DNA of 64,000 nt from Bacilli bacterium (GCA_050953065.1 JBMNLZ010000003.1:352001-416000), one strand, 5' to 3'; positions 1 to 64,000 are shown, counted from the first letter of the stretch. Made by a program: numbers and translations. Notes: generated from the sequence alone by a model not told the origin.

Positions 1-1131
1 AAAAGCTTGAATTTCTAATGCTTCAATTAAAAGTTCACGTGCCTCTATCGGATTTCTAAAGAAATCATAATTATTTACATTATATACCTCAAATCCTGTT
101 TTCATTGAAATAAATAAATTATTATCTTCTAAAATACTAATAATTCTTTTAGTTGAAATTTGAACTGCACCTAAATTAATATCAGCACCGATAAAACGTC
201 TATTTTTCTTTAAAGCAACAGCTTGTGTTGTTCCTGAACCCATAAAGCAATCAAAAACTATATCTCCTTCATTTGAAGATGCATCAATAATTCGCTCAAT
301 AAGTGCTTCTGGTTTTTGTGTTGGATACCCTAATCTTTCTAATGCTTGAGAATTAATATAAGGAATATCCCATACATCTCTCATCCCAGACCATCTATAT
401 ACACCAGATTCGTCTTCAAAAAATTCTGTATCAGCAGCTCCATAATTCACAACTCCTGCTTTACGTCCTTTTGCCTTTGTATAAGACTTTTCTTTTTGTT
501 CATTAAAATTTCTATCTGCAGTTTTTGAATAAAACAATATATTATCATGCTGTTTATTAAATTCACCTTTTGCCCCTGATGCTGTTCTGTAAGACCATAT
601 TATTTCATTTACAAATTTATCAGGCCCAAATACTTCGTCCATTAGCATTCTAAGATGGTGCACCTTGTGCCAGTCACAATGTAGGTAAATTGATCCCTTA
701 TCACTAAGTAGTTCTCGTAATAAAATCAAGCGTTCATACATAAATTGAAGATACTCATCATTTGTCCATATATCACCATATTGCTTTTCTTCAAACATAT
801 TCTGGTCATTATAAATTGATTTCTTTCCCTTTAATTCTATTTTTTTCTTATAATTTGCTTTTGAATCAAAAGGCGGATCTATGTAAATAAGATCAATCAT
901 TCCCCGATAATCCCTTAAAAGATGGCTCATAACTTGTAGATTATCTCCCCAGAAAATCTTATTTAGCCATTCTGACTCATCAGCTTCACCGTATTTTTCT
1001 TTTAATTGTGCAGGGAAGAATTGAGTAGATGTATAAGGTCTTTTACCTGTCCACCTCAATTCGGGATATCCCTTAATTACAGGTTTATTAAAATTAAATA
1101 AATCCATTGTTTCATTTTTTTCTTTGCTCAT
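1..1131 (-). CDS. N6-adenine DNA methyltransferase, beta class, Type III R-M Mod-like; runs off the left edge
   Basis: Hand-translated from the ATG at 1131 (MSKEKNETMDLFNF). It has motif IV IYIDPPF, then GYPTQKPEALIERII and motif I VFDCFMGSGTT. The same frame reads ...EALEIQAF at position 1. Missing from the ORF track because it has no stop in the window. Confidence 0.9.
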   Translation of the reverse strand, partial: MSKEKNETMDLFNFNKPVIKGYPELRWTGKRPYTSTQFFPAQLKEKYGEADESEWLNKIFWGDNLQVMSHLLRDYRGMIDLIYIDPPFDSKANYKKKIELKGKKSIYNDQNMFEEKQYGDIWTNDEYLQFMYERLILLRELLSDKGSIYLHCDWHKVHHLRMLMDEVFGPDKFVNEIIWSYRTASGAKGEFNKQHDNILFYSKTADRNFNEQKEKSYTKAKGRKAGVVNYGAADTEFFEDESGVYRWSGMRDVWDIPYINSQALERLGYPTQKPEALIERIIDASSNEGDIVFDCFMGSGTTQAVALKKNRRFIGADINLGAVQISTKRIISILEDNNLFISMKTGFEVYNVNNYDFFRNPIEARELLIEALEIQAF

Positions 1132-1138
1132 AATTTAA

Positions 1139-3982
1139 TTACCTCCTCTTACAATAAAATCTTAAATCACAGTTTTTACAAATCTTAAGATCACTACATC
1201 GTTCTTCAAATTTTTTATTTTCTATTTTATCTACAACATCATCCAGAATCTTTATCGTTTCTTTTATTTGAGTGTCATCTTTTTTAAACGACAGATATGG
1301 ATTACCAGCAATTTCACTAGTGTAATATACTTTCATTCCACTAACTTTTACATCATACTTCTTTTCTATTAAGTACGCATATATTTCTAGTTGTCTTTTT
1401 ACTCTTTCAACCTTATCGATTTCTTTATTTAATATTGGTTTTTTCTCAGTTTTAAAGTCAAGCACTTCATATTGTCCTTTATCATTCAATATTAGATCAA
1501 CCTTACCGTTAAGTATATATTTCTTTTGTGATAAACTAATAGGCAATTCAGCATCTTTTATGATGTCCCAATTTTCAGATGCTCTTGCAACATAGGACAT
1601 TACTTGGTCAAATGCAGATTTTATGCTAGTTTCGTTTAAATAATAGTTATTTAATTTAGAAGCTGTTTTATAGTTAATCTCTAGCCACTTGCTGATATTA
1701 TCATCTGTAACTGTATCAATTTCACCTTTTACTACTGCTTTATGAATATCCTCAATTGTTTCATGGACAATAGTTCCAAATAAGGTTGAACCTATTCTAA
1801 CTGGTTCAAATCCTAATTCTTTAAAATATTTATATTGAGTAGGACAAATCAAATAAGCATTTATATCACTTGTAAAAGAGTATGCATTTTTAATATCTGT
1901 GTTTTTGATATCTTCAAAATCAAAATTTGTAAAATTAACTTCATATGGCAAATAATTATATATGTATTCAAAATATTTACTTGGTTCATTAGATTTTGAT
2001 GCATCACATAACATTATTAGCAGAGATTGAGCTCTTGAAAATGCAACATAATATAATCTCCAAAAATCAAACATTTTCATCATCTCAATTTCTTCAAATG
2101 GCCCTCTTCCTGAATATCTTGAAATGATATCTTCGATGTCTTCGATATATTGTTTTCTTGGAGTAGAGCTTTGTGAACCAACAAAAACTATAGGAAATTC
2201 TAGTCCTTTTGATTGGTGAATTGTCAAAAATGAAACACATCCACTTGGTGCATACTCACTTTCATCTTCATACTCTGTAATTCCGCCTTCATAAAGGAAT
2301 CTGATATATTGATTAAATAATCTTTCTACCATTTTGTCTATGTTTAATTTTGTTAAAACGGATACATTATTTAGATACTCGAACTTCACCAATAGTTTAA
2401 TCAACAAACCTACATTTCTAGATATTCTTGTATCGGTTATATTCTTAGTTAAATCAACACTAAGCAATGAGCGAAAAGGTTCAAATTCTAACATTTGATA
2501 TAACAATCCAGAAAATGAATAATCTAGTGATTTACTCATAAACATATGATCTTTTGTTCTGAATCTCATCCAGTTAAAGAAGTTTTTATATTCAGGTTTG
2601 GATAATTCATCTTTTGCTTCCATAAGGCAAGATTGATAATAAAAATTCATTTCTTTAGATTCCTCATTTTTTTGTACTTTTGTTGCATATTTAGGAAACA
2701 TAAAGATCAAACTACCCAATATTAGTTTCGTCTCATGTCTATCAAAAAAAAGATTTGATCGCGGAGAATATACAGGTATTTCATTTTTTTCAAGATAATC
2801 TGCTAAAGATTTAACACTTTCGTTTTTTACAGATCTAAACAAGAATGCAATCTGATTTAAATCTTTTATTTTACCTGAATCTATTAGTTTATTTATTGTA
2901 AGTAGAGTTTTTTCATTTATATAATCTTTTTCTTTAGTAGAACATTGTATAACTGCCGTTTCGACATATTTATCAGTTCTGACAGCAACTATTTTTTTCT
3001 CATATCTATACTTGCCCCAATCAAAATCAAAGCCTCTACCGTCTGTTGAATCCATCCATTTATTATAGAATTTAACAATGTCTTTATTTGAACGATAGTT
3101 TTTAATTAAAGCTATCTTTTTACAATTGTCAAAATGTTTAGGAAATTCTAAAATGTTTCTAACTGTGGCTCCTCTAAATCTATAAATTGCTTGGTCATCA
3201 TCACCCACAACACAAATATTGTTGCGCTTAGAACCAAAAAACATAGCTAGTTTCTCTTGTATGTGGTTTGTATCCTGATATTCATCAATCATTACATAAT
3301 CTATTGAATTAATAATTTTGTTAGCTACTTCAGGATAAGCTTTCAACATTTTATAGGTTTCAACCTGTATAGATGAAAAATCCAAGAAGTTATTTTCTAT
3401 TCTTAAACTTTCATAAGTTTGGATTAGTTTCCCAAAAAATATATAAGTTGGATTATCGCTTTTTAGTAATTCTTCATAATCAATCAATTCTTCGTTTAAT
3501 CGATTAACATACTTTAATATTGATTCGCATTTATCCCAAAAAGACCGAGTAGATATATAATTATCAAAGTTCTCAATCGCTTTGAAATCGCTAAAATGTT
3601 GATATATGAAATATTGTTGATCAAATTGATCTTTAAGATTAAAGTTCTTTTTTAAACTAGTATAGGCTATATTTTCTTTTAAAATTTTTAAACAAATAGA
3701 GTGAAAAGTACCTAAATACATCTCATTAGGATTAAATTCTATATTGTTCTCATTTAATGCATTTGAAAGCCTTGTTATCAATTCATTTGCCGCTTTATCA
3801 GTAAATGTTGAAAATAAAATATTAGATGGTGAAATTTTTTTATTGACGATCAGATTTAAAGCTCTATTAATAAGTGTATAGGTCTTACCAGTACCTGGGC
3901 CAGCAATAACTAATAATGGTCCTTCAGTCGACAATATTACTTTTAATTGATCGTCATTAGCTTTCTTAAATTTTAATTTCAT
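1139..3982 (-). CDS. UvrD/PcrA (SF1A) helicase fused to a C-terminal PD-(D/E)XK nuclease with probable Fe-S cysteines
   Basis: Helicase motifs AGPGTGKT, IDEYQD, VGDDDQAIYRFRGA, NYRS, TIHQSKGLEF and YVAFSRA. C-terminal CPTQY...GKVD...LDFKT...QLEIY...C-x5-CxxC-x5-C resembles AddB/Cas4-type nucleases. Confidence 0.9.
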   Translation of the reverse strand: MKLKFKKANDDQLKVILSTEGPLLVIAGPGTGKTYTLINRALNLIVNKKISPSNILFSTFTDKAANELITRLSNALNENNIEFNPNEMYLGTFHSICLKILKENIAYTSLKKNFNLKDQFDQQYFIYQHFSDFKAIENFDNYISTRSFWDKCESILKYVNRLNEELIDYEELLKSDNPTYIFFGKLIQTYESLRIENNFLDFSSIQVETYKMLKAYPEVANKIINSIDYVMIDEYQDTNHIQEKLAMFFGSKRNNICVVGDDDQAIYRFRGATVRNILEFPKHFDNCKKIALIKNYRSNKDIVKFYNKWMDSTDGRGFDFDWGKYRYEKKIVAVRTDKYVETAVIQCSTKEKDYINEKTLLTINKLIDSGKIKDLNQIAFLFRSVKNESVKSLADYLEKNEIPVYSPRSNLFFDRHETKLILGSLIFMFPKYATKVQKNEESKEMNFYYQSCLMEAKDELSKPEYKNFFNWMRFRTKDHMFMSKSLDYSFSGLLYQMLEFEPFRSLLSVDLTKNITDTRISRNVGLLIKLLVKFEYLNNVSVLTKLNIDKMVERLFNQYIRFLYEGGITEYEDESEYAPSGCVSFLTIHQSKGLEFPIVFVGSQSSTPRKQYIEDIEDIISRYSGRGPFEEIEMMKMFDFWRLYYVAFSRAQSLLIMLCDASKSNEPSKYFEYIYNYLPYEVNFTNFDFEDIKNTDIKNAYSFTSDINAYLICPTQYKYFKELGFEPVRIGSTLFGTIVHETIEDIHKAVVKGEIDTVTDDNISKWLEINYKTASKLNNYYLNETSIKSAFDQVMSYVARASENWDIIKDAELPISLSQKKYILNGKVDLILNDKGQYEVLDFKTEKKPILNKEIDKVERVKRQLEIYAYLIEKKYDVKVSGMKVYYTSEIAGNPYLSFKKDDTQIKETIKILDDVVDKIENKKFEERCSDLKICKNCDLRFYCKRR

Positions 3983-4185
3983 TTGCTGTTCTCACTATTT
4001 ACAACACTAATATTATTTTCTTTACATAATTCTACAATTTTTCTCTTTGTCTTAATAGTTGGTTCGTACCTACCTGTTTCCCACCTATTGATTGATGCAA
4101 AGGACACACCAAGCAAATCAGCAAACTCCTGTTGAGATAAAATGAGTTTTTCTCTTAATTCTTTCACTATTCGTTGATAGTCCAT
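3979..4185 (-). CDS. Xre/Cro-family HTH transcriptional regulator
   Basis: LSQQEFADLLGVSFASINRWETGRYEP. GGAGG RBS. ATGA overlap with the helicase gene. Confidence 0.9.
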   Translation of the reverse strand: MDYQRIVKELREKLILSQQEFADLLGVSFASINRWETGRYEPTIKTKRKIVELCKENNISVVNSENSK

Positions 4186-4211
4186 ATATGCCTCCTATTT
4201 TAATCGCTCAC

Positions 4212-4250
4212 TATAATCATTATTATAACACTTTATAATCATTTTGTCTA
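4212..4250 (-). promoter_or_regulatory. Sigma-A promoter of the xre-helicase-MTase operon with overlapping repeats
   Basis: Minus strand TAGACA-17 bp-TATAAT with an extended -10 TG. TATAATCATT occurs twice on the plus strand (4212-4221, 4234-4243). Confidence 0.65.
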
Positions 4251-4293
4251 TAAAATGTGGAATAAGTATCTTATTTATCTCATTTTTTTCTCA

Positions 4294-4382
4294 AATCGTT
4301 CAATTTATGGGGTAATCGTTAAAATGGTGGGTAATCGTTCAATTTATGGGGTAATCGTTAAAAAGTAGGGTAATCGTTCAAT
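4294..4382. repeat. Tandem array of alternating 20/19-bp units with core (GGGT)AATCGTT
   Basis: AATCGTT begins at 4294, 4314, 4333, 4353 and 4372. Units 1 and 3 are identical (AATCGTTCAATTTATGGGGT). Confidence 0.9.
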
Positions 4383-4396
4383 AGTTGATTTTTTTT

Positions 4397-4443
4397 AAAA
4401 AAAAAGACCTGCAAATAGCCTATATAATGACTACTGCAGGTCT
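4397..4443 (-). terminator. Second intrinsic terminator downstream of ssrA
   Basis: Minus strand AGACCTGCAGTAGTC-loop-GGCTATTTGCAGGTCT followed by a long T run. Confidence 0.7.
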
Positions 4444-4496
4444 CACTTTGTCTCGCTGCTGAGTGAATATAGGGATTTTTGCCCTTTATTCAAAAT

Positions 4497-4527
4497 AAAA
4501 AAGGCTCAATACGATTGTATCAAACCT
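4497..4527 (-). terminator. Intrinsic terminator immediately after ssrA
   Basis: Minus strand AGGTTTGATAC-AATC-GTATTGAGCCT-TTTTT, with G-U pairs. Confidence 0.75.
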
Positions 4528-4539
4528 ATTCATCTAATA

Positions 4540-4892
4540 TGGTGGAATAGGGGGGAGTTGAACCCCCGTCCAAACTACAATCCATACTAATCTCTACATG
4601 CTTAGTTCATTGTAATAGTTTTAATTTATCAGTCAACATAGAACTAACTACTAATAAACTAGCTCTTTAATCTCGAAATCTTAGTAAGAGCATTCTAAGA
4701 TTTCATCCCCTAATGTCTTGCTCTTTATAAAGAACCTTAAGGGGTAATTCTTTACAAGAGTGCTACTATTTAATTAAGCAGCAAAAGCTAAATTTTGTGT
4801 TCCGGTTATTAAAAAAACCTCGGCGTTTTTACTAGCGCAACCTAGGCATGCAATTAGAACTTCAAATAGCCTGTCGAATCCAGAACTATCCC
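4540..4892 (-). ncRNA. ssrA: tmRNA; predicted tag (A)GTQNLAFAA at 4774-4803
   Basis: 5' GGGATAGTTCTGGATTCGAC and 3' GGTTCAACTCCCCCCTATTCCACCA. Acceptor stem has the G3-U alanine determinant. The tag frame follows ATAACC and ends in AA-stop. Close to smpB. Confidence 0.95.
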
Positions 4893-4904
4893 ATATATAT
4901 TATA

Positions 4905-5261
4905 TCATAAAATTGATATAATTGCATATATTATTATAAAAATTGATAATCCAACACCAATATAAGCCATTATATTACCAACATTTTTTAAAGGTATTAG
5001 TTTAGCTTTACTAGGTTTTTTATAAAACCTAAAAGCTAAAAAACTAAATAAGAAAATTGGTATCATCATACTTAATAATCCAAAAACAAAAGTCAAGATA
5101 GGATTATCAATTAAGTCTGATTCTTTCCCTTTTTCTACCTTATCATCTTCTTTTGGTTTAATGTATTTTAAATACATTTCATGTTCTTTAAAATTAAAAC
5201 CGCATTCTTCACATACTATTGCATCATCCAAAGACTCTTTTCCACATCTAAGACACTTCAT
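4905..5261 (-). CDS. Zinc-ribbon membrane protein (CxxC...CxxC plus two hydrophobic segments, DUF4190-like)
   Basis: CLRC...CEEC followed by two transmembrane stretches. TAATG coupling to smpB. Confidence 0.7.
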   Translation of the reverse strand: MKCLRCGKESLDDAIVCEECGFNFKEHEMYLKYIKPKEDDKVEKGKESDLIDNPILTFVFGLLSMMIPIFLFSFLAFRFYKKPSKAKLIPLKNVGNIMAYIGVGLSIFIIIYAIISIL

Positions 5262-5707
5262 TAGTATTTCATCCTCTTCTTTATATCTTTTAAAACTTCT
5301 GCTTTTTTTAATGTTTCTCTTTTATCATAAAGTTTTTTACCCTTAGCTAGTGCTACTTTTACTTTAGCTAATGCTTTATCAAAATAAACTTCTAAAGGAA
5401 TTAAAGTCAAGCCTTCTTGAGAAACTTTTCCTGAAAGTTTTCTTATTTCACTTTTATGAGCTAAGAGTTTTCTTTCACGAGTTTCTTTATGATTAAAAAT
5501 ATTACCTTGCTCATATTTAGCAATATGCATATTGATAATAAAAAGTTCATTGTTTTTAATTAAACAATATGCATCTTGGATTGAAACTTTAGAAGCTCTT
5601 AAAGACTTTATTTCAGTCCCAGTTAAAACTATCCCACATTCTAAAGTTTCAAGGATAAAATAATCATGATTTGCTTTTTTGTTTCTGGCGATACTTTTTA
5701 TTGCCAT
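5261..5707 (-). CDS. smpB: SsrA-binding protein
   Basis: IARNKKANHDY, GIVLTGTEIKSLR, RKLLAHK, KGKKLYDKRE. Confidence 0.97.
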   Translation of the reverse strand: MAIKSIARNKKANHDYFILETLECGIVLTGTEIKSLRASKVSIQDAYCLIKNNELFIINMHIAKYEQGNIFNHKETRERKLLAHKSEIRKLSGKVSQEGLTLIPLEVYFDKALAKVKVALAKGKKLYDKRETLKKAEVLKDIKKRMKY

Positions 5708-7781
5708 TGTTACTACCTCTGTTTATTATTTTAAAATCAATTTCACGTTCTTTTTTACTAGCTTTAGTTACCATTACTTCTACTTTATCACCAATTCTAT
5801 AAACTTTATTTTTTCTTCCTTCTAGCGTCATATTAACAGGATTATATGTATAATAATCATCTGTCATTGAAGAAAAAGAAACAAAACCTTCAATTGTTCT
5901 TTTTACAGTAACAAACATCCCAAAACTAGTAATTGATGAAATAACTCCCATAAACTTTTCACCAATATATTTTTCCATATATTCAGCCTTTAACATATCA
6001 GCTACTTCATATTCTAATTCATCAGCTTCACGTTCTTTTTGACTAGATTGCTTTGCAATCTCTGAAATTTTTTTATTTAAGCCATCTGTTTCTAATACAT
6101 CATGATCTACTAAATATCTTCTAAGTAATCTATGAACAAGCAAATCAGGATATCTTCTAATTGGAGCTGTAAAGTGAGTATAGGTTTCACTTGCCAGTCC
6201 AAAATGACCTAAGTTTTCATGAGAATATCTTGCTTTAGCCATCATTCTTAAAACTAAATTTTTTAAGCCAACATTTTCTTCATCAATTTTTTCTAATAAC
6301 TTTTGAAGTTCTTTAGGATATACTTTATTATTTTTTAATTTAAATGAATATCCTAAATCTCTAACTACACCTGCAAAACTTCTAATTTTTTCATAATTTG
6401 GTTGTTCATGAATTCTATAGATGAATGGTAAGTCCATATGTTTAATGGTTGATGCTACTGTTTCATTAGCAATCAACATAAACTCTTCAATGATTCTTTC
6501 TGAAACACCTCTTTCATCAGGGATTATATCTTCTACTTCTCCTGTTTCATCTAGAATGATTTTAGCTTCATCTAAATCAAAATCAATTGCTCCTCGCCAA
6601 TTTCTCATTTCATTTAGTAATCCAGCTAATTCTTCCATAGAAAATAAATCTTCAGCAATATCTTTATATTTAAAGATTACTTCTCTATATCCATCAAGCA
6701 ATAGATTAATTTCTTCATAAGTTAATCTATGACAAGATTTAATATAGGAAGGAAAAATCTCACTTCTAACAACTTCACCTTTAAAATCTATTTCCATCTC
6801 ACAAGCCATTACTAATTTTAAAGTATCAGGAAGTAGTGAACATAAATCATTACTTAACCTTTCAGGTAACATAGGAATAACTCTATCTACTGGATAAACA
6901 CTAGTCCCTCTTTCTAATGCTTCAAGGTCAGTAAAACTATTTTCTTTAACATAGAAACTAACATCAGCAATATAAACTCCTAATAATTTATTTCCATTAT
7001 CTAAAAATTTTATGCCAATTGCATCATCTAAATCTTTAGCAGTTGCTCCATCGATTGTAAAAATCCTATCACAGCTTGGAGCTTTTCTTTTATCAATTTC
7101 ACTTAAATCAAATTTTAAATTATTAACTTCATTTAAAACACTCTCATCAAAGCTTAAATTAAAATTATATTTTAAAGCAAGCGTAGTTATCTCTATTCCA
7201 ATATCATCTTTTTTACCATAAATATCTATAACATTAACAATTAACTTATCTTTATAATATTCAATAACTTCAGCTTTAACAAAATCTTTTTCTTTGGCAT
7301 TCTTAACATCTTTTACTTCAACTAAAATATTAGAATTAGAATCTATAAAATAACGGTTACTTATTTTATATAATTCTCCATAAACATATTTAGTGCTTCT
7401 TTTAATAATCTTTAAAACTCTTGCTTCATCTTTATTAATTTTATGATTATATTCAACTTTGACTAAAATTATATCTTTATCTAAAGCACCATTAATATCA
7501 TCACTTGCAATATAAACATCCTTTACTAATTCATCACTCTTAAAAAAACCATAGCCTTGTTTTTTTAAATTTAACTCTCCGATATACATATTAAATCTTG
7601 AAAGAAGATTATATCTATTCTTGACAACTGCAATAATGTTTTCTTCAACTAAACTATCTAGATCATCCCTTAACTGATCTTTTTCTTTAGAATTAGTTAA
7701 ATTAAAAAACAAAACAAATTCATCAAATGTTTTAGCTTTATAATCTATTTCTTTAATTATCTCTAAAATTCTTTCTTTCAT
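5664..7781 (-). CDS. rnr: Ribonuclease R
   Basis: RNB motifs FTIDGATAKDLDDA and YTHFTAPIRRYPDL, C-terminal S1 domain, secG-rnr-smpB synteny. Confidence 0.93.
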   Translation of the reverse strand: MKERILEIIKEIDYKAKTFDEFVLFFNLTNSKEKDQLRDDLDSLVEENIIAVVKNRYNLLSRFNMYIGELNLKKQGYGFFKSDELVKDVYIASDDINGALDKDIILVKVEYNHKINKDEARVLKIIKRSTKYVYGELYKISNRYFIDSNSNILVEVKDVKNAKEKDFVKAEVIEYYKDKLIVNVIDIYGKKDDIGIEITTLALKYNFNLSFDESVLNEVNNLKFDLSEIDKRKAPSCDRIFTIDGATAKDLDDAIGIKFLDNGNKLLGVYIADVSFYVKENSFTDLEALERGTSVYPVDRVIPMLPERLSNDLCSLLPDTLKLVMACEMEIDFKGEVVRSEIFPSYIKSCHRLTYEEINLLLDGYREVIFKYKDIAEDLFSMEELAGLLNEMRNWRGAIDFDLDEAKIILDETGEVEDIIPDERGVSERIIEEFMLIANETVASTIKHMDLPFIYRIHEQPNYEKIRSFAGVVRDLGYSFKLKNNKVYPKELQKLLEKIDEENVGLKNLVLRMMAKARYSHENLGHFGLASETYTHFTAPIRRYPDLLVHRLLRRYLVDHDVLETDGLNKKISEIAKQSSQKEREADELEYEVADMLKAEYMEKYIGEKFMGVISSITSFGMFVTVKRTIEGFVSFSSMTDDYYTYNPVNMTLEGRKNKVYRIGDKVEVMVTKASKKEREIDFKIINRGSNNGNKKYRQKQKSKS

Positions 7782-7853
7782 TTAAAATTACTCTTTTCTT
7801 TAAATTTTTTAAAAAGAAAAAGGCCTTTTTATCAAGGCCTATTTTTCTATTTT

Positions 7854-8090
7854 TTATCCTAAGCGGTCAATAAAGAAAGAAGCAATAATCGCAAGGATAA
7901 AGAAAGTAACAGAAAGGATTCCAGTAATTCTGCTAATCCAAAGTTCAGCTCCACGTTCTTTACGATTTGCAAACAAATCAGATTTTTCTCCAGAAAAAGC
8001 TGATGATGCATCTTCTTTAGACTCTTGTAATACTATAATAGTAATTAATAAGCATGATACGATTAATAATAAAATATCAATAAAAGTCAT
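7854..8090 (-). CDS. secG: Preprotein translocase subunit SecG
   Basis: Two TM helices around IVLQESK...SSAFSG...LF...RGAE. Synteny with rnr. Confidence 0.92.
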   Translation of the reverse strand: MTFIDILLLIVSCLLITIIVLQESKEDASSAFSGEKSDLFANRKERGAELWISRITGILSVTFFILAIIASFFIDRLG

Positions 8091-8292
8091 TTGGTTCCTC
8101 CAACTAATTTTTAGTAAGATAACTATATTTTTTAACTAGCATTGTTATTATAACACAAAGACATTTACAAAATCAACCCTTAAATTATAAATTTATTATT
8201 CTGTTTGCAACGATTAAGTTGTTGATTGTTTCATTTTACAACGATTAGAGTTTATATCGTTGCATTATAAACAATTTCCTTTTTAAAATTAA

Positions 8293-8330
8293 TAAAGAGA
8301 AAAAATACATTTTTATATTTTTTCTCTTTT
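8293..8330 (-). terminator. Probable terminator after lon
   Basis: Inverted repeat AAAGAGAAAAAATA...TATTTTTTCTCTTT. Confidence 0.55.
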
Positions 8331-8336
8331 ATTTTT

Positions 8337-10655
8337 CTAAATAAAAACATTCTTTACGATATCATCTAATGTTTCTGCATACTCAATATTTAATTGATTT
8401 CTAACAGCTTCAGGTATATCTTCTACATCTTTTACATTTGCTTTAGGAATAATAATTGTTTTTAATCCACTTCTTTGAGCCGCAATTGATTTTTCTCTAA
8501 TTCCACCAATTGGTAGAACTCTTCCTCTTAAAGTAATCTCGCCAGTCATTCCAACTGAATGATCTACCTTACGATTTGAAAAAGCTGAAATTATCGCAGT
8601 AGCAATTGTTACCCCTGCAGATGGTCCATCTTTTGGTACAGCACCTTCTGGTACGTGAATGTGAATATCATTTTCTTTAAACATCACTGGGTCTATTCCA
8701 TATTTAGAAGCATTACTCTTAACATAACTTAAAGCTGCTTGAGCAGACTCTTTCATAACGTCTCCTAGTTTTCCTGTTAAAACTAACTTTCCTTCACCTT
8801 TATAATAAGTAACCTCTATTGATAAAGTATCTCCACCAAATTGTGTATAAGCAAGACCTGTAACAACTCCAACTTGATTATCCTTATCAACTTTATTAAA
8901 TTGATATTTTGCTTTACCAAGCCAAGATTCTAAATTATCACCAGTAACTGCAATTACAGTATCTTTACCCATAAGAATATTTTTAATACTTCTTCTTACT
9001 AAAGTACCAATATTTCTTTCTAATTCACGAACACCTGCTTCTTTAGTATAATTTCTTATAATATCTAAAATAGCATCATCTGTTATAGAGAAAGCTTCTT
9101 TTTCTAAGCCATGTAATTCTAGTTGTTTTTGAACTAAATGTCTTTTAGCAATTTCTAGCTTTTCATATTCAGTATAACTACTTAACTCAACAATCTCAAG
9201 CCTATCTCTTAGAGGTGCAGGAATATTTTCTAAATAGTTAGCAGTAGCAATAAAGAAGACTTTTGATAGATCATATGGTTCTTCTAAATAGTGATCACTA
9301 AAAAATTTATTTTGTTCACTATCTAAAACTTCTAACAGTGCACTAGTTGGATCTCCTTTATAATCACTTGATAATTTATCAATTTCATCAAGTAAGAAAA
9401 CAGGATTTATTACACCAGCTCTTTTCATACCTTGTAAGATTCTACCAGGAAGTGCCCCAAGATAGGTTCTTCTGTGTCCTCTTATTTCACTTTCATCTTT
9501 TACTCCACCTAAAGATTGCTTAACAAATTTTTTATTTAAGCTTGCAGCAATACTTCTTGCAAGAGAAGTCTTACCAACTCCAGGAGGTCCTACAAAGCAA
9601 AGAATTGCTTGTGGATTTTTAGAAGTCATAATTCCAACAGCTAAATACTCTAAAATTCTATCTTTAACTTTTTCTAAACCATAATGGTCTTTATCAAGTT
9701 GTGCTTTTGCTGCATTAATATCTTTAGTATCTTTTGAGGCTTCAGTCCAAGGAAGACTAATAATAAAATCTAGATAAGTTCTAATGATAGAACTTTCTCC
9801 ACTTGAAACACCTAAAGAAGAATATCTATTTAATTCAAGCAAAGCTTTTTCTTCAATTTCTTTAGGCATTTTTTTATCAAGAATTTTTCTTTTCAATTCT
9901 TCAATATCAGTTTCTTTTCTTACCTTATCACCTAATTCATCTTGAATTACTTTCATTTTTTCTCTTAAATAATATTCTCTTTGAGAATCATTAATTACTT
10001 TTCTAACTTGACTTTCAATATCAGATTCTAACCCAGCAAGATATTTTTCTCTTTCAATATCTTCAAGCATCATTTTAAGACGCTCTAAAACATTTGGATT
10101 ATTAAGATATTTAATTTTATTTAAAACATCCATTGGTAAACTATAAGCTAGTAAATCAGTTAACTTATCAGCACTAACTCCTTTAAATACTGCATCAGCT
10201 AGTTCAGGAGATCCCGCAAAAATCTTTTGAGCTTTTTCATCTAATTGTTTTACTAAAACTCTAACACTTGCAAGTTCTTCATCTCTATCACCATATACAG
10301 CAGGTAGTGTTACAAAATTAACTAAACCAAAAGGAGAGCCATCGATAAATTCTAAAATTTCACATCTAACTAAACCATTAATTTTAACCTTATGAACAGC
10401 ACCCGATTCTAAATCATACATGATTTTACCAACTATGCCAATTGGATTCACATCTTCTATTTTAGGATTTTCTAAAGAGATATCTTTTTGAACCAAAACA
10501 ACAATATATTTCTTTTCTTTCATAGCTGCTTGAATTGCTTTAATGCTAGCTTTTCTACCAACATCTAATTTAATTTCATTGTTAGGAAGTGGTACAATCC
10601 CACGAACTACCATTGCCGGCAAAATCCCTTGGGCTTTTATTTCATTTGAATACAT
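8337..10655 (-). CDS. lon: ATP-dependent Lon protease
   Basis: GPPGVGKTS, IRGHRRTY, LLDEIDK, catalytic PKDGPSAG. Confidence 0.97.
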   Translation of the reverse strand: MYSNEIKAQGILPAMVVRGIVPLPNNEIKLDVGRKASIKAIQAAMKEKKYIVVLVQKDISLENPKIEDVNPIGIVGKIMYDLESGAVHKVKINGLVRCEILEFIDGSPFGLVNFVTLPAVYGDRDEELASVRVLVKQLDEKAQKIFAGSPELADAVFKGVSADKLTDLLAYSLPMDVLNKIKYLNNPNVLERLKMMLEDIEREKYLAGLESDIESQVRKVINDSQREYYLREKMKVIQDELGDKVRKETDIEELKRKILDKKMPKEIEEKALLELNRYSSLGVSSGESSIIRTYLDFIISLPWTEASKDTKDINAAKAQLDKDHYGLEKVKDRILEYLAVGIMTSKNPQAILCFVGPPGVGKTSLARSIAASLNKKFVKQSLGGVKDESEIRGHRRTYLGALPGRILQGMKRAGVINPVFLLDEIDKLSSDYKGDPTSALLEVLDSEQNKFFSDHYLEEPYDLSKVFFIATANYLENIPAPLRDRLEIVELSSYTEYEKLEIAKRHLVQKQLELHGLEKEAFSITDDAILDIIRNYTKEAGVRELERNIGTLVRRSIKNILMGKDTVIAVTGDNLESWLGKAKYQFNKVDKDNQVGVVTGLAYTQFGGDTLSIEVTYYKGEGKLVLTGKLGDVMKESAQAALSYVKSNASKYGIDPVMFKENDIHIHVPEGAVPKDGPSAGVTIATAIISAFSNRKVDHSVGMTGEITLRGRVLPIGGIREKSIAAQRSGLKTIIIPKANVKDVEDIPEAVRNQLNIEYAETLDDIVKNVFI

Positions 10656-10682
10656 AATTTGTTTCTCCTTTCTTTTTTTTAT

Positions 10683-11795
10683 TTATACTACAATTAAAGA
10701 ATCTTCTAAAAATTCATAAACTAAAATTTTAATCGCTTGAGAATAAGCTATTACATTCGCATCATCTAAAGCCTTTGTTATACCATATTTTAAAAGATAT
10801 AATTCTTTAATTTTTTTAACCTTTTCATCAATTTTAAAATGAATTGCATTATTACTACTCATTGCATAAGCACATAGTCTTTGTTCTGTTAGACTTGTTA
10901 ATAATTCATATCTTGAATTATTATTAACCTTAACAATTGGTTGACCAAAAGTTCTATATTTAGGAGTCTTACTTAACTCATCATAATGATTCAAAGTATA
11001 ATTATCCCAAACTATAATTTTTTTAGCCAAAATCATATCAATTAAAATTTTAATAGTATTATTAACATCTAAATAGAATTGCTCTGCTTCTTTTATATTT
11101 TTAATAAAACTATACGCTGATTTTGCTCCCCAAGGATCAATTAGGCTGGCAATTTTATCATCTAATTCTAGCAGTTTTCTTTTTCTAATACTAGTAATTT
11201 TAAATTTTTGTTTTTGATATTCTATTTCATCACCAACTTTTTTACCTAAAAAAGTTTGATATAAATCTATATTATATTCATTTGGATAAATTACTTCTTC
11301 TAGGATATGTGATGATTCTAACTTTTCAAATCCTACTTCACATTCTTCTTTTACAATATCAGTTTTAATTAATTGATAATAACCTTTTTGCATCATAATT
11401 AAATCAATGATTTCTTTTATTTCATCTTCTGTTAATTTAGGTAGTTTTGCTTTTTCTATTTTTAAAGCAGACTTTAATAAATCAAAAGACTCATCATAAA
11501 TACAATAAGTGACACTTACAATTAAAGGTTTATCTCTTTTTATAACACTTAAGATATTATAAATCCTTTCAGACATAATAATAATATCTTCTTCGATTAA
11601 ACCTTCTTCAATTATTTCAATAACTTTTTCATAAAACTTTTCTTTAAAAAAAGTATCATCACTATGAAATTTTGCTAAAGAGTTTTTATTTAAACTACTT
11701 TCAATTTCAACAAAAATTTCTTCTGTTTCACTTTTATCAAAAGTGACATAGATTTGTTGGTATTGTTCACTTAAATTATTAAAAGTACATTTCAT
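10683..11795 (-). CDS. Highly diverged trigger-factor-like protein
   Basis: Colinear similarity by eye to Tig in this window (LTEDEIKEII vs VTEEEIENEI; FLGKKVGDE vs MIGMKANEE; FKITSIRKRKLLELDD vs FKVKVHEVKKKEYPELND). Lacks the GFRxGxxP motif. Confidence 0.6.
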   Translation of the reverse strand: MKCTFNNLSEQYQQIYVTFDKSETEEIFVEIESSLNKNSLAKFHSDDTFFKEKFYEKVIEIIEEGLIEEDIIIMSERIYNILSVIKRDKPLIVSVTYCIYDESFDLLKSALKIEKAKLPKLTEDEIKEIIDLIMMQKGYYQLIKTDIVKEECEVGFEKLESSHILEEVIYPNEYNIDLYQTFLGKKVGDEIEYQKQKFKITSIRKRKLLELDDKIASLIDPWGAKSAYSFIKNIKEAEQFYLDVNNTIKILIDMILAKKIIVWDNYTLNHYDELSKTPKYRTFGQPIVKVNNNSRYELLTSLTEQRLCAYAMSSNNAIHFKIDEKVKKIKELYLLKYGITKALDDANVIAYSQAIKILVYEFLEDSLIVV

Positions 11796-11827
11796 TTAAT
11801 TCACCCTTACTAAAAACTCTTTTCTCC

Positions 11828-13066
11828 TTAAGCCATTTTTGCTTTTTTCTTAACACATTTTGGAAAAGCTTTTTTAGTAACAACATCTTTTGTTATAATA
11901 CATTTTTTTAAATCATGTTCATCTGGGACTCTAAACATTACATCTAACATAATGTTTTCAATAATTGATCTTAAGCCTCTTGCTCCTGTTTTTTGTTCAT
12001 ATGCAAGTTCTGCAATACTTCTTATAGCATCACTTTCAAACTCTAAATCAATTCCATCCATATGAAGCATTTTTTGATATTGCTTGATAATCGCATTTTT
12101 TGGTTCTAATAAAATCTTAATTAAATCATCAATTTCTAAATTTTCTAAAACACCAATGATAGGTAAGCGTCCAACAAGTTCTGGAATCATTCCATATCGT
12201 TGAACATCTTGATGATTTACCAAGCGATACATTTCTTTTTCAGTAATTTTATTTATACTTTCAGTTCCAAAACCAATTTTCTTTTTTCCAATTCTATCAG
12301 CTACAACATTAGTAATTCCTTCAAACGATCCACCACAAATAAAAAGCACATTTGTTGTATCAAAAGCAATAAACTCTTGATGTGGATGCTTTCTTCCTCC
12401 ACCTGGAGGCACGTTTGCAACTGTACCTTCTAAAATCTTTAATAAAGCTTGTTGAACTCCTTCTCCTGAGACATCTCTTGTAATAGATGGATTATCACTT
12501 TTTCTAGCAAGTTTATCCATTTCATCAATATAGACTATTCCTTTTTGAGCTTCTTCAACATTATAATCAGCAGCTTGTAAAAGTCTTAATAAGACATTTT
12601 CAACATCTTCTCCAACATAACCTGCTTGCGTTAGGCTTGTAGCATCAGCAATAGCAAAAGGTACATTTAAAATATTAGCTAATGTTTTAGCAATTAAAGT
12701 TTTACCACTGCCTGTTGGACCTAATAATAAAACATTGCTTTTTTCAATTTCAACATCACTACTTTGAAATAAATTATTTTGAATTCTTTTATAATGATTA
12801 TAAGCCGCAACTGAAATTATTTTTTTAACATTTTCTTGGCCAACTATATATTTACTTAGTTCATCATAAATCTCCTTAGGAGTATAATCTCCATAAGGAG
12901 TTTTAATTTCTTCCAAAGCATTTTTTGAATCTTTAATCATTTCATAGCAAGCTTCAATACAACTCTCACAAATATAACTATTTTCGCCTTCTACTACTTG
13001 AGTATCCTCATCTAGTGGTTGTCTACAAAAAGAACAAAGTTTAAGTTTCTTAAAATCACTTTTCAT
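11828..13066 (-). CDS. clpX: ATP-dependent Clp protease ATP-binding subunit ClpX
   Basis: CSFC...CESC zinc domain, [36 protein letters not shown] loop. Confidence 0.97.
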
Positions 13067-13107
13067 AAGTTAGCCTCCTTTCTTTAAAAATAATTTTTTA
13101 AAAAAAA

Positions 13108-14400
13108 TTATTTTGCACTATCTTTAATTAAATTAATAGCCTTTCTCATTTTAATATAATGTTTAACATTGTTTTCTTTAATTTCTTGTTTTAAAGTTTT
13201 AACATCTTTTTTATAATGTTCTGATAGACTAGAATATTCTTTTTCTAATTCTTCTTTTGATACATCTAATTTTTCTTCATCAACAATTGCTTGAAGAACT
13301 ATTTTTTCTAAAATTGATTTTTTAGCACCTTCAGTTATTTTTTCTTTATATTGATCAATTGTCATTTGATAGAATTGAAGCATCTTTTCAGCAGTTAAGC
13401 CATATTGTTTGGCTTGAGCTTCAAGTTCAGCAAACATTGTATCTTTTTCTTGTTCAATAAAAGCATTAGGAATATCAACTTTAGCATTCTCACATGCTTT
13501 AGCCATTAATTTATTAACTAAATCATTTTCAGCATTCTTTTCTTTTTCAGCTTTTAATTCTTTCTTTATTGACTCTTTATATTCTTCTACTGTATTAACA
13601 TTATCAATTTCTAAAGTCTTAACAAATTCATCATTTAATTCAGGATATTCTTTTTTCTTAACTTCGTGCACCTTTACTTTAAATGTTGCAGCTTTGCCCT
13701 TTAAGTTTTCTGCTTGATAGTTTTCAGGAAAAACCACATTAACATCTTTTTCTTCATTTGCTTTCATTCCAATCATTTGGTCTTCAAAGCCAGGAATAAA
13801 TTGGCCACTTCCAATTTCTAAACTATAGTTATTGGCTTGTCCGCCTTCAAATGCTACTCCATCAACAAATCCTTCAAAATCAAAAACGGCAGTATCACCT
13901 TTTTCAATAGGTGAGTTTTCAGCTAATTTTAAAACAGCATTTGAACCTAAAACTTTTTTAATTTCATTTTCAATTTCTTCTTCTGTTACTAAAGTTGATA
14001 ACCTTTCAACTTCTAACTCTTTATATTGACCTAAAACAACTTCAGGATAAACTTCTACTTCAGCAGAAAACGTAAAACTATTATTTTCAAGTGGTGTTAC
14101 TAAATCAATAACTGGATCTGAAACCACTAAAATATTATTTTCTTCAACCGCTTTAAAATATGCTTCTTGAATAGTTATATTAATTGCTTCTTGATATAAA
14201 GCACTTTCTCCAAACATTTTTAAGTAAACATCTTTTGGAACCTTACCTTTTCTAAAGCCCTTAACGCTTACATCTTTTGAAACTTTTTCAAAAGCAGGAT
14301 CTAATGCTTTTTCAAAATCTTCTTTTGTAACTGCAATAGTTAATTTTACCTTACAGCCTGATACTTTTTCTAAATTAAAAGTCTTGTTTTTTTCACTCAT
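13108..14400 (-). CDS. tig: Trigger factor
   Basis: GFRKGKVP ribosome-binding motif and FKBP domain (GSGQFIPGFEDQMIG). Confidence 0.97.
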   Translation of the reverse strand: MSEKNKTFNLEKVSGCKVKLTIAVTKEDFEKALDPAFEKVSKDVSVKGFRKGKVPKDVYLKMFGESALYQEAINITIQEAYFKAVEENNILVVSDPVIDLVTPLENNSFTFSAEVEVYPEVVLGQYKELEVERLSTLVTEEEIENEIKKVLGSNAVLKLAENSPIEKGDTAVFDFEGFVDGVAFEGGQANNYSLEIGSGQFIPGFEDQMIGMKANEEKDVNVVFPENYQAENLKGKAATFKVKVHEVKKKEYPELNDEFVKTLEIDNVNTVEEYKESIKKELKAEKEKNAENDLVNKLMAKACENAKVDIPNAFIEQEKDTMFAELEAQAKQYGLTAEKMLQFYQMTIDQYKEKITEGAKKSILEKIVLQAIVDEEKLDVSKEELEKEYSSLSEHYKKDVKTLKQEIKENNVKHYIKMRKAINLIKDSAK

Positions 14401-14472
14401 GATTGTATTCTCCTTTTTTTACTGTATGTAATTATATCAATTTAAGGCGATTTATGCAAGCAATTTGTATTT

Positions 14473-15072
14473 TTATAAAAAAATATGCCTAGCATATTTT
14501 TCAATTTCAGAAATAACACTTTCATCATAGCCTAATTCATTTATTGAATTAATTAAATCATAAAATCTATATAGCATATACTCCTTATCAATTTTAAACT
14601 CCCCAAGCATTTCTTTAAGCATTGCTTTTTGAAAAACTACTAATAAAAGAGTAATTACTCTTTTTGAATCTTTAATAGATTTAATGTCTGTATAATTAGT
14701 TTTTTCTAAATCATCAAAAAAACATTTATTTTCTGGTAAAGTTAATAAACTGCTTTTCTCAATTAATAAACTACTAAAAAACAAATCTCTCTTTTCAATA
14801 TAACTAGCCAACAATAAACTCAACAAATCATATGATTCATACCCCTTTGTTAATAATAACAAGCCTTTATCAATTACTTCTTTAAAAAGTCTTAAATTAA
14901 AAAAAGATGATAAAACTAAATCATAGATATTTGTTTTTTTATAAAAGTCAAAATCTTCTAATAACTGATTAAAATAAACAATTATTTTTTCATAATTAGA
15001 AGTTTCATATAAAGCATAAATTTTGTTTTCTAATACTATTTTTTCAGTGGGAAATTTAATAATCTTAGACAT
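14473..15072 (-). CDS. Hypothetical helical protein, possibly YsoA-like
   Basis: N-terminal KIIKFP. Lies directly upstream of tig, as ysoA does in Bacillus. Family call is tentative. Confidence 0.45.
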   Translation of the reverse strand: MSKIIKFPTEKIVLENKIYALYETSNYEKIIVYFNQLLEDFDFYKKTNIYDLVLSSFFNLRLFKEVIDKGLLLLTKGYESYDLLSLLLASYIEKRDLFFSSLLIEKSSLLTLPENKCFFDDLEKTNYTDIKSIKDSKRVITLLLVVFQKAMLKEMLGEFKIDKEYMLYRFYDLINSINELGYDESVISEIEKYARHIFL

Positions 15073-15267
15073 TTTTTCGTTTAAAAACCTTTCAGTTTAA
15101 TCCTTAATTTTTAGTGCTTACTGATATATATTATACATTATTCTTAATCTAATTACAAATAAAATACATAAACAAAACCTTTAAACTTAATTTAAGAATT
15201 TTTTAAGTTTTCTACTTTACAAAGAGCATAAAATTTAGTATAATATTAAATGTATTTTGAAAATTTT

Positions 15268-15344
<77 letters not shown>

Positions 15345-15366
15345 ATCTTAATCTCTCTCTTTTTTT

Positions 15367-15400
15367 AGCTACACATAAATTTTTATGTGTAGTTTTTTTA
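15367..15400 (+). terminator. Terminator after tRNA-Arg
   Basis: CTACACATAAA-TT-TTTATGTGTAG followed by a T run. Confidence 0.8.
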
Positions 15401-15472
15401 TTAAATTAATATAGTTTTAATTTTTTTTATGATATAATCTAATAAAGAAAGTTTTTATTAAAAAGGTGGATT

Positions 15473-15988
15473 ATGGCTGATAAACTATTCATCGCAAAAA
15501 CTAAAGCAATTGAAAAAACTTTAGCTTTTTGTTCTCAAATTCTAAAGATGTCACCAATTAAATTAAAGTTCTTAATCTTTGAAGATTCAAGCAATGTTTT
15601 TGCTGCTTTTGATGCTTCAAAAAATAGAATTTTAATTGACTCTGCTTGGGCCAAGGATGCTACAATCATTGAAATAATTGTAGCTGTTGCCCACGAAATG
15701 AGACATGCTTACCAATTAAAACAAATCAATCTTTTAAATAAAAATAAAAAAACAACAGAACCAAAAAATGTTGTTATGGAATGGCATAATGATTTTGAAA
15801 ATTATGTCTTTCCCAAAACTGATTCTTTAGATGCCCAATACATAAAATCATCAATTGAAATAGATGCTTTAGCCTTTTCTTATTACTTTGTTAAAAAACT
15901 TTATAATTATGAAACTGCAATTCCAGAAATTATTAAAGAATCAGTCTTCTTTCAAGTAAAAGTTTTAGAATCTAAAAAATTAATATAA
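15473..15988 (+). CDS. Zincin-type metalloprotease-like protein
   Basis: AHEMRHAYQ (HExxH) with downstream EIDA as a possible third ligand. AAGGTGG RBS. Confidence 0.65.
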   Translation: MADKLFIAKTKAIEKTLAFCSQILKMSPIKLKFLIFEDSSNVFAAFDASKNRILIDSAWAKDATIIEIIVAVAHEMRHAYQLKQINLLNKNKKTTEPKNVVMEWHNDFENYVFPKTDSLDAQYIKSSIEIDALAFSYYFVKKLYNYETAIPEIIKESVFFQVKVLESKKLI

Positions 15989-15995
15989 TTAAATT

Positions 15996-16025
15996 AAAAA
16001 CATTTCGTTAAAACGAAATGTTTTT
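15996..16025. terminator. Bidirectional terminator between the zincin and Fic genes
   Basis: AAAAACATTTCGTT-AA-AACGAAATGTTTTT. Confidence 0.75.
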
Positions 16026-16044
16026 AATATCCTTTTATAAGTCT

Positions 16045-17275
16045 TTAAAACAAATCAATTTTCTCAAGATTTAATTTAAATAATTTGACCTTTTTATTTT
16101 CTGAAGATGTTAATATTTTTATTTTTTCCAATTCATTTAACAATCTTAAATAATATTGTTTTGAAAAATTATCGTTTGAAAACTCTTTATAATCTTTCCA
16201 ATTAAAATAACCATTTTTAGTAAAATGAATTATTAAAATATGTTTTAAAGCAATTTCATTAGAACGAGGCATTTCTATGCCTTTTTTTGTTTTTAATTTA
16301 TCTAGTATTGTATAAAAATTAATATATATTTTTGAATACTTTAATATTATATCTCCCATATATTCTAAAAAGTAAGTTATATCATTTTCTGATTTTCTTG
16401 AATTCATAATTGCATTATAATAATCCTTTTTATGAACTTTATTATTGATAGCTTCACTAACTAACAACAAACTAAGAGATGGTGCTTTTTTAAAATTATA
16501 CCAAAAGGATAGCACCCTTCCCATTCTTCCATTATAATCAAAATAAGGATGTAAATATACTAAATAATAATGAATTATATGAGAGGCAATCAAGTGTTCC
16601 TCATATTCTTTTTTTTGATTAATATAATCAATTAATCCATCCATTAATTTAGGCAGCATTTGCCAGTTTACACCTCTATCAATAACTGTATTTAATGCAT
16701 CTACAATGCTTACCTCAGCATGTCTATAAAAATTATTTGGTAGTAATTTTTCTTCTTCTTTTAAACATTTTTTAGATAATATTTCATATAATTTAAAAAT
16801 GTTTTCTTTTGTTATATCATTTTCTTTAACAAACTCATATCCAAGTAACATATTTTTAATGATAATATCATTTTTTTTCTTCTAAATCTTCATAATTTAC
16901 TTTACTTAATTTTTCAATTTCAGCTCTTGTACTTCTAACACCTTCTATTGCTAAACTAGATTCAATTTCAGAAAAAATAAAACCATTAAGCATTTCTGAA
17001 TCACTAAAATCAGAAAATTGATTAACTACAGAATTTCTAATCAAATCTTGACTATCAGCAAACTTTCTAATAATTTTTTTGCTATTCCAATAAAAAAGTT
17101 TTTCCCCTTTTTGATCATATAAGTCTAATTTCAAATATTCTTCATCTATTAGTTTTCCCTGATAAACTTCAGCCATATCATTATGAGTTAAACCATGTTT
17201 ATAAATAAGTTCTGATTCTCTAGGATAATGATCTAATTCTTGACACAAATTTTTAAATTTATTATACACATTCAT
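16045..17275 (-). pseudogene. Fic-domain protein split by a frameshift in an A8 tract (ORFs 16868-17275 and 16045-16851)
   Basis: Fic motif HPYFDYNGRMGR is in the distal ORF and the inhibitory SLAIEG motif is in the proximal ORF. Removing one A at 16871-16878 fuses them (EEKNDIIIKNMLLGY). Confidence 0.8.
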
Positions 17276-17298
17276 TTTTTTACCCTCTTACAACAATA

Positions 17299-17366
17299 GT
17301 TTACAATACTGTTTACGATATGTCAATATATTTGTTTACGATTTAGTTTACAATTTTGTTTATAAT
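17299..17366. repeat. GTTTA(C/T)RAT direct repeats with ~12-bp period upstream of fic
   Basis: Copies start at 17299, 17311, 17334, 17346 and 17358. Confidence 0.75.
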
Positions 17367-17384
17367 TAATCTTACAAAATTAAT

Positions 17385-17410
17385 AAAAGGCTTGATACGC
17401 AAGCCTTTTA
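17385..17410 (-). terminator. Terminator after rsmD
   Basis: AAAAGGCTTG-ATACG-CAAGCCTTTT. Confidence 0.75.
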
Positions 17411-17411
17411 T

Positions 17412-17960
17412 TTAAACTTTCTCAAATATTATAACTTCACTATGACCAAATGATTTATTTTTTAAAACTTCTAAACCCTTAACTTCTAAATTAATTTCCT
17501 TTTTCATAATCTGACAAATAATTATAGCCTTATCTTTTAATAAATCATCATTAATTAAAGTTTCAATTATTTCATTAATTACCTTTAATTTATATGGTGG
17601 ATCTAAAAACACAATATCAAACTTTTGTTTATTATCTTTAAACTTCTTTAGCGCATCTAAATAATCCATATTTAGAATACTAGAATTACTAGATTCTTTT
17701 GCTTTTAAAACATTTTTCTTAACAATTTCTAATGCTAGTTTATCTAGTTCCACAAAATAAGTAAAACTTACTCCTCTACTTAATGCTTCAAGCCCTAAAG
17801 CACCAGAACCCGCAAATAAATCTAAAGCAATTCCACCTTCAAAAAAGGGGCCTATAGTATTAAAAATAGATTCTTTCATCCGATCCATCATCGGACGAGT
17901 TGTTGCACCTTCTAAAGTATAAAGCATCATCCTTTTATGCTTTCCTGCAATAATTCTCAT
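17412..17960 (-). CDS. rsmD: 16S rRNA m2G966 methyltransferase
   Basis: MRIIAG, TRPMMDRMKESIFN, LDLFAGSGALGLEALSRG, FLDPPY. Confidence 0.95.
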   Translation of the reverse strand: MRIIAGKHKRMMLYTLEGATTRPMMDRMKESIFNTIGPFFEGGIALDLFAGSGALGLEALSRGVSFTYFVELDKLALEIVKKNVLKAKESSNSSILNMDYLDALKKFKDNKQKFDIVFLDPPYKLKVINEIIETLINDDLLKDKAIIICQIMKKEINLEVKGLEVLKNKSFGHSEVIIFEKV

Positions 17961-18856
17961 TTTTTCTTCTCCTTATAAGTTGGAGCATAAATCCTTAAAT
18001 GATTATGAAGGTTTTTAACTTTAATACTACCCTTTGGTCCTTCTTCTCCATCAACACACCAAGTAATATTATCATCACAAACAACTTCAAATTCAGAAGA
18101 AGAAAAATATCCTACATATCTATATTGTTTTTTCTTTCTAAAAGCAAAAATAATTGTTTTAACTAAATTAAGCATTCCTCTAAAAAGACCATACTTAACA
18201 GCTATAATATCAAAAACACCATCATTTAAATGTCCTTTTTTATTAAATTTAATTCCACCCGCTCTCACAGAATTTAGAATTAAAAGCATTGGGACAACAC
18301 CTTCAAAGTTAATATCTTCGCCCTTAATAACAATTTTGGCTACTTTAGGTTTAAAAAAGTCCTTTACACCATCAAAAAAATAAGCCAGTCTTCCTAATAT
18401 TTTCTTAGCTTTTTGTTTAGTCCTGTAACTTACTGCAGTAAATGTCCCCATCCCTACAACATAGAGAAAATATCTATCGTTTACTACACCAACATCATGA
18501 TTAATAATATTTCCATCAGTGATTACTTTTACTGATTTTTTAATATTCTTAGAAATCTTTAAATTTCTAGCAATATCATTAACAGTCCCAGATGGAATAT
18601 ATCCTAAAACCGGTCTTTCCTCACATGAAGCAATCCCACAAGCAATATCATTAAATGTCCCATCGCCTCCAGAAAAAACTAAAACATCATATTCCCCACA
18701 AACTTCTTTAGCTTTTGTAACAGTATCAAGAGCTGATTTTGTTGCATAGATATTAACTTCACCAAAAACCTTTTTTAATTCGCTTTTGATGAAATTAACT
18801 TTTTTCAAAATCTTTCCCTTGCCACTAATGGGATTATACATAAAGATACATTTCAT
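17957..18856 (-). CDS. Diacylglycerol/lipid kinase (YegS/DagK family)
   Basis: NPISG, GGDGT, IPSGTVNDIAR, VDGE. Confidence 0.9.
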   Translation of the reverse strand: MKCIFMYNPISGKGKILKKVNFIKSELKKVFGEVNIYATKSALDTVTKAKEVCGEYDVLVFSGGDGTFNDIACGIASCEERPVLGYIPSGTVNDIARNLKISKNIKKSVKVITDGNIINHDVGVVNDRYFLYVVGMGTFTAVSYRTKQKAKKILGRLAYFFDGVKDFFKPKVAKIVIKGEDINFEGVVPMLLILNSVRAGGIKFNKKGHLNDGVFDIIAVKYGLFRGMLNLVKTIIFAFRKKKQYRYVGYFSSSEFEVVCDDNITWCVDGEEGPKGSIKVKNLHNHLRIYAPTYKEKKK

Positions 18857-19041
18857 AATAATTTCTCCAATTACTACTATTATAAACGATTAATTCGCCT
18901 TTTAAAAGGAAAACCTTATTAAATAAAGAACTGTCTATTTAAAATGTTTATTAATAGCATAAATTTAGCCTATAATCGCCTTTCTACTACTATCTATATA
19001 AATTCATGTATAAGGTGTTTTAATCAAAACAACCCATTTTT

Positions 19042-20871
19042 TTAGATATTTTTAGAAAGTTCTATTTTTGTTGTAATAAACTGATTTTTATATAGTTCAA
19101 AGTACTCTCCTTGTAGTTTTAATAAATCACTATGGCTTCCTTTTTCAATGATTTCACCATTTTTAATCACTAAAATTAAATCAGCATTAATTACCGTTGA
19201 CAGCCTATGAGCAACCATTAAACATGTTCTATCTTTAGTAATCTTTTCAATTATTTTTTGAATACTTAATTCAGTCTTAGTATCAACTGAAGAGGTAGCT
19301 TCATCTAAAATCAAAATCTTTGGATTACTAATTAAGGCTCTTGCAAAACAAATTAATTGACGCTGCCCAACAGATAATTTAGAACCACCCTCTCCAACAA
19401 TTGTATCATACTTATTATCAAATGTTTGAACAAAATCATCTACTCCAACTTCTTTAGAAATTTTAATTATTTCTTCATTTGTTGCATCAAGTTTACCATA
19501 TCTAATATTATCATAAATAGTCCCGTTAAATAAAAACGGATTTTGAAGAACATAGCCAAGATTAGCATGTAACCAAGAGATACTTCTTTTTTTATAATCT
19601 ACACCATCAATCTTAATAATACCTTCGGTCGGCTCATAAAAACGACTAATCAAATTAACAATCGTTGATTTTCCACTTCCAGTTTCACCAACTAATGCAA
19701 CATTCATTCCTTTTTTTACTTTTAAATTAAAGTTTTTTAAAATTGTTTGGCCCTTTATATAACTAAAACTAACATTCTCAAATTCAATTTCTCCTTTTAG
19801 ACTTCCCCATGATTCTTTTTTAGGATTTAGAATTGTTCCATATTTTTTAATGACATCTTCTGTATCATAAATATCAAGTGGTGTTTCAATCAAAGACATA
19901 ATTCTTTCAGCTGATGCTTGAGCTTGTTGTAGTTCAGCAACCACAGTTGAAATATGCATTACAGGATCAAAGAATTGAATTGTACAAGTAATAAATAAAT
20001 AAAGTACTCCAAGTCCTAAATCACCCCTCATTACCATGGCTCCACCTAGTCTCATGACAAATAAAACACCAACATATGAGACAACCATTAAAATAGGGAA
20101 TAAAATAGCCGAACGAGTAACTGCTTTAATCGCATTTTTCTTCATATCCCCACAAAGATTTTTAAAATCCTTATTAGTTTTATCTTCTAAAACTAACGTT
20201 TTAGTAGTTTTAGAACCAGCTATTCCCTCATTATATGAGGCTGTAATTTTAGAGTTTATTTTCCTTACCTTTCTGTAAGCTTTTAAAATTGTTTTTCTAA
20301 AATAAAGTCCTATAATAAATATTACTGGAGTTAATAAAATATTTACTATAGCTAAACGAATATTAGTTATGATTAGAATTATCATAATTCCACTCATCGT
20401 AGCTAGTCCCCAAAGAATATCAACCAATCCCCAAGATAAAATACTAGATAACTTTCTAGAATCAGACGTAAGACGTGCCATAATCCAACCAGCTGGAGTC
20501 TTATCATAATATGAAAAAGGTAGATTTTGAAGTTTTAAAAAAGCTTCTTTTCTTATTTCATAGGCCACCTCTACCTCAACTTTTCCAGCCATTTTAATAA
20601 ATGTAAAAACAGTAACCCCATATCCTAAAACAACTACAGCATAAAAAACTATAAAAAGAGGTAATTTTTCAAATTCTTCATTTTCAAAAAATGTTGTAAT
20701 TCCATATGAATTTAAAAGAGGATAAACAACATCTAAAACTGCTAATCCAATAATTGCAATAATTAAAACAGTAACATGTAATTTATTCTTTAAAACTAAT
20801 TTTAGAATCTTCTTCCAAACTTTAGAATCTATTTTTGAATTACTATAATCATGTTCTTCAAAACGGTTCAT
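19042..20871 (-). CDS. ABC exporter, fused TMD-NBD (canonical Walker B half)
   Basis: GETGSGKS, LSVGQ, ILILDEATS, AHRL. Hydrophobic N-terminal half. Confidence 0.92.
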   Translation of the reverse strand: MNRFEEHDYSNSKIDSKVWKKILKLVLKNKLHVTVLIIAIIGLAVLDVVYPLLNSYGITTFFENEEFEKLPLFIVFYAVVVLGYGVTVFTFIKMAGKVEVEVAYEIRKEAFLKLQNLPFSYYDKTPAGWIMARLTSDSRKLSSILSWGLVDILWGLATMSGIMIILIITNIRLAIVNILLTPVIFIIGLYFRKTILKAYRKVRKINSKITASYNEGIAGSKTTKTLVLEDKTNKDFKNLCGDMKKNAIKAVTRSAILFPILMVVSYVGVLFVMRLGGAMVMRGDLGLGVLYLFITCTIQFFDPVMHISTVVAELQQAQASAERIMSLIETPLDIYDTEDVIKKYGTILNPKKESWGSLKGEIEFENVSFSYIKGQTILKNFNLKVKKGMNVALVGETGSGKSTIVNLISRFYEPTEGIIKIDGVDYKKRSISWLHANLGYVLQNPFLFNGTIYDNIRYGKLDATNEEIIKISKEVGVDDFVQTFDNKYDTIVGEGGSKLSVGQRQLICFARALISNPKILILDEATSSVDTKTELSIQKIIEKITKDRTCLMVAHRLSTVINADLILVIKNGEIIEKGSHSDLLKLQGEYFELYKNQFITTKIELSKNI

Positions 20872-22689
20872 TTAATTCACCTCCTTAGAAACTAATTCTT
20901 TAAATTCATCTTCTAAAGAGCCTTGAATTTCCCATAATGTTTTATATAAACCTTCTTTTTTTATTAAATCCTCATGTCGTCCAATTTCTGTGATATAACC
21001 TTTTTCTAAAACCATGATTTTATCAGCTTGTAAAGCAGTTGTAATCCTATGCGTAATAATAATTGATGTTAATTGTTTTTCTCTCATCTTTAAAGCATTT
21101 CTAATATTTAAATCAGTCCTAGTATCAACAGCGCTTAAAGAGTCATCAAAAATCATAATCGGTTTATTTAAAACAAGCATTCTAGCAATTGCTAAGCGCT
21201 GTTTTTGGCCTCCCGATAAAGTTACGCCCTTTTCTCCTACTAGCGTATTATAACCTTCTTTAAATTGAAGAATATCATTATGAAGGCTGGCAATTTGAGC
21301 AGCATTAAAAACAGACTTATTATCAAGAGATGAATCTGCAATCTTAATATTTTCCATAACAGTTTTTGCATAAATAAATGGGTCTTGTAAAATAATCCCA
21401 ACATTTTCTCTAACCCATCTTTTTTTAATATCTCTTAATTCTACACCATCAAGTTTAATTGAACCTAAGTAATCATACATTCTAACCAAAATATTAACAA
21501 TCGTAGATTTCCCAGCCCCAGTCTTTCCAACTATAGCAATAGTCTCCCCACTATTTATTTCAAAACTAACATCATTTAAAATATGTTCTTTATTGTCTTC
21601 AAATTTAAAACGAACATTTTTAAAAACTATGTTTCCTGTTATTTGAGGAGTTAATTTTCCATCATTTACATATTCAGTTGGTTCATTTAAGATTTCTTCA
21701 ATTCGTTTTGTAGCAACAATTGTTTTAGAAAAATCTCCTATAATTCTACCAAGTCTTCTAATTGGATAAACTAACATTCCAACATACATCAAACATGCTA
21801 TGATATCTCCAATTGAAACAATCCCTGTTTTTGCAAAATAAACTGAAACTATAACAGTTAGTGCATATTGACCGATTGTAACTAAATCACTAAAGCCCCA
21901 AAAAAAGGCCATTGCATTATTTATCTTTTCAGAACTTTCCGTAAACTTCCTACTTTCTTCTTCAAATCTACTCATAGCATATTGTTCTCTTGCAAAAGCT
22001 TTTACCACTCTAACACCATTAACATTTTCTTGTAAAACGCTAATCATCTTAGCTTCGTTTTCTTCACTAATCGTAAATTCCTTATAGATATATCTAAAAT
22101 AAATAACTGAAGTTACAAAAGTAATTGGAACAGTTACTAAAGTAACTAACATAATTCTTAAATCAATTAAGGACATTTGATAAACACCTGCTGAAAGTGA
22201 TGCTATAACAAACAATAACTCAGGCATTTGAACACTTAAAAAAGCTCTAATTGTTTCAACATCAGATGTACATCTTTGAATTAAATCTCCAGTATCTAGT
22301 TTACTGTGGTATGTATATGGTAAATCTTGAATATGAGAAAAAAGATTTGTTCTAATATCTTTAGCGATGCTTTCTGAATATACGCCTTTAAAATAACCAT
22401 TTAAAAAAATTATAATTCCTCTTAAAATTAAATAGGCTATTAATGTAATACCTAAGGCCCAAATCGCAGTTAGACCATCAAATTTGTTTAAAAAAGCCAA
22501 TAAAAAAGAAGGGAGATTAATATCGCCTTCAATTATTTCACTTGAACCTAAAATAACGTCCATTAAATACTTTATGAATTGAGGCACATAAGAATATGTA
22601 ATCGGTGTAAAAATTGTTAGTAAAGCAATTAGAACTACTAACACCCAATACTTCTTAACCCATTTCATAAGTTTGAAAAATGTCGACAT
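20872..22689 (-). CDS. ABC exporter, fused TMD-NBD (degenerate Walker B half); heterodimer partner
   Basis: GKTGAGKS, LSGGQ, MIFDDSLS. Start moved to the ATG at 22689, which follows an AGGGGG RBS. Confidence 0.92.
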   Translation of the reverse strand: MSTFFKLMKWVKKYWVLVVLIALLTIFTPITYSYVPQFIKYLMDVILGSSEIIEGDINLPSFLLAFLNKFDGLTAIWALGITLIAYLILRGIIIFLNGYFKGVYSESIAKDIRTNLFSHIQDLPYTYHSKLDTGDLIQRCTSDVETIRAFLSVQMPELLFVIASLSAGVYQMSLIDLRIMLVTLVTVPITFVTSVIYFRYIYKEFTISEENEAKMISVLQENVNGVRVVKAFAREQYAMSRFEEESRKFTESSEKINNAMAFFWGFSDLVTIGQYALTVIVSVYFAKTGIVSIGDIIACLMYVGMLVYPIRRLGRIIGDFSKTIVATKRIEEILNEPTEYVNDGKLTPQITGNIVFKNVRFKFEDNKEHILNDVSFEINSGETIAIVGKTGAGKSTIVNILVRMYDYLGSIKLDGVELRDIKKRWVRENVGIILQDPFIYAKTVMENIKIADSSLDNKSVFNAAQIASLHNDILQFKEGYNTLVGEKGVTLSGGQKQRLAIARMLVLNKPIMIFDDSLSAVDTRTDLNIRNALKMREKQLTSIIITHRITTALQADKIMVLEKGYITEIGRHEDLIKKEGLYKTLWEIQGSLEDEFKELVSKEVN

Positions 22690-22704
22690 ACATCCCCCTA
22701 TCAA

Positions 22705-23364
22705 TTATTCTTGATAAACAGTGTTAAAATAAGAAACTAATAATTCTTTAGCATTTTCAAAATCCTCTAATTTTAGCAAATTACTTCTTGCATAATATAC
22801 CAAACTACTATCAGGATTAGTTTCTTCATCAAAATAAATATAACTAAATGTTGGAATAGAAAAATCACTAGCAACAAGCGAATTTCCATTTGGTTTAATT
22901 AACGCTTTTGTTAAGTCGTTTAATTCTTCAGCGGTAATTCTACTTGCATTTATATAATAAATTGTTTTAATATCATATTCTTCTTTTGCTAAAGTGTTAG
23001 CAGCGCCAACATATTCATCGCAAACTTTCTCACTTGGAGATCCATAATATAAATGAAATGTTTCTTTTGCAGCGATTTTTTCCTTTATCTTTTCAATTGT
23101 TGTATATTCAAAAACATGTTCTGCACTACCTAAAGAAGGATATTCTTTAGCAATTGTTCCCTTGCTAGTTGAAGGAGCAAATGTAATTACATTAAAGATT
23201 ATAATCAAAGCTATTGCCAGTCCTGCTACTGCAAAAATTATTCCAAAAACTTTTTTTTCTGTTTTTGTCATTGGTTCTCTATTGCCAATCATTTCCTTAG
23301 CACCTTGAGTTGGAATATTACTCATTGCAGTTTTTGGTTGTTTTTTCTTCCTATTTCTAGCCAT
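22705..23364 (-). CDS. Membrane-anchored thioredoxin-like protein lacking CxxC
   Basis: Basic N-terminus and one TM helix, then FHLYYGSPSEKVC...IYYIN...SIPTF, a thioredoxin-fold pattern. Confidence 0.5.
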   Translation of the reverse strand: MARNRKKKQPKTAMSNIPTQGAKEMIGNREPMTKTEKKVFGIIFAVAGLAIALIIIFNVITFAPSTSKGTIAKEYPSLGSAEHVFEYTTIEKIKEKIAAKETFHLYYGSPSEKVCDEYVGAANTLAKEEYDIKTIYYINASRITAEELNDLTKALIKPNGNSLVASDFSIPTFSYIYFDEETNPDSSLVYYARSNLLKLEDFENAKELLVSYFNTVYQE

Positions 23365-23484
23365 TTTATTACCTCCGAAATTTCTATATGAATTATAACA
23401 TAGTTTTATTTTTTTTACTAGATTTTAATTATATAATCTTTATTCTTTAAAAAGAACTCATATCTTATCTAATTTAGGACAAAT

Positions 23485-23518
23485 AAAAATCTTCTAACGT
23501 ACATGTTAGAAGATTTTT
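23485..23518 (-). terminator. rRNA/tRNA operon terminator
   Basis: AAAAATCTTCTAAC-GTACAT-GTTAGAAGATTTTT. Confidence 0.8.
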
Positions 23519-23531
23519 AAATTACTAAAAA

Positions 23532-23607
23532 TGGTGACCCGTACGGGATTCGAACCCGTGAGTGCATGCGTGAAAGGCATGTGAGTTAACCGTTTCTCCA
23601 ACGGGCC
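23532..23607 (-). tRNA. tRNA-Glu(TTC)
   Basis: GGCCCGTTGG...CATGC-CTTTCAC-GCATG...GGGTCACCA. Confidence 0.96.
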
Positions 23608-23614
23608 AAAAAAA

Positions 23615-23691
23615 TGGCGCCCCCACTAGGACTTGAACCTAGGACCCCATGATTAACAGTCATGTGCTCTAACCAACTGAGCTATGGAGGC
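23615..23691 (-). tRNA. tRNA-Asn(GTT)
   Basis: GCCTCCATAGCTCAG...CATGA-CTGTTAA-TCATG...GGGGGCGCCA. Confidence 0.96.
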
Positions 23692-23716
23692 ATTTTAATA
23701 AAAATAGAAAGGAAGT

Positions 23717-23825
23717 AAGGCAACTTCCTACTTTTGCGGGGAAGCCCAACTATCATCGGCGTTAAAGTGCTTAACTTCTGTGTTCGAGATGGGAACAGGT
23801 GTTTCCACTTTGCTGTTGTCACCAT
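23717..23825 (-). rRNA. rrf: 5S rRNA (ends approximate)
   Basis: CACCTGTTCCCATCTCGAACACAGAAGTTAAG and GCCGATGATAGT conserved blocks. Confidence 0.93.
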
Positions 23826-23863
23826 ACTTCTCTTTCAAAATTGAATAGTACTTCATCGCTTTA

Positions 23864-26727
<2,864 letters not shown>

Positions 26728-26835
26728 TTATTCTTTTTATTTAAACACTAAAATTTTTAAAAAGTGTTCTTACTTTCTTGCGACAAGTACTATTCAATTT
26801 TCAAAGATCTATTTTTATTTCTATTATGTTAGAAA

Positions 26836-26912
<77 letters not shown>

Positions 26913-27026
26913 ACAAATTAAATATTTTAGAAAGACAAAGTCTCTCAAAACTAAATAGAACATGATGGAGTAAAAAATCAAAGAAATTTAAAATAATTTT
27001 TGGTTAAAGGTTTAACCTTTCTCCTT

Positions 27027-28560
<1,534 letters not shown>

Positions 28561-28631
28561 AAAGTTTATTCCTTACTCCACCTGTTCTATTTAGTTTTCA
28601 AAGACCTTATTTTTTTGTTAGAGCATTTATC

Positions 28632-28739
28632 ATTATACCACATTCAGGGGTATTGTCAACATTTATTTTACTTTTTTTACTAAATTACCCATTTTTAGGC
28701 AACCTTATACATTATACTACTTTACATTTTCTAAGTCAA
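28632..28739 (-). promoter_or_regulatory. Tandem rRNA promoters P1 and P2
   Basis: TTGACT-17-TATAAT (28739-28711) and TTGACA-16-TATAAT (28659-28632). A boxA-like TCTTTGAAAACT lies near 28600. Confidence 0.8.
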
Positions 28740-28768
28740 TCAATTTATTTTTACTCTTAAAAGGGTTA

Positions 28769-28803
28769 AAAAAGGCTTAAAAGTTTACACCTTTAAGCCT
28801 TTT
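28769..28803 (-). terminator. Terminator after the Ig-domain lipoprotein gene
   Basis: AAAAGGCTTAAA...TTTAAGCCTTTT. Confidence 0.7.
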
Positions 28804-28848
28804 AAAATGTTTTTTTCTAAAACATTAACTTCTTTTCCAACTTAAATC

Positions 28849-31482
28849 TTAAGCATATTTTGAAGTAAAGAATAAATGTTCAACTGTAAGAGTTTCATTT
28901 CTTAATATGTCATAAACACCTTGACAGATATATCCTCTTTGAAGCATAAATCCACCAGGTTTAATTTCGTACTCAGTACCATCTCCGTTCATTGGAACTT
29001 CAATTGGAGTACAAAGTTTTGATTCTGAATCGAAGTTAAGGATAATAGCTTTGTATGCAGCCATATAGTTAAAGCCACTGAAGTAGTCTTTAGTAGGAGT
29101 TGTGCTAAGATCTTTTGGAGTATCTACAACCCAAATTGATGCATCTGTTGTGTTCTTAACAACTCTACCAAATGATCCAGATAGACCTGTTGATGCTAGA
29201 TACATCTTATCTGCGCTTTCACCAATTGCTTCGCTACCTGCTCTAACGTTTGCACTTGTAAGATTTGCATAATTAGTTTTAGCAGAAACTACATAAATTA
29301 CATACTCAACATCATTTGCTGTAATAGTTGTTTTGAAGATATTTCCGCTAAAGCCTTGCCATGAACGATCTCCAATGTTCTTTCCACCATCTGCAGCAGG
29401 TGTTTTAAAGCCATTTGTAGCAAGCCATTTTTCATAATTAAATCCTGCAAGTGAAACATCTGATGTAATAGTTATAGCAACATCACTAGGTTTTTCCGCA
29501 ATACCAACGTTAACAGTAAAGTTAACAGTTGCAGTGTTTTCAGAACCTTCTCTTGTTAGAGTTGCAACGATTGATGTTGATTTATACATAAAGTATTGTT
29601 TTAATAAATTAAATTCAGCATCAAAGATTGTAGTATCAGCAGGAGCCCATGTAATATTATAAGTATATTCTTCATGTACAAATGTTGCATCTAAATTAGT
29701 AAGTTGATTAACTGCAGTTTTTCCATATGGGAAGTGTTCTGGGATACAAGTTGATGAAAGTCCATAATAGTAAGATGCCTTATCTACATCATGTTCAAAT
29801 GGATTAATTGTAATAGGGAATGCAACATCTTGAGTAAAGTTATAAGGATAATCTGCTTGCTTATAATATACAATAGTTGCAGTTAAAGTTATTTCAGTTG
29901 CAGTTTCAACCGGAGCAACTAAAGCACCAGTATTACTAATTATATCTGTATTAGATGAAGCCCAAGTAATTGTTGTACCAAATTTTGAATCTTTAATTGG
30001 TAGTGTAATTCCACCTTTTGTAGTATAGCCATCTAAGAATTTTAAATCACCAGCAGGATCATTAACAATATAATCAATTTTTTCTGCTTGAGTATATCCT
30101 GCAGCTAAAACTGAGAATTTTCTAATTTGACTTTGACTAGCTCTTCTTAAAGATACTTCTAATGGAACTAAAACATCATCATTTCCACGTTTATAAACAC
30201 CAGCGTTAGAAATTGCATTTGCAAGTCCTGAAACCCAAGTCACTGTAACACCTTCAAAAGTAAAGCCTGCAAAATCTAGATTTGCTGCTGCTTTGAAGTC
30301 TTCATCTAAATAACCTTTTTCTTCTAAGTATGCATCTAATGCAGCTAGAGCTTCTGCTACAATAACGTCATCAGTTTTTGCAATAACAACTACTTTTACT
30401 TCAAAATTAATAACTGTTTCATTAACTGTTACTGTAGTATCAATAGTAACAACAACGTTATTAATTCCTTGTTCTGCAACAAACTCTGTAACAACTTCGC
30501 TATCTACTTGATATTCAATTGCAGCACCTGTAAATGTAGGTAGATCAAAGTTTTCTCTTGTAGAAGCAGGAATATTAGATAAAATATGGTTCTTAGCTTG
30601 ATAAGCTTTTAATAAATCAGGTTTACCAGCAGCGATAACTGCAATTGTAAATGTATAACTTACTTCACCATCAGTAATAGTAATTACAGCCTCACCCTCA
30701 TTAACACCAGTAACTTTACCTTCTTGATCAACTGTAGCTACTGTAACATCACTACTACTCCAAGTAAGTCCAGTACCTGTTAAAGAAGATAATAAAGTTG
30801 TTGATTCGCTAATAAACACATAAGATGAACCAGTAATACCAGCTAGACTAACGTCTTTTGCGATAACAATTGAAACATCGAATGTCTTAGATTTTCCACC
30901 ATAACTTACATTAACTGAAAATGTTTGTTTTAAATCTGTAGGAGCTGGTTTGTATTTAAATACAGTGCCAACTGGATGGAATGTTCCATCATAAATATAT
31001 CTAACTAAAACAACACCATCAGCATCAGGTAATACTAAATCTTCTGTTAGAACTTCAGGCAATAAATTTCTAATTGTTGCTTCAGCTCCATTTAATTTAG
31101 CCATTTTTTGAGCATCTGTTTCAATAATAGTAAATTCGATAGTTTCAACAATTGTTGTTAATTCACTAGAAGTTACAGTAATACTTACTGTCCCCTCACC
31201 TACAGCTGTAAGCAACCCTGCAGCAGAAATTGTAGCAACACTTTCATCACTACTACTCCAAGTAACTGCTTGATTTGCAATAGCTGGAGCAACAGTAGCC
31301 GATAACTGTTTTGTTTCGCCAACAATAAGTGAATCTCCACCCTCATAAATCATCATAACTTCAGTTGGTGTATCATCAAGTGGTTCGTCTTCTCCACCAT
31401 CATCACCAATCAAGTCGCACCCTACTAGAAATAATCCTAGTAAAAAGATTACAAAGAACAACGTAAATTTTTTTACATTCAT
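28849..31482 (-). CDS. Surface lipoprotein with multiple bacterial Ig-like (Big_2-type) domains
   Basis: Lipobox LVGC. Repeats VTWSSSDESVATISAAGLLTAVGEG and LTWSSSDVTVATVDQEGKVTGVNEG, plus further ITWASSNTDIISNTG-type Ig units. Confidence 0.8.
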   Translation of the reverse strand: MNVKKFTLFFVIFLLGLFLVGCDLIGDDGGEDEPLDDTPTEVMMIYEGGDSLIVGETKQLSATVAPAIANQAVTWSSSDESVATISAAGLLTAVGEGTVSITVTSSELTTIVETIEFTIIETDAQKMAKLNGAEATIRNLLPEVLTEDLVLPDADGVVLVRYIYDGTFHPVGTVFKYKPAPTDLKQTFSVNVSYGGKSKTFDVSIVIAKDVSLAGITGSSYVFISESTTLLSSLTGTGLTWSSSDVTVATVDQEGKVTGVNEGEAVITITDGEVSYTFTIAVIAAGKPDLLKAYQAKNHILSNIPASTRENFDLPTFTGAAIEYQVDSEVVTEFVAEQGINNVVVTIDTTVTVNETVINFEVKVVVIAKTDDVIVAEALAALDAYLEEKGYLDEDFKAAANLDFAGFTFEGVTVTWVSGLANAISNAGVYKRGNDDVLVPLEVSLRRASQSQIRKFSVLAAGYTQAEKIDYIVNDPAGDLKFLDGYTTKGGITLPIKDSKFGTTITWASSNTDIISNTGALVAPVETATEITLTATIVYYKQADYPYNFTQDVAFPITINPFEHDVDKASYYYGLSSTCIPEHFPYGKTAVNQLTNLDATFVHEEYTYNITWAPADTTIFDAEFNLLKQYFMYKSTSIVATLTREGSENTATVNFTVNVGIAEKPSDVAITITSDVSLAGFNYEKWLATNGFKTPAADGGKNIGDRSWQGFSGNIFKTTITANDVEYVIYVVSAKTNYANLTSANVRAGSEAIGESADKMYLASTGLSGSFGRVVKNTTDASIWVVDTPKDLSTTPTKDYFSGFNYMAAYKAIILNFDSESKLCTPIEVPMNGDGTEYEIKPGGFMLQRGYICQGVYDILRNETLTVEHLFFTSKYA

Positions 31483-31594
31483 TAATTAATTCCTCCTATA
31501 TTTTTAAGTCTAAACTCAATATTATTTTACTCTTTTTCTAAAGAAAAGTCAACAAAATACAGCAATAAAAGATTTTTTATTTAAAATTCATTCC

Positions 31595-32332
31595 TTATCC
31601 TTTTAAAAACTCAACTGTTTTTGTTAATAATTCACTTCTTACAGCAACATTATCATAACCATGGCCAGCATTTTCGATAACAATTAGTTTAGCTCCTTTA
31701 ATTGCTTTAGCATATTTTTCACCGAAACTAACATTAACCGCTAAGTCTTCTTTACCATGAACTATTAAACAAGGACATTTGATTTTTTCTAAATTAAGAT
31801 ATGGTGAAAACTTTTTAAAACTTTTAACTAAGTCCTCACTCATTTCAAAACCTAAAAAATCTACATTACCGTTTTCTAGTTTCGGATATTTTGAAAAATA
31901 ATTTTCAACAATTTGAGCAATATTTCCAGCCGGAGACCATAAAACTAATTTTTCTAAAATCTCAGGCATCTTGCTGGCCATATATCCAGCTATTGCTCCA
32001 CCCATACTAAAACCTAACAAAATTATCTTCTTTATATTTTTTATCTTAAAAGCATAATCAATTATTAATTTAGCATCTTCTACTAAAGTATCAAATGTAA
32101 ATTCATGAAATGCTCCATCAGACTCAGCATTACCATAAAAATCAAATCTTAAAGAAGCAATATTTTCTTTTGCTAGAAGCTCACTAATTGTTCTAAAAAT
32201 TCTACCATGTTCTGCTTTATGACCAGTAAAACCATGAAACATAACAACAATTTTTTTTGAAGTTTCTGGATTATTAAGGTAGCCTCTTAAATAAACATTT
32301 TCTTTTTTCTTTAATTCAACATATTTTTGCAT
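31595..32332 (-). CDS. Alpha/beta hydrolase (esterase-like)
   Basis: HGFTG, nucleophile GFSMG, HGKED and AGH triad residues. Confidence 0.88.
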   Translation of the reverse strand: MQKYVELKKKENVYLRGYLNNPETSKKIVVMFHGFTGHKAEHGRIFRTISELLAKENIASLRFDFYGNAESDGAFHEFTFDTLVEDAKLIIDYAFKIKNIKKIILLGFSMGGAIAGYMASKMPEILEKLVLWSPAGNIAQIVENYFSKYPKLENGNVDFLGFEMSEDLVKSFKKFSPYLNLEKIKCPCLIVHGKEDLAVNVSFGEKYAKAIKGAKLIVIENAGHGYDNVAVRSELLTKTVEFLKG

Positions 32333-32333
32333 C

Positions 32334-33245
32334 CTATTTTCCTACCTCTTTTAAGGCATTCCTTATATGTCCTTTATTATTAGCCAAATGTTTTTTTATT
32401 TTTTCTAGATCTTTTATACCGCTTAAACTAGCAAATAAAGCCTGTTTAACAGTTTTATATTTTATTAAAGCTTGTTTTGCTTCTTCATTAGAAATTCCTA
32501 AAGCCATTTCTAAAATACCTTCTGCTCTTTTAACCAATTTTTCATTTGACATTTGAACATCTATCATTAAATTTTGATATACTTTCCCCATTTTAATCAT
32601 TGAAGCAGTTGATAACATATTACAAATCATTTTTTGAGCAGTACCTGATTTCATTCTAGTAGACCCTGTAATTGGTTCTTCTCCTGTGATGGCCTCAATT
32701 GGATAATCAACAATAGAAGCTAATTTACTATTAAAAGAAGTTACAATCGCTCCAGTTGTTGCACCAATACTTTTAGCATATTCAATTGCACTAATTACAT
32801 AGGGAGTCCTTCCACTAGCAGCAATTCCAACTACTATATCATCTTTAGTTAAATTAATTTTCTTTAAATCTTCTATTCCTAGAATCAAAGAATCTTCAGC
32901 GCCTTCAACTGACTTTACTACAGCCTCAAACCCACCTGCTATTAAACATTGAATAGTTTCATAACTAACACCAAAAGTAGGCGGGCATTCTGATGCATCT
33001 AATACTCCAATCCTGCCACTTGTTCCAGCCCCCATATAGATTAATCTTGCATCTTTATAAAAGGCTTCTACAATTTTATCAACTAATGGTGCAATTTGAG
33101 GTAAAGCTTTTTCAACTGCATAAGCAATAGTTTTATCTTCATTATTAATTTTTCTTAAAATTTCAATTGTACTAACTACATCAATATCAAGTGTATTTGA
33201 ATTTCTTTGTTCAGTTCCTATTTTTTTTAAATCTACTGCCATCAA
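32334..33245 (-). CDS. murQ: N-acetylmuramic acid 6-phosphate etherase
   Basis: TEQRN, GAGTSGRIGVLDASECPPTFG, GAED, GSTRMKSGTAQK, NLMIDV. Confidence 0.96.
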   Translation of the reverse strand: MMAVDLKKIGTEQRNSNTLDIDVVSTIEILRKINNEDKTIAYAVEKALPQIAPLVDKIVEAFYKDARLIYMGAGTSGRIGVLDASECPPTFGVSYETIQCLIAGGFEAVVKSVEGAEDSLILGIEDLKKINLTKDDIVVGIAASGRTPYVISAIEYAKSIGATTGAIVTSFNSKLASIVDYPIEAITGEEPITGSTRMKSGTAQKMICNMLSTASMIKMGKVYQNLMIDVQMSNEKLVKRAEGILEMALGISNEEAKQALIKYKTVKQALFASLSGIKDLEKIKKHLANNKGHIRNALKEVGK

Positions 33246-34362
33246 AATCTTCCTTTCTTCTAGGACTTGGTGTAATTTGGCCTAAAATTACTTCTTCTTT
33301 TGCATTTGTTACTGTAATTAGATTGCTAGGTTTATTATTTATTGTTTGATAACCTAAAACAACAAAAGCTAACGCTTCTTTAGAATCAGAAATATCTGAT
33401 TTTAAAACTTCTATTTCCAATTCCTCTTTTAATCTTTTCATAATGTAATCATTATGTGAGCCACCTCCACTAACAATTAACTTATTAAATTTTGGAATAA
33501 ATTTTTTCAAATTATAAACTATTCCAAAAACTGTGGCTTCAGTTATTGTTTTAACAACATCATTTGGCTTTTCTTTATCTAAAGCATATTTAATAATTAA
33601 CTCTTCCATAAAAGAAACACTATATTTTTCTCTACCAGTTGATTTTGGTGGATTTTTTAAAATAAAATCATCTTCTTTTAAAGCGTTAAATAGTTTTTCT
33701 ATTATTTTACCACTACTTGCTATTTCACCAGATTTATCATAATTTTTATTAAAATATTTTTTTGTGAAATAATCTATCATAATATTGCCAGGTCCACAAT
33801 CAAAAGCTATAACGTCTTTCCCACAAGCATTTTTTGGTAAATATGTAAAGTTACTAATTCCACCAATATTAAGTAAAACCAAATCCTCTTCTTTACTTAC
33901 ATATAACATATATTCAGAAAAAGGTACTAAAGGTGCTCCTTCTCCACCTGCTGCAACATCCATCACTCTAAAATTTGAAACAGTTTTTATATTAGTTAAA
34001 TAACTAATAACACTAGCTTCACCTATCTGTAATGTTGATGGAGTCGCCCCTTTTGGATCATGCCAAATAGTTTGGCCATGACTTGCAACAAACTCAATAT
34101 CTTTGTAATCAAGAAGAGTCCCTTCTAATACTTTATCGATAGCTTCTTTAAAGTAATATCCTAGTTCAAAATTTAGACTTGATACTTCATCTAATTTTGC
34201 TGTATCTTTATTTAAATTACGCATTAATTTAGCTCTAAATTTATCACTATATTCTAAAGTGATAAAATTAATAATTGAAAATTCTTCATTCAAATTAATT
34301 TTTACAAGGCAAGCATCAACTCCATCTAAAGAAGTTCCGCTCATCAAACCTATGGCATACAT
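33211..34362 (-). CDS. anmK: Anhydro-N-acetylmuramic acid kinase
   Basis: GLMSGTSLDGVD, SHGQTIWH, DVAAGGEGAPLVP, NIGGISN, FDCGPGN, PPKSTGRE, KEALAF. Confidence 0.95.
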   Translation of the reverse strand: MYAIGLMSGTSLDGVDACLVKINLNEEFSIINFITLEYSDKFRAKLMRNLNKDTAKLDEVSSLNFELGYYFKEAIDKVLEGTLLDYKDIEFVASHGQTIWHDPKGATPSTLQIGEASVISYLTNIKTVSNFRVMDVAAGGEGAPLVPFSEYMLYVSKEEDLVLLNIGGISNFTYLPKNACGKDVIAFDCGPGNIMIDYFTKKYFNKNYDKSGEIASSGKIIEKLFNALKEDDFILKNPPKSTGREKYSVSFMEELIIKYALDKEKPNDVVKTITEATVFGIVYNLKKFIPKFNKLIVSGGGSHNDYIMKRLKEELEIEVLKSDISDSKEALAFVVLGYQTINNKPSNLITVTNAKEEVILGQITPSPRRKEDFDGSRFKKNRN

Positions 34363-34377
34363 TTAATTTTCCTCTTT

Positions 34378-35940
34378 TTAAAAAACTTTAACTGGCAAAA
34401 TTCCTCTAGTGCCAATTTCTTTTTTCAAAAACTTAACTAAAGTTCTAATAGAATTAGGAGTATATTCATATAAACAAGAATAATTTTTAACATTTCTCAT
34501 TTCTAGAATATCATATGGATTTCTAAATGATATTACATAAACTTCCCTTCCCTTTTCTAGAAGAAGATTAACCAGTTTTGCTTGAGACGGAAAACTTTTT
34601 ACATTATATGTACAAACTAATACCTCACGAGCTGAACTTGCTTTTTCTGCTAGTTTTTCTATCTCAATATCTGTCATAATTAAAGGCATTTCAAAACATT
34701 TAACCTTAGGCAATTCTTGTTTAACTACTTCAACAAGGTTTCTAGAAGAAAGCCTATCTTCTGCAATCGTAGTTGCAAAAGGTGTTGGAGCAAAAATTAC
34801 ACTATCATCTAACAGTTCAAATGAATTTCCCATCACTTTAGTTAAAGATTCATCAACTATTCTTTGAGCTACTCTTTTATGATTAAAATTGTCAACCTTT
34901 GCTTTTGCGTAATCAAAATCAAAATTATAATAATGCTTATTTAAAGATTTTATTGCTTCATTCTTAGCATCTAAAATACGCTTAACTTTTGCATCAATTG
35001 CATCCATCGGTATTTCATTATTTAAAACTGCTTTTTCTAATAATTCTAAAGCTTTAATTTGCTTTGATTCAGTTTGTGAGATACATGCTAAATCAAGTCC
35101 TGCTTTAATCCCCATCACTGTTCCTTTTTCAGTTGTATAAATATCATCAATTGCTTTCATTTCCATACAATCGCTTACTATTAAACCTTTAAATCCTAAC
35201 TCTTTTCTAAGCAAGTCTGTTAAGACTTCTTTAGATAAAGTTGCTGGCATATTATTAACAGTATATTCTTTAAAATCGATATGAGCAGACATTATTGCTT
35301 TCACACCACTATCAATTGCAGCTTTAAAAGGCACTAATTCAACTTCTTCAATTCGCTTCCTACTGTGAGTAATTCTTGGTAGACCAAGATGAGAATCAAC
35401 ATTTGTATCTCCATGTCCTGGAAAATGTTTTGCAGTTGCAATTACACCTTCCTCTTGAATTCCGTTAATAAAAGAAACACCATATTGAGCAACCTTAGTA
35501 GGATTATCTCCATAACTTCTAACCCCAATTACAGGATTAGCAGGGTTATTGTTAACATCTAAAGACGGTGCTAAATTCATATTGATACCAAGGGCTAATA
35601 ACTCCTCCCCCATAATCCTACCAATCTCATAAGCATCATCAATACAAGTTGCTCCAAGCGTCATATTCCCAGGGCAAAAAGTTGCTCCTTCCATAATTCT
35701 AGTAACCATTCCACCTTCTTGATCAATTGTAATCAGAGGGATTGTATTTGTTGCTTCTTTTACTTCTTTATGAATTCTTTGACATAATTCATATAATTGC
35801 TTAATTGATTTAATATTTCTCGCAAACAAAATAACATTAGCTACCTTATATTCTCTAATCATTTTCTTTAAATGATCATTAAATTCATAGCCATGAAAAC
35901 CTATAATTAATAACTGACCTAATTTTTCTTTTAAATTCAT
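34378..35940 (-). CDS. nagZ: GH3 beta-N-acetylglucosaminidase (two-domain NagZ), no signal peptide
   Basis: IDQEGG, NagZ signature KHFPGHGDTNVDSH, nucleophile VSDCM. Confidence 0.9.
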   Translation of the reverse strand: MNLKEKLGQLLIIGFHGYEFNDHLKKMIREYKVANVILFARNIKSIKQLYELCQRIHKEVKEATNTIPLITIDQEGGMVTRIMEGATFCPGNMTLGATCIDDAYEIGRIMGEELLALGINMNLAPSLDVNNNPANPVIGVRSYGDNPTKVAQYGVSFINGIQEEGVIATAKHFPGHGDTNVDSHLGLPRITHSRKRIEEVELVPFKAAIDSGVKAIMSAHIDFKEYTVNNMPATLSKEVLTDLLRKELGFKGLIVSDCMEMKAIDDIYTTEKGTVMGIKAGLDLACISQTESKQIKALELLEKAVLNNEIPMDAIDAKVKRILDAKNEAIKSLNKHYYNFDFDYAKAKVDNFNHKRVAQRIVDESLTKVMGNSFELLDDSVIFAPTPFATTIAEDRLSSRNLVEVVKQELPKVKCFEMPLIMTDIEIEKLAEKASSAREVLVCTYNVKSFPSQAKLVNLLLEKGREVYVISFRNPYDILEMRNVKNYSCLYEYTPNSIRTLVKFLKKEIGTRGILPVKVF

Positions 35941-35947
35941 AACTCAC

Positions 35948-37087
35948 CTAATATAATAAATATTTCTTTCTAGTTTTACCGAATTCTTTTGTTTCTTTAT
36001 CAATAATTGAAAATAGCTTATCTATCTCATATTTATCTTCAGTCACATACCCACAACCAGTATTATATTCTAACATTCTAGGGCGTCCTTCTACATATGG
36101 TGGTAGGACTTCAAAATCATTCGGATACATTCTTCTTACAACATAAAGCATTAACCATCCAACCTTAACAGCTTGAAATTTATTTTTATCTAAAACATGA
36201 ACTTCAACACCACCACATAATTTCTTTTCATTTTTTGAAAATACAGGTGTAAAATAAAGCGGTCGGAAATATACTCCAGGAAGCTTATAACTATTAAGTT
36301 TTTCCGCATAATCATTAGAATTTATCCAAGGAGCCCCAACATATTGAAATGGTGCCGTAGTCCCTCGTCCTTCAGATACATTAGTTCCTTCAAAAATACA
36401 AGTTGCATTATAAACAACAGCCGAAAGCGGTGTTGGAAGGTTAGGTGAAGGCATCACCCAAGGAAGAAGAGTTTCTGAAAAATACATTTCTCTTTTATAA
36501 TTTTTCATCAAAATCATATGAAGTTTACATCCGATTTCATATTCTTCATTAAACAGCTTAGCAAGCTCTGCAATAGTTAAACCATGACGTTGTACAATTG
36601 GATAATATCCAACAAAAGAACGATATTCTAAATCTAAGATATTTCCTTCAAAATCTTTAGCATTAACCGGATTTGGCCTATCAAAGATAACAAACTCTTT
36701 ATCATATTCTTTACATGCCATCATAGCATAAGCCATTGTATAGATATATGTATAAAATCTAGATCCAGCATCTTGAATATCCATACATAAAATATCAATC
36801 CCATCCATCATTTCTTGAGTTGGCCTTCTAGTTTGTCCATATAAACTATGAACAATACAACCACTTTCTGGATCAAAATAAGTTTCTAATTTTTCACCAG
36901 CTTGAATATTTCCTCTAACGCCATGTTCTGGCGAAAAAAGTGCTACAAGATTTGTTTTTTCTTTTAAAACTTCAATTGAAGATCTAAAATCACTTGTCAT
37001 TCCAGTTGGATTTGTAATTAAGCCAACTCTTTTACCTGAAAAAAGATTTAAATATTCACCAATTCTTTCAATCCCTAATTTTACCAT
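35948..37087 (-). CDS. namZ: Exo-beta-N-acetylmuramidase NamZ family (DUF1343/YbbC)
   Basis: GLITNPTG, LFSPEHG, SLYG, DIQDAGSRFYTY, DRPNP, PSPNLP, FEGTNVSEGRGT. Confidence 0.9.
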   Translation of the reverse strand: MVKLGIERIGEYLNLFSGKRVGLITNPTGMTSDFRSSIEVLKEKTNLVALFSPEHGVRGNIQAGEKLETYFDPESGCIVHSLYGQTRRPTQEMMDGIDILCMDIQDAGSRFYTYIYTMAYAMMACKEYDKEFVIFDRPNPVNAKDFEGNILDLEYRSFVGYYPIVQRHGLTIAELAKLFNEEYEIGCKLHMILMKNYKREMYFSETLLPWVMPSPNLPTPLSAVVYNATCIFEGTNVSEGRGTTAPFQYVGAPWINSNDYAEKLNSYKLPGVYFRPLYFTPVFSKNEKKLCGGVEVHVLDKNKFQAVKVGWLMLYVVRRMYPNDFEVLPPYVEGRPRMLEYNTGCGYVTEDKYEIDKLFSIIDKETKEFGKTRKKYLLY

Positions 37088-37787
37088 TTTCTTCCTCTCC
37101 TTCTAAATCAAATTTATCGACTGTTTTTATATCATCTTCATTATCAGATAAATACCAATATACTCCCCTTGTTAAGTTATAAGAAACAAAAAGCGGTCCA
37201 CTAATACCAATTAAAAACCAGAAAGGTATTAAAAACTTAACTAAAATCGCTCCTATACTTAAAGCCCACACTAAAAATAAAATAAAGGTTGTAAAGAAAA
37301 ATTTTAAACACATATAAAAACTCATTTTTAATGTATCTTTAACAGAAAAGTTAAAATAAGTCATCACCATTGGTAAATGTATTAACATTAGCCCAACAAT
37401 AAACATACAAAACAACATATAAAAAAAACCAACTGCATAGACTAAACTAAAATCTTTAAAACTAAAATTAGCCTCTAACAAACTAGGTGCATAATACCAC
37501 ACAGCAAAACCTAAAATTAAAAAAATACTTAAAAATATTAAAGTAATAAAAATTGTTTTTTTAAAATCATATGCCATATTCTTAAAATAAATTTTAAAAA
37601 TATTACCACTTTGTTTACCTTCTTTAAAATCTTTTATAGTTCTAAAAGTAGCAAGATATGATGGAATAAAACCTATAAAAGCAGTTACTGCCGAAATAAA
37701 AATTATAATTACATTCATAACTATCAATCGCCAAAGCCAATCAATAAAACTAAAGCCTCTGCTATTGACAAACTTTTCCATATCCAT
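37068..37787 (-). CDS. YesL/DUF624 family membrane protein
   Basis: Four or five TM helices with the pattern DWLWRLIVMN...GFIPSYLATF. Typical of sugar ABC loci. Confidence 0.65.
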   Translation of the reverse strand: MDMEKFVNSRGFSFIDWLWRLIVMNVIIIFISAVTAFIGFIPSYLATFRTIKDFKEGKQSGNIFKIYFKNMAYDFKKTIFITLIFLSIFLILGFAVWYYAPSLLEANFSFKDFSLVYAVGFFYMLFCMFIVGLMLIHLPMVMTYFNFSVKDTLKMSFYMCLKFFFTTFILFLVWALSIGAILVKFLIPFWFLIGISGPLFVSYNLTRGVYWYLSDNEDDIKTVDKFDLEGEEENGKIRD

Positions 37788-37852
37788 AGTTTTCCCTCGT
37801 TTTAAAAAACTAAACTATTAATATTATACCATAGAACCTAACTATAAACAAT

Positions 37853-37881
37853 AAAAAAACTGTGTCTTGCGACACAGTTTT
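37853..37881 (-). terminator. Terminator after the SBP gene
   Basis: AAAACTGTGTC-TTGC-GACACAGTTTT. Confidence 0.8.
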
Positions 37882-37891
37882 CATTATTATA

Positions 37892-39541
37892 TTATCCAAA
37901 TTTTCTAAGTAAAGCAGCTTCAACAACTGGTGCCACTGTAGACAATGTTTGTTGATAGTCTCCACCTTGGATAACTGTTCTTAAAGCAGGGCCTAATCCA
38001 TCAGGTTGTGTAAATGAATATACACCTTCAAGTGGATCATAGAAATATCTTAAGTTAACTGGATTATCACCTTTATCATTAACATACATAATAGCCTTAA
38101 CGCTTTCTGGGTCATCAGTTAATCTTTGAGCATTTTGTAATCTCAAGTCATACTCATCATAACCAGGAGCATTTAGAACGTTTTCTCTAGTTAACAAGTA
38201 CATTTCATTAATAGCACGATAAACTGCTTCTTGGTCAGCATCACGTCCAGTAGCCATAATGTAAACAGCCTCATCTGGCATCGCTACTCTAACGTCTGCT
38301 TTTGACATTCCATCAGCATATGGGAATGGAACATAACCAATATCAAATAAACTATCACGATAAGTTTTCCATCTATTTTCAGCATTTAAGAACCAGAATT
38401 GTCCTGGACAGAAAATTGCATTTCCTGTATTAAATGCTACTGAACCAGCATCATGATTCATTGCAGGATCGAATGCGTTTGCTGCATAGATATCTGTTAA
38501 TATTTGAGCTGCATTAACACAGTTTTCATTTTGATAGTCAACGATTAAGTTGTCAAGGTTAGCAACTTTAACACCAGAAGAAATACTCATACCATACCAG
38601 TAATAAATTCCATGGCCTGATAATGCATATTGTCCTTCTTCACTCATTTTAGCTTGAGCAGCTAATGCCCATGCTTTAAAATCTGAATATGTCCATTCAT
38701 CATCATTGAATTTCTTAGCAGGTGTATCTAATTCAAGTTGATTTACTAAGTCTAAGTTATAGAATAAACCATTAATTAATCCAGATCCAGCATTTGTCAT
38801 ACCATATAATTTTCCTTTATATGTACAAGCTTGACGGAATGCAGCATCCATCTTATCTTCACCATAAGTTCCATACAAATCAGTTAAATCAACTACAGAA
38901 CCACCTTCAACAAAATCAGGAATCCAGTCACTTCCAACAATATAGAAGTCTGCTTCAGGAGTTCCTAAAGAAGCTTGTAAGTTGATATAGTCAATACGAG
39001 TTTGTCCCCATTCAGCTCCAGCTGGATAGTCAATAACTGTAATATCACAGTTATACATTTCTTTTACAGCAGTGAAAGCAGCTTTCTTAGCTTCCTTATC
39101 ACTTGCAGCATAGTCTTCTTCATTGTTTGCATTACGATGGAAAGGATCATATTCGTTTTGCGCCTTTGCCATAATTGTAATTACATAACCTTGTAAGTCA
39201 GGGCGATCACCATCACCAGTACCAGTTCCTCTAACTGTAATTAAAACTGGTTGTTTCAAATCTGGATTAGCAACTGATGTAGCAGTGATTGAAACTCTAC
39301 CCGCTGAGATACCTTTAACTAATCCTGTGTCAGTAACAGTAGCAATTGCAGCATTACCGCTTTCCCATGTTACACTTTGATCAGCTTTCGCAGGTGTAAT
39401 TTTTGCAGTCAATTGAGTAGTAGCACTAATACTTACTGATAAATTACCAGTGATTTCAATTGCCTTAGGTTTTGCTTTTTTACATCCTACTAAAGCGAAT
39501 AAACTTACCATTAATAATGGTACAATAAGCCATTTTTTCAT
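37892..39541 (-). CDS. Carbohydrate ABC solute-binding lipoprotein with an N-terminal Big_2 domain
   Basis: Lipobox LVGC, VTWESGNAAIATVTDTGLVKGISAG, then SBP_bac_1 patterns YKGKLYG, LFYNLDL, WTYSDF, GYVPFP. Confidence 0.85.
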   Translation of the reverse strand: MKKWLIVPLLMVSLFALVGCKKAKPKAIEITGNLSVSISATTQLTAKITPAKADQSVTWESGNAAIATVTDTGLVKGISAGRVSITATSVANPDLKQPVLITVRGTGTGDGDRPDLQGYVITIMAKAQNEYDPFHRNANNEEDYAASDKEAKKAAFTAVKEMYNCDITVIDYPAGAEWGQTRIDYINLQASLGTPEADFYIVGSDWIPDFVEGGSVVDLTDLYGTYGEDKMDAAFRQACTYKGKLYGMTNAGSGLINGLFYNLDLVNQLELDTPAKKFNDDEWTYSDFKAWALAAQAKMSEEGQYALSGHGIYYWYGMSISSGVKVANLDNLIVDYQNENCVNAAQILTDIYAANAFDPAMNHDAGSVAFNTGNAIFCPGQFWFLNAENRWKTYRDSLFDIGYVPFPYADGMSKADVRVAMPDEAVYIMATGRDADQEAVYRAINEMYLLTRENVLNAPGYDEYDLRLQNAQRLTDDPESVKAIMYVNDKGDNPVNLRYFYDPLEGVYSFTQPDGLGPALRTVIQGGDYQQTLSTVAPVVEAALLRKFG

Positions 39542-39635
39542 TTTTCCTCCTCATTTTTCGTCTTTTTTTTTAAGAATTTCCTTAAGATAAGGTTTACATC
39601 AATATTATATAACAAATCAAAGATATTTGCAATAT

Positions 39636-40562
39636 TTAATTTAAATCTTTTTCCGTATAGATGTAGTTTTTCCATACTTCAAAGCCAAATTTTTGGTAAA
39701 ATTCTAAAAGCCCAGTCCAATCAATCATGATATCTGTAGTCTTAGTCTTTTTCAAAAGATTTAAAGCATAAGAGATAATATCCTTGCCTAAACCAAGTTT
39801 TCTATGAGATTCTTCTACTCCTAAAGGACCAATCCCAGTTAGTCTTTCAAACCTTTGATACCAAGTAATATTATATGGTTTTTTATTTAATTCTATTTGA
39901 TTGCATCTTAGAAATGCTACTACATCTGTATTTTCTTTAGATACGGCAACTATATATGATGCTTCAAAATCATTATGTTCAATAGCATCAAGCCCCTCAT
40001 CATACCACCTTTTAGAAAAAGTTTTTAATAAATCTAAAACTTTGTCTTTTTCTTCTAGCCTAGCATATCTAAAAATAAAACCTTTATCTAATACCTCATA
40101 TGTTTTAGATAAATTATTTTTAACAATTAAATCATGTGTATAGCGGCTCATCTTATATCCCTTTTTCTCAAACCAAGGACAACTTAAATTTACAAAATCA
40201 CTTGGAATTCCTGGAAAAAAGTTATCATAATCTGAACCTACTTTAATTTTATTAACTTTTTTTTCTTTAAACTCTTCTTCTAGTTTTAAAAGTAAATTAC
40301 TTCCTACTCCTTGGTGTCTTTCTTTTTTTGAAACATAAAATAAACTAATCCAACCAAGAAGGGTTTCTTCATTTATTTTACTAATAATAAAGCCTATTGC
40401 CTTTTCTTCTAAATATGCAATATAACTAGAAAATAAATATTTGCTTTCTAAAACTCTTTTTAAGAAAATCTCTTCAGCAATAGGATAAATAAACCCCACT
40501 TCACCATTCCATAAAGATAAAACATCTTTATAATTAGTAAGATTTAATTTCTTAATTTCCAT
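39636..40562 (-). CDS. Tandem-GNAT N-acetyltransferase
   Basis: Two AcCoA motifs (RHQGVG, RKLGLG) and FYQKFGF. Start moved to the ATG at 40562 next to the nagB stop. Confidence 0.85.
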   Translation of the reverse strand: MEIKKLNLTNYKDVLSLWNGEVGFIYPIAEEIFLKRVLESKYLFSSYIAYLEEKAIGFIISKINEETLLGWISLFYVSKKERHQGVGSNLLLKLEEEFKEKKVNKIKVGSDYDNFFPGIPSDFVNLSCPWFEKKGYKMSRYTHDLIVKNNLSKTYEVLDKGFIFRYARLEEKDKVLDLLKTFSKRWYDEGLDAIEHNDFEASYIVAVSKENTDVVAFLRCNQIELNKKPYNITWYQRFERLTGIGPLGVEESHRKLGLGKDIISYALNLLKKTKTTDIMIDWTGLLEFYQKFGFEVWKNYIYTEKDLN

Positions 40563-40563
40563 A

Positions 40564-41286
40564 TTATAAAAGACTAGCTGCGTCTTTATCAACTATAACA
40601 ATTACATCTTTATGATTCTTTAAAACTGATGCAGGGAAAGCCTCAGTAATCTCACCCTTTACTAAAGACTTAATTGCTTCTGCTTTTGATTTTCCAGATG
40701 CAATAAGTAAGATTTTTTTAGCCTGCATTATGTTTTTAATTCCCATAGTAATTGCACTAGTTGGAACTTCATCAATACTATTAAAGAATCTCTTATTATC
40801 TTCACGAGTTTTTTCTGCTAAAGTAACGATAAATGTTTCTTGGCTAAATGGAGTCCCTGGTTCATTAAAACCAATATGTCCATTTCCACCAATTCCTAGG
40901 ATTTGTAAGTCAATACTAGCTTTAGCTAACAACTTATTATAATCATCACAAAGTTTATTTAAATCTTTACCATTTCCTTCTGGAATATGAATATTTTCTT
41001 CTTTTATATCAATATGATTAAATAAATTTTCATGCATAAAAGTATAATAACTTTGAGAATGATTTTTATCTAAATTACAATATTCATCTAAATTATACGT
41101 TTTAACATCTTTAAAAGAAATCTCACCTTTTTTATATGACTCAATTAAATTTTTATAAAGGCCAATTGGTGAAGACCCAGTTGCTAACCCTAATGTACAA
41201 CTAGGTTTTGTTTTAATTAATTCAATTAAAATTTTTGCTGCTACTTGACTTAATTCTTGATAATCTTTAACTTCAACTATTTTCAT
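40564..41286 (-). CDS. nagB: Glucosamine-6-phosphate deaminase
   Basis: LGLATGSSP, NLDEY, LGIGGNGHIGFNEPG, AITMGI, PASVL. Confidence 0.97.
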   Translation of the reverse strand: MKIVEVKDYQELSQVAAKILIELIKTKPSCTLGLATGSSPIGLYKNLIESYKKGEISFKDVKTYNLDEYCNLDKNHSQSYYTFMHENLFNHIDIKEENIHIPEGNGKDLNKLCDDYNKLLAKASIDLQILGIGGNGHIGFNEPGTPFSQETFIVTLAEKTREDNKRFFNSIDEVPTSAITMGIKNIMQAKKILLIASGKSKAEAIKSLVKGEITEAFPASVLKNHKDVIVIVDKDAASLL

Positions 41287-42781
41287 TTATACCTCCAATT
41301 TTTACTGGCAATTTTCCTTTTGCCTTATTTTTTCCATATATAATATTCTTACATGCTTCTAACATGTAACTAGATACCTCATACAAACAAATGTAGTTTT
41401 CAACACCTTCTAAATACATTACATCATAAGGTGATCTTAGACTAATTACAAGTGTCTTCTTTTTATCTAATTCTTTAAATATTTTAGTTTGATAATCTTC
41501 ATCACTTACATTATAAGTAATTAAAATTATTCTTTCATATTCTAAAACTTTCTCTCTAACTAAATCTAAATTACTTAAATCTTCGTCAATAAATATTTCC
41601 TCGCCATTAAAATAATCACTAAACTTAAAATTATCAGGATTATTGTTATCAACTAAACTAGACATTTTAATTTTTGGTGAGATTATTAAACATTTATTTG
41701 TTTCATCTAACGGCAATATTTCATCTAAAACAACTGTTACAGCATCAGTTGAAACCTCTTTTGTTAGAGCATCATCTATTTTTATTTTATTTTCAACCCT
41801 ATTACAATATTTACCTTTAAGATTAATTATTTTTCGGTATGATTCTTCTATTCTTTCAACAGGAATCTTTCCTTCTTCAACTAATCTTACAAAAGTATTA
41901 AAAACATTTAATTGATCTTCTAATATAGCTTGTCCACAAAAAACAAGCATATCACATCCTGCCATCACAGAATTATAAATAACCTCTTCTAACAAATAAT
42001 TCTTACTAATTGCTTGCATTGTTAAGGAATCTGTAACAATTAACCCTTTAAAGTTTAGTTCATTAATTAAAAAATCTCTCACAATATTTTTAGATAAACT
42101 TGCAGGGTAAGTATCAAAACTAGAATAGATGATATGAGACATCATAACCCCATCAATTCCTTGTTCTATTGCTTCTTTAAAAGGAATGATTTCTCCTTTT
42201 AAAACATCTTCTCTAGATAATCCTACTCGAGGAAGTCCTAAATGCGAATCTACATTGGTATTACCATGCCCTGGAAAATGTTTTATCGTAGCAAGTAATC
42301 CCGCATCTTGAAACCCTTTAAATGCAGCAGTTGCATATTCTTTAACAACATTAAAATTATCCGAATAACTTCTTGCATTAATTACAGGATTATAAGGATT
42401 ATTATTAACATCTCCAACTGGAGCAAAGTTAATATTAAAACCTAAACTTTTTAAATCTTTGCCTGTTTTTAAACACAAATCATAAGTTTTAGTTGTTCTA
42501 GATGCTGCTAATGCCATTGCTCCTGGTAGATGATTAATAGAGGTAAGTCTTCTAACATAGCCTCCTTCTTGATCTACACAAATAAAAAGTGGAATTTTAG
42601 CTTTTTCTTGCATTATATTATTTAATTCTAAAACTTGTTCATTTGAATCAATGTTATGTTTAAAATATACAATCCCACCAACTTTAATTTTTTCAACTAA
42701 AGTTTTAAGTTGCTTATTATAAGTATTGCCCTTAAATGAAAAACAAAGCATTTGGGCTATTTTTTCTTTTAGTAATTTCAT
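41273..42781 (-). CDS. Second GH3 NagZ-family beta-N-acetylglucosaminidase, no signal peptide
   Basis: VDQEGG, KHFPGHGNTNVDSH, VTDSL. Confidence 0.88.
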   Translation of the reverse strand: MKLLKEKIAQMLCFSFKGNTYNKQLKTLVEKIKVGGIVYFKHNIDSNEQVLELNNIMQEKAKIPLFICVDQEGGYVRRLTSINHLPGAMALAASRTTKTYDLCLKTGKDLKSLGFNINFAPVGDVNNNPYNPVINARSYSDNFNVVKEYATAAFKGFQDAGLLATIKHFPGHGNTNVDSHLGLPRVGLSREDVLKGEIIPFKEAIEQGIDGVMMSHIIYSSFDTYPASLSKNIVRDFLINELNFKGLIVTDSLTMQAISKNYLLEEVIYNSVMAGCDMLVFCGQAILEDQLNVFNTFVRLVEEGKIPVERIEESYRKIINLKGKYCNRVENKIKIDDALTKEVSTDAVTVVLDEILPLDETNKCLIISPKIKMSSLVDNNNPDNFKFSDYFNGEEIFIDEDLSNLDLVREKVLEYERIILITYNVSDEDYQTKIFKELDKKKTLVISLRSPYDVMYLEGVENYICLYEVSSYMLEACKNIIYGKNKAKGKLPVKIGGINENS

Positions 42782-42808
42782 AATGTGCCCCTTAATTTAG
42801 ATTATAAG

Positions 42809-42842
42809 ATAAAAGATGTCATTTAATAAATGACATCTTTTA
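42809..42842 (-). terminator. Terminator at the end of the ABC uptake operon
   Basis: ATAAAAGATGTCATTTA-A-TAAATGACATCTTTTAT. Confidence 0.75.
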
Positions 42843-42848
42843 TTTAGA

Positions 42849-43871
42849 TTAACCAACAATACCTGTTCTTTCAATGCTCTCAACAAATAATTTTTGAACA
42901 AAGAAATAAGCTATTAGTAATGGTAACATCATTAACAATGCCATGGTATTACTTAAAAGTCCTAAGAATTGCGAACTTCTGATTATATCAACATCTATTC
43001 CAAGTCTATTCCAATAAGCCATATTACCACCGATAACTGTACTTGTGTTTTCAGCTAAACCAAATAATTTAGTACCTAAAACTGTAGTATATCTAAATAC
43101 TTGGGCGAAATAATAATCATTCCATTGCCAAACAAAAGCAAACAATCCAACAGTAACAATCGCACCACGAGCGTTTGGAAGCATTACACTCCAGAAAGTT
43201 CTAATAACACCCGCACCATCTATTTGAGCAGACTCTTCTAATTCAATAGGGACTCCCCTAAAGAATTGCCTAAAGATATATATAAAGATAGCAGACCTTA
43301 TCCCCATACCAAACGCTGACATGATATACATCGCAAACCATTTTCCAATGAGCATGATTCCAAAGAATCCATTATTAGAAAAATATAGCCTTCTTGCAAT
43401 ATTAAGTGTTTCATTTGGTACTACTAATGTAAATAACACGATAAAGAATATAATGTTATTTCCAGGAAATTTAAGTCTTGCAAATGAGTACCCTGCAACT
43501 GCCGTAGCAATTATTTGAATAAAAGTACTAATTGATGCTAACACTAAACTACCAAAGAATGAATCCACATAACTCATTAATTCCCAAGATAGTCTAATAT
43601 TTATTAAACTAAAAGTTTCAGGAATCCACATTACTCTTGGATTAGAAATATCTTGTGGTGCACGTAGTGCAAAACTAAATTTCTGGATTAGAGGTAATAT
43701 AATAATAAAACACAAACCAGTCAACAATAACATTCTTAACAAAATTGCGAAGAACATCAAAACCTTTTGGTTTCTAAGTCTTGCAGTGCTTGGATCTCTC
43801 CAAGCTGCAGCGAAATCACTTAACTTTTCTTTAAAAGTTTTCTTCATTACTTTATTCTCATTATTCGTCAT
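42849..43871 (-). CDS. Carbohydrate ABC permease (MalG-like)
   Basis: AGYSFARLKFPG, EAA loop ELEESAQIDGA, WQWND. Probable start at the ATG at 43871. Confidence 0.9.
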   Translation of the reverse strand: MTNNENKVMKKTFKEKLSDFAAAWRDPSTARLRNQKVLMFFAILLRMLLLTGLCFIIILPLIQKFSFALRAPQDISNPRVMWIPETFSLINIRLSWELMSYVDSFFGSLVLASISTFIQIIATAVAGYSFARLKFPGNNIIFFIVLFTLVVPNETLNIARRLYFSNNGFFGIMLIGKWFAMYIMSAFGMGIRSAIFIYIFRQFFRGVPIELEESAQIDGAGVIRTFWSVMLPNARGAIVTVGLFAFVWQWNDYYFAQVFRYTTVLGTKLFGLAENTSTVIGGNMAYWNRLGIDVDIIRSSQFLGLLSNTMALLMMLPLLIAYFFVQKLFVESIERTGIVG

Positions 43872-44979
43872 AGTAGAACACCATCCTTGATAATAAGAAT
43901 AGAACAATAGCAATTATTAACAACGCTCCTAAGCAGAACAACCATGACATCGCTGCATTTATGCCATAATTGGATAGATACGTTTTAACTCCATCATCAA
44001 TAGGCGTACCTAAGAATGTTGAAACTCCATAATTACTATTAACGTTTCCTGCACTGATAAACTTCTTAAGTTCTCTTAAGACATCTGATCTTAAGAAGGC
44101 ATCAACTATCGTATAAACCCCTGCCGTAAGCATTAAAGGTGAAACCATTGGGAAAGTTATTTTCCAGAAAATTTCATACTGAGTTGCGCCTTCAATCTTT
44201 GCTGCCTCATACAAATGTTTAGGCACAGATTGAATACCAGATAGGAAGATTAATATTTGAACACCCGAATAAGAAATTATATCATAAATTCTTGATACTG
44301 CATCTCCTAAATAGCCAACAAAAGTAACTGGCAAGTTTGCACTTAACAAGAAATCTTGGAAACTAAACATTGATGCGAACAATTCTCTTGTTGTTGCATT
44401 AATTGAATCTTGCATAACTGTACTAGTTGAAAGTGCTGCCTCAATTGCTTGAGAGTTAAAGATAACCGGCATAAAGAAGATTGCTCTTACTAAAGCACGA
44501 CCTTTAAACTTTGTATTTAGAATAACTGCAATAATTAAACTAAAGATTAGAATAATTGGAACATCTATTAAAATACTAATAATTGAACTAGACAATGTTT
44601 GAGTATAACTTGGATGTTCTAAGAAAATATATTTATAATTTCCTAATCCTAAAAACTGAGTTTGAACCCCTTCACCAGCTGCTCCTTTTACATAACAAAA
44701 ACTATAATATAGAGTTTGTATAAAAGGAATAAAGAAGAAATATATAAATCCTATCATCAAAGGAATTATAAAGACAACTCCCCAAAGGGCTTTTCTTTTT
44801 CTATAAACAATTTTTGAAGCGATTTTCTTTGGAATATAACCCATAATTTCACTAAATTTAATCATAAACTTAGTTTGTCTGAATTTATACCAAACCTCAC
44901 TCAGCCAAGATCTGAACCTGCTAAATAGTCTACCGATTGGAGCAAACATTTTAGCAAAAATTGATTTAATTTTTCCCAT
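43861..44979 (-). CDS. Carbohydrate ABC permease (MalF-like)
   Basis: FLGLGNY, RAIFFMP, LYEAAKIEGA, KITFP. Confidence 0.9.
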   Translation of the reverse strand: MGKIKSIFAKMFAPIGRLFSRFRSWLSEVWYKFRQTKFMIKFSEIMGYIPKKIASKIVYRKRKALWGVVFIIPLMIGFIYFFFIPFIQTLYYSFCYVKGAAGEGVQTQFLGLGNYKYIFLEHPSYTQTLSSSIISILIDVPIILIFSLIIAVILNTKFKGRALVRAIFFMPVIFNSQAIEAALSTSTVMQDSINATTRELFASMFSFQDFLLSANLPVTFVGYLGDAVSRIYDIISYSGVQILIFLSGIQSVPKHLYEAAKIEGATQYEIFWKITFPMVSPLMLTAGVYTIVDAFLRSDVLRELKKFISAGNVNSNYGVSTFLGTPIDDGVKTYLSNYGINAAMSWLFCLGALLIIAIVLFLLSRMVFYYDE

Positions 44980-44980
44980 A

Positions 44981-47900
44981 TTAATGACCTCCTGATAAGA
45001 CTAAATAGCTTTTCGCTTTTACTGTAATTCCGTTTATACTATCAACATAATCTGCTGTAAGCGATTTGTTAATTAATATTTCAACACCATTAGAATAAAC
45101 TACCTTAACAACATTTGTTCTTCCACCTACTAATTCATGACTTACTAATCTTCCACCATGAATTCCAACTGCATCTAAAGTTTCTTTAGTATTAACAACT
45201 TTAGCTTTCCAGTTAGCATAATAAGTTTGAGGATAATGATTGTATCTTGTATCATATAAAATCTTTGGATCTTCATATGAGAAAACAAATTGTAAATTAG
45301 AACCAGTTTCAAGTAGTTTCAATAATTCCATTTGCTCATCACCAGTAAGGTTATAAGCTGGTCCAGTGTAATCAAATAATCCACTTATTATTAATTGATA
45401 GAAAGGAATTGTATAGTCAATGATTGGATTTTGTGATGAATAAATAGGCACATCAACTGCATAGTCAACATATGATAATGCATATTCAAATGGCGCACTT
45501 AATTTAACCTTACCAATCTCTTCTTTAAACATTCCAAGAGCTTGTTTTTGATAAGCACAACCAACCTCAGCATATACTTCTGCTCCTCTTTGATAATCAC
45601 TAACTTTAACATTTCCTAAGTCAACTGCATATACACCTTCACTGTTTAACTTCTTAAATGAAGGAAGTAGTGTGTCAACTAGCGAAGTATAATATTTAGC
45701 AGAAACATAGTTTGTTCCTATATAAGTTCTCTTATCTTGAACTTTTGTTGCTAAGTTATAAGGATAATGCGTAGAATATGATGCACCAATACTCTTACCA
45801 GTATATTTCATATTACCAAAAGAATAATCATAACCTTTATTTGTAGTAACATTCATTTCTGGATAAAAATCAATATTGTTTTGATACAAGAAATCTTTGA
45901 ACTTATTTAAGCCCTTCACTCCTCCTAAAACTTTTGCAACTTTATGATTGCTACGAGCTTTAAATTCTAAAGCATCCTCACTCCAACCACGATAACTAAC
46001 ACTTAAATTATGAATATCATAATCCATTAATTCTTCTAATATTTCTTGTGCTTGTTTGAATGTAGTAAGAGATGATTTAATTTTATGTTTAACTCCTAAA
46101 GTTAAGATATATCTTTCATAAGCTCCTAAAAAGTTAACATCAACTAACGTATTAGCACTTGTATCATGTGCTTCAAGTAAATATTTATTAACTAAATAAA
46201 TTCTATATACTTCAGCTACTTTTGAATATGTTAATTGATTAGCCCTTAAGAATATAAAGTCATATTGAAAATCAATTGTATTTAAAGTTGTACTCCATTT
46301 ATTAAACTTAGAAGTATTCCATTTATTAGTACCAACTGCAACTTCTTCCATTTCTCTAAAATAAGTTTGGAATTTAGCATGGTTATATGGTTTACCACGT
46401 TGACTATCATGAAGTGTTCCTGCATCAAGAACAGAACTATTAGCACCATTTGCTACTATTCCAACAACACCCTTTTGATTAGTTGTATCAATGTAACCAT
46501 ACATTGGAAACATCAATTTTTCAGCGTTATCAGAATCAGGCATTTGATATGGAGCAATATTCATATCTCTACCATACATCCTCTTCCTAAAATCATTATA
46601 GTTTAATTCTTGAGCACCATTATTAAACTTAATAACAGCGCCAGACCCATCTGGTACAACTAACATACCTTCGCTTGTAGCCTCATCATTAAACGTAAAA
46701 TATGGTAAAAAGTCAATATATGATAAACGATAATTATGACTATAAGGATCATTATAATCAAGTGAACCATTACCTTCTTTTAATATATCACCTAAAAGCA
46801 TGAATTTAACGCCTTCATAATCTTTTGCTAAAGATACTTCCATACCAACTCTAAATCTAACAGGTACTAAGTCACCTTCAACACCAAAGTATTGGTTTTC
46901 ATGGTAAGCTTCTTCTATTGAATAATATGCTGGAATTGGCAAGCCATCTTCATCATAAATAAAGCCATCTTCATCTCGTGCTGCATATCCTGCATTTCTT
47001 CTCGCAAGATAATATTTAGGATCATCTTCTAGATTATCAAAATTCAAAGATTTAGCTGCTACAAGCTCATCAATTTTATCTTGGTCATCTAAAAGACTTG
47101 CATCATAAACATATTTTTCATTTACTAAATGTCTTTCAGATGTTTCATAAAGCAAATTAAATAAAGCTGTAAATTGTGTGCTAGATGTCGCTTTTAATTT
47201 ATAAAAACGATATTTATCAGGCTCTTCATCTTTGTTTACTTGATCATCTGTTTCGATTTTATAAAATCCATCAAATAATGAGTTTTTAGTTCCTTCATAA
47301 ATAAACGGGTTAACTATACAAGGAGAGGCTCCTTCTTCGCCATAATTAGTTGCATTAATTGTTGTTCCCCAGCCATTAACAAACTCTTCAGTTAAATAAG
47401 TTATATTAAAGTAAAGGTTTGTAGCATCTGGTTCAACTGTTTCTGGAAGCGGATTTACATCTCCATAGTTGTTATCATGAATATATTTTGCAACATCATA
47501 ATTTGATGTTGTAGCACTATAAGTGCCACTATTTTGATATTCTCTATATCTAACCACTCTAATAGACATAGTATCACCAAATGAATCCATAATACTTACA
47601 TTAGCATATTCTTGATTAATTCTAATATTCCCGATGAATTGATTAATCATTTTTTCAATTCTCATTTTATCTGGATAATAAGTTTGAGTAAAACGACCTA
47701 TATCATAAGAGATTTGAACCCCATCATCAATGTAATTAATAGCATAATGTTTTTCATATGTATTTGATGTTTTATTATAAAAGTTTACGCTATCAGTCAT
47801 AGTATTAAGACCAGTTGTAATTTGAGTTCCATTAGCACCATAATAGAACAATCTAAAATGGCTACCATAGGCTGAAGATACATCATCATTAGTTGTTGTA

Positions 47901-48187
47901 TATGTCTTACCTGTTCTTTTATCAACAATTGTAATTCTAGTAGTTTCTTCATTGATAAACATTTCAAAATTGTCATTTTCAGCAAACTTTTTATTATTAT
48001 CAAATGTTTCCATTGAAGATGCTTCAACAAAATCTTCTAGATTTATTTTTTTATTAGTAAAAGCTAATTCTTCTGCTAAAGCAATAGTACTAAGACCTCC
48101 AACAAAATAAACTAATAACGTAATCACTAAAACAATAACTAATAAAGAAGGAATAATATATTTAGCTTTTAAAAATCTCATAAACAT
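44981..48187 (-). CDS. Large membrane-anchored extracellular protein, DUF5696-like
   Basis: N-terminal TM helix. LVVPDGSGAVI, MFPMYG, LTTFKQAQEI, IPFYQLIISG and VVYSNG patterns. Conserved position after Yip1. Confidence 0.6.
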   Translation of the reverse strand: MFMRFLKAKYIIPSLLVIVLVITLLVYFVGGLSTIALAEELAFTNKKINLEDFVEASSMETFDNNKKFAENDNFEMFINEETTRITIVDKRTGKTYTTTNDDVSSAYGSHFRLFYYGANGTQITTGLNTMTDSVNFYNKTSNTYEKHYAINYIDDGVQISYDIGRFTQTYYPDKMRIEKMINQFIGNIRINQEYANVSIMDSFGDTMSIRVVRYREYQNSGTYSATTSNYDVAKYIHDNNYGDVNPLPETVEPDATNLYFNITYLTEEFVNGWGTTINATNYGEEGASPCIVNPFIYEGTKNSLFDGFYKIETDDQVNKDEEPDKYRFYKLKATSSTQFTALFNLLYETSERHLVNEKYVYDASLLDDQDKIDELVAAKSLNFDNLEDDPKYYLARRNAGYAARDEDGFIYDEDGLPIPAYYSIEEAYHENQYFGVEGDLVPVRFRVGMEVSLAKDYEGVKFMLLGDILKEGNGSLDYNDPYSHNYRLSYIDFLPYFTFNDEATSEGMLVVPDGSGAVIKFNNGAQELNYNDFRKRMYGRDMNIAPYQMPDSDNAEKLMFPMYGYIDTTNQKGVVGIVANGANSSVLDAGTLHDSQRGKPYNHAKFQTYFREMEEVAVGTNKWNTSKFNKWSTTLNTIDFQYDFIFLRANQLTYSKVAEVYRIYLVNKYLLEAHDTSANTLVDVNFLGAYERYILTLGVKHKIKSSLTTFKQAQEILEELMDYDIHNLSVSYRGWSEDALEFKARSNHKVAKVLGGVKGLNKFKDFLYQNNIDFYPEMNVTTNKGYDYSFGNMKYTGKSIGASYSTHYPYNLATKVQDKRTYIGTNYVSAKYYTSLVDTLLPSFKKLNSEGVYAVDLGNVKVSDYQRGAEVYAEVGCAYQKQALGMFKEEIGKVKLSAPFEYALSYVDYAVDVPIYSSQNPIIDYTIPFYQLIISGLFDYTGPAYNLTGDEQMELLKLLETGSNLQFVFSYEDPKILYDTRYNHYPQTYYANWKAKVVNTKETLDAVGIHGGRLVSHELVGGRTNVVKVVYSNGVEILINKSLTADYVDSINGITVKAKSYLVLSGGH

Positions 48188-48192
48188 CCCTC

Positions 48193-48882
48193 CTATAAAT
48201 ACCTCAGTGATATTTCACGATAAATGGTATATATGAAACCTATTATTGTTTGGAAAAGGTTGAAGCAAAGAAGTAGGATAAATGCAACTACCATCGCTGC
48301 AATTGCAGTAGCAACAATAGTAAGAATACATTTAAGTAAACCGTACTCATGAACTCCAATAATTCCAAAGAAAGCCATATATCCCATCATGAACACACCA
48401 AGACTATTTACTAAATGATATAAAGCCATCTCTTCTGCAACAAGCACATTGCTTAAAACCATTCCTATAATAGTAGTAAATATCATAGGATATAAGCAAT
48501 AACTTATCATTAAAAAGATATCTTTCATTTTTCCTTTACCATCAAACAAAGTCGCAACTGACCAGTTTGAAACAGTAAATAAAACAATCGGAGCAACAAC
48601 ATAAGCAATTTCTGCGAATGTGCTCAATTCATTAATATTTCTATCACTTACTAAGAATCCCAAAAATTGGAATTTTAGTATTTGAAGTAAAATAATCACA
48701 GCAATAAATGTTAAAGCTACTGACCATTTACCTCTATTTTCTCTTTTGAATTCATCAAAACCTTTAATTGGGTGAGCTAAAATATAACCAGGGAATTTAA
48801 CGAATTCTGCATAAAAATACTTTAATCTACTTTTTACTTTAGCACCAAAGCCAGTTTTATTATTTGTTTCAGTATTATTCAT
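48193..48882 (-). CDS. Yip1-family membrane protein
   Basis: ILAHPIKGF, SNWSVATLFDGKG, VHEY, five TM helices. Confidence 0.7.
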   Translation of the reverse strand: MNNTETNNKTGFGAKVKSRLKYFYAEFVKFPGYILAHPIKGFDEFKRENRGKWSVALTFIAVIILLQILKFQFLGFLVSDRNINELSTFAEIAYVVAPIVLFTVSNWSVATLFDGKGKMKDIFLMISYCLYPMIFTTIIGMVLSNVLVAEEMALYHLVNSLGVFMMGYMAFFGIIGVHEYGLLKCILTIVATAIAAMVVAFILLLCFNLFQTIIGFIYTIYREISLRYL

Positions 48883-50588
48883 TATTCATCACCTATTCCT
48901 GATTCTTCATAACCACCTCGTTTTACACGTTTGTATATACTCCATCCCACTAATCCTACGACTATAGCTAAGCCTATATACATTACAGTTGTAAAATATT
49001 CCTTGATTATCTCATCACGATATAATTTATAAGCACGTGAATATAAATCTTTATTATAACCAAGTTCGAAGTAATCTAATGCTTCAATGTATTCACCCTC
49101 ATACATTAAAGTCTTTCCAATACCAACATATGCATATTGATAGTTAGCATTTTTTTGAACAACTTTTCGCCATTCTCTTGCAGACTCAATATAGTCTCCA
49201 TCAACATAATACTTAACTGCTTTATTGATAATTGCTCCAATATCTGTTGGTTGGAAAACCATTAAAGCTTTTGAGTTTTTATCAATCAGTAAAACATTTT
49301 CACCTTGATAAACAAGTGCTACTGGATTATCAAGCTCATTAATTTGAGTTCCTTTTCCACCTGAAATATAAAGCAAGTTTCCTTCAGCATCATATGTAAA
49401 AAGTCTTCCGTTAGCTGAGTCTGCTACAGTATAAATTCCATAATCATTAACTGCAATTGCAGTTAAGTCAGGATGAGATGTTGCTTGAGTTGTTCTTAGG
49501 TATACTATATCTCCCTTAGGTACATTATAACCATTTCTCTTTAAAACATCACTTTCAGCTGGATTTAACTTCTTAATCATTGATCTATCGTTAGTTACAA
49601 GACCTTTTGTATTAGTAGTAGGACCAGCTGTTGTATAAATGAAGTTAGCGCTATCTATACAAAGAGAGTTAAAGATTTGGTTTAATACTTGCGTAGATTG
49701 AGAAAGTTGAGCCTCAGTTGCAAGATTTCTCCAGAATATTTCCCAAACACTTAAAGCAACTTTATTAACCCCAGTAAAACCATAAAATTCTCCAGTTGGA
49801 CTTAGTTTAATAATCCCTTCATTAATTCCTGAAGAAATTACATAAAGTCTTCCTGAACTATCTGCTACCATTTTGAAAGGTAAGAAAGCCTTTGTTTTAA
49901 AAGCATGCGCTTGTGGAGTTGAAATTACTCTAATAACTTTAAATGTATCACTATCTAAAACAATGACTTGTTGGTTATTAGTATCACAAATATAGATATA
50001 ATCTTCTCCTGTAGTTCTAACTACACCTCTAAAGACTCCATTTGGACCATTTAAAACAATACTAGCTCCAGTTGCTTGAAAATCTTCAAAGCTAACTAAA
50101 CCAACATTTGTTCCATCTACTTCTCTAATAATTAAAGGAGTTCTAATACCATTATTATTAGTATTAATCTTTAATGCTTCTTCATATGTAAACTTTGTTT
50201 TATCAAGTTCAAAGGCATCAATTACATAATCATCTTCTGGATTATCATCTACTCCCATTATTTTTAAAAGACTTAAATTCTTATCAAAAATAAACATCTT
50301 ATTAGAAATTGAGTCTACTAAATAAAGTTTTTCTTCATATCCTAATAATTCATGGAATTCATTTCTTAATTCTTTTTTAAACAAAAACAAATCAGCTGGT
50401 GATCTAAAGTCAGCATCTCTTAACCCTAAATCTCCAAACTTATAAACATTTGACACAGTAAGACCTTTATCAGAATAGATTGGTTTATTATCATGAGTAT
50501 AAATATATCCTGTTTCAGCCTTTACTATCGGCAAAGTACACATTAAAACCATTAAAATAAATACAATTAAAATTCTTCTTTTTATCAT
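48882..50588 (-). CDS. NHL-repeat beta-propeller with TPR-like segment; signal peptide and C-terminal TM
   Basis: LNGPNGV...IYICDTNNQQV, YTVADSANGRLFTYDAEGNLL, AYVGIGKTLMYEGEYIEALDYF. Confidence 0.7.
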   Translation of the reverse strand: MIKRRILIVFILMVLMCTLPIVKAETGYIYTHDNKPIYSDKGLTVSNVYKFGDLGLRDADFRSPADLFLFKKELRNEFHELLGYEEKLYLVDSISNKMFIFDKNLSLLKIMGVDDNPEDDYVIDAFELDKTKFTYEEALKINTNNNGIRTPLIIREVDGTNVGLVSFEDFQATGASIVLNGPNGVFRGVVRTTGEDYIYICDTNNQQVIVLDSDTFKVIRVISTPQAHAFKTKAFLPFKMVADSSGRLYVISSGINEGIIKLSPTGEFYGFTGVNKVALSVWEIFWRNLATEAQLSQSTQVLNQIFNSLCIDSANFIYTTAGPTTNTKGLVTNDRSMIKKLNPAESDVLKRNGYNVPKGDIVYLRTTQATSHPDLTAIAVNDYGIYTVADSANGRLFTYDAEGNLLYISGGKGTQINELDNPVALVYQGENVLLIDKNSKALMVFQPTDIGAIINKAVKYYVDGDYIESAREWRKVVQKNANYQYAYVGIGKTLMYEGEYIEALDYFELGYNKDLYSRAYKLYRDEIIKEYFTTVMYIGLAIVVGLVGWSIYKRVKRGGYEESGIGDE

Positions 50589-50600
50589 TTCAATTCACCT

Positions 50601-52115
50601 CTACTTCATACCCGAATGAGCCATCGTTTCCATAATTTGACTCTGAGATATTATAAATATAGTAATTGGAACCGAAATCATAATCAAACTAACTGCCGCT
50701 AAAACCCCAACACGAGCAGGTCCTGCTGTTGAAATTTGAACCAGTGCATAACTTACCATTTTTAAGTCTTCACGATAAATAAATGTAGATCCATCAGCTG
50801 CCCATAATCTTTGGAATACCAAAATAATTAAAGTAAGCCAAGCAGGTTTTACTAAAGGCATAACAATAGAAAACCATATCTTAAATTCTCCAGCTCCATC
50901 AATCTTAGCTGACTCAATTAACGAAGTCGGCACTTGAGACATAAACTGTTTCATTAAGAATAGCCCTAACGGGAAGGATATCATCGGCAAGATCATAGCC
51001 CAATAAGTATCTATCAATCCAATATAGTTAAATACAATATAGTTAGGAATACTTGTTACTTCATGAGGGAACATCAATGAATAAACAATTAGTCCAAAGA
51101 TAATTGATCCACCAGGAACTTTATATTTTGCTAGTGCATAAGCACACATCGAAGCAAATATAACGTGTCCAATTGTACCCATAATAGTTATAAAAATTGT
51201 ATTAAAGAAATATCTTGAGAAAGGTACTAAAGAAGCACCTAAAACTCCACCTAAATCCTTAAAGTTTTCTAAACTAGGGTTTCTCGGGAAAAATCTTGGT
51301 GGGAATAAGAATAATTCATCAAGTGGTTTAAATGCATTTGAAATTGTTAGAATTAATGGTAACAAACTAAATGCTCCACATAATGCTAAGAATAAGAATA
51401 AGAAAAAATCTCCAGTCTTTGATCTATTAAGTCTTTTCTTTTTCTTAGATTTCATTTTTATTTTCAAAGCATTAATTTCAGCAAATGGTCTAGAATCTAC
51501 TACTCTATGTAGTTTAATTTTAGCTCCATCAACTTCTTCTAAGCCTTCTTCTTGCATCTTAGTTTTTAATTCTAAATAGAATTCATATTTTGCTAACTCT
51601 ATTAAAGGGATAACCCAACAAAGCAAAACACCTAAAGTTATGATTCCAAGTAAAATTAATGGTAAATAACTAAGATATAATTTAAACAATTCCTTTTTAT
51701 GTCCATGCATCATCCTTTTACTTTTTTGAATTGCTTTAGATGATCCTATCTTTGGTTCATCAAGCAAAATGTAAAAAGACATTGAATAACTTAAGGCTTT
51801 AACAATTCCAGGAATTATTAATAAAATTGTCCAAAAAATTTGATAAAGTGTCTTTTTAATATATAAAACTATTTTATCGTTAATATGATTAAATTCTGAA
51901 AATAGTTTCTTTAAAGATATTTCTTCACCCTTAGAGATACTAACTATAACACTTGAAAATCCCATTAATAATGGCCCGCCAATAATCAAGGCACCAAGTA
52001 GTGGAGGAATAATCCAAGCTGCTAAAATTATCAACCCACAGATAAAGCTAATTAACGCTGCTGTTTTAAAATTGGGTTTAATCTTACTTAATGCAAGACT
52101 TCTATATTTTTTCAT
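50601..52115 (-). CDS. Fusion of a DUF975-like membrane domain and a carbohydrate ABC permease (MalG-like)
   Basis: N-terminal ~185 aa has WTILLIIPGIVKALSYS...AIQKSKRMMHGHK. C-terminal part has AYALAK and SLIESAKIDGA. Confidence 0.8.
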   Translation of the reverse strand: MKKYRSLALSKIKPNFKTAALISFICGLIILAAWIIPPLLGALIIGGPLLMGFSSVIVSISKGEEISLKKLFSEFNHINDKIVLYIKKTLYQIFWTILLIIPGIVKALSYSMSFYILLDEPKIGSSKAIQKSKRMMHGHKKELFKLYLSYLPLILLGIITLGVLLCWVIPLIELAKYEFYLELKTKMQEEGLEEVDGAKIKLHRVVDSRPFAEINALKIKMKSKKKKRLNRSKTGDFFLFLFLALCGAFSLLPLILTISNAFKPLDELFLFPPRFFPRNPSLENFKDLGGVLGASLVPFSRYFFNTIFITIMGTIGHVIFASMCAYALAKYKVPGGSIIFGLIVYSLMFPHEVTSIPNYIVFNYIGLIDTYWAMILPMISFPLGLFLMKQFMSQVPTSLIESAKIDGAGEFKIWFSIVMPLVKPAWLTLIILVFQRLWAADGSTFIYREDLKMVSYALVQISTAGPARVGVLAAVSLIMISVPITIFIISQSQIMETMAHSGMK

Positions 52116-52129
52116 CTTGTCCTCCTTTC

Positions 52130-53206
52130 CTATGTGCCGACCTTGCGGATAATCTTTTGAATTGCTTTATTAAGTAGTATCGCTGTTACGAATAATAGTG
52201 TTGCGATGGCTGAGGCATATCCCATTTCAAATCTAACACTACCATAATCGGTTAAGTGGTTGATGATTGTATGTCCTGAATATTCAATTGAAGGGAATCC
52301 TGCCAAAGCTGTTGAAATCGCACCAACACCAAGAGAAGCTGAAATTTGAATAACGGCACTAAATGTTAATTGTGGTTTCATATTAGGTAATGTAATAAAC
52401 CATAATTCTTGCCATCTATTTCTAACACCATCCACGGCAGCTGCTTCATATTGAGTTTTATCAACGCTCTTTAATCCCGCAATTAAAGCTAGGAAGTTAA
52501 CACCTAAACTCATCCATAATTGTACTACAATAATAATCGGCAAAATATATTTTGAGTTTTGAAGCCAAGTAATTGGTTCTGCAATAAATCCAAATTGGAT
52601 TAAGAATGAGTTCGCATAACCATAAATATCACTATTGAAAATCAAAGTCCAAATAAGAATCGCATTTCCTGCTAAAGAAGGAGCATAGAATGCTAAAGTA
52701 ATAAATGGTTTTATTTTTGGAGGTAATTCATTAATTAACCAAGCAAATACGAAACTCAGTAAATATCCAATCGGTCCAGTAACAACTGCAATAATCAAAG
52801 TGTTTTTAACTGCAGTTATAAAAATATCATCATCTAAAAACAAAGTTAAATAGTTTGAAAAGCCTACCCAACGTGGTGCTTCTAAAAGGTTAAAATAAGT
52901 AAAACTTAATCCAAAGCTCATTACAACTGGTAAAACTGTAAAAACAGTGAATAGTAGTACATAAGGAAACATCATTAGATATAGAGTTCTATTTAAATAT
53001 AGTTTTCTTCTAAAAGGTTTCTTTCTACTCCACAGATCAATTTTCTTTCCAGTGCGCTCTTTCCAAGCAATAAATCTTTTCCATAAATCTTTTAAAGTTT
53101 TCTTACCTTGAGAAGAATCATTAGACTTTGTTGATTCACTAATTTCTTCAAGATTATTGTTTTCTTCTTTAGAAACATTTAAATCTTTATCAATTACATT
53201 TTCCAT
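52130..53206 (-). CDS. Carbohydrate ABC permease (MalF-like)
   Basis: WVGFSNY, YEAAAVDG, FITLP, FEMGYASAIA. Confidence 0.9.
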   Translation of the reverse strand: MENVIDKDLNVSKEENNNLEEISESTKSNDSSQGKKTLKDLWKRFIAWKERTGKKIDLWSRKKPFRRKLYLNRTLYLMMFPYVLLFTVFTVLPVVMSFGLSFTYFNLLEAPRWVGFSNYLTLFLDDDIFITAVKNTLIIAVVTGPIGYLLSFVFAWLINELPPKIKPFITLAFYAPSLAGNAILIWTLIFNSDIYGYANSFLIQFGFIAEPITWLQNSKYILPIIIVVQLWMSLGVNFLALIAGLKSVDKTQYEAAAVDGVRNRWQELWFITLPNMKPQLTFSAVIQISASLGVGAISTALAGFPSIEYSGHTIINHLTDYGSVRFEMGYASAIATLLFVTAILLNKAIQKIIRKVGT

Positions 53207-53220
53207 TGATCTTCTCCTTT

Positions 53221-56200
53221 CTAATCAAGTCCAAACTCAGCGCGTTTTCTAGCAATCTCACTGTTTATAATTTGGATGTATTGTTCTAGTGTTTCGCGTG
53301 GTTCTTTATCTTTATTTACAACTTCACGGAAGGCATTTTCTAAGTTACGTCCTGTATAATATCCACCAGGAACTTCTGGTACACCAACAGTTTTTTTCCA
53401 TTGAGTAGTTAATACTTCAATTTCTTTTGCTGTCCATGCCATTCTTCTAAATGCTTTAATATTAGGAGTATTATGACGAGCTGCTGGCCCTAAAACTGAT
53501 TCCAATTCACGAGCATAAGCAAATTGTGTTTCTTCACTTGTCCACCATTTCATAAATTCCCAAGCAGCTTCTTTTTCTCTAGCTTGAGCCATCATTACAA
53601 CAGCAGTTCCACCTGCTGCACCTCTATGATCTAGAGTACCATCTTCTCTAATTGTTCCAGGAAGTAGGGCAAAGTCCCATTTACCTCTAATCTCTGGCGC
53701 AGAAACCATCAAAGTATTATACATTTCATAGTTAGCAATTCCAATTGGAGTTTCCCCAGTTCTAAAACGGTTAAAGAATGATGCTGCAAGAGGGAAACTA
53801 TATTCACTATAAAATCTTGACCAAGTATCAAAAGCATTCATTGCTGCAGGGCTATCAAAAGCTGATTCACGATTACCATTCTTATAGAATGTTCCATCTT
53901 GTTGATAAAGCATTGAAGCAAAGATTTGGTTAACTACAGAGTTAGCTAAAACTGTATTAAGTGGTAAATAAAATTGCAAGTTTTTAAGTTGTAATTCTGG
54001 AATAATTTCAATTACATCTTCCCAAGTCCAAGGATTTTCTAAAGTAGGACGTTTCCATTCATATTCATTGAAAATATCTGTTCTATAAAATGTTACTAAA
54101 AATGACTGAGTATTAGGTAAAGCATAATATGCACCGTTTAACTCATATGGAACCATGGCACTTGCTTGGAAGTTTCTATTTTCATCTTCTGGATCTACAT
54201 TTGCAGTACATGTTCCACGAGCAATTTCATCCGCTGAACAAATTCCAGTTGTTTCATAGAATCCCTCATATTTTGAAATATCTTCAATTGCATTACGAAG
54301 TGCATAGTTAATTGGAAGTCCATTTGGAACGTTGATTGCTACATCAGGCCCTCTTTTTGCAAGTGTTGCTGGAAGTAGTACACCAGGTGCTACTAATTTC
54401 AAGCTAACGTTTGCATGATCAAATGTATCTAAAATTAGATTACTCAAAGCATTTGCTTGTTCACGTCCAGCTGTCTCACTTGTTAAAAACCAAACTTGAA
54501 TTGTTGGTAAATTAGCTTTAGCTTCAGTTACACCAATACTTTCATAATCAAAGAAGAATGATTTGAAGAATGATTTAATACTAAACCAACTACCTGCAAA
54601 GAAATTAGGATTTGCTTTTGGCAAAGCATTTTTCCTGCTTAAACTTGATTTATCTGAATGAATAAATAATTGATCAACTACAATTGATTGTTCACTGATT
54701 TGTAAAATCCATGTTCCTAAAGCTGAAATGTTGTTACTATAATCTTTAAGACGTCTTTGAATCGTTCTAACGTTATTAACAAATGAATCAAGTTGTAGAG
54801 CCATTCTATCAAGACTTGCTGTCATATCGCTTTTCCCACCAGATAATTCAGCTAAGATTCTATTAACATCTCTTAACTCTTTTGCACATTTTGCAAATGT
54901 TTCTTTTAATCCAACAATGCTTTTGCCATCTTCATAATAAACAGAAACAAAATCAGCTAAGTTTTCTACTAAGTAATAATCAATATATGGGTCTGGGTTT
55001 AAAGTAGTAACTGCAATAATTCTACGATAAACTCTATTTAACTCATCAATTACTGTATTTACTCTACTAACTAAACTACTGTAATCTCCTAAAGTTGCTT
55101 CCATTGTAATAGTATTTTTACCAGCATTTAAGTGGAAATAATATGGAATTTCTTTTCCTGTCTCATCAAAGCCGCCCAAAGTCATGATTTTCCAATCTCT
55201 ACTAAACTTGTATTTAGTATTTAGTGCTTCATCAAAAGGTACCTCACCATTTATTAAAACTTTTCTTGTCGTATAAACACCTCTTGAAACTCCTTGTTTT
55301 GCTCTAAATGAAATTTGATATAATCCTTCTTTTTCTACATCTACTTTCCAAGAAATCCAATCGCCAGGTGAAGACCATTTAGTTCCACCAATTGCATTAT
55401 ATCTAATCCTTACAGGGTCACACGGAGAGTTCTTCGCACTCGTTCTATCATTTACTGCATAAAGTGTCGCAGATGAAGATGTTCTAATGTTTGGGTCTTC
55501 TGCTTCGTATAAAATCATCGTATCATCAACTTTATCAGCATCATCAAACTGACCTATATAATCACTATAAGACATATAATCAGTTTTAGCACAAATATCA
55601 ATTGCAAAAATACTCATTGGTTCTCTAATTGATTCAATTGTGATTGTATTTTCACCTTCAAGCAAATGAATTAAATAAGGTTCAGTAACATACCCTAAAT
55701 CATCTACAACATAGGCTCTAGTAATTTTTGGTTTTTCAATTTGAGTTGGTTTCATATCATTGCCCATGGCATCCATAAAGAACATTGATCCTTTAGATGC
55801 ATCAATTGGACCATCTCCCCAAGTTCTTGAAAACACAATATTTTTCAAAGCCTCATATGGAGTTACGCCATTGATTTTAATACTTCTTTCAATTGATGCA
55901 GAACCACCTTTCTCAGGATAATAACTAAGTCTAATATTATAATATCCTGCATCTGGTACTGTAAATTTCCAAGTTGCACTACCTACTTCTGAAGTATAAA
56001 AAGGCTTAACTCCATTTACGATTGTTGCAAGATTAGCAACATCTGTAAAATCAGAGTGTACTAAGTCAGTATTATTTGTTGTATCAATAGTAATATTATT
56101 ATTTGGAGTAATCATTTCATATGCTTTTAAATACTCCCCATATTCGCCAACTATTTCATAATCTCCAGGCACTGTTGCTTTTGTATAAACATGGCCCGAA

Positions 56201-56313
56201 GCATAACTTGTAATCACACTACTTAAAAATAATGCAACTAAAAGAACTAGTATAATTAGCAAGATACTGCGTTTAACTAATTTAGGTGTGATCAATCCCT
56301 TAAGTTTTTTCAT
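53221..56313 (-). CDS. Large solute-binding protein with N-terminal CBM-like beta-sandwich domains and a C-terminal SBP domain
   Basis: N-terminal TM. WKFTVPDAGYYNI and WKVDVEKEGLYQI repeats. C-terminal YYALP, FYRTDIF, WDFALLPG, AWEFMKWW. Confidence 0.8.
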   Translation of the reverse strand: MKKLKGLITPKLVKRSILLIILVLLVALFLSSVITSYASGHVYTKATVPGDYEIVGEYGEYLKAYEMITPNNNITIDTTNNTDLVHSDFTDVANLATIVNGVKPFYTSEVGSATWKFTVPDAGYYNIRLSYYPEKGGSASIERSIKINGVTPYEALKNIVFSRTWGDGPIDASKGSMFFMDAMGNDMKPTQIEKPKITRAYVVDDLGYVTEPYLIHLLEGENTITIESIREPMSIFAIDICAKTDYMSYSDYIGQFDDADKVDDTMILYEAEDPNIRTSSSATLYAVNDRTSAKNSPCDPVRIRYNAIGGTKWSSPGDWISWKVDVEKEGLYQISFRAKQGVSRGVYTTRKVLINGEVPFDEALNTKYKFSRDWKIMTLGGFDETGKEIPYYFHLNAGKNTITMEATLGDYSSLVSRVNTVIDELNRVYRRIIAVTTLNPDPYIDYYLVENLADFVSVYYEDGKSIVGLKETFAKCAKELRDVNRILAELSGGKSDMTASLDRMALQLDSFVNNVRTIQRRLKDYSNNISALGTWILQISEQSIVVDQLFIHSDKSSLSRKNALPKANPNFFAGSWFSIKSFFKSFFFDYESIGVTEAKANLPTIQVWFLTSETAGREQANALSNLILDTFDHANVSLKLVAPGVLLPATLAKRGPDVAINVPNGLPINYALRNAIEDISKYEGFYETTGICSADEIARGTCTANVDPEDENRNFQASAMVPYELNGAYYALPNTQSFLVTFYRTDIFNEYEWKRPTLENPWTWEDVIEIIPELQLKNLQFYLPLNTVLANSVVNQIFASMLYQQDGTFYKNGNRESAFDSPAAMNAFDTWSRFYSEYSFPLAASFFNRFRTGETPIGIANYEMYNTLMVSAPEIRGKWDFALLPGTIREDGTLDHRGAAGGTAVVMMAQAREKEAAWEFMKWWTSEETQFAYARELESVLGPAARHNTPNIKAFRRMAWTAKEIEVLTTQWKKTVGVPEVPGGYYTGRNLENAFREVVNKDKEPRETLEQYIQIINSEIARKRAEFGLD

Positions 56314-58160
56314 TTTTTTACCCCTTCTATGTATTTTAATCTTTCTTCTGAAAATACAATTAGTTTTTCAATATAATCTAACGTTTCATTTAACATGCTT
56401 TCTTTGTTTCTTTGAAGCCATAAAGTTTTTAAATCATTTTTAATTTTTAAAGCGTCTTTTAAGGCTTCTTTTAACAGTGTGATTCTTACAGTTTTTTCTA
56501 AAGAATCATTCCCACAAACATTAATTTTTAGTAATAAAGAAATCATCTCAATTGTCCAAACAACTTCATCTTTAATTAAAGAATCATTAAATTTGATAAG
56601 CTCAATTTCTTTTTTCTTATAGTTTAAATATTCTTCTGCACTTTGATATTTCTTATAACTCAAAGTATTATATTTCATCTTTTCTTTAACATATTCTATC
56701 CTATTTTCTTCTTTGAAAGAATAAGTTATCCAAAGCAACATATAAAATGTAGCAGTCCCATTACCAATATAAGCATTTTCAAAGCGATTGATTGTTCCTA
56801 AATCCATAATAGCATCTGCTATTAGGTTTTCTTTATCTTTGAAAATAAATCTATTTAAATATTGTTTAACTGATAGATAAACTCCTTCTTCACATCTGTA
56901 ACTCATTAAGCCAGCATAGACAAGTGGTGCAAAACTAAATGGTAACATCTGCATATGTCCGACATCTCCCCAATCAGTTAATAAGATTCCTTCACCACCG
57001 TTATCCTTAACAGCCCAACAAGCGTTCGCAATGTTCTCAATCCAATCACTTTGTCTTAGTGATAAACTACACCAAGAAGTAGTTCCAGGAGCTGCCATGA
57101 ATTTTACTTTGGCTTTTTTTAGCTTTTTAATATTTTTAGAGAAAGAATAAAAAGCATCATAGCCCCAATCAATAAAAATCATATCTTTTGGAAGCTTTTT
57201 AAATAACTCAGGATGATTATTTAAAACATCTCCCCAAATCAAAGGAATTTTTTTATATTTTTTTATCTCTTTATAAGCTTTTAATGTATAGTCTAAATAA
57301 ACCTTGCCAAGACCTACTTTCTCACATTCAGCCTTTGACTTACCTTTACCTAGTTCAAATGGTTCATCAAAGTTCATATTGAAGTATTTTGAATTAGAAT
57401 GAGGCAACATATCTTGATACATTTTCTTTAATAACTCTAAAGATTTTGGATCAAGTGGATTGAGTGTACTTGGCGCTCTATGAGTCCCCCATAAATGAAT
57501 TCCTTCAGGACACTCTGCCAAACTAGAAAACTCATCTTTTTTAAGCCAAGCGGCCATATGACCAAAACCATTTTGATTTGGAACTAAATCTATAAAATGT
57601 TTATTAGCATAGTCTTCAATTGCTTTATATTCTTCAACTGTAATATATGAATCCTTTTTTAAATAATCTTTAAAACTTTGATATTCAAAAGAAAAACCTT
57701 CAACATATAATTCTAAATGATTCATTTTTAAATCACTCATAATATCAATAATTTTAAAAACAGTTTCTATTTTAGGAACTTTATTTCGGCTTATGTCATA
57801 CATAAAGCCTCTTATTTTTAAATCTGGTTCATCATAGATTTCTAGACATTCTATTTGATTGTTTTTAATAATTTGTTTTAAAGTCTTAACTGCATAATAT
57901 GCACCTGGTGCATCTTTATGATAAATCGTAATAACATCTGGTTTAACTTCAATTTTATATGCTTCAGCACTTAATTTTTTGTCAATAAAAAAACGAACAT
58001 CGGCTTTTTTAGATTTACCTACTTGCAAATTTAAAAAAGAATCCAATTCTTTCTTAACTATTTCATTGGGCTTGTCAAAAAAAGCAATGCTCTTTTCTTT
58101 CATTTTGTAAACGTCGTTATTATATTTTATTTCTTTTACCTTAGGAAATATATTTACCAT
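56310..58160 (-). CDS. GH20 beta-N-acetylhexosaminidase, no signal peptide
   Basis: GH20b start IFPKVK...EAYKI, RGFMYDISR, FGHM, catalytic NMNFDE, WGD, LLTDWGD. Confidence 0.85.
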   Translation of the reverse strand: MVNIFPKVKEIKYNNDVYKMKEKSIAFFDKPNEIVKKELDSFLNLQVGKSKKADVRFFIDKKLSAEAYKIEVKPDVITIYHKDAPGAYYAVKTLKQIIKNNQIECLEIYDEPDLKIRGFMYDISRNKVPKIETVFKIIDIMSDLKMNHLELYVEGFSFEYQSFKDYLKKDSYITVEEYKAIEDYANKHFIDLVPNQNGFGHMAAWLKKDEFSSLAECPEGIHLWGTHRAPSTLNPLDPKSLELLKKMYQDMLPHSNSKYFNMNFDEPFELGKGKSKAECEKVGLGKVYLDYTLKAYKEIKKYKKIPLIWGDVLNNHPELFKKLPKDMIFIDWGYDAFYSFSKNIKKLKKAKVKFMAAPGTTSWCSLSLRQSDWIENIANACWAVKDNGGEGILLTDWGDVGHMQMLPFSFAPLVYAGLMSYRCEEGVYLSVKQYLNRFIFKDKENLIADAIMDLGTINRFENAYIGNGTATFYMLLWITYSFKEENRIEYVKEKMKYNTLSYKKYQSAEEYLNYKKKEIELIKFNDSLIKDEVVWTIEMISLLLKINVCGNDSLEKTVRITLLKEALKDALKIKNDLKTLWLQRNKESMLNETLDYIEKLIVFSEERLKYIEGVKK

Positions 58161-58199
58161 AAAAACTCCATTTTGCTATATAAATGTATTACTCTAATT

Positions 58200-58228
58200 A
58201 TTATATAACAAAAAGCGTTTTTATTCAA
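58200..58228 (-). promoter_or_regulatory. Sigma-A promoter of the GH20-ABC uptake operon
   Basis: TTGAAT-17-TATAAT. The spacer contains AAAAACGCTTTTT. Confidence 0.6.
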
Positions 58229-58344
58229 GTTTTTATTGGCAATTTATCTAGTTATTTTGAAGAAAACTTACCATATTTTCTAATAAATTTAGAGTCATTT
58301 TTAAATAATATGAATTAAAATTAAAAAAGCAAGGTTTTAAAACC

Positions 58345-59685
58345 TTACTTTTCAAATTTTATTGTTATAACAGGCCTTATTCCAATAGTCGAATAAGCAT
58401 TGTTAAAGCCTGTAACACTAACCTTACCATCAAAGAAAACCCCTGATAAATATTGCATTGTAAAACCAGGTGATCTTGAGAAATATTTTCCTTGATTAGT
58501 AGAAGAATTTTCAACACCTGTTTTAATTGCAAACTCAGTATTATAAGCAATCCTATTAGAATCTGCTTCATCTGTTTTTGTTTTAAATCCAAAACGCTTT
58601 CTAATCAAATCATTGTATGATAACAAATAAACATAATCTTGTGTATCATCACCTTCATTAGCAGCATAGGCAGGATAAGAAATTCCTTTATTAGAAACGG
58701 TTGTTAAAACAATCCCACTTTTTTCGCTACTACTAAATGAAGCATTATAAAAATCATTGTTTAACCAAAATCTTAAATAACTATTCTTCCAAGTTTTATC
58801 GTTATTATCAACAATTACAATTTTATAATTAACAACTGTTGTTTCTTCTGGATGTTCTTTTGTAGGGCCACTTCCAGTTATTGTTACTTCACCTTTTGAA
58901 ATTGCATTTACCATTACTTGTACTTGAGCTTTTAGTTCTCCTTTTACTCCATTAATTACCCAATATCCCGCTTCATCAATTTCTAGTTCAGCGCTAGTTG
59001 CTTCTCCTACTGGAACATATGTATTTTTACCTTCAATCCACCAATTGTTATCAGAGCCAACTGTAGCTTTAATTGTATCGATATTTTTACTTACTAAAGC
59101 AAGATTTTCATCACTTGAGGTCCAAGTAGAATTTACTAAATCCATATTAGTAGCCCCTATATAAATACTTCTTGTTTCTCCGATTCCAAATAAATAATTA
59201 TGATAAGAAGCTTTAGAATCTAATATTTTATCAGATACAAGAACCGCATTAACCCCATCAATACTTAAAATTTTCCATTCAATTGAATCAACTAAGAAAA
59301 ACTCTCTTGATTCAATGTAGGTTTCTTCTCCTTCAACTACTTCTCTTGTAAAAGTAGAAACTTTAGCATAACGATGTCCTTCATATGGGTAATATCCATA
59401 ACTATCAGCAAGAATTGTCTCTTCATCAATTCCAGCATTTAACGATGCAATTATTTCATCATCTGTTACTAATCTTTGAGGATATTCACCATAAAACATT
59501 TTACTATAAGTTACAGTATTTTTCTCTACATCAATAATTGGATTATGATATCCTGCATCAAAATAATACGTTACCTTTTCTGGAGTAGTTATTGCCTCAG
59601 GATCACTATCAACAGGGCTTTTATCACAAGCACTAAGTACTAATAATAAAACTATAATCAATGAGCAAAATAATCTCTTCTTCAT
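58345..59685 (-). CDS. Lipoprotein with a DUF6273-like domain interrupted by an Ig-like insertion
   Basis: Start at the ATG at 59685 (MKKRLF...LSAC lipobox). YGEYPQ, IEWKIL, SDKILD, WKNSYLRFWLNNDFY, DYVYLLS, C-terminal GIRPVI. Confidence 0.65.
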   Translation of the reverse strand: MKKRLFCSLIIVLLLVLSACDKSPVDSDPEAITTPEKVTYYFDAGYHNPIIDVEKNTVTYSKMFYGEYPQRLVTDDEIIASLNAGIDEETILADSYGYYPYEGHRYAKVSTFTREVVEGEETYIESREFFLVDSIEWKILSIDGVNAVLVSDKILDSKASYHNYLFGIGETRSIYIGATNMDLVNSTWTSSDENLALVSKNIDTIKATVGSDNNWWIEGKNTYVPVGEATSAELEIDEAGYWVINGVKGELKAQVQVMVNAISKGEVTITGSGPTKEHPEETTVVNYKIVIVDNNDKTWKNSYLRFWLNNDFYNASFSSSEKSGIVLTTVSNKGISYPAYAANEGDDTQDYVYLLSYNDLIRKRFGFKTKTDEADSNRIAYNTEFAIKTGVENSSTNQGKYFSRSPGFTMQYLSGVFFDGKVSVTGFNNAYSTIGIRPVITIKFEK

Positions 59686-59755
59686 TTTATTACCTCTAAA
59701 CAAATTTATTTGATAACTCATTTTAACAAATATTTAAACAATTAGCAAGAAAAAG

Positions 59756-59787
59756 AAAGATAGTCTAATTTATTAAACTATCTTTTT
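59756..59787 (-). terminator. Terminator after the amidase-GNAT-deacetylase-GHL10 operon
   Basis: AAAGATAGT...ACTATCTTT flanked by A and T runs. Confidence 0.6.
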
Positions 59788-59796
59788 AATTTATAC

Positions 59797-61101
59797 TTAA
59801 ACTGGCTTTACTTCTTTTGTCCAAATGGTTTTTAATAATTTCCTACCTTCAACAAGGGCAACAACATCTTCTTTAACAAAAGAATTATAAGTAAAATAAA
59901 TTGTTCCAGAAATATTGTCATAATTTTGATTATACCTAAGTTGATTAATTATCTCTTCTGGATTACTCCAATTTCCTTTATCGCTATAGCGATAAAATGC
60001 TTGACCAATATATAATTTCGTATTAGTTTCTTTACAAATTCCACTCCACCATTTTACTAAATCAGCATATTTTACTAAAGTGATTTCTTCTAAAGAACCA
60101 TCTTCTTTTGGTTTAGAATTATCTAAATCAAAATAAACTTGAGGTACTACGTAATCAATCCATTTTTCTTTCATCCATAAGTAAACATCTGCATAAAGTC
60201 TATCATAACATTGCAAGCATTTCTCATGATTATCAGACCCTTTATCCCAACCACCAACTCCAGATTCAAAATATTTTGAATGAGTTCTAAAAATACCAAA
60301 AGGACTGATTCCAAATTCTACCTTTTTAGGAAGTCTAGCTAACTTATCATGAATAAGTTTAATCATACGATTAACATTGTCTCTTCTAAAGTCACTCAAA
60401 GATTCATCATTTTTCTTCCATTTTAAATATTTTTCTTGTTCTTTATCATCACAAATTTCCTCATAAGGATAAAAATAATCATCGATATGAACAGCTTTTA
60501 TATCATAGTTTTCAGCAATTTCTAAAACTGAATCAGAAACAAATTCCATTACTTCTTCACTTGATGGGTCTAGAATTAGTTTTGTTTCTGAAGTTTCAAT
60601 TACTAAATCAGGACGCTTGCGAGCAAAGTTTTTCTCACTTAATGTTTTTAAAAAGTCATCTTTATTAGTATTTAAATCTTTTAATCTTTTTTGACAAACA
60701 CGATATGGATTAATCCAAGCATGAACTTCAATGTTTTCCTTTTTAGCTTCTTCTATAAAGAAACCAAAAACATCAAAGCCAGGATATTTATCCTCAATTC
60801 CAGTAATATATGCACTCCAAGGATTTAACTTTGATTTATAAAATGCATCATTTGTTGGTCTTGCTTGAAAAATAACTGTATTCATTTTATATTCTTTAAC
60901 ACGTTTTATAACACTTTTTAAATATTCTTTATAACTTTCAACACTAGTCATTTTAGCTACATCAATATTAGCAACAGTCGAAAACCAAACACCACGCAAT
61001 TCTTCTTGCTTTTCTTTATATTCATCTGGTATTAAAACAGCCTCATCGCTTCCATAATAAGTAACAAAACCTTCTTTTTTAAACTTAGCAATTTTTTTCA
61101 T
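59797..61101 (-). CDS. GHL10/DUF187 glycoside hydrolase (DigH/YddW/YngK family), no signal peptide
   Basis: ELRGVWFSTVANID, FQARP, EVHAWINPYR, HIDDYFYP, FGISPFG, IDYVVPQVY. Confidence 0.85.
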   Translation of the reverse strand: MKKIAKFKKEGFVTYYGSDEAVLIPDEYKEKQEELRGVWFSTVANIDVAKMTSVESYKEYLKSVIKRVKEYKMNTVIFQARPTNDAFYKSKLNPWSAYITGIEDKYPGFDVFGFFIEEAKKENIEVHAWINPYRVCQKRLKDLNTNKDDFLKTLSEKNFARKRPDLVIETSETKLILDPSSEEVMEFVSDSVLEIAENYDIKAVHIDDYFYPYEEICDDKEQEKYLKWKKNDESLSDFRRDNVNRMIKLIHDKLARLPKKVEFGISPFGIFRTHSKYFESGVGGWDKGSDNHEKCLQCYDRLYADVYLWMKEKWIDYVVPQVYFDLDNSKPKEDGSLEEITLVKYADLVKWWSGICKETNTKLYIGQAFYRYSDKGNWSNPEEIINQLRYNQNYDNISGTIYFTYNSFVKEDVVALVEGRKLLKTIWTKEVKPV

Positions 61102-61102
61102 T

Positions 61103-61795
61103 TTATATCTCCTTATTTCTTATAAATTTTTGATAGTCTTCAACTGCAAAAGCAGCAGCATTTTTCGTTTTATTTAAAGCACCCCTTACAAAAGATAAAT
61201 GCGTATAATAATCATAATATTTAAATGAAGGACTATTCATAATAAACCAATGTTTTTGAATTGCTTTACACCATAAATCATATCCTTCAGTCCCATCAAT
61301 ATAAACATATGGAACAAAGCCATCTCGATCTTCCCAGTTTTCACAGTAATATATAGGAGCATAATGTCTTTCACCTTCTACCTTATCGCCCATATCAACG
61401 CCAGCATAAAAAGCTGCATCAACTACGTTTAAATAAGTATTTCTATGATCTTTATGCATACTGTTTTTCCAATGCGTAAAGATAGCACTTGGTTTATATT
61501 TTCTAATTAAACTAGCAATTCTAAACTTAACTTCATCATTAACTGGTAACTCTCCATCAGGATATTCAAAAACAATTGCATCCCCTTTTAACATACGAGC
61601 AAATTCGCTAGCTTCTTTTTCTTTTTGAAGCCTATATTCTTCTACACTCATACCTTTAGGATTACCACGCTCTCCTCCAGTTAAAGCAATAGTTACAATT
61701 TTATTTCCCTTTAAACTTTCAGTAGCAAGAATTAACCCTGCCGTTAATTCCATATCACCAACATGGCCACCAATTGCTAAAAATGTTTTACTCAT
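61103..61795 (-). CDS. PIG-L/LmbE family N-deacetylase with an atypical HVGD motif
   Basis: LAIGGHVGDMEL, LTGGERG, PDGEL, IFTH, HKDH. Confidence 0.8.
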   Translation of the reverse strand: MSKTFLAIGGHVGDMELTAGLILATESLKGNKIVTIALTGGERGNPKGMSVEEYRLQKEKEASEFARMLKGDAIVFEYPDGELPVNDEVKFRIASLIRKYKPSAIFTHWKNSMHKDHRNTYLNVVDAAFYAGVDMGDKVEGERHYAPIYYCENWEDRDGFVPYVYIDGTEGYDLWCKAIQKHWFIMNSPSFKYYDYYTHLSFVRGALNKTKNAAAFAVEDYQKFIRNKEI

Positions 61796-61798
61796 AGA

Positions 61799-62782
61799 TT
61801 ATAAATCCTTTCTTAAAATCGCAAAAGATTGCACTAATCTAAAACCTGCATAAAAATAAAGATTTCTTGCAGGATTTTCACTACCTGTAAAAAGTGTCAT
61901 AAACTTAGCACCATTTTGTTTTGAAATATAACACAAATAACAAAATAGCGTTTTACCTAATCCTCTTCCTTGAACTTTAGGATGAACTCCTACTCCATCA
62001 AAATGCCCTCTCCCACCATCCTCAGTATAAACAGCACCAGTCCAGCCTAAAATTTCTCCATCCTTTTCAACAATTAGCATCGGTTTTGGATCTTTTTTTG
62101 CTAGATTATTTTCAGTTACTGCTTTCCAACCAGGATTATTTAATGCCTCAAACAATTCATTAAAACCATGATGTTTTTTAGAATCATACATTGTTATATT
62201 ATAACCATCAGCTTTATTTTGTTCAATTTGTTCTACTACTTTTTGTGGTAATTCATAATTTTGTAAGTCTAAGAAATAACCATCTAATTGTCCATTATTT
62301 GTATAACGATTATTCATAAACAAAAAATAATATTTTGAATTATAAGGAATCGCTGGAGCCCCACCATGATAGGCATCCTCATTTGGAATTAACCATTTAA
62401 AATTAACTGGATTATAAAACATTAATCTAACAAACTTTTTACCCTTGTCTTTCAAAAAATCTTCTAAGGCTTTTAAAACAAGTGAACCATAACCATTTTT
62501 TTGATGTTCATTTTTAATAAAAACACATGTAATAAAACCAGGAGTTTCCTCAATGTTTTCATCATTTTTATTAATCATTGCATTCCCATAACCAATTGGT
62601 TCTCCTGCTAAAGTTATAGTCAAACTGCCTTCAGAATCATAGTTAGAATTTTTCATAAAAGTTTGTTTAAATAATTCAACTGTAAAAGGAGCATAAACTG
62701 AATTTCCTACTACATCACTATTCCAAATTGAAACTAGCGTTGATACATCTTCATCTTTAAATTTTCTAATTTCCATTAACAT
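61799..62782 (-). CDS. Tandem-GNAT N-acetyltransferase
   Basis: QKNGYG and QGRGLG AcCoA motifs, NPARNLYFYAGF. Confidence 0.85.
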   Translation of the reverse strand: MLMEIRKFKDEDVSTLVSIWNSDVVGNSVYAPFTVELFKQTFMKNSNYDSEGSLTITLAGEPIGYGNAMINKNDENIEETPGFITCVFIKNEHQKNGYGSLVLKALEDFLKDKGKKFVRLMFYNPVNFKWLIPNEDAYHGGAPAIPYNSKYYFLFMNNRYTNNGQLDGYFLDLQNYELPQKVVEQIEQNKADGYNITMYDSKKHHGFNELFEALNNPGWKAVTENNLAKKDPKPMLIVEKDGEILGWTGAVYTEDGGRGHFDGVGVHPKVQGRGLGKTLFCYLCYISKQNGAKFMTLFTGSENPARNLYFYAGFRLVQSFAILRKDL

Positions 62783-62811
62783 ATATCTTTTCTCCTCTAA
62801 GTTTATTTTTT

Positions 62812-63879
62812 TTAAGTAAAGTTAGCGATTATATAATTTCCAATTTTACTTCTAAAAGGAATTATCTTATTGTTTTCTCTTGTTGGATGAACTCTATTAC
62901 TTAACATACAAAAAGCAATTTTATTATCTCTATCAATAAATAAATTAGTCCCCGTAAAACCAGTATGTAAAATTGTATTAGGACTTGCTAAGTCTCCACA
63001 TGATGGATAATCACTCTTTAAGATCCACCCTAACCCTCTTTTACTACCAACTAAACTAATTCCTTCTTTTTCTTCTACTTGTGGGGTAAAAAGCAAATCA
63101 ATACTTGCTTTAGATAAAATGCGTCTACCTTTATATACTCCATTATTTAAAATCATTTCCATAAAGTTACCAATATCATCTGCTGTTGAAAATACTCCAG
63201 CATGTCCTGCAACACCACCTAAAATATAAGCTTTTTCATCATGAACTTTTCCACGTAATAAATCCTGACAAATAGCATCATTTCTTTTTTCAGTTGGAGC
63301 ACATCTTTCAGTATTTTTAGGATTATATGTTGTATCTTTCATATCAAGTTTTGAAAAAACATATAATTTAGCTGCTCTATCTAAACCCATTCCTGAAACT
63401 GTTTCAATTAGTTTCCCCAGCAAAATAAAACCGATATCTGAATATATTATCTTTTCACTTCTTCCTGCTTTAAGTGGTACTTTATAAGCAAAATCAAAAA
63501 CCTCTTCAGGCTTTGCTAGTGTATTAGCTTTAGGAATATCAGGTACTAAACCTGAAGTATGAGTCATTAAATCAAAGATAGTAATATCATCGTTTTTAAA
63601 ATCAGGCAAGTATTTACTAACACTATCATAAAGCCTTATTTTACCCGCTTCTAATAATTGCATTAAAAGTGTAGTTGTAGAAACAACTTTCGAAACTGAA
63701 GCCATATCATAAATTGTATTAATATAATTTTCTTCCTTTTTAGGAAGCAACGCTTTATACCCAAAAGCTCCAGTATAACGCCTCTTTCCTGCAATCAAAC
63801 AATAAGTCGCACCGGGAAAAACACCATCTTTAACAGCTTCTTCCATCAAATCATTAAACCCAATCATTTTAGAATTCAT
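62812..63879 (-). CDS. Beta-lactamase-fold serine hydrolase, AmiE/YbbE-like (putative MurNAc-L-Ala amidase), no signal peptide
   Basis: SxxK in YDMASVSK, LMTHTSGL, YSDIGF, VHDEKA...GGVAGHAGVFS, HTGFTG, LSNRVHP. Probable start at the ATG at 63879. Confidence 0.8.
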   Translation of the reverse strand: MNSKMIGFNDLMEEAVKDGVFPGATYCLIAGKRRYTGAFGYKALLPKKEENYINTIYDMASVSKVVSTTTLLMQLLEAGKIRLYDSVSKYLPDFKNDDITIFDLMTHTSGLVPDIPKANTLAKPEEVFDFAYKVPLKAGRSEKIIYSDIGFILLGKLIETVSGMGLDRAAKLYVFSKLDMKDTTYNPKNTERCAPTEKRNDAICQDLLRGKVHDEKAYILGGVAGHAGVFSTADDIGNFMEMILNNGVYKGRRILSKASIDLLFTPQVEEKEGISLVGSKRGLGWILKSDYPSCGDLASPNTILHTGFTGTNLFIDRDNKIAFCMLSNRVHPTRENNKIIPFRSKIGNYIIANFT

Positions 63880-64000
63880 AAACTTTCCCCTTAAATCTAT
63901 TATAAAAATTATCAAATGTGATTTTTTTAATTACATTATCACTATAGCCTTTAACACGAAGCCTTTCAATTAAAAGATTAATTTCAGTTACTTTAGAAAT

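What the first reader, a model, noticed from the sequence alone, without database searches (positions are those of the whole stretch)
28849..63915. ~35-kb peptidoglycan-foraging locus in a probably wall-less Acholeplasmatales-like bacterium
Seen: one contiguous, co-oriented block encodes recognisable MurQ, AnmK, NamZ, two NagZ, an AmiE-like amidase, a DigH-family hydrolase, GH20, NagB, a deacetylase, two GNATs, an esterase, two SBPs, four permeases and Ig-domain lipoproteins. Known: MurNAc and anhydro-MurNAc occur only in peptidoglycan. B. subtilis murQ-amiE-nagZ-namZ and E. coli anmK-murQ recycle the cell's own wall. Acholeplasmatales make no wall, and some Anaeroplasma species are described as bacteriolytic. 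Inference: the rRNA features point to that group, so the locus would be a utilisation locus for eating other bacteria's walls (necromass or prey) rather than self-recycling. I know of no described locus with this composition.
Basis: partly seen in the sequence, partly recalled or inferred. Interest (0 to 1): 0.9.

Follow-up and report, generated by a model that had tools for sequence, protein, structure and literature searches.

The report
Wall-less bacterium's peptidoglycan-eating gene locus
A small bacterium that has no genes for building a cell wall carries a large, intact gene block for importing and breaking down cell-wall fragments, so it most likely feeds on the walls of other bacteria.

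Summary
The block runs on past the window into a LysA-M19 dipeptidase fusion.

The genome (1.55 Mb, 3 contigs, 93.9% complete) has no MraY, MurA, MurG, PBP transpeptidase, SEDS or GT51. Its only Mur-ligase-like gene is FolC. Self-recycling is therefore very unlikely.

Three corrections:
- **Lineage is mixed.** 27 of 41 genomes, G000 included, keep wall synthesis. The same syntenic locus occurs in walled and wall-less kin, so it predates wall loss.
- **The trait is not unique.** 40 of 207 MraY-negative genomes in the class sample have AnmK. Nine of ten AnmK-positive genomes sampled from five other wall-less families show a related AnmK-GHL10-AmiE-ABC-DUF5696 locus.
- **The locus enzymes lack signal peptides.** The locus imports fragments. 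Candidate extracellular cutters lie elsewhere: 7 secreted GHL10 proteins, 6 Amidase_2 lipoproteins and a surface GH3. No GH25 or GH73 was found.

Near-identical DNA occurs in digester and sludge metagenomes. I rate it a new variant of a known pathway. Function is inferred only.

The parts
28849..31482 (-). 877-aa surface lipoprotein with Big_2 and aBig_2 domains. It is the last gene of the block, next to the rRNA operon.
   Evidence: Pfam Big_2 1.4e-18 and aBig_2 1.1e-14. Lipobox with Cys22. Weak homologues (26-30% identity) sit at the same end of the locus in 5 of the 6 family-f1 relatives compared: G020, G011, G012, G006 and G024, not G018.
31595..32332 (-). Alpha/beta hydrolase (esterase-like), no signal peptide, directly downstream of MurQ.
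   Evidence: Pfam Hydrolase_4 1e-22. No signal peptide. It follows MurQ in all 11 relatives compared.
32334..33245 (-). MurQ, the MurNAc-6-phosphate etherase.
   Evidence: TIGR00274 356.2 bits against a cut-off of 302. SIS domains.
33211..34362 (-). AnmK, the 1,6-anhydro-MurNAc kinase.
   Evidence: PF03702 1.5e-95. NF007148 401.4 bits against a cut-off of 387.
34378..35940 (-). GH3 beta-N-acetylhexosaminidase (NagZ-like, 520 aa), no signal peptide.
   Evidence: PF00933 1.4e-96. NF003740 219.3 bits against 207. No signal peptide.
35948..37087 (-). NamZ-family exo-beta-N-acetylmuramidase with no signal peptide, unlike the secreted B. subtilis enzyme.
   Evidence: PF07075 4.4e-83 and PF20732 1.2e-46. 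N-terminus not hydrophobic.
37068..37787 (-). DUF624 integral membrane protein with 6 predicted helices.
   Evidence: PF04854 3.9e-05, at its cut-off. Hydropathy. Conserved next to NamZ in all 11 relatives compared.
37855..37882 (-). Terminator-like hairpin just after the SBP gene.
   Evidence: 12-bp stem with a T-run. Contigs from an RNA library (X15 and X16, one sample) end at 37914-37917.
37892..39541 (-). Lipoprotein solute-binding protein with an N-terminal Big_2 domain (ABC importer 1).
   Evidence: Big_2 8e-16 and SBP_bac_1 2.6e-08. Lipobox with Cys20. RNA-library contigs of 1580-1660 nt cover 37914-39567 at depth about 11.
39636..40592 (-). Double-GNAT acetyltransferase (318 aa).
   Evidence: Acetyltransf_1 4.8e-20, two stretches.
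40564..41286 (-). NagB, the glucosamine-6-phosphate deaminase.
   Evidence: TIGR00502 307.8 bits against 236.9.
41273..42781 (-). Second GH3 NagZ-like hexosaminidase (502 aa), no signal peptide.
   Evidence: PF00933 1e-80. NF003740 204.3 bits, just under the cut-off of 207.
42849..44979 (-). Two ABC permeases (354 and 372 aa).
   Evidence: BPD_transp_1 5.4e-09 and 1.6e-06.
44981..48187 (-). DUF5696 protein (1068 aa) with an N-terminal membrane anchor. Predicted glycosidase-like ectoenzyme.
   Evidence: PF18952 1.4e-119. TM helix at residues 3-21. AF2 model pLDDT 87.3, pTM 0.78. Foldseek hits to GH129 and GH101: 5opq E 2.6e-24, target-normalised TM 0.59.
48193..48882 (-). Yip1-domain membrane protein.
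   Evidence: PF04893 1.2e-10. 6 hydrophobic segments.
48882..50588 (-). 568-aa secreted protein with a C-terminal anchor, NHL-repeat-like.
   Evidence: Signal-like N-terminus and a TM segment at 530. Atlas feature hits to NHL-repeat clusters at 0.99, a lead only.
50601..53206 (-). DUF975-permease fusion (504 aa) and a permease (358 aa), forming ABC importer 2.
   Evidence: DUF975 1.2e-20 with BPD_transp_1 5.1e-09, and BPD_transp_1 2e-11.
53221..56313 (-). 1030-aa membrane-anchored solute-binding protein with a ~650-aa N-terminal extension.
   Evidence: SBP_bac_8 2.3e-18 at residues 653-935. TM segment at residue 6.
56310..58160 (-). GH20 beta-hexosaminidase-like protein, no signal peptide.
   Evidence: PF00728 7e-17 and PF02838 1.3e-12. 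PDB hexosaminidase hits, best 6.1e-14.
58345..59721 (-). DUF6273 lipoprotein (458 aa), function unknown.
   Evidence: PF19789 2e-16. Lipobox with Cys32.
59797..61101 (-). GHL10 protein of the Cwp19/DigH family (434 aa), with no signal peptide.
   Evidence: PF02638 2.2e-53. phmmer to Cwp19 structure 5oq2 at 4.1e-66. No signal peptide.
61103..61795 (-). PIG-L/LmbE-family de-N-acetylase.
   Evidence: PF02585 2e-18. PDB hits to BshB-type and diacetylchitobiose deacetylases at 8e-11 to 3e-08.
61799..62782 (-). Double-GNAT acetyltransferase (327 aa).
   Evidence: Acetyltransf_1 3.2e-23, two stretches.
62812..63879 (-). Serine beta-lactamase/DD-peptidase-fold protein (the 'AmiE-like' gene), no signal peptide. 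The likely start is the ATG at 63879; the longest ORF reaches 63915.
   Evidence: PF00144 3.4e-56. Best NCBIfam match is PBP4B at 167.6 bits, under its cut-off of 385. SVSK, YSD and HTG motifs are present. A GGGG sequence lies upstream of the ATG at 63879.
63869..64000 (-). 3' end of a 729-aa LysA (diaminopimelate decarboxylase)-M19 dipeptidase fusion. It continues beyond the window to G000:C3:418058 and overlaps the next gene's start.
   Evidence: TIGR01048 417.5 bits against 297.9, and Peptidase_M19 6.6e-68. The M19 gene sits in this position in all four relatives examined, and LysA in three of them (not G018).

Best explanation
The block is a catabolic locus for peptidoglycan fragments in a bacterium that makes no peptidoglycan itself. 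The steps below are inferred from gene families and synteny. None has been shown biochemically.

1. **Outside the cell.** Enzymes encoded elsewhere in the genome would strip stem peptides and cut glycan strands. They are six Amidase_2 lipoproteins, seven signal-peptide GHL10 (Cwp19/DigH-family) proteins, one of which also carries NlpC/P60, and a Big_2-bearing GH3.
2. **Uptake.** Two binding-protein-dependent ABC importers in the locus take up the resulting oligosaccharides and muropeptides. They would be powered by an MsmX/UgpC-type ATPase encoded elsewhere. The second importer is always accompanied by an NHL-like protein, a Yip1 protein and the membrane-anchored DUF5696, which has a glycosidase-like fold.
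3. **Sugar breakdown in the cytoplasm.**
   - Two NagZ and the GH20 remove GlcNAc.
   - NamZ removes MurNAc.
   - The GHL10 copy that lacks a signal peptide cuts oligomers.
   - The AmiE-like serine hydrolase frees peptides.
   - AnmK turns 1,6-anhydro-MurNAc into MurNAc-6-P.
   - MurQ yields GlcNAc-6-P and D-lactate.
   - NagA (encoded elsewhere) and NagB feed fructose-6-P into glycolysis.
4. **Peptide breakdown.** The M19 dipeptidase, LysA and the retained glutamate and alanine racemases could recover the stem-peptide amino acids.
5. **Accessory steps.** The PIG-L, GNAT and esterase genes may deal with N-deacetylated or O-acetylated glycan.

The locus is older than the loss of the wall in this lineage and was kept afterwards.
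For: **Family assignments**
- MurQ, AnmK, one NagZ, NagB and LysA score above curated cut-offs. NamZ and GHL10 give strong Pfam scores.
- The GHL10 protein matches the Cwp19 structure at E 4e-66.

**No wall synthesis in G000**
- PF00905, PF01098, PF00953, PF00912 and murG gave no match.
- The murA search found only AroA, and the Mur_ligase_M search only FolC.
- The genome is 93.9% complete in 3 contigs.

**Retention after wall loss**
- Thirteen relatives lack MraY and PBP and have at most three Mur_ligase_M matches, against four or more in walled ones.
- Of these 13, 11 have AnmK, 12 NamZ and 12 GHL10.
- All ORFs are intact, and gene order is conserved in the 5 wall-less and 1 walled family members compared.

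**Spread in the class sample**
- 40 of 207 MraY-negative genomes have AnmK.
- Nine of the 10 such genomes examined, from five other families, show AnmK, 3x GHL10, AmiE-like and then SBPs. Where the fetched stretch reached further, the rest of the importer-2/DUF5696 module followed.

**Topology**
- Locus enzymes lack signal peptides, while the SBPs are a lipoprotein or membrane-anchored.

**Extracellular arsenal and support genes**
- Secreted GHL10, Amidase_2 and GH3 proteins.
- NagA, candidate sugar kinases and the ATPase.
- MurI (189 against 146.65) and Alr (219 against 168) are present in G000, and each in 10 of the 13 wall-less relatives.

**Habitat and RNA libraries**
- Near-identical DNA (45-97% of sampled words) is in digester, sludge and bioreactor runs of 8 studies besides the possible source.
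- Contigs at least 95% alike, most at least 99%, occur in RNA libraries of 3 studies. One spans exactly the SBP gene.
Against: - No enzyme activity, growth or induction data exist.
- RNA-library contigs may contain DNA and cannot rank expression.
- The locus is equally conserved in walled relatives, where recycling of their own wall is possible. Its original role need not be foraging.
- No MurNAc kinase is recognisable. NamZ would release MurNAc, but only a weak BadF-type kinase (62 bits, under its cut-off) and one ROK kinase are found.
- No GH25 or GH73 muramidase or glucosaminidase was found.
- Several components are not peptidoglycan-specific: GH20, GH3, NagB, PIG-L and DUF5696. DUF5696 has homologues in Caldicellulosiruptor and Paenibacillus, and its fold hits are alpha-GalNAc-ases and an anhydrogalactosidase.
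- G000 has DapF. LysA may therefore simply finish lysine biosynthesis.
- No regulator lies in the locus.
- Absence of wall genes rests on a 93.9% complete assembly.
Confidence: 0.7

Rival explanations
1. It is a general amino-sugar glycan utilisation locus. Peptidoglycan would be only a minor substrate beside chitin oligomers, exopolysaccharides, teichoic-acid sugars or other GlcNAc/GalNAc glycans. The second ABC module with DUF5696 would serve a non-peptidoglycan glycan.
For: - GH20, two GH3, NagB and PIG-L (which resembles diacetylchitobiose deacetylases) are generic GlcNAc enzymes.
- The DUF5696 model resembles GH129/GH101 alpha-N-acetylgalactosaminidases and a 3,6-anhydrogalactosidase.
- DUF5696 homologues occur in Caldicellulosiruptor and Paenibacillus.
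- In G000, GDPD and metallophosphoesterase genes are inserted next to the locus.
Against: - MurQ, AnmK and NamZ act on MurNAc compounds, which occur only in peptidoglycan (established knowledge).
- In other wall-less families, importer-2 genes lie beside AnmK, three GHL10 copies and the AmiE-like gene, and DUF5696 was seen there in two of the nine genomes.
- The GHL10 protein is close to the peptidoglycan enzyme Cwp19.
Confidence: 0.15
2. It is a left-over of self-recycling. The lineage lost its wall recently, and the recycling locus is a not-yet-decayed relic with no present function.
For: - Wall loss is patchy and seems recent. One genus (g6) holds both a walled and a wall-less species.
- The locus is shared with walled kin.
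Against: - All 25 ORFs are intact.
- The locus is kept in 11-12 of 13 wall-less relatives from at least 9 genera, and in other fully wall-less families.
- G000 has the most GHL10 matches of the 41 genomes: 11, against 0-8.
- Contigs from RNA libraries match it.
Confidence: 0.05
3. It is salvage for biosynthesis, not energy. The cell takes up GlcNAc and MurNAc units mainly to make UDP-GlcNAc for its own glycolipids, capsule or glycoproteins, or lysine from diaminopimelate.
For: - GlcNAc-6-P is a branch point (established pathway knowledge).
- LysA is fused to a dipeptidase inside the locus.
- Field et al. propose muropeptide scavenging for related reduced genomes (PMC10868615, section 20 read).
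Against: - NagB in the locus and NagA elsewhere point to the catabolic direction.
- G000 has DapF, so diaminopimelate may be made in-house.
- GlmS, GlmM and GlmU were not searched.
Confidence: 0.08
4. The genome does make a wall. The synthesis genes would lie in the unassembled 6% or be too divergent to detect, and the locus would be ordinary recycling.
For: Completeness is 93.9%, not 100%.
Against: - Seven independent, normally dispersed marker families are all missing, while controls ring.
- The same complete absence recurs in 13 relatives that are 86-98% complete.
- The assembly has only 3 contigs.
Confidence: 0.02

Closest known systems
Bacillus subtilis murQ-murR-murP-amiE-nagZ-namZ(ybbC) MurNAc recycling operon
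   Same: It shares MurQ, a NagZ (GH3), NamZ and a beta-lactamase-fold AmiE-type gene in one block. Operon composition comes from PMC8054146, passages read.
   Different: - In B. subtilis NagZ, AmiE and NamZ are secreted, and MurNAc enters by the MurP PTS under MurR control.
- Here the three homologues lack signal peptides.
- Pfam named no PTS or MurR-type family on any of the 25 ORFs.
- Uptake would be by two ABC importers.
- AnmK, GHL10, GH20, NagB and DUF5696 are added.
- The organism has no wall to recycle.
Escherichia coli cytoplasmic recycling route (AmpG, NagZ, AmpD, AnmK, MurQ, NagA, NagB; murQ-murP-yfeW)
   Same: - It shares the cytoplasmic logic: import of fragments, then NagZ, an amidase, AnmK and MurQ (recalled pathway knowledge).
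- The best NCBIfam match of the AmiE-like protein is PBP4B. PBP4B being the yfeW product, encoded beside murQ-murP in E. coli, is my recollection.
   Different: - Pfam named no MFS-type (AmpG-like) family on any of the 25 ORFs.
- The Amidase_2 proteins found by similarity to the 668-aa lipoprotein are surface lipoproteins, except a 154-aa fragment; none is an evident AmpD-like enzyme.
- There is no re-use for murein synthesis, because MurA-G and MraY are missing.
Tannerella forsythia MurNAc/muropeptide scavenging (MurT, MurK, MurQ, AmpG, NamZ1/2)
   Same: Both take peptidoglycan sugars from neighbouring bacteria, and both include NamZ-family enzymes. This rests on titles and abstracts in search listings.
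   Different: - Tannerella is walled and needs MurNAc to build its own wall.
- G000 cannot build one, so use must be catabolic or for other glycans.
- The transporters and kinase differ: ABC importers and AnmK here.
Spiroplasma murP/murQ (wall-less Mollicutes)
   Same: A wall-less bacterium has MurNAc catabolic genes, and the authors suggest the MurNAc comes from other bacteria (PMC3762197, passages read).
   Different: Spiroplasma has two genes and PTS uptake of the free sugar. G000 has a block of at least 26 genes with ABC importers, AnmK, NamZ, NagZ, GHL10 and peptide-handling genes, plus a secreted hydrolase arsenal.
Clostridioides difficile Cwp19 and E. coli DigH (GHL10 family)
   Same: The locus GHL10 aligns with the Cwp19 catalytic domain at E 4e-66. 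Cwp19 is described as a lytic transglycosylase (PMC6016235, title and abstract start in the listing). That activity would yield the anhydro-MurNAc that AnmK uses.
   Different: - Cwp19 is a cell-wall-anchored autolysin, and DigH a periplasmic lipoprotein acting on the cell's own septal glycan (DigH is recalled).
- Here one copy lacks a signal peptide and seven have one, in a cell without a wall.
- Whether they act as lytic transglycosylases or hydrolases is unknown.

Membership tests
MurQ (MurNAc-6-P etherase) | Score above the equivalog cut-off; SIS fold. | tested here: met
   TIGR00274 356.2 against 302, with SIS domains.
AnmK (anhydro-MurNAc kinase) | Full-length match above an equivalog cut-off. 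| tested here: met
   PF03702 covers 1-365 of 367 positions. NF007148 scores 401.4 against 387.
NamZ exo-beta-N-acetylmuramidase | Both NamZ_N and NamZ_C domains. | tested here: met
   PF07075 278 bits and PF20732 160 bits.
NamZ exo-beta-N-acetylmuramidase | Secreted, as in the founding B. subtilis enzyme. | tested here: not met
   No hydrophobic N-terminus or lipobox. The B. subtilis signal peptide is quoted in PMC8054146.
NagZ (GH3 beta-N-acetylhexosaminidase) | NF003740 score above its cut-off of 207. | tested here: inconclusive
   The 520-aa copy scores 219.3, above. The 502-aa copy scores 204.3, just below.
AmiE-type MurNAc-L-Ala amidase (beta-lactamase fold) | Serine beta-lactamase/DD-peptidase fold with SxxK, Yx[ND] and [KH][ST]G motifs, placed in a MurNAc operon. 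| tested here: met
   PF00144 191 bits. SVSK, YSD and HTG motifs. Conserved synteny.
AmiE-type MurNAc-L-Ala amidase (beta-lactamase fold) | Amidase activity on MurNAc-peptides, and direct similarity to B. subtilis AmiE. | not testable with these tools
   No AmiE model or structure came up. The best NCBIfam match is PBP4B at 168 bits, under its cut-off of 385.
GHL10 (Cwp19/DigH) | PF02638 catalytic domain. | tested here: met
   181.8 bits. Match to Cwp19 structure 5oq2 at E 4.1e-66 over residues 27-427.
Peptidoglycan self-recycling system | The host synthesises peptidoglycan (MurA-G, MraY, PBPs, SEDS). | tested here: not met
   No match in G000, or only AroA and FolC.
B. subtilis-type MurNAc operon | MurP PTS transporter and MurR regulator in the operon. 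| tested here: not met
   Pfam named no PTS or RpiR/MurR family on any of the 25 ORFs or the upstream genes.
Gram-positive-type glycan utilisation locus (ABC importer plus glycosidases) | Co-localised SBP, permeases and glycoside hydrolases in one orientation. | tested here: met
   2 SBPs, 4 permeases, and GH3 x2, GH20, NamZ, GHL10 and DUF5696.
Gram-positive-type glycan utilisation locus (ABC importer plus glycosidases) | A dedicated regulator in the locus. | tested here: not met
   Pfam assigned no DNA-binding or sensor family to any ORF of the locus.
- The closest named DUF5696 homologues are labelled Bacilli bacterium (83% identity), Acholeplasmataceae bacterium (44%), Ca. Izimaplasma sp. 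(32%) and Acholeplasma sp. (30%).
   - Long ORFs under table 11 fit TGA as stop.
- The order holds a 16/16 walled family, and the own family is 11/24 walled.
- Field et al. report mur genes in 40-60% of Anaeroplasmataceae genomes.

The most novel reading that the evidence does not exclude
Losing the wall may be part of a peptidoglycan-lytic way of life. A cell without murein is immune to its own lytic enzymes. It can therefore stud its membrane with long Big_2-stalked amidases, GHL10 glycan cutters and an NlpC/P60 endopeptidase, with proteins up to 3095 aa. These would attack living or dead neighbours, and the debris would enter through this locus. That would make this group, and similar Acholeplasma-like families, specialised wall-eaters, possibly contact-dependent bacteriolytic predators, in digesters and guts. 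It would also give a genetic basis for the bacteriolysis reported for Anaeroplasma in 1975.
Probability: 0.2. Interest if true: 0.85.

Novelty: new variant of a known kind. Interest (0 to 1): 0.66.

Why it matters
**Ecology.** Peptidoglycan is a large pool of organic carbon and nitrogen in sludge, guts and sediments. Little is known about who degrades it without oxygen. PMC7511781 (passages read) says so, and names no Tenericutes among its enriched phyla.

**A marker for enrichment.** If this reading is right, many small wall-less and thin-walled relatives of Acholeplasma are wall-fragment specialists. The locus would then be a marker for finding and enriching them.

**Evolution of wall loss.** A lineage already living on foreign wall material, with secreted wall hydrolases, may lose little and gain safety by dropping its own wall. 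That bears on why walls are lost repeatedly in this class (PMC10868615).

**Assayable candidates.** The locus offers several:
- a NamZ and a GHL10 that lack signal peptides;
- two muropeptide-type ABC importers;
- DUF5696, a family for which my search found no paper, here predicted to be a glycosidase.

Tried and rejected
- **Naming the organism.** The search for related loci with AnmK in genome contigs returned only two distant hits, a Kapaibacterium and a Planctomycetota MAG at 42% and 33% identity. The own record was left out, so no taxon name was obtained.
- **Promoter scan.** It found 90 promoter-like sites against 91.9 expected by chance, which is uninformative. Only one terminator-like hairpin was worth noting.
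- **'LysA salvages foreign diaminopimelate because the DAP pathway is gone.'** I dropped this as a firm claim because G000 has DapF.
- **'Classical lysozyme-type bacteriolysis.'** No GH73 or GH25 match was found.
- **Sequence search of DUF5696 against solved structures.** It found nothing. The fold search was needed.
- **Atlas search on DUF5696.** It returned only its own family.
- **RNA-library bins without cover** (for example 35502-36835 and 41505-42171) say nothing about silence.
- **Papers.** No paper was found that describes an AnmK/MurQ/NamZ locus in Acholeplasma, Anaeroplasma, Izemoplasma, RF39-type or other wall-less bacteria, apart from Spiroplasma murPQ. One paper only lists an AnmK gene on a Mycoplasma columborale plasmid.
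- **Supplements.** They were closed. Tables S3, S4 and S8 of PMC10868615 may hold per-genome peptidoglycan gene calls that bear on the walled and wall-less counts.
- **Not tested:**
  - MurB, Ddl, MurJ, UppS, GlmS/M/U and D-lactate dehydrogenase;
  - MurQ and NamZ beyond the roughly 40 kb fetched around AnmK in the other wall-less families;
  - dN/dS;
  - any binding prediction.

Full report
**What is in the window.** All ORFs of 100 aa or more between 28849 and 63915 lie on the minus strand: 25 genes with gaps of at most 185 nt. Just downstream is an rRNA operon with 5S, 23S, 16S and tRNAs at 23535-28562. GC is about 29% outside the rRNA.

- MurQ: TIGR00274, 356 against 302.
- AnmK: NF007148, 401 against 387.
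- NamZ: both domains.
- Two GH3 NagZ-like proteins: 219 and 204 against 207.
- NagB: 308 against 237.
- Also GH20, GHL10, PIG-L, two double-GNAT proteins, an alpha/beta hydrolase, a beta-lactamase-fold protein, two SBPs, four permeases and Big_2 lipoproteins.

**The locus is longer than the window.** The stretch beyond base 64000 (L005) begins with a 729-aa fusion of diaminopimelate decarboxylase and an M19 dipeptidase.
- LysA scores TIGR01048 417 against 298, and the M19 part E 6.6e-68.
- The fusion's stop lies at 63869. This overlaps the likely ATG at 63879 of the AmiE-like gene.

Next come a 1130-aa Big_2-metallophosphoesterase lipoprotein, a GDPD and a 1334-aa Big_2 lipoprotein, and then housekeeping genes (Dus, a deaminase, thymidine kinase). 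In three relatives (G011, G020, G024) Dus sits directly beside LysA. The three Big_2/GDPD genes therefore look like an insertion particular to G000.

**No wall synthesis.** The genome is 1,554,579 bp in 3 contigs and 93.9% complete, with 1.2% contamination.
- Searches for PBP transpeptidase, SEDS (FtsW/RodA), MraY-type transferase, GT51 transglycosylase and MurG found nothing.
- The same models scored over their cut-offs in 9-12 of the 14 named control genomes.
- The MurA model hit only a gene that NCBIfam calls AroA: 309 against 287 for aroA, and 47 against 393 for murA.
- The single Mur_ligase_M hit is FolC: 334 against 163.

Under table 11 the ORFs are long, so TGA is a stop here. I take the organism to be wall-less. 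The remaining doubt is the missing 6%.

**The lineage is mixed.** Across 40 relatives plus G000, three markers coincide exactly: MraY, PBP transpeptidase and four or more Mur_ligase_M matches.

| Group | Genomes with all three markers |
|---|---|
| All 41 genomes | 27 |
| Sister family f2 | 16 of 16 |
| Own family f1, relatives only | 11 of 24 |
| G000 | none |

G000 and 13 f1 relatives lack MraY and PBP transpeptidase and have at most three Mur_ligase_M matches. One genus (g6) contains both states.

This matches published accounts. Field et al. 2024 describe multiple independent peptidoglycan losses in these orders and mur genes in 40-60% of Anaeroplasmataceae genomes (PMC10868615; I read the abstract and sections 17 and 20). 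Wang et al. 2020 report patchy mraY and murG in RF39 and RFN20 (PMC7301438, passages). Neither text contains 'muramic', and Field et al. contains neither 'murQ' nor 'anmK'.

I could not name the order. The named-genome scan withheld the own record. The closest named homologues of DUF5696 are labelled Bacilli bacterium (83%), Acholeplasmataceae bacterium (44%), Ca. Izimaplasma sp. (32%) and Acholeplasma sp. (30%).

**The locus predates wall loss and survives it.**
- AnmK is present in 34 of 41 genomes, NamZ in 35 and GHL10 in 37.
- Of the 13 wall-less relatives, 11 have AnmK, 12 NamZ and 12 GHL10. G017 lacks all three, and G016 lacks AnmK.
- Of the 11 walled f1 relatives, 7 have AnmK. In f2, 15 of 16 do.
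- tblastn of the window's proteins on fetched neighbourhoods shows nearly the whole gene order, from Dus to the terminal Big_2 lipoprotein, in family f1. Dus, M19 and LysA were seen in four of the six genomes compared, LysA in three of them (not G018). The genomes are wall-less G011, G020, G018, G012 and G006 and walled G024.
- The five walled f2 genomes carry a shorter core. Four show NagZ, NagB, GNAT, SBP, DUF624, NamZ, AnmK, MurQ and the hydrolase. G038 showed only DUF624, NamZ, AnmK, MurQ and the hydrolase.

The locus is therefore not an adaptation that arose in wall-less cells. What is informative is that it is kept intact after the wall is gone.

**It is not unique to this order.** The class-level sample had 399-400 genomes at least 90% complete.
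- 207 lack an MraY match, and 40 of those have AnmK.
- They divide as 13 in f1 including G000, 1 in f2, and 26 in five other families.
- Those five families are almost wholly MraY-negative: f13 16, f18 4, f19 3, f16 2 and f21 1.

I fetched about 40 kb around AnmK in ten of these genomes. Nine show AnmK, three tandem GHL10 genes, an AmiE-like gene and then a Big_2-SBP and an SBP1030 homologue. Seven also show perm358, four the DUF975-permease, three p568, and two Yip1 and DUF5696, as far as the fetched stretches reach. The tenth has only AnmK and MurQ.

This links importer 2, and probably its DUF5696 partner, to anhydro-MurNAc metabolism in several wall-less lineages. MraY alone was the wall proxy at class level.

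**Topology.** A hydropathy and lipobox script finds no signal peptide on MurQ, AnmK, both NagZ, NamZ, GH20, GHL10, PIG-L, the GNATs, the AmiE-like protein, LysA-M19 or the esterase.
- Lipoboxes: the 877-aa Big_2 protein, SBP549 and DUF6273.
- N-terminal anchors: DUF5696, SBP1030 and the 568-aa protein.

This is unlike B. subtilis, where NagZ, AmiE and NamZ are secreted and MurNAc enters through MurP (PMC8054146, passages). It is closer in logic to the E. coli cytoplasmic route (recalled), with ABC importers in place of AmpG.

The locus has no ABC ATPase. An orphan MsmX/UgpC-type ATPase lies at C2:40503-41621 (484 against 432). Other support genes are also encoded elsewhere:
- NagA at C2:386232-387377 (342 against 226);
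- one ROK kinase;
- one weak BadF-type kinase.

**An extracellular arsenal elsewhere in the genome.** tblastn of the locus proteins against G000, ORF extraction and Pfam show three groups.
- **Seven more GHL10 proteins with signal peptides:** 654, 698, 765, 818, 943, 2548 and 3095 aa. The two largest carry 12 and 8 Big_2 stretches. The 3095-aa one also has Flg_new repeats and a C-terminal NlpC/P60 domain.
- **Six Amidase_2 lipoproteins:** 668-1193 aa, most with 8 Big_2 stretches.
- **One GH3 protein:** 899 aa, with three Big_2 stretches.

GHL10 matches number 11 in G000, against 0-8 in the 40 relatives. The locus GHL10 aligns with the catalytic domain of C. difficile Cwp19 at E 4e-66. Cwp19 is published as a lytic transglycosylase (PMC6016235, listing only). 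That reaction would create the 1,6-anhydro-MurNAc ends that AnmK needs. DigH acting on denuded glycan is my recollection.

No GH73 or GH25 was found.

**DUF5696.** My search found no paper that mentions it. An AlphaFold2 model built on 40 sequences has mean pLDDT 87.3 and pTM 0.78. Foldseek against the PDB gives:
- GH129 enzymes: 5opq at E 2.6e-24 with target-normalised TM 0.59, and NagBb 5wzr at TM 0.61;
- then GH101 and GH36/GH31-type barrels.

I read it as a membrane-anchored glycosidase-like ectoenzyme. Its substrate is open, and its fold relatives act on alpha-linked sugars, which peptidoglycan does not contain.

**Peptide side.**
- The AmiE-like protein keeps the SVSK, YSD and HTG motifs.
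- The M19 part resembles bacterial and renal dipeptidases.
- G000 has glutamate racemase (189 against 147) and alanine racemase (219 against 168). Each is over its cut-off in 10 of the 13 wall-less relatives, and Alr in only 6 of the 11 walled f1 relatives.
- Racemases in cells that need no D-Glu or D-Ala for murein fit catabolism of stem peptides. Other uses are possible.
- LysA is over its cut-off in 35 of 41 genomes and fused to M19 (frames of 730-762 aa) in 12 of them, G000 included.
- G000 also has DapF, so a purely biosynthetic role for LysA is not excluded.

**Habitat and RNA libraries.** Near-identical DNA, 45-97% of sampled words, is held by runs labelled anaerobic digester, bioreactor, activated sludge, sludge or biogas fermenter. 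These come from 8 studies besides the possible source study.

Four RNA-library runs were laid (3 studies; X15 and X16 are one sample). They hold contigs at least 95% alike, most at least 99%, over 18-21 of 30 bins. The longest (1580-1660 nt, depth about 11) runs from 37914-37917 to 39496-39567. That is the SBP549 gene, bounded by the terminator-like hairpin at 37855-37882. This is a weak hint of transcription. Such libraries can hold DNA, and contigs cannot rank genes.

Digesters fed with sludge are rich in dead bacterial biomass. Anaerobic peptidoglycan degradation from digester sludge has been shown by enrichment, with no Tenericutes named (PMC7511781, passages).

**Verdict.** It is wrong or unproven in its frame: the lineage is not uniformly wall-less, the locus is neither specific to wall-less cells nor unique, and predation is not shown.

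Prior print covers only a two-gene version, Spiroplasma murP/murQ, and the 1975 report of bacteriolytic Anaeroplasma, as cited in PMC5165256. I rate it a new variant of a known pathway, of fair interest. The most novel open reading is that wall loss and a surface-displayed lytic arsenal belong together.

Noticed in passing
G000:C3:8485-25481 (outside the window): Two adjacent giant secreted proteins of 3095 and 2548 aa. Both have an N-terminal GHL10 domain and 8-12 Big_2 stretches. The larger also has 4 Flg_new repeats and a C-terminal NlpC/P60 endopeptidase domain.
   Followed up: partly
G000:C2:24079-34456 and G000:C3:565492-569073 (outside the window): Three tandem Amidase_2 lipoproteins of about 1100-1190 aa lie near the start of contig C2. 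A copy near the end of contig C3 has the same first 42 residues and identical Pfam domain coordinates. These repeats may be why the assembly breaks there.
   Followed up: no
L005:872-3058 (G000:C3:415872-418058); relatives: LysA is fused to an M19 dipeptidase (frames of 730-762 aa) in 12 family-f1 genomes, G000 included. These are both walled and wall-less. In others of the family the two are adjacent separate genes, and in family f2 LysA stands alone at about 430-450 aa.
   Followed up: partly
relatives G006 and G023 (genus g6): Two species of one genus differ in wall genes. G006 has no MraY, no PBP and 1 Mur-ligase match. G023 has all of them. Wall loss looks very recent there, or the genus is mixed.
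   Followed up: no
L054-L055 (G157:C1:1310001-1350000): A wall-less genome of another family carries the AnmK, 3x GHL10, AmiE-like and SBP block in a stretch with 54% GC. The other nine stretches have 27-37%. The locus therefore spans very different base compositions.
   Followed up: no
L005:3459-11734 (G000:C3:418459-426734): A Big_2-metallophosphoesterase lipoprotein (1130 aa), a GDPD and a 1334-aa Big_2 lipoprotein are inserted between LysA-M19 and Dus in G000 only. Paralogous sets lie at C3:~537-543 kb and C3:~86-88 kb. They might act on teichoic-acid-type phosphodiester polymers. This was not tested.
   Followed up: no
window 4540-4892 and 16045-16851: A tmRNA gene and a Fic-domain protein lie in the housekeeping part of the window. 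Both look ordinary.
   Followed up: no
PMC11720521: A paper lists an anhydro-MurNAc kinase gene among 17 CDSs on a 17-kb plasmid of Mycoplasma columborale, without comment. This is another wall-less organism carrying AnmK.
   Followed up: no
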